From Macrostomum lignano (taxonomy: Eukaryota), in contig NIVC01000012.1 of assembly GCA_002269645.1 (NCBI GenBank), positions 1,240,001 through 1,304,000 of the forward strand: a stretch of 64,000 bases of DNA. Direction: 5' to 3'. The position numbers and the translations under genes were made by a program. Shown here piece by piece: positions 1 through 64,000 of the stretch. Under the pieces are notes generated by a model. It was not told the DNA's origin. It made no database searches and saw only the letters and a list, made by a program, of their open reading frames with translations. Numbering within the stretch: position 1 is the stretch's first letter; each line of letters opens with the position of its first letter.

Positions 1-3000
1 TACTTGGATGTACTTGATTGTGACGACAACGCGATAGCGACGACTGCCGCCGCACTTGGTCACGTGGTCTTTGTCGCCCTTGCACTTGATTTTCTTGCAC
101 GGAACGGCCGAGCGCTTCACCTTCTTGATGCAGTGCTGCGTGCAACGAGGCGGCAGAGACATCGTGCACTTCACACGCGACGTGTAGAAGATGTGCGTCG
201 TGACGCTCTTCGCCCTGCCAGGCTTGCACTCTTTGCGGATGATCTTGGCTTTCGGACAAGTTCTCGGAGCTGCAATCAAGGCGAAAGCGAATAATCACTT
301 AGCATAGTTACGAATAATCTACATAGTTTACGGATTCGGCTTCTCTTAACATGCGCCAATGGCGTTGCAAGTCACGCCTGGGGCACAAAGGTGCAAAAGG
401 TATTAATATACTCGTTTTTCACGAGTGCATTTACTTACGGCACCGGATCTTCTTGATGACCTTCCGGCTCTTGGGAACGCATTTCTTTCCGTTCCACCGG
501 TAGGTGACTCGAGTAAACACGCGATAGGCCCTGTGCTTCTTGCAGTGACGGATGAGAGTCCTGCTCGAGCAGTCCTTCCTGCAAATCTTCTTTGCAGAAA
601 TCTTGCGCTTCTTCACGCAGATTATCTTGCACACCCGTTTTCCTCCTGACTTTGATTTTGATTTTCCCATGTCTGAAGTTGTAAATTGTAAATTACAAGT
701 TATTAAGCATCAGACCAGCATCTAGCATGTGTCCGTTCTCCTACCTGTGCACACTTCCCGAACGACGCTGCTGACGATGGAATCAAGCTTGTTAAAGTTT
801 CCGGCTCGCCAGAATCTTCCTTTGCTTGAGATGCCCTTTAGTTCAGCCCTGCAGCAGTAGATTTCGAAAGCAAGCATGCTTCGCTTATAATGTCTTATTT
901 GAATCAGGTAACCTATGTTCTGTAATACAGTTTAAGAAATGTATTCTTACGGATTAATCTTGTCGGTCACGCTTGGGTCGGGGTTGTAGATTCCGACAGA
1001 GACAAAGCGGGCGCCCTTCTTCTTCAAGACTTTAGCCGAGGCGACGGGGTCACCCATCGTGCTCTTCCGTCAGTGATGACCACGACAATGAACGGGACTC
1101 CAGCTCGTCTCTTCGGGTAGATGTCACTGTTGACAAGGTCGATAGCCGCATAAGTCATTGTGATTCCCTCGTCTCGTGGAAGCTTCGACATGGCGGCCAG
1201 AACCTGCGACTTGGTTTTGTACTTGTCCAAGTTGAACACGAGTTTCGGTCTGGTCGAATAAGTGACAACAGCAACGCGAACGCCAGTCGGAGATACGCCC
1301 ATCCTGCGAACGATGTGCTGAACAAAGCGAGATTCTTTGGCAAAATCGGCGTCGTGAATGCTGGTCGAAGAGTCCAGAACGAACACGAGGTCGGCAACCT
1401 TGCTGCAGGTGCGACTTGGCGGAACAACCAGACCGGTGCAAACCTTCTTCTTCTTGTAGTAATACGTAGTGGTGTAGGAGTACTTGTGCCCAGCCGAGCA
1501 TCGCGTGTGCACCTTTCGTGGCTTCCTGCAGCGATGTGGCGGCTTCGGACACAACACGCGAGAGTGGATCAGCTTGCGGATGCAGTGCAGTGTGCAGATA
1601 CGGCCGCTGCACCTCTTCTTAACGGTGGAAGTCGCGATCGTGAGAGTCCGGTACTTCCTGCCCTTGCCGCACGAAGTTCGCTTGATGGTCTTCGACCCCT
1701 TCGGGCAAACCACTGGGCATGGATAGTGCTTGACGGTCCTGTGCTTCCTGCATTTCTTTCCGACTCGTGTATTCCAGGTAGTGATGACGGATCGGTAGCG
1801 CCTCTTACCTCCGCACTTGGTAAGCTTGACCTTCTTGGCCTCGTCGCACACGATGTGAAAGCACGGGACACCAGACTTGGTCACTCGCTTTGTGCACACC
1901 TGTCGGCATACGATCGGCTTCTTCTTGCTGCACACAATCTTACCAGAGTAGAAAATCGTAGTGGTGACCTTGTGCTTGGCTCCCTTCGTGCAGTTGCTGG
2001 TAGTCGTCCTCGACTTCGGGCACCGTCGGGGTGCTGAAATTATAAGTTATGAGTAAGGTCATATCATTTTTTGTTTTCGAAAAGTTAGTGCTGGCTGCGA
2101 AAGTACTAAAGTGGTTGTTACTAATTTTCTTAGCTCTTCATGCTGGTAGAAAAGTAATCAGTAAAGATCGTTTGTACAACAATAACGACAGCAGCAACAA
2201 AACACACCTCTCGCTGGCCACGAGTAAAGAACGTTCGTACACTTTATTGAAAGCTGTATTGGCGCCATTGAGACGTCAGATAGAAGCATTTTGGTTTGTA
2301 GTACGTTTCTAATATCAAGCCTAATTATTAAACGATTTTGCCCTTGTTGTCTACAGACGTTACCCTGCATTTCAAGGTAGCTAGGCTTAAAAGATCAGAA
2401 GCTAAGGCATAAACATAATTTCATTTATTAATCATATTTACTATACTATCAAAGTCCACTCTGTCGTGCATTCCTTGCCTTGTTTTAACCTAAGCTCGAA
2501 ACCGAAATTTTCAGTTATTAATTTTCAGATACTCTCGAAAACTTCTGCAATAAGTTGGATTTCCTTGAAAAGAAATTTTCTGAAACTTAATTAACTATTC
2601 TATTATTTTTCGTCACATACAGATGGGTCTTATGTTAAACAAAGTTTTGCGTTCGTCAATAGAGTTTTTTATAGTGCTCAATCGAAAACTATTGTTTCAT
2701 CTCATTACTTTGAATCTTCTGGATTCAAGAATCGAAAACAAAATACAAGGGCTGAAAGAACAAGAAACCCATCACCCTGAAAACATGTCTCAGGTACAAT
2801 ACTTAGAAGTTACAGATTTAGTGAAAGTGCTTAAATAAATCAAACAGCAATTGAATGAACAATTGCATTTCTTACAGTTTGAAATAACAAATAGTTTGCA
2901 AAAACAAGAGACTAAACTTACGGCATGGGAGTCTCTTCTTCGTGATACGCTTCAGCGGTACACAGCGTCCGCGAATTCGCTTGTAGTAAACCTCGATCAA

Positions 3001-6000
3001 GTACTTGTAGGCGGAGTGCTTCTTGCAGCGCTTGAGCACGGCCTTAACTTTACACGGAGTAGGGACTGGTGGGCAAGGCTTTTTCTTGCTAACCATGTGT
3101 CTGACGCACTTTGCGGTGCACTTGCCCTTGTGAACGCACGAGCGACGAACAGTGTAGCTGATGATGGACTTGACCTCGAACAAGCTGTGCGACTTGCCCT
3201 TGGAGCAGGGTTTACGGATGACCTGAGTCTTCGGGCACTTGATCGGACACGGATAGCGCTTGGTGGTCTTGTGCTTCTTGCAGATGCCTTTTACTTCGGT
3301 GTACTTGATGGTGACGACAACACGATAGCGACGACTGCCGCCGCACTTTGTCACGTGGTCCTTGTCCTTCTTGCACTTGATTTTCTTGCACGGAACAGCC
3401 GAGCGCTTCACCTTCTTGATGCAGTGCTGCGTGCAACGAGGCCGCTTCGACTTTGTACACCTGACATGCGACGTGTAGAAGATGTGCGTCGTGACTCGCT
3501 TGACGACTCCCGGCTTGCACTTTGTGCGGATTGTCTTGGCCTTCGGACAGCGTCTTGGTGCTGCATTGTGTTTACATTTTGATCAAAGAATGAGATATCA
3601 TTTAGGGAAACTAGAACACTTACTTAAGAGCGTACTTAAAAAGCATGATTATCAATACTTACGACAAGGCTGCTTCTTGACGATCCTTGTGCGGTGTTTG
3701 CGGCACTTTCCGTCGACCAGCCTGTAGCTGATTTGCAGGAACAGTCGGTAAGCCGCGTGCTTAGTGCACTTCTTCACAATCATTGCCGGATCGCAATGGA
3801 TTTTGATGATCTTGCACTTTTTCTTAGTGACAGTCTGCTTCCTAATGCACTTGCCGCCGCGATCGATAAACACCACCTTGGTAAGCTTCCTGTAGCCCTT
3901 GCGGCACTTCTTGTCCAGGAGCAGCAGAGGCTTCCTGTTGCACTTGCACTTAATGATGGACACCTGGACTTTCTTCTTGTGACACACCCAGCCGGTTTTG
4001 TACTTGCGCGACTCGTAGAAGTTCAGGAAGGTCTGCGTGCGTCCAGCCTTGCACTTGCTGCCGACCGTCGTCTTGTGGTAGTGAATCTGGTGGGACGAGC
4101 AGCCAGAGCAGCGGACGCGACGCACGGATTTTCGTCGCCAGACACAGCGTCCGTGGACCCGAGTGCGGTACTTCGTTGTGATGGTTCGGAAGTTGTGCAC
4201 ACACTTGGTGGTGTGGTAGGATAGCTGGTATCGGCACTTGCGCTTCTTGCACGGCTTCCTGGCTGACCGCTTGTGCTTCTTCACGCACACAATCTTGCAG
4301 CGGCGCGCTTTTCCAGACTTCAAAGCACCTGAGAAACAGTTGTGCATTCGTTTAAAGTAAGGTATGCTTGTAAACCATTGCGAACTAAAATAATTGGTTG
4401 CTAAACGTTTTAGGCATTGGGACTTACGGTGACACACTCGCTTCTTCACGTAGTAATAGGTGATGATGTACGAGTGTGAGTTCTTCTTCGAGCATCGGAC
4501 GTGCACCTTGCGCGGCTTCCTGCAGCGATGTGGCGGCTTCGGACACAACACGCGAGAGTGGATCAGCTTGCGGATGCAGTGCAGTGTGCAGATACGGCCG
4601 CTGCACCTCTTCTTAACGGTGGAAGTCGCGATCGTGAGAGTCCGGTACTTCCTGCCCTTGCCGCACGAAGTTCGCTTGATGGTCTTGGACCTCTTCGGGC
4701 AAACCACTGGGCACGGATAGTGCTTGACGGTCCTGTGCTTCCTGCACTTCTTTCCGACTCGTGTATTCCAGGTAGTGATGACGGATCGGTAGCGCCTCTT
4801 ACCGCCGCACTTGGTAAGCTTGACCTTCTTGGCCTCGTCGCACACGATGTGAAAGCACGGGACACCAGACTTGGTCACTCGCTTTGTGCACACCTGTCGG
4901 CATACGATCGGCTTCTTCTTGCTGCACACAATCTTACCAGAGTAGAAAATCGTAGTGGTGACCTTGTGCCTGACTCCCTTTGTGCACTTCGTTTTGGTTA
5001 CTCTCGTCTTCGGGCACTTGCGAGGTGCTAAAATATTAATTCAATAAGCAGATATAAACCCTGGTTTTGAAACTTCTATTTTGACGAGTAGATTAGCTAC
5101 CCTTGCTACTTGTCAAGGAACGAGCTACTTACGGCAAAGAAGTCGGGCAATTGTCTCTCGCTTGTAGATGACACAAGTTCCGCGAACATTCCTGTAGAGC
5201 GCCTTGATCTGGTACTTGTATGCAGAGTGTTTGCGACACTTGGTCCAGAAGGGCGGAGGCTGCTTGCAGCGACGATCTGGCGGACGCGTTTTGCACCGCT
5301 TTCGCGATCGCAGAACTCGTCTGACGCACTTCACTGTGCACTTGCCCTTGTGAACGCACGCGCGACGAACGGTGTAGCTGATGATGGACTTCACAGAGAA
5401 CTTGCGACCCTTTTTGCAAGGCCTTATGATGGTCTGAGTCTTTGGGCACTTGACCGGACACGGATAGCGCTTGGTGGTCTTGCGCCTCTTGCAGACGCCT
5501 TTTACTTGGATGTACTTGATTGTGACGACAACGCGATAGCGACGACTGCCGCCGCACTTGGTCACGTGGTCTTTGTCGCCCTTGCACTTGATTTTCTTGC
5601 ACGGAACGGCCGAGCGCTTCACCTTCTTGATGCAGTGCTGCGTGCAACGAGGCGGCAGAGACATCGTGCACTTCACACGCGACGTGTAGAAGATGTGCGT
5701 CGTGACGCTCTTCGCCCTGCCAGGCTTGCACTCTTTGCGGATGATCTTGGCTTTCGGACAAGTTCTCGGAGCTGCAATCAAGGCGAAAGCGAATAATCAC
5801 TTAGCATAGTTACGAATAATCTACATAGTTACGGATTCGGCTTCTCTTAACATGCGCCAATGGCGTTGCAAGTCACGCCTGGGGGCACAAAGGTGCAAAA
5901 GGTATTAATATACTCGTTTTTCACGAGTGCATTTACTTACGGCACCGGATCTTCTTGATGACCTTCCGGCTCTTGGGAACGCATTTCTTTCCGTTCCACC

Positions 6001-9000
6001 GGTAGGTGACTCGAGTAAACACGCGATAGGCCCTGTGCTTCTTGCAGTGACGGATGAGAGTCCTGCTCGAGCAGTCCTTCCTGCAAATCTTCTTTGCAGA
6101 AATCTTGCGCTTCTTCACGCAGATTATCTTGCACACCCGTTTTCCTCCTGACTTTGATTTTGATTTTCCCATGTCTGAAGTTGTAAATTGTAAATTACAA
6201 GTTATTAAGCATCAGACCAGCATCTAGCATGTGTCCGTTCTCCTACCTGTGCACACTTCCCGAACGACGCTGCTGACGATGGAATCAAGCTTGTTAAAGT
6301 TTCCGGCTCGCCAGAATCTTCCTTTGCTTGAGATGCCCTTTAGTTCAGCCCTGCAGCAGTAGATTTCGAAAGCAAGCATGCTTCGCTTATAATGTCTTAT
6401 TTGAATCAGGTAACCTATGTTCTGTAATACAGTTTAAGAAATGTATTCTTACGGATTAATCTTGTCGGTCACGCTTGGGTCGGGGTTGTAGATTCCGACA
6501 GAGACAAAGCGGGCGCCCTTCTTCTTCAAGACTTTAGCCGAGGCGACGGGGTCACCCATCGTGCTCTTCCGTCAGTGATGACCACGACAATGAACGGGAC
6601 TCCAGCTCGTCTCTTCGGGTAGATGTCACTGTTGACAAGGTCGATAGCCGCATAAGTCATTGTGATTCCCTCGTCTCGTGGAAGCTTCGACATGGCGGCC
6701 AGAACCTGCGACTTGGTTTTGTACTTGTCCAAGTTGAACACGAGTTTCGGTCTGGTCGAATAAGTGACAACAGCAACGCGAACGCCAGTCGGAGATACGC
6801 CCATCCTGCGAACGATGTGCTGAACAAAGCGAGATTCTTTGGCAAAATCGGCGTCGTGAATGCTGGTCGAAGAGTCCAGAACGAACACGAGGTCGGCAAC
6901 CTTGCTGCAGGTGCGACTTGGCGGAACAACCAGACCGGTGCAAACCTTCTTCTTCTTGTAGTAATACGTAGTGGTGTAGGAGTACTTGTGCCCAGCCGAG
7001 CATCGCGTGTGCACCTTTCGTGGCTTCCTGCAGCGATGTGGCGGCTTCGGACACAACACGCGAGAGTGGATCAGCTTGCGGATGCAGTGCAGTGTGCAGA
7101 TACGGCCGCTGCACCTCTTCTTAACGGTGGAAGTCGCGATCGTGAGAGTCCGGTACTTCCTGCCCTTGCCGCACGAAGTTCGCTTGATGGTCTTCGACCC
7201 CTTCGGGCAAACCACTGGGCATGGATAGTGCTTGACGGTCCTGTGCTTCCTGCATTTCTTTCCGACTCGTGTATTCCAGGTAGTGATGACGGATCGGTAG
7301 CGCCTCTTACCTCCGCACTTGGTAAGCTTGACCTTCTTGGCCTCGTCGCACACGATGTGAAAGCACGGGACACCAGACTTGGTCACTCGCTTTGTGCACA
7401 CCTGTCGGCATACGATCGGCTTCTTCTTGCTGCACACAATCTTACCAGAGTAGAAAATCGTAGTGGTGACCTTGTGCTTGGCTCCCTTCGTGCAGTTGCT
7501 GGTAGTCGTCCTCGACTTCGGGCACCGTCGGGGTGCTGAAATTATAAGTTATGAGTAAGGTCATATCATTTTTTGTTTTCGAAAAGTTAGTGCTGGCTGC
7601 GAAAGTACTAAAGTGGTTGTTACTAATTTTCTTAGCTCTTCATGCTGGTAGAAAAGTAATCAGTAAAGATCGTTTGTACAACAATAACGACAGCAGCAAC
7701 AAAACACACCTCTCGCTGGCCACGAGTAAAGAACGTTCGTACACTTTATTGAAAGCTGTATTGGCGCCATTGAGACGTCAGATAGAAGCATTTTGGTTTG
7801 TAGTACGTTTCTAATATCAAGCCTAATTATTAAACGATTTTGCCCTTGTTGTCTACAGACGTTACCCTGCATTTCAAGGTAGCTAGGCTTAAAAGATCAG
7901 AAGCTAAGGCATAAACATAATTTCATTTATTAATCATATTTACTATACTATCAAAGTCCACTCTGTCGTGCATTCCTTGCCTTGTTTTAACCTAAGCTCG
8001 AAACCGAAATTTTCAGTTATTAATTTTCAGATACTCTCGAAAACTTCTGCAATAAGTTGGATTTCCTTGAAAAGAAATTTTCTGAAACTTAATTAACTAT
8101 TCTATTATTTTTCGTCACATACAGATGGGTCTTATGTTAAACAAAGTTTTGCGTTCGTCAATAGAGTTTTTTATAGTGCTCAATCGAAAACTATTGTTTC
8201 ATCTCATTACTTTGAATCTTCTGGATTCAAGAATCGAAAACAAAATACAAGGGCTGAAAGAACAAGAAACCCATCACCCTGAAAACATGTCTCAGGTACA
8301 ATACTTAGAAGTTACAGATTTAGTGAAAGTGCTTAAATAAATCAAACAGCAATTGAATGAACAATTGCATTTCTTACAGTTTGAAATAACAAATAGTTTG
8401 CAAAAACAAGAGACTAAACTTACGGCATGGGAGTCTCTTCTTCGTGATACGCTTCAGCGGTACACAGCGTCCGCGAATTCGCTTGTAGTAAACCTCGATC
8501 AAGTACTTGTAGGCGGAGTGCTTCTTGCAGCGCTTGAGCACGGCCTTAACTTTACACGGAGTAGGGACTGGTGGGCAAGGCTTTTTCTTGCTAACCATGT
8601 GTCTGACGCACTTTGCGGTGCACTTGCCCTTGTGAACGCACGAGCGACGAACAGTGTAGCTGATGATGGACTTGACCTCGAACAAGCTGTGCGACTTGCC
8701 CTTGGAGCAGGGTTTACGGATGACCTGAGTCTTCGGGCACTTGATCGGACACGGATAGCGCTTGGTGGTCTTGTGCTTCTTGCAGATGCCTTTTACTTCG
8801 GTGTACTTGATGGTGACGACAACACGATAGCGACGACTGCCGCCGCACTTTGTCACGTGGTCCTTGTCCTTCTTGCACTTGATTTTCTTGCACGGAACAG
8901 CCGAGCGCTTCACCTTCTTGATGCAGTGCTGCGTGCAACGAGGCCGCTTCGACTTTGTACACCTGACATGCGACGTGTAGAAGATGTGCGTCGTGACTCG

Positions 9001-12000
9001 CTTGACGACTCCCGGCTTGCACTTTGTGCGGATTGTCTTGGCCTTCGGACAGCGTCTTGGTGCTGCATTGTGTTTACATTTTGATCAAAGAATGAGATAT
9101 CATTTAGGGAAACTAGAACACTTACTTAAGAGCGTACTTAAAAAGCATGATTATCAATACTTACGACAAGGCTGCTTCTTGACGATCCTTGTGCGGTGTT
9201 TGCGGCACTTTCCGTCGACCAGCCTGTAGCTGATTTGCAGGAACAGTCGGTAAGCCGCGTGCTTAGTGCACTTCTTCACAATCATTGCCGGATCGCAATG
9301 GATTTTGATGATCTTGCACTTTTTCTTAGTGACAGTCTGCTTCCTAATGCACTTGCCGCCGCGATCGATAAACACCACCTTGGTAAGCTTCCTGTAGCCC
9401 TTGCGGCACTTCTTGTCCAGGAGCAGCAGAGGCTTCCTGTTGCACTTGCACTTAATGATGGACACCTGGACTTTCTTCTTGTGACACACCCAGCCGGTTT
9501 TGTACTTGCGCGACTCGTAGAAGTTCAGGAAGGTCTGCGTGCGTCCAGCCTTGCACTTGCTGCCGACCGTCGTCTTGTGGTAGTGAATCTGGTGGGACGA
9601 GCAGCCAGAGCAGCGGACGCGACGCACGGATTTTCGTCGCCAGACACAGCGTCCGTGGACCCGAGTGCGGTACTTCGTTGTGATGGTTCGGAAGTTGTGC
9701 ACACACTTGGTGGTGTGGTAGGATAGCTGGTATCGGCACTTGCGCTTCTTGCACGGCTTCCTGGCTGACCGCTTGTGCTTCTTCACGCACACAATCTTGC
9801 AGCGGCGCGCTTTTCCAGACTTCAAAGCACCTGAGAAACAGTTGTGCATTCGTTTAAAGTAAGGTATGCTTGTAAACCATTGCGAACTAAAATAATTGGT
9901 TGCTAAACGTTTTAGGCATTGGGACTTACGGTGACACACTCGCTTCTTCACGTAGTAATAGGTGATGATGTACGAGTGTGAGTTCTTCTTCGAGCATCGG
10001 ACGTGCACCTTGCGCGGCTTCCTGCAGCGATGTGGCGGCTTCGGACACAACATGCGAGAGTGGATCAGCTTGCGGATGCAGTGCAGTGTGCAGATACGGC
10101 CGCTGCACCTCTTCTTAACGGTGGAAGTCGCGATCGTGAGAGTCCGGTACTTCCTGCCCTTGCCGCACGAAGTTCGCTTGATGGTCTTGGACCTCTTCGG
10201 GCAAACCACTGGGCACGGATAGTGCTTGACGGTCCTGTGCTTCCTGCACTTCTTTCCGACTCGTGTATTCCAGGTAGTGATGACGGATCGGTAGCGCCTC
10301 TTACCGCCGCACTTGGTAAGCTGACCTTCTTGGCCTCGTCGCACACGATGTGAAAGCACGGGACACCAGACTTGGTCACTCGCTTTGTGCACACCTGTCG
10401 GCATACGATCGGCTTCTTCTTGCTGCACACAATCTTACCAGAGTAGAAAATCGTAGTGGTGACCTTGTGCCTGACTCCCTTTGTGCACTTCGTTTTGGTT
10501 ACTCTCGTCTTCGGGCACTTGCGAGGTGCTAAAATATTAATTCAATAAGCAGATATAAACCCTGGTTTTGAAACTTCTATTTTGACGAGTAGATTAGCTA
10601 CCCTTGCTACTTGTCAAGGAACGAGCTACTTACGGCAAAGAAGTCGGGCAATTGTCTCTCGCTTGTAGATGACACAAGTTCCGCGAACATTCCTGTAGAG
10701 CGCCTTGATCTGGTACTTGTATGCAGAGTGTTTGCGACACTTGGTCCAGAAGGGCGGAGGCTGCTTGCAGCGACGATCTGGCGGACGCGTTTTGCACCGC
10801 TTTCGCGATCGCAGAACTCGTCTGACGCACTTCACTGTGCACTTGCCCTTGTGAACGCACGCGCGACGAACGGTGTAGCTGATGATGGACTTCACAGAGA
10901 ACTTGCGACCCTTTTTGCAAGGCCTTATGATGGTCTGAGTCTTTGGGCACTTGACCGGACACGGATAGCGCTTGGTGGTCTTGCGCCTCTTGCAGACGCC
11001 TTTTACTTGGATGTACTTGATTGTGACGACAACGCGATAGCGACGACTGCCGCCGCACTTGGTCACGTGGTCTTTGTCGCCCTTGCACTTGATTTTCTTG
11101 CACGGAACGGCCGAGCGCTTCACCTTCTTGATGCAGTGCTGCGTGCAACGAGGCGGCAGAGACATCGTGCACTTCACACGCGACGTGTAGAAGATGTGCG
11201 TCGTGACGCTCTTCGCCCTGCCAGGCTTGCACTCTTTGCGGATGATCTTGGCTTTCGGACAAGTTCTCGGAGCTGCAATCAAGGCGAAAGCGAATAATCA
11301 CTTAGCATAGTTACGAATAATCTAATATTTGGATTCGGCTTCTCTTAACATGCGCCAATGGCGTTGCAAGTCACGCCTGGGGCACAAAGGTGCAAAAGGT
11401 ATTAATATACTCGTTTTTCACGAGTGCATTTACTTACGGCACCGGATCTTCTTGATGACCTTCCGGCTCTTGGGAACGCATTTCTTTCCGTTCCACCGGT
11501 AGGTGACTCGAGTAAACACGCGATAGGCCCTGTGCTTCTTGCAGTGACGGATGAGAGTCCTGCTCGAGCAGTCCTTCCTGCAAATCTTCTTTGCAGAAAT
11601 CTTGCGCTTCTTCACGCAGATTGTTTTGCAATGCGCTTTACCTTTTGATGATTTGCCTTGAACGAAGTAATTGTGTTTTTTAGGTTTTTTGTCGTAAAAA
11701 TAGTAAATTGTCTAGTAAAGCTTTAATCATATTAAAACATTAAAAAAATTTTTTACCTAGACACAAATGCTTTCGCTGGTAGTAATAGGTGATGATGTAG
11801 GAGTACATGTGTCCGGCTGAGCATCGAACGCGCACTTTGCGTGGCCTCCTGCAGCGATGTGGCGGCTTTGGACACAGCACACGAGAGTGGATCAGCTTGC
11901 GGATGCAGTGCAGTGTGCAGATACGGCCGCTGCACCTCTTCTTAACGGTGGAAGTCGCGATCGTGAGAGTCCGGTACTTCCTGCCCTTGCCGCACGAAGT

Positions 12001-15000
12001 TCGCTTGATGGTCTTCGACCCCTTTGGGCAAACCACTGGGCATGGATAGTGCTTGACGGTCCTGTGCTTCCTGCACTTCTTTCCGACTCGTGTATTCCAG
12101 GTAGTGATGACGGATCGGTAGCGCCTCTTACCGCCGCACTTGGTAACACTGACCTTCTTGGCCTCGTCGCACACGATGTGAACGCAAGGAACAGCAGACT
12201 TGGTCACTCGCTTGATGCAATGCTGGTGACAAACTTTCGGACTTCTTTTGTGGCAGATGATCTTGCCAATGTAGAAAACTTTGGTTGTGACTTTGTGCTT
12301 TGCTCCCTTTGTACAGTTGCTGGTAGTCGTCCTCGACTTCGGGCACCGTCGGGGTGCTGAAATTAGAAATTTTTAACATAAGCGATATGCTGATTTATTT
12401 GATTAGAATGCTGTTGTTATCGAACTAATTTCTTGTGTTGTTTGCACGTACTACTGTAGAATGTGAATTTTGCAGGCACGTGTAATATTCCTTGTGTCCT
12501 GCTGAGAGAAACTGTACGAAAAACAGGAAAATTTTACTTTTTGTTGCATTGACATATTAAGCATTTATGGGGCTTCTTTACAAGGTCGAAAATGCAATAA
12601 CTGACCTTTCAAAACAATGTGTGTAGGGCTTTCGTCAGGGTAAATATCGATGCAATGAAATTTTGACGGTGTGATGGAGATTTGACTTAAGATTGTTGTT
12701 ACAAACTTTGATATGTAGCTTCCATTTATAACAGTTGTGCCAAATGATTGGCCGAAACGATTCTAACTGTTTAAAATACTTTTCCGAAATTTCACATCAG
12801 CTACTCTTTCTTTAACTGAGTCTACTGCTTAAGAAAAAGCTTCGTTCCTAATGTCATAATCCGAAGTTTCTCAACCAGTGGCAAATAAAGAGCTAAAAGT
12901 GCGCTTCCGTCGACCAGTATAAACTTTTAATCAGAGTTTTTACAGCAAGACAAATAGAGTGAACCAGTTTGTCTGAAACAATAATTTAAACAACTTCACC
13001 ATTTCTTAGGAGTGGTTGCTACTGAAAATTTCAACATAGGCTTGACAGCTAGTGCCTGAAAAAGCTGATTCCCCCAGAGAACCTAAAAAGCTTCGAATTA
13101 AACAAGTTTTTTAGGCTTTTTGTTTTAAAAAGTAAGTTTTTATCAGAAGCGCCACAATCGCACAGGAATAAGAGCAAAAAATTCTCTTACTGCACAAACC
13201 ATTTAAAATAAAGCGATCGAGCTACGATGCACCGGCAAAGTAAAATCCCAGGTCTGTGAAATCTCCAGTGGAATCCCCAGTGGAATCCCCTTGAATGGAA
13301 TCCCTTCCCTTAGTCAAATTTCTCAGGGGAATCTCCTCAGTAGAATCCCACTTGGTGGAAATCCAAAGAGTCGAATTTTAAGCAGTGAAATCCCAACCAT
13401 TAAAAGAGCATTCAGCATCCCTACTCAACAATGTATAAGTAAGTAATATGCACTTGGTAATGAAATCCCATAGAGCAACTCAGCATCATTCCCGCTCAGC
13501 ATCATTCCCGCTCACCATCATTCCCGCTCACCATCATTCCCGCTCAGCATCATTCCCGCTCACCATCATTCCCGCTCACCATCATTCCCGCTCACCATCA
13601 TTCCCGCTCACCATCATTCCCGCTCACCATCATTCCCGCTCACCATCATTCCCGCTCACCATCATTCCCGCTCACCATCATTCCCGCTCAGCATCATTCG
13701 AGCTCAGCATAATTTACTCTATTCCCCTCAGCACAATTCCCTGATCATTCATATCATACTGCACATGAGCATCTCACAGTCCCGCTCACTATCATCAATT
13801 GATGCAAACTAGTTTAGCATTAACGAAGCGTTCTTAAGGCAGGTGCATTAGTAAACTCGTAAAAAACAAATTAATGACGCAATAAAAAAGAAATTAAATT
13901 TCTAGGATCAGCGCATAATGGTACCTCCCCGCCTTTTCACTGGCGTTCAATAATTTTTCAGTGATTATCCGCTACGAGGTGGTCTCGAACCATCAATGGC
14001 TCTCTTAGCCTAAATTCTTAAAAAGGTTTCCCTCCCGTGTACAAAGGAACTGCTATTTACACTCAATGATGGTCAACACTCCCACTGAGCCTAGCTAGCA
14101 AAGGCAGAGTGATGATGCGATCTCGATTGGAATAGTAATTTAGCCAGTCAATGTTTTAGTATATCAAGTCGCAAACCAGTCGGTCAGAGGACCAGAGCAC
14201 GTACAATTGATCACATAAGCATTGTACACAGCCAGTCAGTCAGAAGGTGTAAGCTATAGATGCCTATAAGAAAAAGAAAATCCCATCACCACCTCACTGC
14301 CAGTGTGAAAAAAGAAAATTAATTAAAACCTTCAGTTCTGACTCTGATGCAACCTAAGAAGATGCTAGCTTTTCTGCAGTCACAGCCGATCAACTATAAT
14401 CCGACCTTGCAAAAAAGCAATTTTTCTTCCCGTAAAGCAAACGTTTTTTAAAATTTTATAACACGACGAAAATAACTCTTTAACGCTCAATCAGACACCA
14501 GCATAAGTCCAGACACCGTAAAATCCATCCAGCTATTTTAAAGCATTGAACTTCCACCTGACTAACTGACAACCGCAGGTTTAGTTATATAGACAGTAGA
14601 TACAAGTAACTTACGGCATGGGATTCTCTTCTTCGTGATACGCTTCAGCGGTACACAGCGTCCGCGAATTCGCTTGTAGTAAACCTCGATCAAGTACTTG
14701 TAGGCGGAGTGCTTCTTGCAGCGCTTGAGCACGGCCTTAACTTTACACGGAGTAGGGACTGGTGGGCAAGGCTTTTTCTTGCTAACCATGTGTCTGACGC
14801 ACTTTGCGGTGCACTTGCCCTTGTGAACGCACGAGCGACGAACAGTGTAGCTGATGATGGACTTGACCTCGAACAAGCTGTGCGACTTGCCCTTGGAGCA
14901 GGGTTTACGGATGACCTGAGTCTTCGGGCACTTGATCGGACACGGATAGCGCTTGGTGGTCTTGTGCTTCTTGCAGATGCCTTTTACTTCGGTGTACTTG

Positions 15001-18000
15001 ATGGTGACGACAACACGATAGCGACGACTGCCGCCGCACTTTGTCACGTGGTCCTTGTCCTTCTTGCACTTGATTTTCTTGCACGGAACAGCCGAGCGCT
15101 TCACCTTCTTGATGCAGTGCTGCGTGCAACGAGGCCGCTTCGACTTTGTACACCTGACATGCGACGTATAGAAGATGTGCGTCGTGACTCGCTTGACGAC
15201 TCCCGGCTTGCACTTTGTGCGGATCGTCTTGGCCTTCGGACAGCGTCTTGGTGCTGCATTGTGTTTACATTTTGATCAAAGAATGAGATATCATTTAGGG
15301 AAACTAGAACACTTACTTAAGAGCGTACTTAAAAAGCATGATTATCAATACTTACGACAAGGCTGCTTCTTGACGATCCTTGTGCGGTGTTTGCGGCACT
15401 TTCCGTCGACCAGCATGTAGCTGATTTGCAGGAACAGTCGGTAAGCCGCGTGCTTAGTGCACTTCTTCACAATCATTGCCGGATCGCAATGGATTTTGAT
15501 GATCTTGCACTTTTTCTTAGTGACAGTCTGCTTCCTAATGCACTTGCCGCCGCGATCGATAAACACCACCTTGGTAAGCTTCCTGTAGCCCTTGCGGCAC
15601 TTCTTGTCCAGGAGCAGCAGAGGCTTCCTGTTGCACTTGCACTTAATGATGGACACCTGGACTTTCTTCTTGTGACACACCCAGCCGGTTTTGTACTTGC
15701 GCGACTCGTAGAAGTTCAGGAAGGTCTGCGTGCGTCCAGCCTTGCACTTGCTGCCGACCGTCGTCTTGTGGTAGTGAATCTGGTGGGACGAGCAGCCAGA
15801 GCAGCGGACGCGACGCACGGATTTTCGTCGCCAGACACAGCGTCCGTGGACCCGAGTGCGGTACTTCGTTGTGATGGTTCGGAAGTTGTGCACACACTTG
15901 GTGGTGTGGTAGGATAGCTGGTATCGGCACTTGCGCTTCTTGCACGGCTTCCTGGCTGACCGCTTGTGCTTCTTCACGCACACAATCTTGCAGCGGCGCG
16001 CTTTTCCAGACTTCAAAGCACCTGAGAAACAGTTGTGCATTCGTTTAAAGTAAGGTATGCTTGTAAACCATTGCGAACTAAAATAATTGGTTGCTAAACG
16101 TTTTAGGCATTGGGACTTACGGTGACACACTCGCTTCTTCACGTAGTAATAGGTGATGATGTACGAGTGTGAGTTCTTCTTCGAGCATCGGACGTGCACC
16201 TTGCGCGGCTTCCTGCAGCGATGTGGCGGCTTCGGACACAACACGCGAGAGTGGATCAGCTTGCGGATGCAGTGCAGTGTGCAGATACGGCCGCTGCACC
16301 TCTTCTTAACGGTGGAAGTCGCGATCGTGAGAGTCCGGTACTTCCTGCCCTTGCCGCACGAAGTTCGCTTGATGGTCTTGGACCTCTTCGGGCAAACCAC
16401 TGGGCACGGATAGTGCTTGACGGTCCTGTGCTTCCTGCACTTCTTTCCGACTCGTGTATTCCAGGTAGTGATGACGGATCGGTAGCGCCTCTTACCGCCG
16501 CACTTGGTAAGCTTGACCTTCTTGGCCTCGTCGCACACGATGTGAAAGCACGGGACACCAGACTTGGTCACTCGCTTTGTGCACACCTGTCGGCATACGA
16601 TCGGCTTCTTCTTGCTGCACACAATCTTACCAGAGTAGAAAATCGTAGTGGTGACCTTGTGCCTGACTCCCTTTGTGCACTTCGTTTTGGTTACTCTCGT
16701 CTTCGGGCACTTGCGAGGTGCTAAAATATTAATTCAATAAGCAGATATAAACCCTGGTTTTGAAACTTCTATTTTGACTAGTAGATTAGCTACCCTTGCT
16801 ACTTGTCAAGGAACGAGCTACTTACGGCAAAGAAGTCGGGCAATTGTCTCTCGCTTGTAGATGACACAAGTTCCGCGAACATTCCTGTAGAGCGCCTTGA
16901 TCTGGTACTTGTATGCAGAGTGTTTGCGACACTTGGTCCAGAAGGGCGGAGGCTGCTTGCAGCGACGATCTGGCGGACGCGTTTTGCACCGCTTTCGCGA
17001 TCGCAGAACTCGTCTGACGCACTTCACTGTGCACTTGCCCTTGTGAACGCACGCGCGACGAACGGTGTAGCTGATGATGGACTTCACAGAGAACTTGCGA
17101 CCCTTTTTGCAAGGCCTTATGATGGTCTGAGTCTTTGGGCACTTGACCGGACACGGATAGCGCTTGGTGGTCTTGCGCCTCTTGCAGACGCCTTTTACTT
17201 GGATGTACTTGATTGTGACGACAACGCGATAGCGACGACTGCCGCCGCACTTGGTCACGTGGTCTTTGTCGCCCTTGCACTTGATTTTCTTGCACGGAAC
17301 GGCCGAGCGCTTCACCTTCTTGATGCAGTGCTGCGTGCAACGAGGCGGCAGAGACATCGTGCACTTCACACGCGACGTGTAGAAGATGTGCGTCGTGACG
17401 CTCTTCGCCCTGCCAGGCTTGCACTCTTTGCGGATGATCTTGGCTTTCGGACAAGTTCTCGGAGCTGCAATCAAGGCGAAAGCGAATAATCACTTAGCAT
17501 AGTTACGAATAATCTACATAGTTACGGATTCGGCTTCTCTTAACATGCGCCAATGGCGTTGCAAGTCACGCCTGGGGGCACAAAGGTGCAAAAGGTATTA
17601 ATATACTCGTTTTTCACGAGTGCATTTACTTACGGCACCGGATCTTCTTGATGACCTTCCGGCTCTTGGGAACGCATTTCTTTCCGTTCCACCGGTAGGT
17701 GACTCGAGTAAACACGCGATAGGCCCTGTGCTTCTTGCAGTGACGGATGAGAGTCCTGCTCGAGCAGTCCTTCCTGCAAATCTTCTTTGCAGAAATCTTG
17801 CGCTTCTTCACGCAGATTATCTTGCACACCCGTTTTCCTCCTGACTTTGATTTTGATTTTCCCATGTCTGAAGTTGTAAATTGTAAATTACAAGTTATTA
17901 AGCATCAGACCAGCATCTAGCATGTGTCCGTTCTCCTACCTGTGCACACTTCCCGAACGACGCTGCTGACGATGGAATCAAGCTTGTTAAAGTTTCCGGC

Positions 18001-21000
18001 TCGCCAGAATCTTCCTTTGCTTGAGATGCCCTTTAGTTCAGCCCTGCAGCAGTAGATTTCGAAAGCAAGCATGCTTCGCTTATAATGTCTTATTTGAATC
18101 AGGTAACCTATGTTCTGTAATACAGTTTAAGAAATGTATTCTTACGGATTAATCTTGTCGGTCACGCTTGGGTCGGGGTTGTAGATTCCGACAGAGACAA
18201 AGCGGGCGCCCTTCTTCTTCAAGACTTTAGCCGAGGCGACGGGGTCACCCATCGTGCTCTTGCCGTCAGTGATGACCACGACAATGAACGGGACTCCAGC
18301 TCGTCTCTTCGGGTAGATGTCACTGTTGACAAGGTCGATAGCCGCATAAGTCATTGTGATTCCCTCGTCTCGTGGAAGCTTCGACATGGCGGCCAGAACC
18401 TGCGACTTGGTTTTGTACTTGTCCAAGTTGAACACGAGTTTCGGTCTGGTCGAATAAGTGACAACAGCAACGCGAACGCCAGTCGGAGATACGCCCATCC
18501 TGCGAACGATGTGCTGAACAAAGCGAGATTCTTTGGCAAAATCGGCGTCGTGAATGCTGGTCGAAGAGTCCAGAACGAACACGAGGTCGGCAACCTTGCT
18601 GCAGGTGCGACTTGGCGGAACAACCAGACCGGTGCAACCCTTCTTCTTCTTGTAGTAATACGTAGTGGTGTAGGAGTACTTGTGCCCAGCCGAGCATCGC
18701 GTGTGGACTTTGCGCGGGGGTTTGCAGCCGTGTTTTTCCTTGCCACACTTGACTTTCTTTATCAAAGTCTTGTGAGGCACACATTTACTTCCTTTGACCG
18801 TGAAGTGAATTCGGATGGTTCTTCTATATCCTCGAATGCACGGTGTTGTTTTCGTCGTATCCTTTTTGCAAGACTTGCCTAAAATATTTAAACGGATTTG
18901 TATTAGTTGTTTGCCTGTTTTTGAGAAAAAGCTGTATATTCTAATAACAGTTTCATTCATGTTTTTAAATTAAATTTCTTACAATTTCGCTTTCGGATAA
19001 CCACTCGAGTTTTGTGGCACCGCCTGGATTCCTCGCCCTGATAGACGGTAACGAAGCTGGTAATGAAGCCGCTTTTGCAGGCTTTTCCCGTGGTTACATG
19101 CTGGTAGCTACGTTGCTTAGTGGTGCATCCACCACAGGGGATCAGTCGAACTAATTTTCCATGAACTCGAACGCATGGACCGGCAGGTTGCAGTCTTGTT
19201 AAGTACGTCCAATACACGCCGCGATAACGGCTTCCTTTACGGAGACATTGGGTCTCGATTTGGATCCTGGCCTTTCTTGGACAACGTTTTTTCAAAACGC
19301 ATCGCCGTTTAGTAACATGCAGTCTCTGGTAGCTGCATCTGCCTTTGTGTGAGGCGTAGAAACTAGAGTAGATCGCTTTACTACCTCCAGTGCACTTGCG
19401 CCCAACAGTTATGTGAAAGATTCGAATCTGGTGCTTGGAGCAGCCACTGCACGGAACTTTTCGAATGACCTTGATGCGAACTCGCTTGCAACTGCCGCGG
19501 GTTGTACTGTAGAATCCCCAGAAGATTCTACGAAAGCCTGATTTTCCGCAACGTTTTTCTATCATAAGCCGGCGCTTGACGCATCGAACTGCAATGTGTG
19601 GGAAAGATGCAATTCTGAAAGTGGCATAATATTGATATTAAATTTGATCATTTAGCCTAGTTAAACGACATTCTTACTCTTTCGACAGGGCTGCTTCCTT
19701 CGGACTAGCCGCTTGCTGCATCGCCAGACGCACTTTTTGTGGCTGCAATCGTGAATCTTGGAGGTGTGCACTCGCGTAACAACGCGTAGGCGCGTTTTAG
19801 GGTTGCATTTTCCAATGTGAACCTTTGTGCCTTCTTTGCAGACTGGAGCTGTAGGTGTAATATGGAAGTAATCGATAGAAGCATATTTTAGTTTTATACA
19901 GTACTATAATAAGCCTTTTAAATCAAATTTCACGCCAATTTAGTTCAACGGATCACTTACGATTGGTGCAACGAACTTTGTGCACCTGCTTGAATGGCAT
20001 ACAGGTGTTGCGAACCATCTTGTAGAACTTGACAATGCGCTTCTTATAGCCAGCAACGCATTTGCTAACCAGCACTCGGCGATACTTTGGACAGCGAATC
20101 TTCAGAGCGCCATGGACAGCTGGCTGGGCTACAAAGCTGATGCGCATGCGAAGTACGTACTTGTATGCGTACTTAAGCTTGATCCAGGTGCGAATATGAA
20201 TGTATACGGTGCTGATAACCTGCAGGGACGCATCATTAACATCAGCCCCAACACCGATCACCAGGATTGAAACGCTCATCTCCTGCAGTCTGTTGCTCTC
20301 TACTTCCACGCTGCGGCCGTAGTTAGAATCTCCCGAAGTGATGACGATGAGCATTTTGGCACTCTGCTCAGCTGAATCGGTTAGAACCTGTTCCCGAACT
20401 AATAAGAGGGCATCGCCTATGGCTCGGTGCTTGCCAGTCATCAGCTTGAGGCCCTTAATAGCGGTGATGACGCTTGATTGGCTGTGGTACTCAGTCAGAC
20501 GGAAAGCCAGGCTGGCACGGCTAGAGAACAGGACAACGGAGACGCGGACGCTCTTGGCGCCGATCTTCATCTTCTGAATCATAGAGATAATGAATTGCTT
20601 CTCGTAGCCAAAGTGCAACTCGCCAAGATCTTGCGAGGCCTGCATCACCAGAATGAGTTCCATAGCCTGGCTGGCGAAGCACTGGCTTTTCTCGCAGCCG
20701 CACGACTTCCTTTTAATAACTTTAGTAATCGGGTTGCATTTGTTGAGCGTTTTGACAAAGCCAATTTCCATGGTTTTGCGGAAGCCGTGCTTGCAGGGAG
20801 TCTTGTACCGAACCGGCTTGGGACACTTCAATACGCTGCTCATGGTCATTTTCACTGAAATTGTTTAGGTTTAGTAAGTCTGTTATTAGCATGCAATTCA
20901 CTGCCTGTGAGCCGCGATGGATCTATACAGGGAGCGGAGATTAATTTCTCCCCCGGAGATAAACTCGAACTAAATATTCAGATTTTATAATGCGCTGTTA

Positions 21001-23794
21001 ACAAATAAAGAATTCCGTTGTCCATGGTAGCGGAGATAAGCTACTGATAATCTCCGTACGTTTTAACACTAGGGAAAAGACAAAGCGAACAGGCAGAGTG
21101 TACTACATTAGAATAATACACTTTAACTCGGAGATACTCTATGTTTTGGAGTTTATGCCTAGGGTATCTTCTTGTTTCAGTGTATTATTATATATTTATA
21201 AAAGATACTGCTATGCCTACGGGCAATTGGAATGGTACCAAACATTACATAAGCCTTAGACAGATTGTTTAGATTTTGTATAAATAATGTATAAAACATC
21301 TCCCGTTTATTCATTTTTCTATGGCCGTCAGAATGACTTAGAAATTATTAACTTCGAGAGTTAAGTTCGAAGTTGTTTTGACCATAGAAAAATGAATTAA
21401 CGGGAGATATAGAAGTATTTGCTTTGACCATAGAAAAATGAATGAACGGGAGATATAGAAGTATTGTCCCCACTTGGCTCGGTCTTTCTGATCGACATAA
21501 GAAGCAGAAAACAATTTTAATCAGTTTAGGTGAATGGCTTGTACACGAAGTATAAAATTTGTAAACATGACTGACAGCATTAGTCTATGGTTAATTGTCT
21601 ATGGTTCTGATCGTTTTTATGGTCATATAGATCCTTTTTTTCGCCCGGGACAAATAAATTTTTCAACACAACACCACAGACTTATTTGACCGGGGCGATT
21701 GGGGAATAAGCGCCGTTTAATTCACATTCTATGGTTAAAAAGTCCAAGACTGTATTTAACGGTCTCGAGGCGATCGAAGCGAGCAGAGGACTATTGAGTG
21801 TGGCCGATTACTTTTTAACCATAAACTATGATTATTAATATTATATATGAAATTCGATTGCAATTTTACAATGCTAAAAATCTACTATGTTTGTTTGTGG
21901 CCAGTCCGTAGTCTATGGTAAAAGTATTTCACTTTCAATCGGAGGAGAATTCAATCGTCTAATGGTAAATTAAGTCTATGGTTTCAGAATTTTTGCCACT
22001 TGGATTTTTAAATATTGGATTATTATTTAATTCTGAAATCATAGACATAAGCGCATTATCGTATACACGATCAATTTCGGTTGATCATTCTATATGATAA
22101 TGCTATACTGATAGCTTTAAACGGTTTAATTCTCCTCAAAAGTGGGGACTTATTTTCGTCAACGACGGATTCCCGGCTTAGAATAATAGAATTGAATATC
22201 CATTCAGACTCAGCAGCAGACAAGAGTGTCCCCCCTTCTTCGCAAGAATTTCGAGCGTTTCTCAGTTGAGTGGCAAGACTCTGGGCCATAGACATTTATT
22301 CTGACACAGGACTCAATGCGCATCTCTCAATCTACAGGATTTGAGATAGACAGTTTGATGAAAACGAATGAAGACAGGAAATTAGAACAGTGGAAATTTT
22401 AATTTAATAACGCGTGTATCCTTGAACACCTTTGTCTTTTGCTGAGTATAAGCAATCGTACTTTTTATCAATCTTTCAATGCCGAATGGTACGAATTTTT
22501 GGAAAGCTATTGATCTAGCCGCAAAATTCAACTTTTAAAATCGAATGTCAACTCACTCTTCCATCGGATGTGCATGTGGATGAAGGCGTCAACCACGAAC
22601 TGAAGACTGGAAAACTTGGGCACCCAGACGTACTTTCCAGCTGTAGCGCGGCTCTTCCAAAATGCCCTGTTCAAAATCAAGAGTATTTAACTGCACAAGT
22701 TGCTTGGTGGCTGCACTTTAGGAATGAAATTAATTTTCTGCGCTCGTAATCTGTTTAAATTTTCGCAGTTCAATAACACAATAGCAGCAGTAAAACGAGC
22801 AACTCACTGAGACACATCGTAGCCCACCATAACTGGCAGGAATGTGACACCCTTGGCCGTTAGGTAGCTAACTTGATTCGACACGCTGCGTCCAGAGTTC
22901 GAGTCTACGCTAGCGAGCACCACGATCAGTTTGCCGCTGAACCGGCGTCCTTTCCTGAGAATGCGCCGCCTGTAGAAGTACAGAGCCTCGCCTAGCGCCA
23001 CGTTCCCAGCCTTGCTGGCGTATCGAGTTCGCCTAATCTTGGAGATGATGCTCGACTTGGCTGATTCGAAACCGAACAGCAAGTGAGGCCGGGTGCCGGC
23101 CACGATCATGTTGACGCGGACTCGATAGCGGGCGACTCGCAGCCGGTTGACCAGATGGGCGGCGAACTTGCGCCAGCGCTGGAAGTGCTTGCCGTCCACC
23201 AAGAATGTGAAATCGATGGTCGAGGTGCCGACACAGATGCCTTTGCGGCAGCCGCCGCGTAAGCCGCGACCGGCAACCCGCTTTTTTGGCGACGAGTGGC
23301 CTGCGATGTTTGGGCAGGGCTGAATGCATACATTGAACTATTATGCGTAAACTAAACTAAAATAAGTCAATTTACTAAATTCTCTAGAAAGTTATTTGCT
23401 GATTTTTGCTTCGTTTTCTTAGAAACAATTTAACCTGATCATTTGCGGTGCGTAAAGATAGTTTTATTATAGAGTAAGTAATGTAACGCCAATATATCAT
23501 TCACTTGTCATTTGTTATCAGAGTCAAATCCATTGACATCCATATAGATAGATGCCAGAATTCAGTTCGTTTATAAAATCCACACAAAAAATTATACATG
23601 TTGAGCCACATAATGGCAGGACTAAGTCAGTTCTAGTATTTTAAGCAAGCACAATCCAATGAGGTTTTTTAGCCACTGTCGTTAGGCCTTCTATTGGCCA
23701 AATTGAGTTGACTGGCCACAGAGTTTGGGTGCCATGTGGGGGGGGGGTCGAGTACTCGTGGTCTCTGGCAACTGAGTAAGGGCTGGGTGGGGCT

Positions 23795-23870
<76 letters not shown>

Positions 23871-23871
23871 T

Positions 23872-23946
<75 letters not shown>

Positions 23947-26085
23947 CCCGGGGCATCATTCTAACTGCATTGTCTCGTCTCTATTGTGCCCGAACCAACC
24001 CAACCAAACTGCTTTGATTAAAAAAAAATTCTGCACCAAGCTGACACACTGAAGGCACTGTTGGAAGCTGCTGTGCCCGGGGAGTGGGGGCAGGGCGTGC
24101 GCGGTCTTCACGTGCTGGCTACCGAATCAAGCAGCACGTGCGTCGTCACTTGTTGCTGCGCCCTCTCGGCCTCACCCTCCCTCCCTCCTCAGCTTAGATT
24201 CGTTCGCCATCAGAGTCAGTAAACACGCAGACTGCGCATTATGCCTTCCAGCGGCACGTGCCACCCCATGTTAATGCATTAGCTATAATAGTTGCATTAT
24301 TATGAGTAAACAACTTGGTTGCTGCGTTAACTGGGTGCCTGGAATACTTGGCGCGCAATGGAGCTCAAAAACTTTGCTTCACAGATTTTACTCAGCAACA
24401 GTTGAAACTTTCAGCTCAAAGTCACTCTGTCGCACAGAACAGAAGTTAAGCAATATCATTGGTGAATCTGTTTTGAAAAGGGTATTTTAACCAGCAGAGG
24501 TACTATCGGTGATGTAATCCGGCATGTCAGGGACCACAAGCATGTATAAGCGTCGTAGCATCAGGGGCGCATCTGTAGCGAGGAATGCCCTCTCCGGTGT
24601 TGAGAATGCGGAGCACTTTATCCGTGAATGCTCCGCCTTTACTCGGGACAGGCGCACCTACATCGGCCATTTTCAGGCCTGAGAATCTCTGCCACCTCGT
24701 CCACTACCTAAAGGCTACCGGGTGAGCGACAATCCACCTCCTGGACTCTCCGTAGGGGGGGGGGGTGCGCTGTGGAAACCGGCACCACTGGAGCACCGGC
24801 TGCCCGTGGTCGCCAGGGGTTAGCGGAATGGGCGGCAACGCCTCCCCGCTGCATCCGGGTGCCCAGAGCCCCCTGCAGCTGAGTCAAGTAAGTAAGTCAA
24901 TCATCAGGGGCGCAGCCGGGATCTTTTGTTAGTGATCCCATTTTTGGGTGGGCCTCTAATTGAGGGGTCCAATTTTCAGTAGGCGCCAGCACCATGGTTA
25001 CCGAAGCTGATTTTCCAACACTGGCAACGCTTCCGCGTGACATCCTGATCACCAATCGGTTGAAGAACTCCCGGGCCCACTGTTTCTGCTCATACTAATT
25101 GCAGCTTCCATGCAAGGCACACATGTTAACTATTTACACGTAATTATCTATATCCATAGTTATTAAGCTCTGACAAATTGAGTGAAAGGTGCCAAAAAAT
25201 AATTTGAAACTCACCGTGCCTCGAGATGGCTTTGGCAGCCAGATCGTCCACGCCCTCGTCCTCGGCCTCGATCTCGTTGATTGAATCGCCCGGATTTCCG
25301 TCCAACTCGATGGAATCCGGCACCTCGATAGCGTCGTTCATGTTCTCCAGCATTTGCTGCGCAATTCACGGGGATGGGGAGTGTGGTGAAAAATAGCCAT
25401 GGAACTGTCTAACTGTACACCTAGTTTAGCGCCAGTTTGTATCTCAAAAAGTTGAAGCAGGTCTTCTTTAATCGAAGAATATATCTACGACTATTTAAGA
25501 TTAGATCCAACACTTGATCATGACTAGATCTAAGATTAGATATAAGACTAGATCTAAGACCATATCTAAGACCATATCTAAGAGTAGATCAAGACTAGAT
25601 CTCAGAATAGTCTCTAGTAGACCATTTGATTACAAATGCATAGACATAATTTAACACAGTCTTAAAATAGCATATGTAAAGAACGCTTCTATGAATGTAA
25701 CACGGATAATTCTTAGTTAAGACGATGGTTAATTTATTTGATTTTCGAAAAATCATCACCTATAACTAGCAATAATGGAACGATTTCGAAAAGCTGTGTT
25801 ATATCCCTACAAACTAATTTGAGCAGTTGCTCATTTAAACTGCATAAAAGCACATGGCCTATCGCAGAAAATATAAAATTTATAATCTATGGATTAGAAC
25901 ATTCGTCATCTCAGCAAAGCATAAAGATAGTTTCTGGTCCGACAAGTACAGTAAAACAAAGCTTCACAGCAGTCAATTACCTCTGGCGTCTGCTCCGTTG
26001 CGTCGTCAGTTGCGGCGACCGCTACGGCGATGCAGAGCGCAAGCAGGAGGACCGCACGGCTGCATTTAGTAGCCGTTGACGGCAT
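1..26085 (-). CDS. Giant secreted Lys/Arg/Cys-rich modular protein with 5 vWA domains (multi-exon, 3' end beyond window start; adhesive/secretory-matrix-like)
   Basis: Phase-consistent GT-AG exon chain read by eye: 26085-25981 (signal peptide MPSTATKCSRAVLLLALCIAVAVAA), 25356-25215 (acidic), 23300-22808 + 22666-22557 (vWA1), 20854-19961 (vWA2), 19848-19678, 19588-18983, 18878-18146 + 18043-17940 (vWA3), 17867-17634, 17464-16826, 16720-16121, 16021-15356, 15253-14615, 12356-11757, 11656-11438, 11272-10634, 10528-9930, 9830-9165, 9062-8424, 7535-6453 + 6350-6247 (vWA4), 6174-5941, 5771-5133, 5027-4428, 4328-3663, 3560-2922, 2033-951 + 848-745 (vWA5), 672-439, 269-<1. About 15.1 kb coding. Three 1-bp deletions break the frame as assembled (10322, 6568/9, 1066/7). 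Confidence 0.85.
745..1413 (-). other. vWA domain 5 (copy of vWA3) with the same 1-bp deletion
   Basis: Same missing G at 1066/1067; shifted frame stops at 1024-1026. Confidence 0.85.
6247..6915 (-). other. vWA domain 4 (copy of vWA3) with 1-bp deletion after ITDG
   Basis: Near-identical to 17940-18610 but plus strand reads gctcttccgtc instead of gctcttgccgtc; shifted frame stops at 6526-6528. Confidence 0.85.
13483..13705. repeat. 16-bp minisatellite (catcattcccgctcac)n, intronic
   Basis: About 14 direct copies visible in the 2.25-kb intron. Confidence 0.9.
14612..18705. repeat. Further ~4.1-kb copy of the same exon cassette (matches ~2919-7011, offset 11,693-11,694)
   Basis: ORFs 15345/16818/17626 equal 3652/5125/5933 + 11693; a few substitutions (e.g. 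15415, 15168, 15224, 14623). Confidence 0.95.
17940..18610 (-). other. vWA domain 3, intact MIDAS, uninterrupted frame
   Basis: ADLVFVLDSSTSI (DxSxS), GITMTYAAI (T), VVITDG (D); helix 7 in the next exon (AELKGISSKGRFWRAGNFNKLDSIVSSVVREVC). Confidence 0.9.
20110..20680 (-). other. vWA domain 2, degenerate MIDAS
   Basis: MELILVMQASQDLGELHF...KIGAKSVRVSVVLFSS...MLIVITSGDS: vWA beta/alpha pattern, but DxSxS is replaced by QASQD and TDG by TSG. Confidence 0.85.
22557..23230 (-). other. vWA domain 1, degenerate MIDAS
   Basis: IDFTFLVDGKHFQRWRKF...RVRVNMIVAG...GNVALGEAL...KLIVVLASVDSNSG...VTFLPVMVG. Confidence 0.7.
23797..23943. repeat. (CT)n microsatellite
   Basis: Direct reading. Confidence 0.98.
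24490..24730 (+). mobile_element. Degenerate 3' fragment of a non-LTR retrotransposon ORF2
   Basis: Short frame GVENAEHFIRECSAFTRDRRTYIG resembles the E..EH....C....R C-terminal zinc-knuckle of LINE RTs; stops and frameshifts nearby. Confidence 0.4.
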
Positions 26086-28959
26086 GACCTCTGCTGCTAG
26101 GTTCACTAGCGTTCACTCGACTATAAATATTAGGTTTGCAGTTTAACGTTGTCCCACTTGTGCGATCTAGTAATCTCCGTTGCCAGGACTTGTCGAGTAT
26201 AAGATTCTAAACACTTTTGCTGTTTTTAACAAAACTTGGGAAGACGTTGTCGCGCGAGCCGACCACGTTCGAGCTGAGCTGCTGCCGCCACTCAGCGTCC
26301 AGTTTTATACGCACTTGATGCAGCGCTCGGGCGATCGAAGAATCGAACAATAGCCCTGCCGACAACCCCCTCCCCCAGTTCAGCCTCTCCCTCATCTTTA
26401 GCGGCTGCTGCTGAACTGATTCTCTTCTCAACTAGCGACACGAGACTGCATGGCGTGCGCAGAGACCCCTAACCCGAGCCAGCCTCCATTGTTCATTGCG
26501 GTGCAACACAGATACCAAACAGCCTCGTGTTGTTTGCCCCCGCACCTGCGACAGTTTTTCAACTAATAAAACTCGAATGCATTATTGTGCAGCCTCGGAG
26601 GTCGCGTGTTGAGCACACGATCCAAAGAGTAGCTTAAGAAATTTCTAGATGCTTTTCAAACTTGTGCCGCAGGGTCCGAAGGAGAGAGATAATAAGAGAG
26701 CTAGGAAAGCTAGTTTCTGTGCCTCAATCTCAACCGCACGTGTCATCAGCAACGCTTGAAAAAACGTGCGTTGAAATTTTCTGCTACAGAGGCTGAGAGT
26801 TTATTGTGTTTATGCTGTTTCGGTATTGCTGCGTTTTGTGACACTGCTCAGTAGAACACGTTTTGAATCAGTTTGACCGAATTATTTTTCACATTTCTAT
26901 TCCATCTCTGATTGCTCACACAAAGTGACTTCGTTCTTCTAATTCCTCTCCTGAAAAGGGGACCTGAGTAGTTTACGACGTATCATCGGTGCCACGTGAA
27001 AGTAGCCCCCGGGTTCGATTCTGTGTACTGTCGCATTATAGTTTCATGGCCTTTCTGCACGATTCGGGGCCATGAGGGCAAATCCCTAAATCACAGAGTG
27101 TGTATATGCTCGATTCGTTCTTCAAAGAGAGTCAGGGCCACTGTAGTATCCGTGTAGATGTGCATGCTCAAAATGGGCATCGTTTACTCATTTTCATCGC
27201 CGATGAGCTTCCCAACTAACTGAAGTGCGAGACAATTATTTCTCAAAGCAGAATGATTTTTAGTTGTGTACACGAGTATACGAGCTATGGTTTTGGAGGT
27301 AGACAATGATTAATTTTTTCATTAATTATTAACTAAAACGTTTTATTCCTAGAAAAAATTGGTGTTTGCTTGGAGTTCACTCGCTAGCTATAGGCAAAGA
27401 ACTAGAACCATTAAACTCGAGTTCAGTCTCAGTCTCAGCATCTCTGCAGCTTGTCAAGGCACAAATACGCAATGGCCCCATACCGCTGACAATTAGCGTC
27501 TTTTTGACAGTCTGTCTGGCTTTCTTTGCGCCTGAGCTGCATTCTCTGGAATCATTCATGCGTCTGTTCTGCTCGTGTTTGAGTTTGTAGCAGCACATTT
27601 ATCACTTGATGTCACTTCTATAACCATTTTTCGAGACCAAACCCAAGGGTGGCTAGTCAATTTGATATCTGGACTGGTAAATCTTTGGGATTTGTGCATG
27701 ACTGCGTGTCTGCGTACAGTATTGGAGTACTCAGGAGTCAGCAGAATGAGCAGAATTGCCTCTGCACTTGGTGTGAGATAATGTCTGCTCAGAGATAAAC
27801 TCAGCTCATTAACCTGATGCTTCCGATCTTCAGTCTTCAACAATTGCACTGTCTGCAAGTTCAACAAGTTCAACAAGACTTTTTTAACCAGTCTGGACCG
27901 CAGCAATTAGCTGCGTATCTAGTCCAACCGTTTATGCACGAGCTACAAGTATTAACAGAACCTTTTATGCAATCTTACGAGTACGAGTAGTATGTGAAAT
28001 AGGTCAAAGCAGAACTTGACAACAAAAACACAGTTTGAGTGGAGTGCGGCCTGTCTGGCCAGCCCAGGCGTCCAAAACACCACCGGTTCTGCACCCAACA
28101 CGTGCTGCAGCGGCTCGGCCGAAAAGCGTGTTGCTCGGGCGGGAGGCTGGGGGTGGCGAGGTGGTACCCTCGAGCGCTATGCAACGTGACAATTACAATT
28201 GAAGGCTCCGCTGCATAATAAGATTGCAGGTTTTTGCTAAATGAAATTCTCTATGAATAGGTACGCTCTGCTATGGCAAAATTGAGCTAGAAAATGAAGA
28301 GATTTATAGTTTTTAGGGGTCCCATATGGATGCATTTAGTTAAATACCTGGACACAAAACTGAGACGCACACCATCGTTCGTCTAAAATAGCGTTGAAGT
28401 TTGTAATAATATCCGCAGTAGGTTAAGCCTGAGTCGTGGTTTGAAAGTCATTACCGGTCTGAGTCGATCTATTTAATCATAACTCGCTCCAGCTATGTAC
28501 AAGGTGACAAGAAATCACAATAATTGACCTCATTTGATTGCAGTACGCTCGTATGAGTGAGCCTTTTAGCTAGGTCATTTAGCTAGGTCGGAAACCTTTT
28601 ACCTGACGAGCCAGATAAAGCATCCAGCTTATGACTGCGGGCCAGATGAGATAGGAAAGAAGTGGGAAAACGATCGCTAGAGGATAGATAAGAGGAATGA
28701 AAAGATGAGAAGTATGAAAAGAGAATAGAGGTGAGAGAGGACATAAGAGTATGAACGAGTTGAGAGACAAAAAAGGACAGAAGAGATGAGAACTGAGATG
28801 AGAGAAGAGATATAAACCTATAGGCCGGACTGCTATATTTTTAAGTTCCAAACGACAGAGAAACAGCGCAAGGACATCTACTGACCGTGCTCTAAAATAC
28901 TACTAAAATACTCAGTAGTTTAGTAGCTTAATGACCTAAAACTCGAAATATCGCGATCA

Positions 28960-29790
28960 ATTTGTAAATCGCACTCTCCTCGGCTGACGACGGCTTCCTG
29001 CTGCGCAGACGCATCGGTCGCCGCCACAGCGAAAAGCGCCTGAGCGTGCTTGGCTATGCAGACGAACTCGCCTCCTGTCCTCGTCCGTTGAAGGCGCCCA
29101 GCGCCAGATCGACAGACTGGTCGAAGGTGGCATCGAGCGTCGGTCTGGTTGTCAACACGCTGAAGACCGAATTGCTGACTGTGTCGGCCGACATTCCAGT
29201 AGACCTGACGTGCAGCGGCAGACGACGGGCAGACGACCAAGCTCGCACGCTGCCAGCGGTTCCCCTACCTCGGCGGTCTGGTGCCATACGTGGAGGAAAA
29301 CCTCCGGCGGCGCAATGGACTTGCCTGAGCGGCCTTCCGTTCGACCCCGGGCCGTCCTCCAGTCCGAAGCGCTGCCCGACCACCAGAGCGGTGGTCGAAA
29401 CCGTCCTGCTCTACAACGCCGAGATGTGGACGCTGACGGCTACGCTAGAGCGGCAGTTGGATTCGGCGCACTCAGGCTGCAATGTGTGGCCTTTCGAGCT
29501 GACGAGAGCGTCGGGACCGAGGCCCTGTACGATCGGGCCAAGCTGCAGCGCCCGTCCATCATCCTGCGCCGGCGGCGACTTCAACTGGCAGGCCACGGGA
29601 TCCGGGCCGAGGGCTACTGCCCCCAACCTGTTCAGGACGTTCTGCTGCTCACCTTGCAGGGCCCATTTAGGTGGGGTCAGGCTCAAACCCTTCGATACGT
29701 GAACTGCCTTCTATTCAACGCCGGGGCGCCTGACACTGCCAACGGTGTGACACTGCTTCGTCCGCTCTCAGGCTTGAATTGAAGGCAGTC
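28960..29790 (+). mobile_element. 5'-truncated, frameshifted RTE-like LINE reverse transcriptase fragment
   Basis: LGYADE (YADD-like), GLVVNTLKTELL, VVETVLLYNAEMWTLT, LRRRRLQLAGHGIR, spread over different frames. Confidence 0.8.
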
Positions 29791-30033
29791 CATGTATCGA
29801 CGAAGCCTTTCACTGGCTTTCAGTCATAAACAGCCCATTTGCTGTGCGAAATTATAGTTTTTTTTAAAAGCTTTCAAAAAATTTAGAAAGATTTTATTTC
29901 TTCTTTGCATTAGTGACCTATTTTACGAGTAGAAGGGAAACCTTTGAATATTTTCCGTGCACCTCTGCTTACAGCACGTAAGGAGATTCAATCATGACAA
30001 GACGCTGAGTTTTCGTACGAATCTGAGTAATAA

Positions 30034-31673
30034 GTGTTGGATAATCAGTGATGGGTGTTGGATAATCAGTGATGGGTGTTGGATAATCAGTGATGGGTGT
30101 TGGATAATCATTGATGGGTGTTGGATAATCAGTGATGTGTGTTGGATAATCAGTGATGTGTGTTCGATAATCAGTGATGTGTGTTGGATAATCAGTGATG
30201 TGTGTTGGATAATCAGTGACGTGTGTTTGATTATCAGTGATGAGTGTTGGATAATCAGTGATGTGTGTTGGATAATCAGTGATGGGTGCTGGATAATCAG
30301 TGATGGGGGCTGGATAATCATTGATGGGTGTTGGATAATCAGTGATGGGTGTTGGATAATCATTGATGGGTGTTGGATAATCAGTGATGTGTGTTGGATA
30401 ATCAGTGATGAGTGTTGGATAATCAGTGATGGGTGTTGGATAATCAGTGATGTGTGTTAGATAATCAGTGATGTGTTGGATAATCAGTGATGAGTGTTGG
30501 ATAATCAGTGATGGGTGTTGGATAATCAGTGATGGGTGTTGGATAATCAGTGATGTGTGTTGGATAATCAGTGACGTGTGTTTGATTATCAGTGATGAGT
30601 GTTGGATAATCAGTGATGGGTGTTGGATAATCAGTGATGTGTGTTGGATAATCAGTGATGGGTGTTGGATAATTAGTGATGAGTGTTGGATAATCAATGA
30701 TGAGTGTTGGTTATGAATGATGAGTGTTAGATAATCAATGATGAGTGTTCGATAATCAGTGATGAGTGTTGGATAATCAATGATGGGTGTTGGATAATTA
30801 GTGATGAGTGTTAGATAATCAATGATGAGTGTTGGATAATCAGCGATGAGTGTTGGATAATCAGTGATGATTGTTGGATAATCAGTGATGAGTGTTGGAT
30901 AATCAATGATAAGTTTTTGGATAATCATTGATGAGTGTTAGATAATCAGTGATGAGTTTTGGATAATCAGTGATGTGTGTTGGATAATTAGTGATGAATG
31001 TTGGATAATCAGTGATGAGTGTTGGATAATCAATGATGGGTGTTGGATAATTAGTGATGAATGTTGGATAATCAATGATGAGTGTTGGTTATGAATGATG
31101 AGTGTTAGATAATCAGTGATGAGTGTTGGATAATCAATGATGGGTGTTGGATAATTAGTGATGAGTGTTAGATAATCAATGATGAGTGTTGGATAATCAG
31201 CGATGAGTGTTGGATAATCAGTGATGATTGTTGGATAATCAGTGATGAGTGTTGGATAATCAATGATAAGTTTTTGGATAATCATTGATGAGTGTTAGAT
31301 AATCAGTGATGAGTTTTGGATAATCAGTGATGTGTGTTGGATAATTAGTGATGAATGTTGGATAATCAGTGATGAGTGTTGGATAATCAATGATGGGTGT
31401 TGGATAATTAGTGATGAATGTTGGATAATCAATGATGAGTGTTGGTTATGAATGATGAGTGTTGGTTATGAATGATGAGTGTTAGATAATCAATGATGAG
31501 TGTTGGATAATCAGTGATGAGTGTTGGATAATAAATGATGAATGTTGGATAATCAGTGATGAGTGTTGGATAATCAGTGATGAGTGTTGGATAATCAGTG
31601 ATGAGTGATTGATAATCAATGATGGGTGTTGGATAATCATTGATGAGTATTGGATAGTCAATGACGAGTGTTG
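30034..31673. repeat. 21-bp minisatellite (tgttggataatcagtgatgrg)n with a 357-bp higher-order unit
   Basis: About 78 units; variant blocks recur at +357 (30904 vs 31261). Confidence 0.95.
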
Positions 31674-32616
31674 CAAAGGACATTTAGAGTTATTAATTCT
31701 TAGCTGTAGAATCAAAAATGAGTTCTACACTTCTTCCACTTCGTGCTCATTTTTAGCACTGGACATACAGAAAGTCCTTATGGCAGTTGATCGTAGTGCA
31801 GTAAGTAGGCAGCTGTCTCAATGACTGTAACAAACTATATATTCATTTCACCAGCCAACAACAAGATTTAATTATTCAAGGTGTAGAAACTGCTACTAAT
31901 CTCACTTTCCCCAAGATTGGGGGCCGAAGGAGTACATGCTCGATTTGCTGCGGCTATTTTAAGCCTTGGGAGAACACTTGAGCTCGCTCGGGGATTCGAC
32001 AGTATCAAATTATCTAGTCAGCAGAGCGCGACAAACCCGGACGCTGCTCCATGCTTCATCATTTTATTCTATTCCTGGCTTGGCTGAAGCCTGCCGCATT
32101 GATTGCATTTCGTTCCTCAGCCGAGCCTCCTACCGAGATCTGTCTGTCTGTAGCTGCGGTAACTTTGAAACGAAAAAGTGGTCCTGTACAGCTGAGTGGA
32201 CAAGAATAAGGCGGGGTAGCCACCCAGTGGACCCTGTTAAGGATGCTGGTCATACAGCGGAGAAATCCTTTGGGAGGGGAGAAGAGAGGCGGAGCTGCGG
32301 AGCAAATAAAATTTGAGTATTTTTAGCTGCTCCACAGCCAACTAGGCTAGGTGATTTTGTTGTGAATTTCTGTCCTTACATCAGAAACGATTGGGATTGA
32401 TCCCACAATCGACTGCTAACCAGAAAGTTTTGACTAAATATTTAGATCGAATTAGACACCTGTTAAAGAACTTAGCTAATTAGACGCACTTTTTTCGTGG
32501 CGAGAAAATTCTTAAGACGAAAAATACAAGAATGTAAATTCCTGAAGTTCTCAACGTAACGTCGATCTCATCGGATGTGACTCTTAAAGGATGTGAATCT
32601 CGAAGTACGCTCGTAC

Positions 32617-33050
32617 GTGAGTGAATCTCAGAGATGACGTGAGTGAATCTCAGAGATGACGTGAGTGAATATCAGATGACTGTGAGTGAATCTCAGACGA
32701 CGTGAGTGAATCTCAGACGACCAGACGACATGAGTGAATCTCAGATGACTGTGAGTGAATCTCAGAGATGACGTGAGTGAATATCAGATGACTGTGAGTG
32801 AATCTCAGACGACGTGAGTGAATCTCAGACGACGTGAGTGAATCTCAGATGACTGTGAGTGAATCTCAGAGATGACGTGAGTGAATCTCAGAGATGACGT
32901 GAGTGAATATCAGACGACGTGAGTGAATCTCAGATGACCGTGAGTGAATCTCAGAGATGACGTGAGTGAATCTCAGACGACGTGAGTGAATCTCAGACGA
33001 CGTGAGTGAATTTCAGACGACGTGAGTTAATTTTCAGTGACGTTAGTGAA
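32617..33050. repeat. 20-22-bp minisatellite (gacgtgagtgaatctcaga[ga]t)n
   Basis: Direct reading, degenerating rightwards. Confidence 0.9.
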
Positions 33051-33470
33051 ACTCCAATGAAGTGAGCGGATCTTCAATCATCCTAAGTGAATATTTAAGT
33101 ATGTGTGTTAATCTTTGAAGATGTGAGTGAATTATCTCCAATCATCGTAAGTGAATCTTCAATGACATGAGCGAATCTTTAAGGGTGGGAGCGGATCTTC
33201 AAGGACGTTAGTGAACATCCAAGGACATGAATCTTAAAATAATGACGTGAATTTCAAAGGTCTTTTGACGTCATCATTCTTGACTTCATGAAACTAAATA
33301 AACCAAAGGTACTGTCTCGCAAACAATCGAGGGAATTCGGTCCCAAAGTCGCGGTCCCATCGTCTTTTATTTGTACGATTCATAAAGATCGCAAACTTTT
33401 TAAGTCCGATGGTGTGTGTGTGTTTTAAATTGCTGCTCAAGAATAACGGACTTGATCTGAGCCTCTGATG

Positions 33471-34722
33471 CTAGCGTCCGAACCGCCTGGGATAGTAGTT
33501 TTCGTATTGGTCGTCCGTCCGATCCGTTTCCGCGTCCTCGTCGTCTCCCGGACAGATTGTCCGACTACAGATTCGTCGACGAATTCCACGACCGCTGGCC
33601 AGGCTGGTGTGGCAGCACTGACCTCGAGGGCAGTCCCAGTCGGTGCGGCACTGGCTCCACGACCGAGCCGCATTGTAGCTTGAAACGCGGGCTGACCATT
33701 CCTCGCCGGGGATTTCGGCCGAGGGCGACTGGCAGACACCGCTGATTGAGCCTGAATGTGTGAGCGTGAGATTGTGAACTAACCTGCCACTCCTCCTGTC
33801 TGACATTGCAGTGTGTGGCAACCCATATAATAATAGTAATAATAACTATTGCATAAAGGTTGAGAGCATCCCGGCGCACCGCTTTCGGCGACATGGTCCC
33901 ACAGCCAGCTCTGAGGCAGCCCAGTCCGCTGACTCCTGAGCAATTGCAAGCGCTAATACTGTACACAGGAACGCACTCATACACACGCTCACGCAGGGTG
34001 TACAACCCTTACTGCCTGATATTCCAGTATCTGACAGTCCTGCGTCTTCACCGGAGTGTCAGACTAGCTCTCTTCCTGACTCTCCCCAATATCAAACTCC
34101 TCATTCTGAAACATCTCTCCGTGAGACTCAGATCTTAGACAGTCCACTCTCTGATTGCCATAGCCATTGATTGCTTTGACGACTCAATTTGAAAAATTGA
34201 CAACTTTCGAAGCCTCCCAAGTGAATTCCTCTCTTCTTCAGACTCCCAGAGCTGAGTACGCTACTCACGCTTGTACTGCCACCAATTTCGCTGGCACTTG
34301 AGTCCCTGGCAGCAGATGGCGTCGCTCCAACAATGAGCGCCTTGGCCCTGACACTAAAATGAAATGGTTTTGTGAGAATTTTCTATTCTCTTAAATTCTG
34401 TTGAAATAGTTTTCAGCAAATAGAGTATTGACAGACAGTAAGAGGGGCTGTGAGCGACCAAGAGAGTGGGAGGGGGAGTGGGAGGTAGAGTGAAGGATGA
34501 GGAGTGAGCAGCAAAGAAAGAGTGACAGTCTGAGTGAAAGACACAGTAAGAGTGACAGGCCGAGTGAACTACTACAAGCAGGCTCACCATGGACTCAAGG
34601 CCACCCATGAGCCTCAAGTAGGCTTCCGAACCGGGCGGCCCCTGGACCAGCAACACCGCCAGCAACAGGCCGACAGCTCCAGATGCAAGCAGAAGTCGAT
34701 TTGCTGCTACAAGAACAACCAT
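33471..34722 (-). CDS. Putative secreted cysteine-rich precursor (knottin/Dkk-prokineticin-like Cys spacing) ending ...YENYYPRRFGR*
   Basis: Exon 34722-34588 (hydrophobic leader LLLASGAVGLLLAVLLVQG), exon 34347-34269 (GQGAHCWSDAICCQGLKCQRNWWQYK), exon from 33935 (RVSGLGCLRAGC; donor uncertain), last exon from 33751 or 33728 to stop 33471 (QCRTDWDCPRGQCC...ICSRTIC, acidic spacer, RFGR). Could instead be two small genes, the second starting at ATG 33894. Confidence 0.5.
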
Positions 34723-35726
34723 CGCCTTTTCTGCCAGTCCCTTTGGAACAAGGAAAAGAAGCTTCTAAGCAAGAATTCGCCCACGGATCTTTCGATCTTT
34801 CGATTGGAAATTCAACTCCGCAGTATCAATTTTTCAGTTGATCCGAATCAGCACAGCAGTCAGACCGTCGGACAGGGGGTGGCCTTAAAAACCCTTGGGA
34901 TGGCTGGGAAGAGCTGGTGCAGTGAAGCTTTGGCCACGCCACTCAAAACTGGCCAATCAGATCGGAACGTGGATGAAAGAGTCTGTCTAAGCGTTCGTGA
35001 CTAATTTAAATATATTTTAATTTCCAGCGTCTCAGCTTGGAGTGTTGATATTTCACACACGGGACGCTATACATGTAGGTATATACTTGGAATAACAATA
35101 TTTAGCCACTCGGCACTCAAGGATCACGAAAGAAAGTGCATGTTTTTAAGCACTTGGTTGCCGACCACCATAACTTCTGGGACCAATTTATTTTAGACTT
35201 ATATAGTGTTATTTTAGTTCTTCTATATATAGTGATGCGAATTCCCATTTTACGATGCTCCTCTCAGTCTACCACTAGCTAGATATAAAGCAACTTTTAG
35301 CCCAGCCTAGGCTGGATAAAACCAAGCAAAATTTGTGGACCGTCTTCAATTATGGAACGTCTAGGAAGAACCTGCTTCGTCCAGAGTCGAGAGAGTCTCC
35401 AAGGACTGGAACGCCTGATCAGACCTATGCTCCAGCAATTTTATAAAGCATAAAAATTTTTATCTGTGGTTAGCCGAGTGAGAGTGAGAGTTTAGGTTAG
35501 GGTTCAGGTTAAAGTTAGGTTAAATTTTTGCTAAAATCGATCACACACATACCGACGGACCATTTTTAGTATATTGGATCTAGTTGTCATATGTTTCTAG
35601 GCTGTCATGCTAATTATTAATATCCATATACTAAAATAACTATCCATAGAGGCAGTTGACAAAACTTTTTTATTCATAATACTTTGTATCTTTGCTTCTC
35701 TCTACTTAAAGTAGATTAATAAGATA

Positions 35727-37971
35727 TTGATGTAACCACGCTCTGGTCGCGGGATAGGGCATGGGAACTTTTTCGAAAGTGCCTCCTATCCCGTGTACCC
35801 TCTGCACAGAGCTGTCGAGACTCGGCCAGGTCTCCGCCCAGGCCTGGAGACTCCCGCTCTGCTGCCCCCCCTCCTACTGCCTTGGTTCCGTCTCCCCTGC
35901 CGCCACACCTGCCTTTCCGGAGCTCCCTGTCCCTCTCTGTACCCTCCCCTCTACCTTATCTCCCCTGCACTCCACCCTATTCTTCTTGTACTTCCCCTTT
36001 CCCCCCCTCTTTTTGTCTCTCTCTGCACTCTTTTCCTGCGCTGTCCCCTCCTTCTCTGTGTCTACTTACAGTATTTTGTGTGCTCACCGTCTCCCCATCC
36101 CCTCCCAAACTCCCAAACGGTGACGTAAGTCGTGAGACCCCTTCTTCCCCCCGGTGACTCATCGATGACTCATCCCCCTCTCTTGCGCAACCTTTTCTCA
36201 TGCCATTGTTCTCCTCCCCAAATTTCTCATGCGACACCCACCCCACCTCCGCTTCTATTGTTCTCGTTTTTGCTTCTTTTGTTCTCTCGACCCCCACCAA
36301 TTATCACATTTTCTCCGATTTTCTCTTTCTTTTGTTCTCGTTTTCGCACCTAATTATCACCTTTTCTCCAATGTTTACTTTTCCATTGTTCTCAGTTTTC
36401 CCCAATTATCCCCGATTTCCAATTCCTTTGTTCTCGACCCCAGCCCTATTGTTCTCAATGTTTGCTTGCGCAACACTTTCGCGACCACCCGCTGCGCCAA
36501 TTATCCCCCCACCCCACCTCCGGATTGCGCAATTTCCCGATTTCTCATGTTGCTATGCCGGTCTCATGCTTCTCATCATGACTCATTCTGACGTCATTCT
36601 GCCGGCAGCCAATCAGAGAGAGGGAGCCATGGTAACGACCTTGAGGAGGCGGCTGTGAGGTCTATAAAAGGAAGCGATTTCGGCATGATAATCGTCAATC
36701 GCGTTCTACGCTTCAACTTCTGCCCACCTTCGGGCTCCTAGTCTTTCTTTAGACTTGCCGTCAGACTGAGTTCTGACCCATTCGTCTATTAGACGAATCC
36801 CTGCCGGTCCGCGGTCTGTTACCGTCAAGTTATCCTTAGCTCCCCAAGTGAGCTCGCCTATCGGCCAGCGGTCTGATACCGCCCAGCATCATCAGCATCG
36901 CCTGATCTACATCAGCGCCTCGTCGCTCCAGCGCATCGCCGCTTCACCGTCTGCCTGACTGCAGCCTACAGCCACCCTCGGTCACTCCGCCTCTCTCTCT
37001 CTCTCTCTCTGTGCAGCTGCCGGTAAGTTCCTGTTACTAATTTGTGCTCTAATTGCCTTTGCTTATCCGGGGTTTGCCTATTTTCCATTGTCTGATTAGA
37101 GAGCTGAGCCAATTGTGATACCGTATCTTTTGCTGTATTTTACTCAATAGTGAAGCCGCCTAATTGCCTGATTATTCGCCTAAGGGCCTAATTATTAACT
37201 ATTAACTAACTTCATCATTATTCAATCTTTCACCATCATTTAACTCATGGCTTGCTAAGCCTTTCTCCCGGGGTGGCAAAGCATAAGGAAGTTTGGGTAA
37301 GCTAATGGCCTCTCCCCGTGCAAAGCCCGCCTGTGAGTGCGTGCTGCGGGGCCGCGTGTGCGTGCAGTAGAGCGATTAGCGAGTCTTGGCACAGAATGGC
37401 AGTAGGAAGGTTGCAACCCCATGCTGACGCGTCCCTTCGCCCTGAGCAATCTAAACTGTAGACAGTACATGTTCGCCTCATACTACTCTTGGTAATCAAA
37501 GTCGCAAGTCAGCCTCGCTCACAGCCACAAAGGATCCCCTGCTGAGAAATCCTCCAGGATTGAGCCCAGAGTTCCCGATCATGCCCCAAGCGGAGTCCCT
37601 GTACTCGGCTGCATGCGTCTCCCCTGTTAGCCTAAATCCCCTGGTAACCAATCCAGGCGGGGCTCTAGCCTCGAGAGGTCTGGTAGAAAGATCCAGGTGC
37701 GCCAGGTCACATAGAGTGGTGGCAGCCACTCGGTCATACCATGACCGAGTGACCAACTATTGCACCTTGGCTACAGGTGGGGTCCATGTGGGTCCTTGGC
37801 CCTCTGGTCACGAAGCGCTACCAAAAGCTACTAATCATGTGGGCGGGACAGTCTGGTGCTGGAGGTCCGTCAGGTCGTTGCCCGGTCATAGGCAGCCTAC
37901 GGTCATTGCCCCCTCTAGTCATGCGTTCGTCTCTCTACGGAGCGGACAGGCGACAAGGGCGGTTACATCAA
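35727..37971. mobile_element. 2.25-kb element bounded by inverted ends (ttgatgtaacc ... ggttacatcaa), TA on both flanks; solo-LTR-like or non-autonomous TIR element
   Basis: Inverted match tattgatgtaacc 35725-35737 / ggttacatcaata 37961-37973; internal CCAATCA (~36610) and TATAAAA (~36663); no recognisable enzyme ORF. Confidence 0.5.
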
Positions 37972-38975
37972 TAATAAATAAGCAATTATTGGTTGAAAAA
38001 AACGAAAAATTGACAATTGAAACAGGAATAAACATTGGCAAGAATTTTAAATAACTTTTATTGCTATAATTTAATTTATTGTTAGGGCTAAATGAATATA
38101 GGAATTAAAGTTTTGATTTATTTAATTTAAATAGTAGATGACAAAAAGGACTGTTTCACAGCCTATAGTGTACAAGTACGGATCAGTATTTACTAATCAC
38201 GGTAAGATTCTAATAACAATGGCAATAATCGAATGAGGAAAAACTGAACAGTAATGAATTTTTTTATTGGGACACTCGTGCAATGCAAGTCAAATAAATA
38301 AGCCGGCTTTTAATAGTTTGGCGCCATGTCAATCTGATATCTAACATTTTAGCGCCATGTCTAACTGATACCTAACAGTTTCGCACCATCTCTAACAATA
38401 TCCAACAGTGTTTGTCAATCGAATTGATGTTAGCATTAATAATTGTAAAAGAATTTTGAGCTAAAATTTAATTTAATTTGTAAAAAATCACTAAACACAA
38501 TTGATTAGCAATTGCAAATTGGACAATAATGGCTTCAGGTGGACCGGCTTATTGCATGCATTTTTCAAAGCAGACTAGATGCAGCCGATTGTTTGCAGCC
38601 CAAAAGCAGCTGACGAAATTGTCCCTGACGTAAAGCAGAGCGCTAGCAGCAGCATCAGCAGCAGCCCGCAAGGCTGTTTTTGCACATTTGAGCTTCGATT
38701 GACGTCTGAAAAAAACGAAAAAAACGTTTTATACTACTATACTTTGACATGGAAAGCCAGAAGCGTAAACCGTTGAGATGCTCTGACCTCTGTTTATAGT
38801 GAATTCCAAATTCAGATTTATATGATTTTGCGAAAAAAGAATTTATTTTATTGACCCCAAGGACGACTAAAGTAACATATAAAGTAAAGTAACAAAGTCT
38901 ACCTAAGTAGTCCCAGGTTGACCCATATTTATGTAACTTTCGTAACATGGGATGACAAAGCTCTGTTAAGTTTTT

Positions 38976-39332
38976 AAACCCTAGACTAAACCCTAGCCTA
39001 AACCTAACATAAACTCTAACCTAAACCCTAGCCTAAACCCTAACATAAACTCTAACCTAAACCCTAGCCTAAACCCTAACATAAACTCTAACCTAAACCC
39101 TAGCCTAAACCCTAACCTAAACTCTAGCCTAAACTCTAAACTAAACCCTAGCCTAAACCCTAACCTAAACTCTAACCTAAACTCTAACCTAAACCCTAGC
39201 CTAAACCCTAACCTAAACTCTAACCTAAACTCTAACCTAAACCCTAGCCTAAACCCTAACCTAAACTCTAGCCTAAACTCTAAACTAAACCCTAGCCTAA
39301 ACCCTAAACTAAACCCTAGCCTAAACCCTAGC
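38976..39332. repeat. Telomere-like 12-bp repeat (aaaccctagcct / aaactctaacct)
   Basis: 6-bp periodic CCCTAA variants arranged in 12-bp units. Confidence 0.85.
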
Positions 39333-39961
39333 TTGAGTCTAAACTTCGACTACATGCCTAGCGCTCTCTAATACTTTTCCAATGACAAAATGACTCAAAG
39401 TGAGACAAAATTACCCAGCTTAACATAGTCAAGTGCTGATATTTTCGTCATTTCACTATACGAGTGACAGGCATGCTTCTATGGGTATTGAGCTCAGAAT
39501 GCTAGCCGCCACCCCAACTCGCTGATGAGGCTGGGCCGCGGTGTTTGATGAGGCATAACGAGTCTGTCGTGATGCTGGTCGCCGCTCTGAGAAGCTTGGG
39601 GACGTGACCCCCAGGCTCGGGGTTAGAGAGAAGGGGTTTCCTAATTTGATTCAAGCTGAGAAAGGCGGGGGCATGGGGGGTGCCTGGCTTGATGCAAAAT
39701 TTCATTTCTCGATGCTTCTTTAAGGAGAAAGGGAGCTGTTGTGTGCGTGCGGAGGAAATTCTATAAATTCTGAGAATTTGCACGAGCGTTAAAGAGCCAG
39801 AGAAGGGGTCGAGAAGGACGCAGGGAAGAATTGCAATTCCTGCTTCATCCTAGAATGATAAGAATAAATTAGTTGCAACAAATAATTAAATTTCATATTT
39901 TCAACGCTTTCTCTGTTGGCAGGAAACAATGTGATTTTTGTTTCCTGACTGAGTTCCCAAC

Positions 39962-41521
<1,560 letters not shown>

Positions 41522-43232
41522 AGTGTGAGGGAGAGAGTCGGACCCCCTACTCAGCTGCTTCTTAACCTTATAGAGTGCGAGATGCGTTTGACTGGCAAGG
41601 TAGTAAATTGTGGCAGATTATAGCGAGAGAGAGAGAGGGAGAGAGGGGATGGCAGAATAATAGTACAGTGCAGGTGCAGCCCCCCCCCCCGCCAGCTAGC
41701 TAGCCGTATACACGCAAACGATCCCTGGCACACCTTTCTTAGCCATGCCACTGCGGCTTTATTGGCTGAAGCTCAGCTCTACTCCCACTCTAGCAGTTCC
41801 TCTTTGCTCTCTCTCTCTCTCTCTCTCTTCTCTCCTCTTCTCCCCTTTCCCTAGCCCACTCGCCCGTGTGTGCCTCTACTCTCTATTTTATTACGAGGTA
41901 CGCCGACAAAAGCCACCCCATCACTGGCTGCCACCAAGAACGGCAGGCCACTTAAAATGAAACGGTCAGGTGTGCTATACAGAACGTAGTGTAGTGTAGA
42001 AAAGAAATTAATGAACTTACTGTAGAATATTGAGAATTATTGGTATCTGAATACAATTGAGTATAATTTAGCACCCTGAAATTTCCACTTCAACAATCAG
42101 AAAGCCAAGTTTACATGCTGGTGTACACGGCAGACATCCTGACAATCATAGTAAAGGCGTCTTGGAGACTTGTGAGGTGCTCCGGACGCTCATAAGAAGG
42201 TGTCTCAGGCTTCAGACAGAGAGGCACTCAGGGCCCTCACGAGAGGGCGCTCCGGTCACTCGGGAGAGCCAGATTTTTCTAGATCTGGCGTAAATTTCTA
42301 CAGTTTGTAGAACAGACGTTTCCTGTCCAAATTCTATGCCTAGAAATCCATGCGCGAACCATTCATTCTACGCTCCAGAATTGTAAGCGAGGGCTCAAAA
42401 AGTTGCTAACAAAAAGAGAAGTCACGCGATCCTTAAAATATTTCGGACCACAGTGTAAATGCTTCAATATAAAGCAGCGTGAACAGTTACCTTGGTTGAC
42501 CTCAGGTTACCGTTCACACAATGGCAACTATTAAAGAGGCTCTCACCAAGCTGAAATAATCAGCATTGCTTGCGGCGATTTCAAATGCAAAACAGCTAAT
42601 TTGTTAAATTTCATTCCTATGCAAATTTGCTGGATTCCTGAAACTTAGAAAACGACGCAAGACAAAAACTGAATACTCTTTTTGGTGAGAAAAAATCTTA
42701 GTTCATTGCTTAAATTAATGGATATTTTATGCAAGCTTAGCCTATCATACAACTGATAATTAGATTCAGGTCGATGGAAGTTCTGAGAGTCAGCAGTGGG
42801 CGTATTGATTGGTTTATTTAATTAGTTTTTAAACACCAGAATTCCTTGGGGCATTAGTCCAGTGGCAAACAATGGATGGTTAATATGACATACAATTTTT
42901 ACACTATACTAGCTTCTCATTCGAGTAGTGCATAAAATACATGTATGAGACATGAATGCTTATCAGATAAAAAGTTACATACTTACATATTAAGACGGTA
43001 ATTTTATACATTTTCAGGAGCGCAATACAAGAGTAAATTACAGAGAGTTTGTACACTTGCCAGACAACGAGAATGTTAGGGCCACTTTACACCCTGTGTG
43101 AGAGTGTTTATACACAGTGTTTATATGAGTCAGTGCTGGCATTGGCATACTATACGGTGAAAAATTGCGCCAAGTCTAGCAGTGACCTATCAGCTCGTAT
43201 CGATTCCAAAGTCATCTTCTGGTGGCTAAAGT

Positions 43233-46033
43233 TCAATTATACAGTCTAATTCTTGTGTCCACGGAGCGTCTGCACATGTGGCAAGCTGTCAGCTGCTTGG
43301 CGCAGCCGCGACAGGCCTGATGTCCGCAGCCGAAGGCAACGCCGACGCTGGAGGACATGCAGACGCGGCATTGGAATCTGTCGTCCAGCTCTGTCGAGGT
43401 TGACGAAGCTTCATCATCAGCTGATGCAGCCTCGAGCTGGCCTTCCTTGATCTCAATGGGCCGGTTGCAGGAGAGGCAAACGGTCAAGAGGACGCAGCAC
43501 CTGCGACAGGTTTTTCTATGGCCGCACGGTTGGAAAGTGACTGCAACATCGTCCGTGCGACACACTTCGCATAGATCTCTGTGGGAGTTATCGGTGATCG
43601 ACTTTAAGAGGCTGGTTTTTCAACCGTACAAAAACATTTCCAGCTTGGTCTTAAATGGACGCGGACTATCAAAACGGCGACTTCTCTGTCTGTCTTTCTA
43701 CTGCCTCGTAAGAGCGGAGCTTTCTCCGGGGGATTATGTTCTTGTAGTGTATTAGCGTTGGGCCGAATCGATGTAGAACTTCAAGTACACGAGGAAGCTT
43801 TAAAGACTCAATTCAAAGCTCTTGATTGGATTGGATTAGGAAACAAAAATTTAGACAGTTCTGTTGTTTTTTATGAATGCTATGACCTTTTAGAAATCTC
43901 GTATGCTGGATAGAACTGAATTTCGTTTCAATCTTTTCCTCTTTTGTGCGGCTTCCTGTGGCCGCTGACTGGAAAGTTGATTGACCTGGCCTTCTCTTGA
44001 GCTCTAGGTGTGCAAAGCCAGTCAGGAAGCAACTTCAAGGGGCTCATTTAAGTATAAGGGAGTACAATAAAGGTGCCTAACAAGCTACAGTCAGTTTTGC
44101 GAAAACGTTGCTTGTTATAAGTCAGGTGAAGCGGTCGAATATTCAAGCCGAAAGCATGTGAGCCTTAAAAAAGGGAAAATTTTCTTGCAAGAAACTTACA
44201 AGTCAGTTCATATAAACCTTTGTAATCTCTCCTGTGTAAAAACAGCAAATAAAGCTAACTAGCATTAAGTTGCATGCCACTGGTCCTATCCTTGCTTCTA
44301 CATGTTTTTCTCTCTTCATCAGTCTCTGATCGAGCCGCATACGAGCTCGAAGAATAAGACACGCGTGTCACAAAATATGAATCTGAGGCATGTGGATTGC
44401 AGAAAGATTGAGGCAACTCGCAAGGCGGATTACACAAGGTATGCTCCATCAAGGTATGCCCCATCTATGAGATACATATGGACTCAGTGCGATCTGTGTG
44501 AGCGCTAATAAACTGGCCGCTATTGTACAGCTCAACATTCACCAGCCTCCCCACTGACCTTCGCAGAACCTCCAGCACTTCGCAACGACCCAGCCTGACC
44601 GCCCAGTCCTCGGCCGTGCGGCCCGAAGAGTCGCGCAGTGCAGCATCGGCCTGGCACTGCAGCAGAAGCCGAGCAACTCCCAGCTGATCGCCGATCACTG
44701 CCAGCATCAACGGCGTCCAACAATCGTCCACCGTTTGAGCATCCCGATTGGCTCCCGCAGCCAGCAGCAGCCTAGCTACCTCCTCGTTGCCGGTCTCGGC
44801 CGCCAGGTGAAGAGCGCGAAATCCGGACGCCTGTTTGGCGCCACTAGCATCCGGATCGGCGCCGCAGGTCACTAGCAGATGTCGAGCACACTCGACTTGG
44901 CCTTGAATCGACGGCGAGCGACGGTCGATAGCCGCGGAGCGCATCAGCGGATTGAAGCCGTTCGAATCGAACAGGCCATCAACTGACAGGGCAGGTCCGG
45001 CGGCTGAACCGATCCCCAACTCGTCTGTCGCCGATTTCAATCCGACGCGGTCGCCTGACGCGGCCAGCTTGCAGATGCGAGAGCCAACCAGCTGGAAGGT
45101 GGGAATTTATCAATGTCTTGTTCGTTCATCTACTTTTGATAGCCTCTTTACGGCTTGGCTCTATTCTCCAAGCTTGCTGTGTAATTGCTAATTTTTTTGT
45201 GTACGATTGGTGTCAAGGATCACGGCAAGGTCATCGGGAAAGCTTTGGTCCGTGGACTGCAGGTACATGTATGCATGCAGAATCTACATCCGCATGTGGT
45301 TTCAATAGGTTAGGGCAAACTTCGAGTCACGATATTGTCTGCAAAGACAGAGTAATGTTCAATATTAAGAGAATAACACTTCATACACTGCATGCGGTCA
45401 GGAAGTGTCTGGGAATAAAAAAGTCCATAAGATCAAGTAGAGGTCTTTTAGTGTCAGAGATTATGCAGATTTTAGGAAGCAGCTGAGGTCACAGTAAGGG
45501 GACTGAGTGATTTAGGGTTATGTATGCCTGAGGTCACAACTAAGTTCATAGAGAAGCTGGAGTCATAGCCTGTCTGAGATCATGGCAAAGGTCATATGGA
45601 GAATCTGAGATCATAGCCTGCCTGAGGTCACGGCAAGGTCATATGGAGAATCTTAGATCATAGCCTGCCTGAGGTCGCGGAAAGGTCATATGGAGAAGCT
45701 GGGATCATAGCCTGCCTGAGGTCACGGCAAGGTCATATATAGAATCTGGGGTCATAGCCTGCCTGAGGTCACGGCAAGCTCAAGGAGAAGCTGGGGTCAT
45801 AGCCTGCCTGGGGTCACGGCAAGGTCATATGGAGAATCTGGGGTCATAGCCTGCCTGAGGTCACGGCAAGCTCAAGGAGAATCTGAGGTTTTTGTTCTTA
45901 GCAAAGCTATACTGTATCTTTCTACGTCAGAAAAGTCCTGATGGATGTTACATGCAAGTTCTCTTACCAGAATTTCATCCTCTTTGCCTCGGTCAGAGCA
46001 ATCTACCTGTAAATCGTCTACTTTCAGCTCCAT
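43233..46033 (-). CDS. Ankyrin-repeat protein with two C-terminal C3HC4-type RING fingers (mind-bomb-like C-terminus); putative E3 ligase
   Basis: Exon 45091-44559: ankyrin motifs FNPLMRSAA, FRALHLAAETGNEEVARLLLAAGA, WTPLMLAVIGDQLGVARLLLQCQAD. Phase-2 splice to exon 43578-43233: CEVC..PCGH..CRRC..CLSC and CRVC..GCGH..CRGC..CHMC..IRLYN*. Candidate first exon 46033-45968 (or -46007), phase 0; further upstream exons cannot be excluded. Confidence 0.8.
45520..45888. repeat. ~47-bp minisatellite (atcatagcctgcctgaggtcacggcaaggtcatatggagaatctgag)
   Basis: About 7-8 imperfect copies. Confidence 0.85.
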
Positions 46034-46639
46034 GATTATCGCAGCAGTTGACACAGTTTGAACTTATTGTAGCACAGCTGATATCAACAAAGGCATTTTG
46101 TGCCATTAATATATAGACGCTAGATTTGAAATCTTCCTTTTTAGTGTGCTCCGGAGAAGTTAAATTATTAAATGAAGCCCTTTTTAAAAAATGAACAATT
46201 ATTGTCGGAGTCCTAACTTGGTTCGTGAATATCAAAGCCGAGCTTCAGAGCTGTTTTCGTGAATTTCCTTTCAACAAGACTCTAGCTGTATCTATAGAGC
46301 TTTCCTGGCATTTTATCTGTGTAACAACCAAGCAAGCACGCATGACATTTCTGCGACCCTGACTTCCGAAAATATGCTGGTTAATACTGTACATTCTTAC
46401 ACAGTGGATACGAGAGTACCAAATGTACATTTAGCAACTATTTTTGGCCTCGTTGTTGACTGTTTATGTACATTGGTATATTAAGTACTTCAGTGTTCTG
46501 GTTTGTACGCTGTCTTGACGGAAATTTCCACTCTCAAGTTCTTTCTGTGGTATAGATATGGGATGCCCATACTCTCACGCACTGGGAGAATATGAAGTGC
46601 CAGTTTCACCACCACTATAGAGATGGGCTAGGCCCTTAC

Positions 46640-47285
46640 TTTGAGACAGACTCACCCATATTGAGACAGACTCACCCACTTTGAGACAGACTCACCAACT
46701 TTGACACAGACTCACCCATATTGAGACAGACTCACCCACTTTGAGACAGACTCACCACTTTGAGACAGACTCACCAACTTTGACACAGACTCACCCATAT
46801 TGAGACAGACTCACCCACTTTGAGACAGACTCACCACTTTGAGACAGACTCACCACTTTGAGACAGACTCACCAACTTTGAGACAGACTCACCACTTTGA
46901 GACAGACTCACCCACTTTGAGACAGACTCACCACTTTGAGACAGACTTACCAACTTTGAGACAGACTCACCAACTTTGAGACAGACTCACCAACTGTGAC
47001 ATATACTCACCCACTTTGAGACAGACTCACCCACTTTGAGACAGACTCACCCACCTTAAGACAGACTCACCCACTTTGAGACAGACTCACCAACTTTGAG
47101 ACAACTCACCCACCTTAAGACAGACTCACCCACTTTGACACAGACTCACCAACTTTGAGACAGACTCACCAACTTTGAGACAGACTCACCAACTGTGACA
47201 CAGACTCACCCACTTTGAGACAGACTCACACACTTTGAGACACCCAACCACTTGGAGACAGACTCATATACTTTGAGACAGACCC
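46640..47285. repeat. 19-20-bp minisatellite (ttgagacagactcacc[c]act)n
   Basis: About 32 copies. Confidence 0.95.
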
Positions 47286-47940
47286 ACATACATCTCAATG
47301 AGTTAATAAATGAGTAAAGCAACAAAGCATATTTAATACAGACTCATTTAATTGAAAGATTTATACTGCACTTTGTGGACAATATATATTTTCAATAAAT
47401 GAGTAATTTGAGTATATTTCGATTCGATTAGTGCAATCGAAAGCTTTCTTGGTGACTGAGAGCTGGATACTGAAGGTTTCGACTCAAAAAATTAAGTTTC
47501 GAATTCCCTATTAAAGAATTGATATACTATAAAAATTCAAATTTAAATAAACTTTTCCTAATATTCCAAACAAGCTACTTGCAGTAGAAAAGAAAAAGTC
47601 TGCGATGAATGTTTTTAAATCAATTTCAGGTTTCAGTAAAAAACAAAAACCTTATTTCAACGCAATTAAAGGTTCACTGACTTAAACACAGGCTTGAAAT
47701 CTATAGGGATACTGACGAATTCTTGTTCACAGTACTAACAGGGGGCATTGCACAACAAGTGAAAATCATAACAAGTTGGTGCTTTAAGCGTAGAAAGGTT
47801 AGCCATTTTTAGTGGGCGACACTAAAGAGACAGAAATGCAAATTTGGAAAATCTTGCTTATTGAAGCAGTGGACGATAGCCATGGATATATGAAGGTCAG
47901 AGATAAAAGAAAGATTGAGACGAAAAGGGAGCAGAAAGTG

Positions 47941-48030
47941 AGATTAGATAGATGGATAGATAGACAGATAGATAGATAGATAAATAGATAGAAAGATAGA
48001 TAGATAGAAAGATAGATAGATAGGTAGATG

Positions 48031-48082
<52 letters not shown>

Positions 48083-48134
48083 GATAGATAAATAGATAGA
48101 AAGATAGATAGATAGATAGATAGATAGGTAGATG

Positions 48135-48175
<41 letters not shown>

Positions 48176-48181
48176 ATAGAT

Positions 48182-48231
<50 letters not shown>

Positions 48232-48263
48232 GTAGATGGATAGATAGATAGATAAATAAATAA

Positions 48264-48349
<86 letters not shown>

Positions 48350-48355
48350 GGATAG
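47941..48355. repeat. Imperfect (GATA)n microsatellite
   Basis: Direct reading. Confidence 0.95.
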
Positions 48356-48769
48356 AATGATGCTGGCAGTGCAGAGACAAAACCAAAGCAAGCAGACTAA
48401 ACAACAGAAATAAGCTACGGCAGAAGCAAACACAAACTGGAAAAGCAGAAAAAGCAAAAGCGGCCTTTATAACGACAGCAAAAATTTCAAATCAATAAAC
48501 AAAAGTAATATCAATTATTAATAATAGAAATACTATTTGTGCAATTAATATTCTCACAGACTAATTTTTCTAAGTGGAAATGATTCGAAATTAATTAGGG
48601 CGCTAAAGTAAAAAGGTACTCATATACACTTATGCAATTGTGTAGAAAAACTGCATAGCACGTGTCTACTGATACTGAAAGTAGTCTAGTAGACATATGC
48701 ACTGTAAAACTATGCATTGTAGACAAATGATACACAAATGTAGGCATTTGGTAGCAAAAAATCCGGTTA

Positions 48770-48835
48770 ACCCAGTAGCCCAGTGGCCCAGCGCGGCGCT
48801 CTGATGTGCCAGCGGCCCAGGCTCGATTCCAAGTG
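48770..48835 (+). mobile_element. tRNA-like SINE head remnant
   Basis: A-box-like gtagcccagtgg (48775) and B-box-like ggctcgattcc (48820); no clean cloverleaf. Confidence 0.35.
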
Positions 48836-49181
48836 CAGTCACATTGATTTGGGGCTAAATTGGAATCTCGGCTTGGCTCTGCTCATGCAATTAACCCCCA
48901 AGGCACTGTGAAGTGCACATGCCTAACGATAAATAAAGTTAGGGCCGCTGTACACTCCTGTGTGAGTGTGTGCCTGTGCCTGTACTGCGTACGTATCCGC
49001 GCGTTTGTGTGCCTGCTCAGGGGAGTCGGTGGAATGGGCAGCAATGCCTCTCGCCGGTTGTGTGACAATGTCGCTTAAAGTGCGCCAGGGTGCACACAGC
49101 CCCTATGGACTGTAATAAACATGTATTCCACGACAAAATTCATTGATGAATTATATTCAAGATAGTCGTTCATCATTGAGA

Positions 49182-51092
49182 TCATTTGTACCAGTGTAAG
49201 CCACCCTGTTCTCGTCTCATTCGATCCAATTCGTCAGTGAAGTACGGCAGCCGCCTCAGAACGGCAGCGTCCTCCGTGCCGTAGCGAATGCAGCGCATTT
49301 CGCTGGAGAACATGGACACCCGCTTGGACTCCAGGCACACCCGCTTGGGCACCAGATCGAAACAGGGCACCCGGATTAGGCGGAAAAACCATTCGATAAC
49401 CGAAGCGCCTTGACTGTCGTGGGCGTTCTTTAGGCAGCGATAAAACCTGGTATTGTTTGGTTGGGTTGGAAAGTTAATTAAATTATTAGTGTGCCACTTT
49501 GGGGCTCGAGTTTGTGTCACTCTTGGGCTTGAGTTTGTGTCACTTGGGGCTTGCGTTTGTGTCACTCTTGGGCTTGAGTTTGTGTCACTCTAGGGCTTGA
49601 GTTGGTGTCACTTCGGCTTGAGTTTGTGTCACTCTTGGGCTTGAGTTTGTGTCACTCTTGGGCTTGAGTTTTTGTCACTCTAGGGCTTGAGTTTGTGTCA
49701 CTCTAGGGCTTGAGTTGGTGTCACTTCGGCTTGAGTTTGTGTCACTTGGGGCTTGAGTTTGTGTCACTCTAGGGCTTGAGTTGGTGTCACTTAGAGGCAA
49801 AAGAAAGAACAAAATGACAAGTCAGTGGCGTAGCCAGGGGGGGGCGGGGGGGGGCCGCGGCCCCCCCCCCCCAATCGCCTGGGGGGTGGGGTTGGGCGCG
49901 ACGGATACCAAAAACTAGGAGGCAATTGAGTGCCTGCGGCGCCAAAATGAGTTGCCTGCGGCGCCAAATGAGTGCCTGCGGCGCCAAAATGAGCGCCTGC
50001 GGCGCCAAAAGTGGCAATGGCATAAGGCATGGCCAGCCAGGCCAACCCGCCTCCCCAATTGAAATTCCTGGCTACGCCACTGCGACAAGTACATAATGAC
50101 AACTTAGCCAAGGCGAGCACTCACTTAACGTCGCATTCGCAGTGCGATATAGTGAAATGAAAAATGCTCTTCATGTGATACTTGGTTCGTTTGGCTCGGA
50201 TAACCCGGTCGCAGTGGTCGTGCTCCCGACAGCACATGTCCGACTCGTAGGCGGTGCCCAGGGTTGTGTAATTCATAGCTAGGGTGCCTGCATTGGACGG
50301 GGGTTCGAGGCCTTTTTATACCTATACGGGAGGGAAATTAGCAGATTGGGGATCTGGGAAGGAGATCGGGAATCTGAGTGGGAGATTGAGGATCTAAAGG
50401 GAGACTGGGGATCTGGGAGGGATATTAAGGATCTGAGAATGAGATTAAAGATCTCGAAAGGAGATTGGGGATCTAAGAAGAGGGTAATTGTTGATCTAAG
50501 GGGAGATTGGGGATCTAAGTTGGATATTGTGGATCTGATTGGGATATTGTGGATCTAAAGGGAGACTGGGAATCTGGGAGGGATATTGAGGATCTGGGAA
50601 GTAGATTGAGGATTGGGAAGGACTCGGAGATTGGGATATTAGAAGAGGGTCAATTATTGATCTAGATCTATAAGGGGAGATTGTTGATCTAAAGGGAGAC
50701 TAGGGATCTGGGAGATTAGGGATCTGCGAAGGAGATTGGGGATCTGAGTGGGAGGTTGGGGATCTAAGTGATAGATTGTGGATCTAGGGAGATTGGGCTT
50801 GGTGATCTGAGTGGAGATTGAGGATCTAAAGGGAGATGGGAATCTGGGAGGGAGATTAAGATTAGGAACATGAAGCATAGCACTTACCAACTCCACACCA
50901 TCTCGTGCCAGGATGAATCAAAAACGAGTCCTTGACCTCACTGGCGTACTCAATATGTTTCGTAGTAGTGGCAGACAGTGGAGCAGAAGTAGGCTTTGAT
51001 TTAAACTCTTCTGCCGCTACTAGAAGCTCTTCAAGCAACAGTAGTAGAAGAATCTGCAGAAATAAATAATAATAATATACACTTTTTGTCAT
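49182..51092 (-). CDS. PLA2G3: Group III (bee-venom-type) secreted phospholipase A2
   Basis: Exons 51092-50888 (signal peptide; FLIHPGTRWCGVG Ca-loop), 50287-50125 (SDMCCREHDHC catalytic His-Asp; ISHCECD), 49446-49182 (FYRCLK...FFRLIRVPCF). All phases consistent; symbol is a family-level assignment. Confidence 0.9.
49500..49792. repeat. 19-23-bp minisatellite (cttgggcttgagtttgtgtcact)n in PLA2 intron
   Basis: About 13 copies. Confidence 0.9.
49823..50082. mobile_element. hAT-type MITE in PLA2 intron 2
   Basis: 16-bp TIRs cagtggcgtagccagg / cctggctacgccactg; 8-bp flanks tgacaagt / cgacaagt (TSD with 1 mismatch); internal gcctgcggcgccaaa x4. Confidence 0.85.
50345..50870. repeat. Degenerate purine-rich repeat (gggagattggggatct-like) in PLA2 intron 1
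   Basis: Recurrent ggatct/gggaga motifs. Confidence 0.7.
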
Positions 51093-52642
51093 GATTTTGA
51101 ACAACGAGCCGATTCTTAACAATAAGCTCGTACAACGACGACTAAGACTTTTAGGCGTCGCCTTAGAGAATCATTTTCGTGCGGGTAAACCTAACTGTCT
51201 GGCCCTTTATTCATATGGAGTCGCGCTTGAGGGATGGTGTGCATGGCCCCCGGGGGTGCGCGAACTTAAGGACGATGGAGAGGTGGCGTGGCGTGGCGTG
51301 GCGTGGGGCAGGACGGGGTGGCGTGTTTTGGCCGTGGTCAGAGCCTTAAGGGCGGGCGGGGGAGGGCGGGGGCGTGTGGCAGGGATGTGGAGGTGGGTGT
51401 GGGGTGGTGGGGCACTGGCGCGCTCTGGAATCTAAATTGCGGAGGAGGTGGGGTGGGTGAGGCTATCGCCCAACCCCTATACCCGGCTGATTTCTCTCTC
51501 CGCCCTCGGGCACCGCTCTTTGCAGAATGCTCCCCAAAGGGGGGTCAGGGCCCCCACCCCCCATTCCCCCTCCAAGATCTCCGCACTCCGCAGTCCTCTA
51601 CAAACCTCATGGATGCCTAAAGTTAGAAGTCTAGACTATAGAGCACGCACAGATTAGGATTCTCAGAACTTTTATTATATACGAAGCTAGAAGATAAGAT
51701 AAGGCAAGTTATCATTATAAAGTTAATAATTTCTTAACTATTGAAGTAAATTTGATAACTTCTCTGAGAACTCTTATCACTGAGAACAGCATTAGATGCG
51801 CCATGCGATGCGCGAAGAGAAGTTGAAGGACTGTCTCAAATTTTGAACTTGTAATTCTGCAAATTCACCTTAGCGGGTTCAGGGGGGGGTGGGGTCAAGG
51901 GGTCGGCTTACCTCCACCCTAGAAAACTAGGCCGTGGGGGTCACACCCCCCGGGGAAATCCTGGTCGTTGTCAGCGGCGGATCCGGTGTGAGGTCAAGAG
52001 GGGGTCAGCGAGGGACCTATGTCCCTGCGAAAATCTTAGGTTGAATCCATCCACTCCAGATTCTATTTACAGAACTCCCTGTCACATGATGTACGGTTGT
52101 CCTCAGCTGAGAGTGAGTCATTCTCGCTCTGTGACCGATGTAAGGGGAAGAGATTCGGGGGGGGGGGGATTGGGAAGATCTGGTCCGGTGAACATCTGAT
52201 GAATTTTTCTCTTCAGTCCTGCGCACCATCCTCATCACACTGCAGCATCCCCAATCCCTATGCAGTTTTTTCAAATGAAGTGGCGTGAGGACGCGTACTA
52301 AGGCAGAATTGTGAGAACTTGAATCCTTAGTCTATTATTATGCTTAGTTGTTCTTGACTGGCTTGCAGCTGCAGATGTTTCCAGAGGAGCAACCGCCAGT
52401 CAGATTGTCATTATCAAGGCCGCAAACGGTGTTCTGAGTCCTAAAAATTTTCTGAAGTCAATTGTAGAAAATTTCTTAGTAAACTTCAACCAAAGAACGC
52501 TTACGAGCGTATTTTACAATTGTTAAATAACAACGTAAATAAATAAGATTCTTCCATTAGCTATGAAATTTTGCTTGTTTCGTATGCTCACTCTACATGT
52601 TTCAAAAAGCAAGAAAGGGTGTTCTAGGGGGTTGTTTCGAAA

Positions 52643-52965
52643 GGGGGTTGTAGCCTTGTGGTTAGTGTCAGACTCACGATTGGAAGGTCGGTGGTTCGAT
52701 TCCCGATCCCACTGGAACAATTTGTGTCCTTCAACAGTCCTTGAGCTCTCTGCATTGCTTCAGTTCACCCAGCTTTTAAACGGGTGCCAGCATTAGCTGG
52801 GGAAAGTGAGGGTGTGTGGCGACCCCCAGTCTTTGGACTGAACAGCCTTACGCAGCCGTCAGATGCGCCGCGCAATAGCTGCGGCTGAGCTGTGGGTTGC
52901 ACATCTGCCAATTGGGGCAGGTGTAATCAATTATTATTATTATTATTATTACTATTATTATTATA
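52643..52965 (+). mobile_element. tRNA-derived SINE with V-domain-like core and (ATT)n tail
   Basis: A box tagccttgtggt (52651), B box ggttcgattcc (52693), core cagttcacccagcttttaaacgggtgcc (52761), (TTA)n tail 52931-52965. Confidence 0.8.
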
Positions 52966-53966
52966 ACGTTTCAAAAAGCTTGTGATTATAACTTTCTAAG
53001 TATACTACTAATGTAGAACTTTATTAAGTAGAGTGTTGCGCGACTTACGTGCTTATTTTTCTTTGAATTTTGAATTTTGTAAGAAGCGTATTGCACACTT
53101 AGTTTAAAAGAACCAAAATGTATAAATGAAGCAATCTACGAGTACTTTCAATAAAACTTGAGGCTTGTACGTACGGTGTCAGTACTGTGTCAGAAACGGT
53201 GTCAGAGTCATGAGATTTTAGTGTCAGGGTCACAAGATTTTAGTGTCAGTGTCACGAGATTTCGGTGTCAGGGTCACGAGATTTTTGTATCATAGCAAGA
53301 TTTTGGTCCCAGGGCCCAGGGGCGCAACGTTTGGGTTCTGTATCATTGGAACTGTTTTGGAACGCTGCTGTTTATGTGCTTGGCTATACCACTCCCTGGC
53401 TGAATAAGGCTCCAACTACTCGTCATGTCACCTCTTTGACACATGCAGATGCAGCCTCTTTCCTCACTGCGTGCACAAGACCGCACTGTAGCCTTGCTGC
53501 ACAGTTAATAGACTCAGTTCCAGCTTAATTGAAGCTTCCATTTACAGTGGAAGAGCTAAACATTGCGGGATGGGTTTGAGTAGCCACTTTACTCGCGTCT
53601 TCGCTCGTTGCTGTTCGAGGTGCAAAAATAAGAAGCGCTCACTATATAGTCAGTTCTTAAAATCTTCTCTCTTTTTCGGTTTGTACAGCAGCTTGCGTGA
53701 AATATTCTAACTAGCAAATGAACATATATAGAGCAGGGACTCAGGCTTAACAGCTCTTTTATTCCTTTCTGGCTCAGCTGTAAAGCAAATAGAAAGAAAA
53801 TATTCACCAGCTTAGTAAGAAAATAATTGAGTCGGTTTACTAGCGCAGCATTGGCTCCGAATAGAGCAGGCCGGCCGTTTCAAATTTGGGATGAATATTT
53901 CGGCTATACCATAAAAAATTCCTGCTTCTTTACGAGTAATAATCATTCTGATAACAAAGTCTAAAG

Positions 53967-57057
<3,091 letters not shown>

Positions 57058-58048
57058 AGAGTTTTAATATACTCGTATATTGCTTTTACAAGATACATTC
57101 CTCATTCATTTTCATTTGCGAGAGTTGATAATTTAATTTGCAGCTATTTCGCCATGCCTACTATGTACCAAAAGTAGTATAATTCAAGCTTCTGTAATTT
57201 ATTATTACTCGGTAACCTCGGCGGTTGATCAATCAAAAAATAAACTAATTACAGTGCTCTACGTACATTAGTTTTATATTCTTCAGACAACGTAGAGACC
57301 ACTCGTAGGAGTTCGACTTCTCAATTTTTGCATTGGATGCTATTCACGATGGCAGGTTTATGGGATCTTGCAGTCTAGCTGGAGTTTCAATGTTACTTCT
57401 TTAAGTTTGCGGCCTTGGATGGTGCAAAAAAGTGGACTTCTTGCTAGACTGTGGTGGCCTGATCAATAAATCAGATGATTTTGGTGGCCATGAACTATGT
57501 ATTTTGCGTCGCGAGACCCTCTATCCTGAAAGACCTCAAAAAACAGTTTTTTTCCTGAAATATGATTTAGTGAGTAATGTGCCTGTATTTATAATTAGGT
57601 TTTACCTCTTGACTATATACGAGTATTTACGTTGTGCAAAATCCGCCCAAAAAACCGGTTGACACGCGGACATAATACGACATATGTTGGTATGAAATCT
57701 ACATAATCTTGAAGGAATGCGCTTTGTAAATTAGGAAAATGCAACTATTTCTGTAATACACGTTTAGATCCTTGTGACTGAACATCCTCTGCAGCCGAAG
57801 TTTGGTTAGTGAGTCATCCTACATGACTGAACTTGGTCTATTTCGGGGGCTGCGTCACTTGCATGTAACAAGGTACTTAGTACGAATGCACTGCGTACTC
57901 AGCCTACGCAATGTCTATTTTTTGCTATTGAGGGAATTCCACGGGTTTTCTATAGAAAACTATATAGCCAAGCCAGGCAGCTAATCTGGAACCAAGAGAG
58001 TCCCGTAAAGCAGCACTAACCAGTTACAGCAAGCTCAAGCTTTTAGCC

Positions 58049-58327
58049 ATGTCTCCCAACTGTCTTCTTCCTTGCCTGCTGTTGATTGCCAGCGCTGTGA
58101 CAACCAATTCTGTCCAGGGATTTGCACTGGCAAATGATTGCGAAGTGTTCTCCAAGTGCGCTGCTGGCGAGTACAGTGATCCCTACAGCTGCATGTGCGA
58201 GCCGTGCGATGCAATCTGCCGCGGTCCGGACGACACAAGCCCGTTCTTTGTTGCCAAGTGTCGCAACTATCAGACACAGTTTAAACTTTGCCTGAAATTT
58301 CAAACTGGATCGTTGAAATCGCGCTAA
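58049..58327 (+). CDS. 92-aa secreted protein with a single TNFR-like cysteine-rich domain
   Basis: Leader LLPCLLLIASAV; CAAGEYSDPYSCMCEPCDAIC resembles the C..GEY.D.....C..C...C CRD of BCMA/TACI/Grindelwald-type receptors; in-frame stop with no TM segment. Confidence 0.6.
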   Translation: MSPNCLLPCLLLIASAVTTNSVQGFALANDCEVFSKCAAGEYSDPYSCMCEPCDAICRGPDDTSPFFVAKCRNYQTQFKLCLKFQTGSLKSR

Positions 58328-59368
58328 TTTTTTTCTTCCTACTTTTCTTATTGATATTTTGACTTTTTGAAATTCAGAAATGTAGCTTAGTTACGGGTAT
58401 ATCTTACTCGCATGCCATGAACATTATTTTCTAGATCTTGTCAGCTCTTGTACCGTCACTTAGCATCACTCATATCACTCATAATATTCACTCATCACCT
58501 CCGCTATCTATATAGTTATAAAAATCATTCAGTTATATGCATTAATAAAACATTGCTTGTAGCAACGTATGACGCTTATTTATTTAGTTCGGCTACCACG
58601 TAATCATAATTTACGCTTGACTTTATCACTTGGGTGTGTTTAGAGACTGCAACCAGGATGTGGGGTATATTAGTTGAAAATCTATTCGAGTAACTAAGGC
58701 CTTTCTAGCCATCTAGGAGTCAAAATAGTGTTCAGCATGCCTGCAGCTCATATTAATATTGGTGTCAGGGTCACTTGGTTTTGTGATAGATTTCCTTGTT
58801 TTTGCTTTGTCGTCTAACAAGCGCATTAAACAATGTAAAAAGACAGTGAATATGTTCGTCTCGCCTTGATTAGATTGAATGTACTTTGTCGACCAAGGTT
58901 TAAATAAATAACTCAGATTTTATTCAAGCACAAAATGACCCTTTGCAGGCGGGTAGCTCAAATCAAAAGTTCGCCATTTCTTCTGAACTTGTAAACAAAG
59001 AATTAGGTGTGGAAAATTGGATTTCAGCCCTACAGTCTGACGGCTAGCTAGCTATCTGTCCTGATCCCGTCAGAGCCAGCCGCCCTGAGCATGCGGCCAA
59101 TGCCCTCTAGAAATTGCTTTCTGATCCCAGGCAGCATCGGGTAAATCCTCAGATGCAATCGCCCGCTGGCCTGGTTGGTTCTCATGCTGAGCCTCAATTA
59201 GTGGGCCAGTTAGTTAAGCCGCAAAATCCAGGAGCCGATATGCGTCAGAACAGTCTGACTGATTCATAAAAGAGCAAAGCTTTCAGCGTCCTGCCCCGAA
59301 TCCTGCGGCTTCAACTCCAAGTGAAAAGTCTTACGCTTCTACTTGCATTTGATCAATAGCGGGTCAAC

Positions 59369-60388
59369 ATGGAACCGGTTCTGAACTCCAGCGGACAACC
59401 AGCTAGAGGAGTCGTCTATAACAAAGATGGCGAAGGAGCCAGCGTGAAGAACAGACTCTGGCGAGGCTACTTTGTGTCTGACTTCCCCGGCGCGGAGGAA
59501 AATCTCGATAGGCTTTGCGAGGCGTTTCAGCCAAGACAGGATGATGTTTTCATTGATGCTCATCTAAAGTGCGGGACCCACTGGCTCAATGATATCTGCC
59601 ACTTTGTGCTCACCAAACAGGCTAAGCAGCGACCTGCGCTCAAGGAGGATGCCATGCTCGAGGCGCAGGACTTTCACTGCTTTGAAAAGTTCGCCTCACC
59701 CCGAGTGCTCAATTGTCATTTGCGCTACTCGATACTGCCTAAAAAGCTGCTGGCAACCAACAAGGCCCTGTTTGCCGTACGAAATCCCAAGGATGCCGCG
59801 GTGTCCCTGTATCATCATTATATCTCCATAGACGACTACGAGTACAAGGGCAGCTTCAAAGGCTTTCTGAGTCTATACGAAAAAGTATTCCTACCGACCT
59901 CTGTTTTACTCTAATAGCCGCATCCAGATCTAAATAGATTTTCGAATTCGCCAATTACATTTATCCAGGGATTAGTCGATGGAGGCTCGTGGTTCGAACA
60001 CACCAGGGAATTTCTTGCAGCCATAAACAGCGGCCGCCATTCCAACATCCTGCTGGTGGAGTTCGAGAAGCTCAAGGCCGATCCGGCCGGCCAGATACGA
60101 CGAATCGCCGATTTTTTGCTGGACAGCCCGGAGGCCAGCGCTGCCGCCATTTCCGACCAGCTGCTGGCCGACATCTGCAAGCAGGTGACATTTGAACGGA
60201 TGCGCCAGGATCGAGGCACTGACCTTAGCGAGTTCTTCAACTCCAGCGCCACCACTGGTTTCTACCGGAAGGGCGAGGTGGGCGACTGGCGCAACTGGTT
60301 TGACGCCGAGAGCAGCAAGCGATTTGATGAGCTGTGCGCAAAGGCTCTCAGCGGTTTGGAGCACCTGTACCAGCCCACATATCAGTGA
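59369..60388 (+). CDS. Cytosolic sulfotransferase (SULT family), 2 exons, ~311 aa
   Basis: Exons 59369-59884 and 59969-60388 (phase 0). 5'-PSB loop HLKCGTHW, 3'-PB RNPKDAAVSLYH, C-terminal FYRKGEVGDWRNWF. Confidence 0.92.
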
Positions 60389-61024
60389 ATTTATTCAGAG
60401 AAGATGGTGGAACTCAAATGATTGATTCGTATTGGAAAATTCGATCCATACGAAATATCTAGCCTAGGCCTATGTAGCGATAGCACCAATAGCTCTATAA
60501 TTTGCTTGCTGCAAACCTTTTATTGTTATGCTTATTGCTAGAGTTACCATGTGGATTGCATCTAAACTTAAACGCTGAGCAGTACAAACGCCACTCAAAA
60601 TAAGGTGTACTTTAGAACCCTAGAAGTAGTTGTAAAATCGCCGAAGCTTTTAGTGTAATAATTGATATTTACTGTAGACAGCTAGATGAATGCCCTATTC
60701 GCTACTCCGAGTAGTATTTTGGCGATGGTTTTATATTTTCAAGGAGAATCAAGCAATATCTCGTTTAATAAAATACTTTAGCAACATGCATACAGCATGC
60801 CTTTACTAAATCAAGAGATAATACTATTGGTGCTAAAGAAAGTTCGAGTTCAATAGGAGACTAGCACTGACAACAACTGGAAGTGCTGAATCTAAAAATA
60901 GTAAACTCTAAAAGAAGATCGCAAAGATTAAAGTGACAGTCGATGAAGTGTCGAGTCTTTTAAATCTGTCAGCCATAGCGAAAGTATGTACTAACCATCA
61001 TCTGAATTTATATTCCGAACTTAT

Positions 61025-61897
61025 TCAGTTATTAGAACCGAGCAGATTATCCGTGCACAGTTGATCCCAGTCTGGCCAGAGCGTCTCCTTGATTCTGGTC
61101 ACGTATTCGCACAGGTTCGGCGTCTGCTCTCGCATGAACTGCTTGTGCGGATAGTCCACCGGGACGTAGAGGATCTGAGCCAGATGACCGAAAGCGTAGC
61201 AATCTGCCGTGGTCATCCGCTCGCCGAACAGGAACTTCTTGCTGCCAAGCACGCGGGACAGAGCGCGGATGTCCTCGAAACCCATGGAGTAGATCTCCGG
61301 CACCGTGTTGCGCCCGATGCCGTGGTGCTTGAGCCGGTGGCGGAATCCCGGCGGGAAGAATCGGTACAGCACCCAGCGCAGCAGAAATCCGGAGAACTCC
61401 CAGGTCTGGACAAACTCGCGAGCCGCTTCAACATAGCGGTAATAGAAATAGCTAAATACTGTCTGGTTTTCAAGCATCATCTCCAGACCTCTGGCTAAGC
61501 CCTGCTCCTGCTCAGACAGTCCGTCATCAACTCCAAAGTACTTTTGCAGCTCGGTAATGATGAGATTAGACTCATTGTACTCCTGTCCTTTGAGCTCAAC
61601 AAAAGGAATCTGGCCTTTGCGGCTCCAGACGTAAGTCTTTCGGATTGCTGTGTACCGAATCTGGTGCATCCGCAGCCAGGTTTCCAGCTTCAGTCCGAAC
61701 GGCGAAATGCTGACGATAGTTCGACAGCTGGGAAAGTTGAACAAGTACACCATGTTCTTCTCATAGTTGGCCACTCGAAGGCCGGAGCCTTTGCGCTTGG
61801 CAATTCGACGCAGAGCGAAGACGACAACAGCTGCCGTACCCGCGGCCGCCAGACCCAGCTTGATGGTAGAGGCTGAGTAGCTGCTCAAGATTTCCAT
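61025..61897 (-). CDS. fax: Failed axon connections homolog (metaxin-like GST fold), single exon, 290 aa
   Basis: N-terminal hydrophobic anchor; SISPFGLKLETWLR, SRKGQIPFVEL, ESNLII, FLFGERMTTADCYAFGHLAQ, WPDW. Confidence 0.9.
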   Translation of the reverse strand: MEILSSYSASTIKLGLAAAGTAAVVVFALRRIAKRKGSGLRVANYEKNMVYLFNFPSCRTIVSISPFGLKLETWLRMHQIRYTAIRKTYVWSRKGQIPFVELKGQEYNESNLIITELQKYFGVDDGLSEQEQGLARGLEMMLENQTVFSYFYYRYVEAAREFVQTWEFSGFLLRWVLYRFFPPGFRHRLKHHGIGRNTVPEIYSMGFEDIRALSRVLGSKKFLFGERMTTADCYAFGHLAQILYVPVDYPHKQFMREQTPNLCEYVTRIKETLWPDWDQLCTDNLLGSNN

Positions 61898-62496
61898 TGC
61901 CTGTTTAGGATAAATTTAGTCCTAGTAGAAGTAACCTACCGAACAAATGGCTTCTGTCCTCTTCTTCACTTCAGAAGCAAGTTGAGTCTCTTTCTGACCT
62001 GAAAGTTGCCAGACTGGACTATGGCAAGTAGCTAAGGTAGAATTGACGCCAGTTTACTTTAATTCTCATTGGTTTGTGCAGTGCAAACAAATGCTTGTGA
62101 GGAGGGTCTTAATCGTACGCGAGAGAAGACTGAAGAGACTCGCAGCGAGACATGTCGGCATTCTCTGCGCACAAAAATACTTCGAACGCTTTACATACAA
62201 CTACGTAGAGCTTCGTGTCTAATGTACAAAGCCCTCTAATACGCAATTTGTACACACATGCCCGTTCTTAGAAAAACCGTGGATAGAAAGAGTAGTTGCC
62301 AGGGGGCAGACAGGTGCGCGAAAAGCAAGCATCTGCGGCAGACCAACCTGTCTCGTGGCATGTTTTATACAACTACAGAAGAGAGAGTTTTCTGCTTCAA
62401 CTGAGCTGCCAAACCTGTTATTCGAAGATTTCGTTCAGAGATAAGATTTAGCGATAGAACTCAGTTAGAACTAGCCATACCAATCTGATTAATGAA

Positions 62497-63902
62497 ATGC
62501 GCCACTGTCATTGGTGCCTCATAATTATCTCTCTGTTACTCGGTGAGTCATCCAATGCCTATTTGACAATTGCGCACATTTACTGTACTTCCGGCTGTTC
62601 AAGATGTTAATATGAGTTTTTTAATAGTTATTATTGAGTAAACTACCGGTAGATCAATTCAAAAGTTCAGCCATAGACTCAAATTTGTTTTTGTTTTAAA
62701 GTGAACTTTCTCATGAGCTCACTCATGAACTCACTCATTAATTCGCTCTTGAACTCACTCATTAACTCACTCATGAACTCACTCATGAACTCACTCATGA
62801 ACTCACTCATGAACTCACTCATGAACTCACTCATGAACTCACTCATGAACTCACTCATGAACTCACTCATGAACTCACTCATTGACTCACTCATTAATTC
62901 GCTCTTGAACTCACTCATGAACTCACTCATGAACTCACTCATGAACTCACTCATGAACTCACTCATGAACTCACTCATGAACTTACTTATGAACTCACGC
63001 ATGAACTCACTCATGAACTCACTCATGAACTCACTCATGAACTCACCCATGAACTCACTCATGAACTCACTCATGAACTCACTCATGAACTCACTCATGA
63101 ACTCACTCACGAACTCACTCATGAACTCACTCATGAACTCACTCATGAACTCACTCATGAACTCACTCATAAACTCACTCATAAACTCACTCATGAACTC
63201 ACTTATGAACTCACTCATGAACTCACTCATGAACTCACTCATGAACTCACTCATGAACTCACTCATGAACTCACTCATGAACTCACCCATGAACTCACTC
63301 ATGAACTCACTCATGAACTCACTCATGAACTCACTCACGAACTCACTCATGAACTCACTCATGAACTCACTCATGAACTCACGCATGAACTCACTCATGA
63401 ACTCACTCATGAACTCACTCATGAACTCACCCATGAACTCACGCATGAACTCACTCATGAACTCACTCATGAACTCACTCATGAACTCTTATGAACTCAC
63501 TGATAAACGAATTTATGTGCTCAATAAACAGCATTACAACACTAAAGAAGTGAAATAAAATGATCATAATAACGTCCCCAAGCTTAAAACAAAGACAGTG
63601 TTAATCTGAAGTATTGTTCTATATGTTGATAAAAGGTATTTTATTATTCAACGAATGCACTTTGTGAAAAAAGCTTAATCGGATACATTATGCCAAATGA
63701 AACCGAAAGAATTGCTCATGTTTTTAGCTTGTTTAGGAAAAAACATTTTGCAGGTTCCGTCAGCGCCAATCCCGATGCCAAACGCCTCTACGAAGACGTG
63801 CTTGTGAAACGCGACTACAATGGTTTAATCAGGCCAGTAAACAACCATTCGGATACGCTCACAGTGTACTTAAGCTTGAAACTGGGCCAGCTAATTGACA
63901 TT
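62497..63902 (+). CDS. 5' part of a second nAChR subunit (alpha-like N-terminus); continues beyond window
   Basis: Exon 62497-62542 (MRHCHWCLIIISLLLG, donor GTGAGT) joins in phase 1 to exon 63754-63902 (SVSANPDAKRLYEDVL...YNGLIRPVNNHSDTLTVYLSLKLGQLIDI). Alpha status is inferred from the ANPDAKRLY motif; loop C is not in view. Confidence 0.85.
62708..63500. repeat. 12-bp minisatellite (atgaactcactc)n in nAChR intron 1
   Basis: About 66 copies. Confidence 0.97.
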
Positions 63903-63924
63903 GTGAGTCATAGTTGAAGTGCGA

Positions 63925-64000
63925 AGGGGCGTAGCCAGGGAGAACAAGAAGGGCTACGACCCTCACTTTGTTATAAAAGTATTTGGCACCCTTTGTAGTA
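63925..64000. mobile_element. Possible left end of another MITE (ggggcgtagccaggg)
   Basis: Shares gcgtagccagg with the TIR at 49823; partner end not in window. Confidence 0.3.

Follow-up and report, generated by a model that had tools for sequence, protein, structure and literature searches.

A near-identical 5.5-kb multi-exon tandem array in a gene for a VWA-domain protein of Macrostomum lignano, probably shaped by recent unequal crossing-over and gene conversion

Results

Tandem repeats at the start of the window

The window analyzed here, 64 kb of contig NIVC01000012.1 from Macrostomum lignano (assembly Mlig_3_7), opens with kilobase-long direct repeats that an earlier note had read as a very recent tandem duplication of a 5.5-kb multi-exon unit. 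This raises the question of whether the repeats form a real array within a gene, how they arose, and what they encode. The assembly was built from PacBio CLR reads with Canu 1.4 and polished with Pilon. Our probable answer is that a real intragenic tandem array lies in Mlig000187.g2, that it results from young unequal crossing-over and conversion and encodes a cationic VWA product, and that the indels between its copies are mostly errors. We infer the mechanism of recombination, the status of the indels as errors, and the function; the repeat anatomy and the exon structure were observed directly, as were expression of the protein and the differing arrangements found at other loci and in other protein models.

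Self-BLAST of the window revealed a repeat period of 5502. Positions 1–6133 matched 5503–11630 at 99.82% identity (4 mismatches, 6 gaps), 2915–7018 matched 14608–18711 at 99.78%, and 1–1516 matched 17196–18711 at 99.6%; such identity is far above the chance level, at which repeats expected in 64 kb are shorter than about 20 nt. The array consists of the following parts, in which copies C and B are copies 1 and 2 of the earlier note:

1–5502, minus strand: full unit, copy C (self-BLAST)
5503–11003, minus strand: full unit, copy B (alignment to copy C)
11004–11630, minus strand: partial unit, comprising the final 631 nt in gene orientation, with the 3' part of exon Ee', an intron and the start of Ea_2 (self-BLAST and base comparison)
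11631–14607, minus strand: diverged block in place of unit positions 632–2914; only its exon matches the unit
14608–18711, minus strand: copy A, which comes first in the transcript, equal to unit positions 2915–5502 plus 1–1516

The repeats previously placed at 1–18705 are thus real, but that extent overlooked the partial copy at 11004–11630, the non-homologous block at 11631–14607, and a further 1,688 nt by which the array extends beyond the window start. Base-by-base comparison of 1–5502 with 5503–11004 revealed one substitution and three 1-bp indels, much as the earlier note had described; copies B and C are 99.93% identical to each other. The single substitution exists as reported, but at 10053 rather than 10052 (4551C/10053T), and the indels are TTT/TT at 327, GGGG/GGGGG at 379, and TT/T at 4820/10321. 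The remaining copy, described as 14612–18705 with a handful of substitutions, indeed differs from copies 1 and 2 by about seven substitutions and one 1-bp indel, but is bounded at 14608 and 18711. Intron identity equaled exon identity between copies (99.8–99.9% for whole units), confirming that the similarity runs through AT-rich introns. At least one private substitution sets each of copies A, B, C, and D apart, and the partial unit at 11004–11630 has a private intron haplotype (approximately 11322–11330) common to the duplicate locus g3, which indicates that the copies are distinct sequences and not one sequence printed twice.

Exon structure and reading frame of the unit

The repeats lie inside Mlig000187.g2 (PAA94323.1, "VWFA domain-containing protein"), on the minus strand. 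The 5,502-bp unit contains seven exons with 3,966 nt of coding sequence (1,322 aa; 72% of the unit) and seven introns totaling 1537 nt, with GC contents of 54.5% and 34.7%, respectively, and the copies directly abut. All unit exons are bounded by AG/GT splice sites; canonical splice sites and phases were established for 24 exons, and the splice model was confirmed by the independent protein models P0001, P0015, and P0020 and by a peptide that crosses a predicted junction. The exons of the three copies, all on the minus strand, are as follows:

Copy A, 18878–18146: Ed_4, repeated only in its 3' part (from 18711 down)
Copy A, 18043–17940: Ed2
Copy A, 17867–17634: Ee
Copy A, 17464–16826: Ea
Copy A, 16720–16121: Eb1
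Copy A, 16021–15356: Eb2
Copy A, 15253–14615: Ec
Copy B, 11272–10634: Ea
Copy B, 10528–9930: Eb1
Copy B, 9830–9165: Eb2
Copy B, 9062–8424: Ec
Copy B, 7535–6453: Ed
Copy B, 6350–6247: Ed2
Copy B, 6174–5941: Ee
Copy C, 5771–5133: Ea, crossing the arbitrary unit border
Copy C, 5027–4428: Eb1
Copy C, 4328–3663: Eb2
Copy C, 3560–2922: Ec
Copy C, 2033–951: Ed
Copy C, 848–745: Ed2
Copy C, 672–439: Ee (the next Ea begins at 269)

The reading frame of copy A is intact. Because the coding length of the unit is divisible by 3 and the exon phases are compatible (phase 1-1 for the Cys-rich exons), gain or loss of a unit by unequal exchange would stay in frame. The diverged block, also on the minus strand, contains the following features:

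12356–11757: exon Ed', a Cys-rich module lacking a VWA domain, with about 90% identity to Ed/Eb1
from 11656 down: start of Ee', after a 100-nt intron downstream of Ed'
2.26 kb: unique intron, containing a 16-bp minisatellite at 13479–13714 (TRF)

This intron had no match elsewhere in the 64-kb window. Exon Ed is a mosaic, first Ed'-like and then Eb1-like, followed by a 300-nt tract that is 93–100% identical in three paralogous exons, and this structure points to gene conversion.

Frameshifts and the deposited gene model

Three 1-bp gaps, all on the minus strand, interrupt the coding sequence:

1066–1067: gap in copy C, VWA exon Ed (G absent relative to 18262); frameshift with a stop at 1029–1027
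6568–6569: identical gap in copy B, exon Ed (base comparison)
10321–10322: gap (TT>T) in exon Eb1, private to copy B; frameshift

The indels between copies had been classed as homopolymer-type; that these three gaps frameshift coding exons, and that the gene runs on the minus strand, had both been overlooked. The Ed gap (1066/6568) is common to copies B and C only and does not lie in a homopolymer. The deposited model PAA94323.1 splices in exactly one base after the gap at 10321–10322, hops between paralogous exons, and terminates at the stop at 1029–1027 after the copy C gap. It comprises 2,381 aa, compared with about 5,600 aa for the conceptual product, and is wrong because of the repeat array. 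Among near-identical copies, indels outnumber substitutions (for example, 2 mismatches and 6 gaps) and the g3 copy has a private 1-bp gap of its own, both of which are signatures of error. P0015 has three units, each exactly 1,322 aa long and with 1 residue varying among them; translation of copy C with the 1-bp gap bridged was 100% identical to its first unit. The three gaps are probably assembly errors (residual PacBio CLR consensus errors), most homopolymer-type indels between copies likewise probably reflect consensus error and not biology, and the actual product probably reaches or exceeds about 5,600 aa.

It seems unlikely that the frameshifts are instead real and that g2 is a decaying neopolyploid duplicate, in which translation stops in copy B and the downstream units are dead exons duplicated after, or along with, the shared 1-bp deletion. 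Decay would fit a non-homopolymeric gap common to two adjacent copies and a deposited annotation that stops at the resulting stop codon, and redundant genome copies could relax selection; however, the downstream units are otherwise stop-free with 99.9–100% protein identity to intact models, every splice site is intact, an indel count exceeding that of substitutions is what CLR error typically produces, and intact versions of the unit type occur in P0015, P0020, and P0001. The frameshifted ORF was absent from short-read assemblies (contig index), but so were P0001, P0015, and an intact control ORF, which makes its absence uninformative.

Origin of the array

Under the preferred reading of a young array, homologous recombination between misaligned units (unequal crossing-over) would add or remove whole 1,322-aa blocks with the frame kept, and gene conversion between units would homogenize the copies, introns included. 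The last rounds of amplification would postdate the split of the g2 locus from the duplicate contig in this neopolyploid genome. Substitution divergence was 0.02–0.17% among copies within the locus and 0.34–0.83% between the locus and the same region of the duplicate contig; the lower divergence within the locus supports a young or recently homogenized duplication. Together with intron identity, the in-frame unit, and the conversion tract, it lends support to the earlier proposal of young unequal crossing-over or ongoing concerted evolution.

We consider it doubtful that the duplication is old and that its near-identity, even in introns, is kept purely by continuing gene conversion, in which case identity would say nothing of age. 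The conversion tract and the mosaic exon agree with this view; furthermore, the copies do not sort by locus, as the g3 unit is nearer to copies B and C of g2 than to its positional counterpart A, and the exon order Ee-Ea-Eb1 is already found in a related genome. Conversion alone, however, fails to account for 5.5 kb of unbroken identity whose borders at 18711, 14608, and 11630 are sharp, and the differences in unit count and order between loci and models would also need recent unequal exchange.

Copy number

Two full units follow the diverged block in NIVC01000012.1, compared with three in P0015, which starts in exon Ed' with an exact match there and requires at least 3.5 units; copy number is unreliable when a 17-kb near-identical array has been assembled from CLR reads, and alleles, homeologues, and assembly error look alike. 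On the duplicate contig (g3), the unit order differs from that of g2 and the contig ends inside the array. These differing counts and orders would indirectly support copy-number or length variants, as the earlier note had proposed, or else assembly uncertainty. Canu and Pilon may collapse, expand, or homogenize copies in such a 17-kb array, and the extreme identity is uncertain as well.

Quite improbable is a misassembled copy number, in which case the array would exist but with an incorrect length here, the B/C pair (or part of the array) having been falsely duplicated or, conversely, copies having been collapsed. At about 10 kb, CLR reads are short relative to the 17-kb repeat, the assembly of this neopolyploid genome contains 180 Mb in redundant blocks that are at least 95% identical, a single substitution separates copies B and C, and both the three units of P0015 against two on the contig and the termination of the g3 contig within the array would follow from such an error. 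Against it, private substitutions occur in A, B, C, and D and are rare as CLR consensus errors, the array lies in the interior of a 1.72-Mb contig, and P0015 independently demands its 3.5 units or more. A transposable element or a gene-unrelated segmental duplication was ruled out by the 72% coding content, by borders within the exons and introns of one gene, and by the lack of TE features.

Comparison with intragenic arrays in human genes

As a mode of gene expansion, the array is real yet familiar, comparable to LPA KIV-2 and with a well-known mechanism; its representation in the public assembly and annotation is imperfect. The kringle IV type 2 repeat of human LPA is an intragenic multi-exon VNTR of about 5.5 kb with 2 exons and 114 aa per unit. 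Both arrays are head-to-tail blocks of exons and introns of about 5.5 kb, with near-identical introns and an in-frame unit whose copy number sets protein length in LPA and would do so in M. lignano, and both are hard to assemble and annotate. In contrast, the M. lignano unit comprises 7 exons and 1,322 aa in about 3–5 units, and protein family and organism are unrelated; population polymorphism is known for LPA and would be a prediction for the M. lignano array. In the triplicate region of human nebulin (NEB), a multi-exon block is repeated a few times at >99% identity, with copy-number variants arising by unequal recombination; segmental duplications of exon blocks also occur in other giant structural genes. 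In NEB, too, the repeated block sits within a structural gene that is itself very large and repetitive; however, nebulin is intracellular and muscle-specific, whereas the M. lignano product is predicted to be secreted, cationic, and Cys-rich, with VWA domains. In this recently polyploid flatworm, the array offers a clean case of gene conversion and of exon blocks amplified in frame.

Encoded domains and modules

The protein encoded by one unit consists of four exon-sized Lys/Arg/Cys-rich modules (200–222 aa; about 85% of the unit), one complete VWA domain, and a short basic linker module. Spliced Ed_4 and Ed2 gave a full-length Pfam VWA match (1–172/174, E 2e-33, 116.5 bits against a curated cutoff of 23.8). 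By reading of the sequence, the MIDAS motif (DxSxS...T...D) of this domain is present as VLDSSTS, GITMTY, and VVITDG, and it is a predicted intact metal site. Two further VWA domains are encoded in the gene's unique 5' part, mapped by exact matches to PAA94323.1 (P0016), with approximate exons on the minus strand:

18978–26085: unique 5' part of Mlig000187.g2
26085–25981: exon with Met and the signal-peptide-like MPSTATKCSRAVLLLALCIAVAVAA
25356–25213: exon
23298–22807 and 22665–22558: exons of VWA 1 (Pfam match)
20852–19962: exon with VWA 2 (Pfam match) and a Cys-rich part
19846–19679: exon
19586–18983: Cys-rich exon

The best solved relatives of the VWA domain were collagen VI (summed E 3.8e-91) and PTMP1 (PDB 4cn8; E 1.7e-23). 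The N-terminal VWA array of collagen VI alpha-3 and mussel byssal PTMP1 also belong to extracellular matrix or holdfast proteins with several VWA domains; however, only VWA is common to them and the M. lignano product, whose Lys/Arg/Cys-rich modules have no counterpart there.

The Cys-rich exons matched no Pfam family at E up to 1. An AlphaFold2 model of exon Ea (pLDDT 80) has four long beta-hairpins, and its comparison with the PDB (Foldseek) returned generic beta matches only (best E 0.08), with no fold assigned. A profile of the module searched against 1.84 billion representatives otherwise retrieved nothing but M. lignano models and one Logan exon from a relative, apart from a Babylonia protein (E 6e-7), a weak match of different composition that was regarded as spurious. 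By these searches, the module type is restricted to Macrostomum. A Cys-rich exon as the sole query gave no homologues, but this reflects a failure of word-index seeding, since a query including VWA gave matches of 95–100%.

Expression and a possible role in adhesion

The Mlig000187 product is expressed. In the portion of the published adhesive-footprint and tail proteomes covered here, its peptides are present, assigned to RNA1509_167 (1,540 aa, pI 10.7, Pfam VWA); the de novo transcripts used for proteomics were collapsed because of the same array. In the same portion, peptide FVSVGIYNPDPSVTDKINPAELK crosses the predicted Ed/Ed2 junction, and SAVPcVHIVcDEAK, specific to exon Ed', occurs in the footprint proteome. 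The supplement text examined contained no copy-specific or terminal-exon peptides and none specific to exons downstream of the first frameshift, and the peptides present could not be assigned to downstream copies. Footprint and tail preparations include many cellular proteins. The searchable literature held no expression pattern, ISH, or RNAi/knock-down record for the gene, and the searchable paper text made no mention of RNA815_108, RNA1509_167, Mlig000187, A0A267H7R9, or PAA94323.

The product appears to be secreted, about 5,600 aa long, with a pI of about 10.6, disulfide-rich, and equipped with several VWA domains. Judging from composition, domains, and footprint presence, it may serve as a polyvalent cationic component of matrix, mucus, or adhesive-cohesive type, the valency of which would scale with unit number. 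As an abundant, uncharacterized cationic VWA protein of adhesive footprints, it is a candidate for bioadhesion work. Only tentatively do we suggest that Mlig000187 is an undescribed third structural component of the temporary adhesive or footprint of Macrostomum: a cationic, disulfide-rich protein of about 5,600 aa in which a genus-restricted beta-hairpin module without known fold relatives alternates with MIDAS-bearing VWA, and the length and valency of which may now be changing in 1,322-aa steps between neopolyploid subgenomes or haplotypes.

Of the two footprint proteins described, Mlig-ap1 contains C-type lectin, vWD-C8-TIL, and EGF domains and Cys-poor KR regions (pI above 14), and Mlig-ap2 contains vWD, TIL, LDLa, and TSP1 domains as well as 255- and 221-aa repeats (Wunderer et al. 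2019, PMC6410801). The Mlig000187 product resembles both as a giant secreted M. lignano protein that has large internal repeats, is rich in Cys and/or Lys/Arg, and lacks homologues in databases, and comes from the same footprint and tail mass-spectrometry data. It differs in having VWA and 200–222-aa Cys-rich modules and none of the Pfam domains of Mlig-ap1 or Mlig-ap2. RNA1509_167 was entered separately from Mlig-ap1 and Mlig-ap2 in the authors' database (PMC6410801). Identity with either protein was ruled out, as VWA is the only Pfam domain of the product and the motifs KCGG and RRYR, absent from the sequences printed for Mlig-ap1 and for Mlig-ap2 in the supplementary information, are found in every unit.

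Repeat copies and extent of the array

Self-comparison of the window revealed a repeat period of 5,502 bp, with 99.82% identity between 1–6133 and 5503–11630, 99.78% between 2915–7018 and 14608–18711, and 99.6% between 1–1516 and 17196–18711. A base-by-base comparison of the first two copies (1–5502 and 5503–11004) shows a single substitution (4551C/10053T) plus 1-bp indels at three places (327, 379, 4820/10321), and the copy at 14608–18711 shows seven substitutions and one 1-bp indel common to its comparisons with both. The earlier note had described the first pair as differing by a few indels and one substitution, which was right within a few bases, and had credited the third copy with a handful of substitutions, in agreement with these counts. 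Its account of the array held for the copies described, but missed a partial copy at 11004–11630, a block at 11631–14607 in which the unit is replaced and the sequence matches it over one exon only, and an extension past the window start. In the gene locus with flanks, which supplies 8,977 bases left of the window, the array extends only 1,688 nt further (99.88% identical). The repeat is left inside the last Eb2 exon, whose frame stays open through '...KKKCPPVKCFNKK...LPCRKYIL' until a stop that lies about 1.86 kb beyond the left edge of the window. The near-identical repeat totals about 17.4 kb.

Exon structure of the unit and the transcript

The coding strand of the array gene, Mlig000187.g2 (g2), is the minus strand, and the unit contains seven exons.

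Exons of the unit
Ea, 639 nt, minus strand
Eb1, 600 nt, minus strand
Eb2, 666 nt, minus strand
Ec, 639 nt, minus strand
Ed, 1,084 nt, minus strand
Ed2, 104 nt, minus strand
Ee, 234 nt, minus strand

The coding length is 3,966 nt (1,322 codons), with seven introns of 72 to 888 nt per unit; AG/GT splice sites were present at 24/24 exons within 1–18878. The Cys-rich exons all begin directly after AG and end in '...TG(C/T) C' directly before GTAAG, and thus are all of phase 1-1. The long open frame E_b is interrupted by an in-frame intron of 99 nt. The VWA domain is encoded across two exons: Ed closes in phase 2 after '...DKINP' and is continued by Ed2. Spliced Ed+Ed2 matches Pfam VWA positions 1–172/174 (E 2e-33), the Ed/Ed2 junction is bridged by the published peptide FVSVGIYNPDPSVTDKINPAELK, and three independent protein models (P0001, P0015 and P0020) have exactly the junctions of our splice model, which is therefore confirmed by several independent lines (protein models, Pfam VWA coverage and junction peptide). 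Exons and introns have GC contents of 54.5% and 34.7%, respectively, and the introns are near-identical between copies, as was claimed for the AT-rich introns from the sequence alone. The proposed 5.5-kb multi-exon tandem duplication with introns included thus stands as a seven-exon, 5,502-bp unit repeated head to tail and in frame.

Order of the transcript (minus strand; unit copies A, 14608–18711; B, 5503–11003; C, 1–5502)
Part 1: seven unique exons with two VWA domains; the reading frame opens at Met 26085 in signal-peptide-like sequence
Part 2: copy A, as Ed_4, Ed2, Ee, Ea, Eb1, Eb2, Ec; Ed_4 is repeat only in its 3' part, from 18711 down
Part 3: diverged block, with a 2.26-kb intron, exon Ed' without VWA, and Ee'
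Part 4: two full units, B then C
Part 5 (end): Ea, Eb1 and terminal Eb2'

A 16-bp minisatellite, CTCACCATCATTCCCG, lies at 13479–13714 inside the 2.26-kb intron (14.8 copies, 96% matches); the remainder of this intron had no match elsewhere within the window.

Reality and age of the copies

Compared with copy C, copies A, B and a further copy, D, differ by substitution at 7, 1 and 2 sites, respectively. Every copy carries at least one private substitution, and an intron haplotype at about 11322–11330 is common to the window locus and a second locus, which argues for distinct genomic sequences rather than one sequence written twice. The second locus, NIVC01004963.1 (gene g3, PAA46257.1), has the array gene's 5' part preceded by the neighbour gene that also lies upstream of it in the window. 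This 30-kb contig duplicates window 36000–14608, including the upstream neighbour gene of 166 aa, and ends inside the array. Its identity to the window is 88–94% with many gaps in intergenic DNA, 98.3–98.8% in the 5' part of the gene and 99.4–99.7% in the array. Between the g2 and g3 loci, substitutions amount to about 0.83% over the unique 5' part, as against about 0.34% over the array, whereas copies inside the g2 locus are 0.02–0.17% apart. The g2/g3 split therefore predates the latest round of duplication or homogenisation, which supports the very recent date first proposed for it.

Exon Ed has a mosaic make-up: the initial 60 nt side with Ed' (95% identity, as against 70% with Eb1), the 120 nt that follow are Eb1-like (98–100% vs 68–75%), and over a further tract of 300 nt all three paralogous exons agree at 93–100%, a pattern that directly evidences gene conversion. 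Gene conversion would keep the units in concerted evolution, and unequal homologous recombination may expand and contract the array. Older duplication layers are visible too, in the similarity of Ea and Ec (85% nucleotide, 70% protein identity) and in the exon order of a Logan contig (SRR31628392_1197333), presumably from a related flatworm, which at 141–1935 carries Ee-like, Ea-like and Eb1-like exons, ordered and bordered as in the M. lignano unit, with roughly 60–75% protein identity. The LPA KIV-2 repeat and the nebulin triplicate region are structures of the same kind, and the array is a further case of this known gene-repeat structure.

Unit number and order

P0015 (4,765 aa) starts within exon Ed', with an exact match to the window there, and runs through three units, each precisely 1,322 aa long, into Ea-Eb1-Eb2'-stop, whereas NIVC01000012.1 has two units between Ed' and the terminal Ea-Eb1-Eb2'. 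On the g3 contig and in P0020, the first Ec leads, through an intron of the regular type, to a complete Ed that bears VWA, with no diverged block. Unit number and order therefore vary between loci and models; the differences may represent alleles, homeologues or assembly differences.

Annotated gene model and 1-bp gaps

The gene is annotated as BOX15_Mlig000187g2 (PAA94323.1 / A0A267H7R9; 'VWFA domain-containing protein', 2,381 aa). When this protein was mapped on the window, its 'introns' joined homologous points of paralogous exons. The coding exons carry three 1-bp gaps.

False 'intron' jumps of PAA94323.1 and 1-bp gaps in coding exons (minus strand)
17274 to 15062, jump
12148 to 10320, jump, landing one base past the 10321 gap
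8788 to 5496, jump
4501 to 1506, jump
10321, 1-bp gap in Eb1 of copy B, private
6568 (copy B) and 1066 (copy C), 1-bp gap, missing G in exon Ed; G present at 18262

PAA94323.1 terminates at a stop at 1027 created by a frameshift. From this stop and the jumps, it is a collapsed, chimeric model (window 26085–1027); correcting the gene model is the main use of the array finding. The de novo transcripts behind the proteomics (1,540 and 1,207 aa) are collapsed likewise. Once the three gaps are bridged, the conceptual product has about 5,600 aa.

The window corresponds to 1,240,001–1,304,000 of NIVC01000012.1 (GCA_002269645.1), read in the orientation of the record; the ORF at 61025–61897 is on record for this contig. 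The Mlig_3_7 assembly of Macrostomum lignano (NIVC01000000; line DV1) was built from PacBio CLR reads with Canu 1.4 and polished by Pilon with Illumina and RNA-seq reads, and contains 180 Mb of redundant blocks with identity of 95% or more (PMC5730564). The three gaps are probably assembly errors, and the stop of PAA94323.1 probably stems from a sequencing-error frameshift, because a CLR-based assembly was polished with Pilon, which copes poorly with multi-mapping reads. A real, duplicated frameshift in exon Ed, as might be read from a gap that is non-homopolymeric and found in both B and C, is unlikely: indels outnumber substitutions between near-identical copies (e.g. 6 gaps vs 2 mismatches), a further 1-bp gap in that exon is private to the duplicate contig, and the downstream units, gaps aside, are stop-free and 99.9–100% identical to intact models, all of which favours assembly error.

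The encoded protein

Over its intact spliced portion of 1,205 aa, the protein has a pI of 10.6 and contains 17.9% Lys, 11% Arg and 7.9% Cys. The VWA domain of the unit has the MIDAS residues DxSxS, T and D, as read from the sequence. Among solved structures, those most closely related to it are collagen VI alpha-3, mussel byssal PTMP1 (E 1.7e-23) and the integrin alpha-1/alpha-2 I domains. The Cys-rich exons (200–222 aa) had no Pfam match. The AlphaFold2 model of a Cys-rich exon comprises four long beta-hairpins (pLDDT 80, pTM 0.30), a fold with no significant match in PDB, and when 1.84 billion representative proteins were searched by profile, the sole hits were models from M. lignano and a single exon of a related genome.

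More than 15 peptides of the array protein, including the Ed'-specific SAVPcVHIVcDEAK, occur in the footprint (S2) and tail (S3) datasets of Wunderer et al. 2019, assigned to RNA1509_167 (1,540 aa, pI 10.70, Pfam VWA) and RNA1509_2732 (PMC6410801). The product is expressed, is of secreted type and is found in footprints. It may act as a polyvalent, cationic component of a matrix or adhesive, and its valency would then scale with unit number. Identity with Mlig-ap1 or Mlig-ap2 is ruled out by different domain sets and a separate transcript entry (PMC6410801); the product is alike in style to the repeat-rich flatworm adhesion proteins but lies outside their families. No paper in the searchable literature names the gene.

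Other features of the window

Coding features (Pfam)
44465–45040, minus, ankyrin-repeat ORF
55733–56605, plus, ligand-gated ion-channel transmembrane exon (nAChR-like)
59369–59914, plus, sulfotransferase fragment
61025–61897, minus, complete single-exon GST_N_4/GST_C_6 (FAXC/metaxin-like) gene

Micro-/minisatellites
40234–40733, 47945–48356, 54456–54759, 62702–63501, 46638–47287
32615–33183, 45525–45885, 49490–49791, 23797–23943

A degraded retroelement-like ORF at 29046–29782, with no Pfam hit, adjoins a 21-bp minisatellite, AGTGATGAGTGTTGGATAATC, at 30026–31673, which has about 79 copies and a very strong GC skew (+0.6). At 38975–39330, distant from the contig ends, lies an interstitial array in which the 12-bp unit TAAACCCTAACC recurs about 30 times; it is a variant form of the telomere-type repeat CCCTAA. 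Micro- and minisatellites are unusually dense, with (TAGA)n twice, (TAAG)n, 12-bp, 20-bp, 47-bp and 23-bp units and (TC)n; this satellite density fits the published 15% of simple and tandem repeats in the M. lignano genome.

Follow-up and report, generated by a model that had tools for sequence, protein, structure and literature searches.

The left part of the window (the whole stretch of 64,000 nucleotides that was analysed, approximately positions 1,240,001-1,304,000 of Macrostomum lignano Mlig_3_7 contig NIVC01000012.1) carries one real, expressed gene for a giant secreted polycationic structural protein. The gene is on the minus strand, with its start codon at window position 26085 and its end 3.35 kb past the left window edge (base 1), and comprises 36 exons in total. 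An earlier note, made from the letters of the window, had described a gene still running at the edge, and the stop codon has now been found beyond it. The gene reading is not a product of chance, because a 60%-identical homologue keeps the cysteines of exon B and mass-spectrometry (MS) peptides match as well. Every element listed in that note was confirmed, on the minus strand, and its interpretation is partly supported.

The gene model uses GT-AG splice sites only, and three 1-bp frameshifts were each bridged with one N. The bridged model is a single 18,030-nt frame with one terminal stop, encoding 6,009 aa, 5,052 of them within the window. The earlier figure of more than 5,000 aa is reached by the window model, but protein size and module count rest on near-identical units and the three bridged frameshifts. 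Junctions among the module exons are in phase 1, with GTAAGT donors and C/P-PRxCPK boundaries. Inside each of the long "C" exons there is a 99-nt in-frame intron (16120-16022, 9929-9831, and 4427-4329) that reads open. The corresponding 33-aa stretch KSQCLKRLATNYFSSQWFTSIPYFKRMHNCFSG was considered as coding sequence and ruled out, since it lies between a GTAAGT donor and a TTTCTCAG acceptor and is missing from the annotated protein. The existing annotation, hypothetical protein PAA94323.1 (A0A267H7R9), has 2,381 aa and is a truncated mosaic whose model hops between units. Automatic annotation shrank a gene of ~6,000 aa to this mosaic because its exon blocks are long and nearly identical and because the assembly has single-base errors. 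Its end may be a false stop made by the 1-bp deletion in E_2/F2, and its C-terminal 160 residues map equally to the E_2 region and to the identical E_3 copy. Literature searches with RNA815_108, with Mlig000187, and with Macrostomum, rhabdite and von Willebrand combined found no paper discussing the gene. The exons are listed in Table 1; the position of exon 4 was set by mapping the annotated protein P0001 onto the window. Left of the window lie the remainder of B4, Ca4, Cb4, X1, X2, and X3, the last containing the stop codon.

Table 1. Exons and other features of the gene within the window, in the direction of transcription
Feature	Positions	Strand	Evidence
Exon 1: start codon and predicted signal peptide, MPSTATKCSRAVLLLALCIAVAVAA/TDDATEQTPE	25981..26085	-	ORF listing; exon 2 junction confirmed by annotated protein P0001
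Exon 2: acidic segment, 15 D/E in 47 aa	25215..25356	-	
Exons 3 and 4 (23300-22808, 22666-22557): vWA1, degenerate MIDAS	22557..23300	-	Pfam VWA E = 1.2e-11
Exon 5: module, vWA2 (no DxSxS), module	19961..20854	-	Pfam VWA E = 1.8e-29
Exons 6 and 7 (19848-19678, 19588-18983): five unique modules, including a long-loop "SGCSxHQ" variant	18983..19848	-	
Exons 8 and 9: two modules and vWA3, intact MIDAS (DSSTS...T...D)	17940..18878	-	Pfam VWA E = 1.7e-31
Tandem unit 1: A1 17867-17634, B1 17464-16826, Ca1 16720-16121, Cb1 16021-15356, D1 15253-14615; ~18 modules	14615..17867	-	
2.26-kb intron with 16-bp minisatellite at 13479-13714	12357..14614	-	
Exon E': diverged, four modules, without vWA	11757..12356	-	Unique MS peptide SAVPCVHIVCDEAK
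Tandem unit 2: A2, B2, Ca2, Cb2, D2; 1-bp deletion (frameshift) near 10322	8424..11656	-	
Exons E_2 and F2: four modules and vWA4; 1-bp deletion near 6568	6247..7535	-	
Tandem unit 3: A3, B3, Ca3, Cb3, D3	2922..6174	-	
Exons E_3 and F3: four modules and vWA5; identical to E_2/F2, same 1-bp deletion (near 1066)	745..2033	-	
Exon A4 (672-439) and first 269 nt of B4	1..672	-	

As assembled, the protein has a mass of ~693 kDa, a pI of ~10.7, 28% K+R, and 7.7% Cys (460 residues, an even number), with a net charge of ~+1,490. Its N-terminus, read from the sequence, has basic residues (K7, R10), a 15-residue hydrophobic core, and an AVA-A/T site, and leads into exon 2, so that the signal peptide and the acidic segment reported earlier are both in place. 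The predicted signal peptide, the vWA domains, the cysteine content, and the presence of peptides in deposited footprints are all as in a secreted protein. The product is of the secreted type, giant, polycationic, and disulfide-rich; such a protein had been proposed, with flatworms in mind, and the gene is indeed one of Macrostomum lignano.

The five vWA domains recognized earlier correspond to five Pfam VWA matches (45-110 bits against a cut-off of 23.8; E = 1e-11 to 1.7e-31) and make up ~15% of the protein. DLVFVLDSSTS is present in vWA3, vWA4, and vWA5 only, and vWA1 and vWA2 are without DxSxS. The MIDAS of vWA3-5 is complete, consisting of DxSxS plus T (GITMTY) and D (VITDGK), the last two read by eye from the translation. 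There is no difference between vWA4 and vWA5, and both are nearly identical to vWA3, which is the sole repeat-type vWA without a frameshift; the peptide AGVPFIVVVITDGK maps nowhere else.

A module HMM, built from 18 modules, gives 77 envelopes in the window and 94 across the whole gene, about 43 of which are distinct. The earlier estimate was of some 70 four-cysteine modules; about half of the modules have six cysteines (an additional C-x3-C) and alternate with those that have four. The modules are 42-55 aa long, with the consensus C-x9-10-C-x2-4-[GA]-[YF]-[RK]-x6-[YF]-x4-G-x-C-x10-12-C and, as read from the alignment, alternating hydrophobic and basic residues. AlphaFold predicts an all-beta fold, a short strand plus a long amphipathic beta-hairpin, with a pLDDT of 79.7 for a single module and of 83.9 for four modules. 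The pTM of 0.37 suggests an arrangement of beads on a string. The invariant cysteines would presumably clamp the hairpin by two or three disulfides.

The module had been left without a named family, and we also could not find one in Pfam, the PDB sequences, or Foldseek. Apart from the VWA domains of the gene there was no Pfam match, even at E <= 10 on single modules, and the module profile matched no PDB sequence. Foldseek searches of the module models against the PDB, which are weak on 50-residue domains, gave only matches with E of 0.18 or more, and the first 50 included neither a midkine nor a TSR chain. The degenerate TSP1-like fold suggested earlier gained no support from the Pfam, profile, or fold searches: TSP1 (PF00090) is not matched, and the consensus has neither the W ladder nor CSxTCG. 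Midkine/pleiotrophin half-domains have the cysteine spacing C-x9-C-x~20-C-x9-C and often end in P-C. The spacing and a "GG...PC" motif made this family a candidate for the module, but it was rejected at the sequence level and is unsupported at the fold level. Aligned with human midkine by hhalign, the module profile reached a probability of 0.15%, PTN_MK was not matched in Pfam, and no midkine or pleiotrophin chain was among the PDB-sequence matches. The likeness to these heparin-binding, TSR-like half-domains, which are also small, very basic, three-stranded antiparallel beta, disulfide-held, and similar in cysteine spacing, is one of style only and not of membership; it had suggested a glycosaminoglycan-binding role. 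With a good predicted fold, purifying selection (see below), and no match in Pfam, PDB sequences, or Foldseek-PDB, the module is probably a new domain family.

Relatives of the gene are few. A word-indexed homologue search found no match for the 462-aa exon C, and P0004 matched only itself; this search was uninformative and an exhaustive profile search was needed. Among the 1.84 billion representatives that the latter covered, the family was confined to M. lignano entries and one set of Logan contigs, which come from runs SRR31628392, SRR31628403, and SRR31628435. A gastropod match from the profile search (Babylonia areolata, E = 4.6e-7) is spurious, the profile comparison giving a probability of 0.7%. 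Papers on flatworm adhesion in other species yielded nothing similar. The homologue, from other sequencing runs, has 60% protein identity and keeps 20 of the 20 cysteines of exon B, and its divergence is highest at third codon positions. By this comparison, the module is under purifying selection.

Window bases 1-18,000 consist of tandem units of 5.5-6.2 kb that are ~99.9% identical, and because of this identity the copy number is uncertain. Across 5,502 bp, introns counted in, the comparison of units 2 and 3 shows 1 mismatch and 4 gap columns, and E2 and E3 agree at all 1,083 nt. The period of unit 1 is 6,196 bp, as against ~5,500 bp elsewhere, because of the 2.26-kb intron with the minisatellite. 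The array grew as a 5.5-kb block of five exons was recently duplicated in tandem. Phase-1 introns flank single module exons on both sides, and likewise the E+F exon pair (E alone ends in phase 2); therefore, a block can be added, removed, or skipped without disturbing the reading frame. In the assembly, three 1-bp deletions interrupt this frame (Table 1). The deletions are unlikely to be genuine truncations, since MS peptides map 3' of all three, the last exons included. Further against truncation, the post-deletion frames are open and encode detected peptides, such as FVSVGIYNPDPSVTDK 3' of the E_2/F2 deletion, and an independent model reads through.

It is possible, though in our view unlikely, that the true protein is smaller (~2,500-3,500 aa), the extra 5.5-kb units and the shared indels being products of long-read assembly and polishing. 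The 99.9% identity of units 2 and 3 even in introns, with the same 1-bp deletion in both, would fit such an origin, as would the size of the short-read transcript assemblies (merely 7.6, 4.6, and 3.6 kb) and of the annotated model. However, short-read assemblies and transcript-guided models necessarily collapse repeats of this kind, and the annotated model itself jumps between units. Moreover, specific sites set unit 1 and exon E' apart from the remaining units, and an E'-specific peptide was detected; therefore, no fewer than two distinct units are real. Read-through from vWA into the following unit is also seen in an independent model, P0007 (2,693 aa).

Peptides of the protein occur in the material that worms deposit on glass. 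The footprint proteome lists 21 peptides for RNA1509_167_1 and RNA1509_2732_3, and every one of them maps to the gene, one being unique to exon E' and three that are absent from the window mapping to X1 and X2 (Wunderer et al., 2019; PMC6410801, Dataset S2). The peptides cover linkers and vWA domains. Presence in footprints is not proof of specific secretion, because the samples also hold cytosolic proteins (EF2, HSP90). The protein, with 14 peptides in one sheet of the published proteome, went undiscussed. Read counts of the transcript RNA815_108 are 5494 for the head, 5074 with the testis added, 4656 with the ovary added, and 7869 for the whole worm (positional class 0,0,0); in the same series Mlig-ap1 transcripts give 0, 1, 3.6, and 2136. 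A transcript-metrics table lists ~344, apparently in the TPM column. Expression is thus body-wide and not tail-specific, at the coarse resolution of body-fragment RNA-seq. A cocoon or eggshell component, as also proposed in the earlier note, conflicts with class 0,0,0, whereas the structural role in mucus or rhabdites proposed there fits both the footprint peptides and the equal abundance of RNA815_108 in head-only fragments and whole worms.

The explanation we favour, tentatively, is that the protein is a polycation in the matrix of epidermal secretions, either rhabdites or mucus, and binds polyanionic glycans there, the glycan binding being suggested by charge alone. Body-wide expression, basic composition, and peptides in deposited material speak for this explanation. 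Judging from the coarse body-fragment RNA-seq, the protein would be made all along the body, in gland cells or epidermal cells. Secretory granules, whether rhabdites or mucous granules, would hold it together with polyanionic partners (sulphated glycosaminoglycans or mucins, for example), which its dense positive charge would neutralise and condense. After discharge, the stiff disulfide-stapled basic hairpins could serve as multivalent cross-linkers that bind the slime layer and surfaces electrostatically, and the vWA domains with a MIDAS may contribute cation-dependent protein-protein links. Rhabdites are classically acidophilic, which implies a basic protein. Polycation/polyanion secretory systems include the coacervates of sandcastle-worm cement and the basic Cys-rich mussel foot proteins, but there is no sequence relationship to these, and nothing here implies DOPA or phosphoserine chemistry. 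Planarian/triclad rhabdites contain sulphated glycosaminoglycans, and their protein partners are unknown (PMC5450325). The present protein resembles these secretory systems in dense charge and high cysteine content and, on the reading favoured here, would also resemble them in granule-packaged secretion and underwater deployment; its association with rhabdites is a putative one. Against a core rhabdite protein, homologues might be expected in other Rhabditophora, but the profile search shows Macrostomum-type sequences only.

Within the same species, the closest parallel in character is Mlig-ap1 (GenBank MH586844), also giant (5,407 aa), secreted, extremely K/R-rich, and in the same footprint proteome. 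Mlig-ap1 is proposed to work by electrostatic binding to negatively charged glycans, and heparin blocks its function (PMC6410801). However, Mlig-ap1 has a C-lectin/vWD/C8/TIL/EGF core flanked by basic regions of low-complexity GRK repeats without cysteine, it is encoded on scaf1170, and it is tail-specific; the gene described here, on NIVC01000012.1, has predicted folded Cys modules and vWA, lacks vWD/C8/TIL/EGF, and is expressed body-wide. Mlig-ap1 and Mlig-ap2 (scaf1170 and scaf3366) together have vWD, C8, TIL, EGF, C-lectin, LDL, and TSP1 domains with GRK or 221/255-aa repeats, and the motifs of the present gene were not found in the ap2 sequence printed in the supplement (PMC6410801). The comparison with ap1/ap2 suggested earlier thus shows a protein neither identical nor related to them; identity with either is rejected on the different contig, the lack of any of their domains, and class 0,0,0 versus 0,0,+.

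A linker of the extracellular matrix or basement membrane, body-wide, binding heparan-sulphate proteoglycans and not released in mucus, would resemble the vWA proteins of matrix and adhesion (collagen VI/VII, matrilins, hemicentin, integrin I-domains) in being extracellular and multidomain, with five vWA domains, three of them with a complete MIDAS. Non-regional expression is in keeping with this, COL7A1 is the best human match in the transcript's own annotation (via the vWA domain), and, with tissue contaminants in the footprint samples, a matrix protein could turn up there. Nevertheless, we regard such a linker as quite unlikely: Pfam finds vWA only, and no collagen, EGF, FN3, laminin, or Ig modules; the rest of the protein is a polycationic module seen in none of these families; and conserved basement-membrane components are not typically so extremely basic, nor do they typically carry ~94 copies of a lineage-restricted module. 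Core matrix proteins are conserved, but this family was not found beyond Macrostomum-type sequences. A polymer for surface defence, whose cationic amphipathic stapled hairpins would protect the epidermis, intact or after dibasic cleavage, in the manner of tethered antimicrobial peptides (tachyplesin- or arenicin-like), is improbable. The long predicted hairpins with alternating hydrophobic and basic residues, the very high net charge, and body-wide expression with external deposition would suit it, but no antimicrobial peptide family is matched in sequence or fold, the MS peptides on linkers and vWA domains are those an intact protein would give, and defence could accompany the matrix role as a secondary activity rather than form a true alternative to it. 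A third component of duo-gland temporary adhesion, a cohesive polycation beside Mlig-ap1 and Mlig-ap2 in the tail adhesive organs, is hardly credible in spite of the footprint peptides and the polycationic nature shared with the cohesive Mlig-ap1, given that head-only and whole-worm abundance are equal, that every Mlig-ap1/ap2 fragment in the table is tail-specific (0,0,+), that the tail-specific screens behind ap1 and ap2 did not pick up this gene, and that scaffold and domain content differ.

To our knowledge, there is hardly any molecular description of the proteins that make up flatworm rhabdites and slime. The matrix protein of epidermal secretions favoured here, highly expressed throughout the body, deposited on substrates, and cationic, is a concrete rhabdite or slime candidate in a transgenic, RNAi-amenable model. 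For biomaterials that bind glycosaminoglycans or adhere under water, a compact, highly basic, disulfide-locked hairpin module is likewise of interest. More boldly, and with considerable doubt, the gene may encode the long-missing basic structural protein of Macrostomum rhabdites or epidermal slime, its module being an undescribed, lineage-restricted, disulfide-stapled hairpin that binds sulphated glycans multivalently. If so, it would provide the first molecular handle on how the rod-shaped secretory bodies of flatworms condense and later swell into slime.

The giant basic protein gene is read from the minus strand and was modelled by splicing open segments at canonical GT-AG sites. Its ATG at 26085 opens MPSTATKCSRAVLLLALCIAVAVAA|TDDATEQTPE, which reads as a typical signal peptide, and exon 2 is acidic, the order described in the earlier note. 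That note had the gene running off the window; DNA fetched 10 kb beyond it (locus L005) places the gene end 3.35 kb further left. Spliced together, the 36 exons (18,030 nt) contain exactly one stop, which is terminal, and encode 6,009 aa, 5,052 of them within the window, in keeping with the initial estimate of more than 5,000 aa. Pfam finds the expected five vWA domains (E = 1e-11 to 1.7e-31), which are of extracellular type; three of them are MIDAS-competent. Apart from these, the signal peptide and acidic exon 2, the protein is rich in K, R, C, T and V. Overall it contains 16.4% K, 11.5% R, 7.7% C (460 Cys) and 3.0% D+E, with a pI of about 10.7, a net charge of about +1,490 and a mass of about 693 kDa.

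Window positions 1-18,000 form a tandem array in which a unit comprises five exon groups (A-B-C-D-E plus vWA); the periods are 5,502, 5,497 and 6,196 bp. An alignment of units 2 and 3 shows one mismatch and four gap columns over 5,502 bp, introns included, and exon copies differ across units at 0-3 sites. Module-exon junctions are in phase 1, with GTAAGT donors and a recurring ...C|P-PRxCPK... boundary; E exons end in phase 2, a small F exon returns the frame to phase 1, and every long C exon has a 99-nt in-frame intron. The odd 6,196-bp period is due to a 2.26-kb intron, the sole enlarged intron of the array, which holds a minisatellite and marks the junction to a diverged, vWA-less exon E (E'). 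As assembled, the frame is broken by three 1-bp deletions. They are taken to be errors of the assembly, or in any case unrepresentative, for three reasons: an open frame encoding detected peptides follows each deletion, peptides of the very last exons are detected, and an independent database model (P0007) continues through the vWA into the next unit. That the assembly overestimates the repeat copy number, and hence the protein size, is on the whole unlikely, a judgement independent of function.

The 5' junctions, together with a small exon at the tail of the first vWA domain (vWA1), are confirmed by the annotated protein PAA94323.1 ('hypothetical protein BOX15_Mlig000187g2 [Macrostomum lignano]'; UniProt A0A267H7R9, 'VWFA domain-containing protein'). 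This GenBank model (2,381 aa, mapped on 1027-26085) is a mosaic that hops among units, for example from B1 into mid-D1 and from E' to C2 just past the frameshift, and its end is regarded as a false stop from the 1-bp deletion, read as an assembly error, in a vWA exon. More than half of the protein is missing from it. Databases have the gene only as this hypothetical, truncated protein. It is uncharacterised, and a literature search found no paper discussing it.

Features of the gene and its surroundings (window positions unless marked L005)
Feature	Position	Strand	Remark
Extra small exon, tail of vWA1	22666-22557	-	annotated protein
1-bp deletion	near 10322		exon Ca2
1-bp deletion	near 6568		vWA exon, one of two identical
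1-bp deletion	near 1066		vWA exon, other of two identical
Enlarged intron	12357-14614
16-bp minisatellite	13479-13714		about 15 copies
Overlapping ORFs	29046-29782	+	'...LLYNAEMWTLT...'
Spurious satellite ORFs	29957-30928	both
21-bp satellite AGTGATGAGTGTTGGATAATC	30026-31673		about 79 copies
Telomere-like repeat, 12-bp TAAACCCTAACC	38975-39330		about 30 copies
431-aa ORF	40226-41521	-	real-looking N-terminal exon joined to microsatellite
Long microsatellite	40234-40733
Long microsatellite	47945-48356
Long microsatellite	54456-54759
Long microsatellite	62702-63501
Ankyrin-repeat exon	44465-45040	-	unrelated neighbour
Cys-loop (nicotinic-type) receptor transmembrane exon	55733-56605	+	unrelated neighbour
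Sulfotransferase exon	59369-59914	+	unrelated neighbour
FAXC/GST-like gene, complete, single-exon	61025-61897	-	unrelated neighbour
Roughly 645-bp unit, at least 3 tandem copies	L005 42966-44555		about 6.9-8.5 kb left of window

The FAXC/GST-like gene occurs letter for letter in GenBank assembly GCA_002269645.1, contig NIVC01000012.1, on which the window covers about 1,240,001-1,304,000 in unchanged orientation. The two strands of the 21-bp satellite differ very strongly in composition (GC skew 0.60 for the 30-32 kb bin), and it yields long spurious ORFs. The telomere-like (CCCTAA-containing) repeat is interstitial, in the middle of a 1.7-Mb contig. The microsatellites, (TAGA)n twice, (TAAG)n and a 12-bp unit in 67 copies, translate as 'SIYLSIYL', 'LTYLLTYL' and 'MSEFMSEF' pseudo-ORFs. 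The roughly 645-bp units, past the stop codon of the gene and each with an identical 101-aa pseudo-ORF, are presumably non-coding satellite. To the eye, the overlapping plus-strand ORFs are reminiscent of reverse transcriptases of non-LTR retrotransposons, in their C-terminal part; Pfam gave no match to these ORFs.

The module occurs in two alternating forms, 4-Cys (C-x8-15-C-x2-4-[GA]-[YF]-[RK]-x6-[YF]-x4-G-x-C-x10-12-C) and 6-Cys, with an additional C-x3-C ahead of the last segment; one 212-aa exon carries four modules in the order 6-4-6-4. About 70 modules had been counted from the sequence alone; the module HMM gives 94 envelopes, 77 inside the window, only about 43 of the 94 being distinct. 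AlphaFold2, given an alignment of paralogous modules, models a single module as a short strand plus a 12+12-residue hairpin (pLDDT 79.7). For the 4-module exon, pLDDT 83.9 and pTM 0.37 suggest well-formed beads of undefined mutual orientation. The earlier view that the module fits no named family stands: Pfam matched no module family with whole exons or single modules, even at E <= 10, PDB sequences gave nothing relevant to module or exon profiles, and the best Foldseek hits in PDB (E = 0.7 and 0.18) have unrelated folds. The midkine/pleiotrophin heparin-binding half-domain, proposed from its similar Cys spacing, failed at the sequence level by profile comparison (probability 0.15%) and stays a stylistic analogy only. 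The module is probably a new domain family.

An exhaustive HMMER search of 1.84 billion representatives with a 4-module profile returned five matches, and no module relatives were detectable there outside Macrostomum-type sequences. Three are M. lignano models of the gene or garbled versions of it, and a gastropod protein proved spurious by profile comparison. The fifth is a 249-aa ORF in Logan assemblies of SRR31628392, SRR31628403 and SRR31628435, on a contig with the exon order of the gene (A, B, C-like). Its protein identity is 60%, 20 of 20 cysteines are kept, and third codon positions are the most diverged (53% identity vs 69-74% at positions 1 and 2), the hallmark of a coding region that purifying selection has maintained in a related organism. 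Another M. lignano contig carries a second, 99.3%-identical copy, as expected since M. lignano is a hidden polyploid.

Two entries in the footprint proteome published by Wunderer et al. 2019 (PMC6410801; Dataset S2, sheets footprints_Trypsin_intact_1 and _2), RNA1509_167_1 (1,540 aa, pI 10.7, 'VWA') and RNA1509_2732_3 (1,207 aa), are both tied to RNA815_108. Eighteen of the 21 peptides listed for them lie inside the window, the remaining three in the terminal exons just left of it; SAVPCVHIVCDEAK matches exon E' only. Because the peptides map across window and terminal exons, the two 'transcripts' are one gene, collapsed 5' and 3' parts of the target gene alone. The protein is made and reaches substrate-deposited material. 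The footprint samples are not pure secretions, since they also hold EF2 and HSP90 (PMC6410801).

Positional RNA-seq reads for RNA815_108 (Arbore et al. 2015; PMC4490696, Additional file 1) number 5494, 5074, 4656 and 7869 in head, head+testis, head+testis+ovary and whole worm, about 0.02% of mapped reads per sample (class 0,0,0). A transcript-metrics table lists about 344 for it in the apparent TPM column. Expression is body-wide and fairly high. Class 0,0,0 excludes a product of any regional gland, be it for eggshell, cocoon or prostate, and with it the cocoon component suggested at first.

The protein could well be, we tentatively propose, a polycationic matrix component of epidermal secretions (rhabdites, mucus or both) produced all over the body. 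A body-wide extracellular-matrix linker seems unlikely. The invariant cysteines lie in predicted beta-hairpins, confidently modelled by AlphaFold2. A tethered polymer of antimicrobial hairpins is improbable, and possibly a side role. It is very improbable that the protein is a third tail-glue component. Mlig-ap1 (scaf1170) and Mlig-ap2 (scaf3366) are tail-specific adhesion proteins with vWD/C8/TIL/EGF/C-lectin/LDL/TSP1 domains and Cys-free GRK or 221/255-aa repeats (PMC6410801), and Mlig-ap1 fragments have 0, 1, 3.6 and 2136 reads (class 0,0,+; PMC4490696). Sharing none of their locus, domain, repeat or tail-specificity features, the gene is neither of them.

In size and charge class the protein resembles the known giant cationic secretory proteins of M. 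lignano, but unlike them it carries vWA domains together with a basic module that is folded and Cys-stapled. Rhabdites are classically acidophilic, that is, rich in basic protein. Those of triclads contain sulphated GAGs for which no protein partners are known (PMC5450325). As a matrix polycation of epidermal secretions, the protein would condense polyanionic glycans within granules and, once discharged, would cross-link slime, to which the vWA domains may contribute cation-dependent links.
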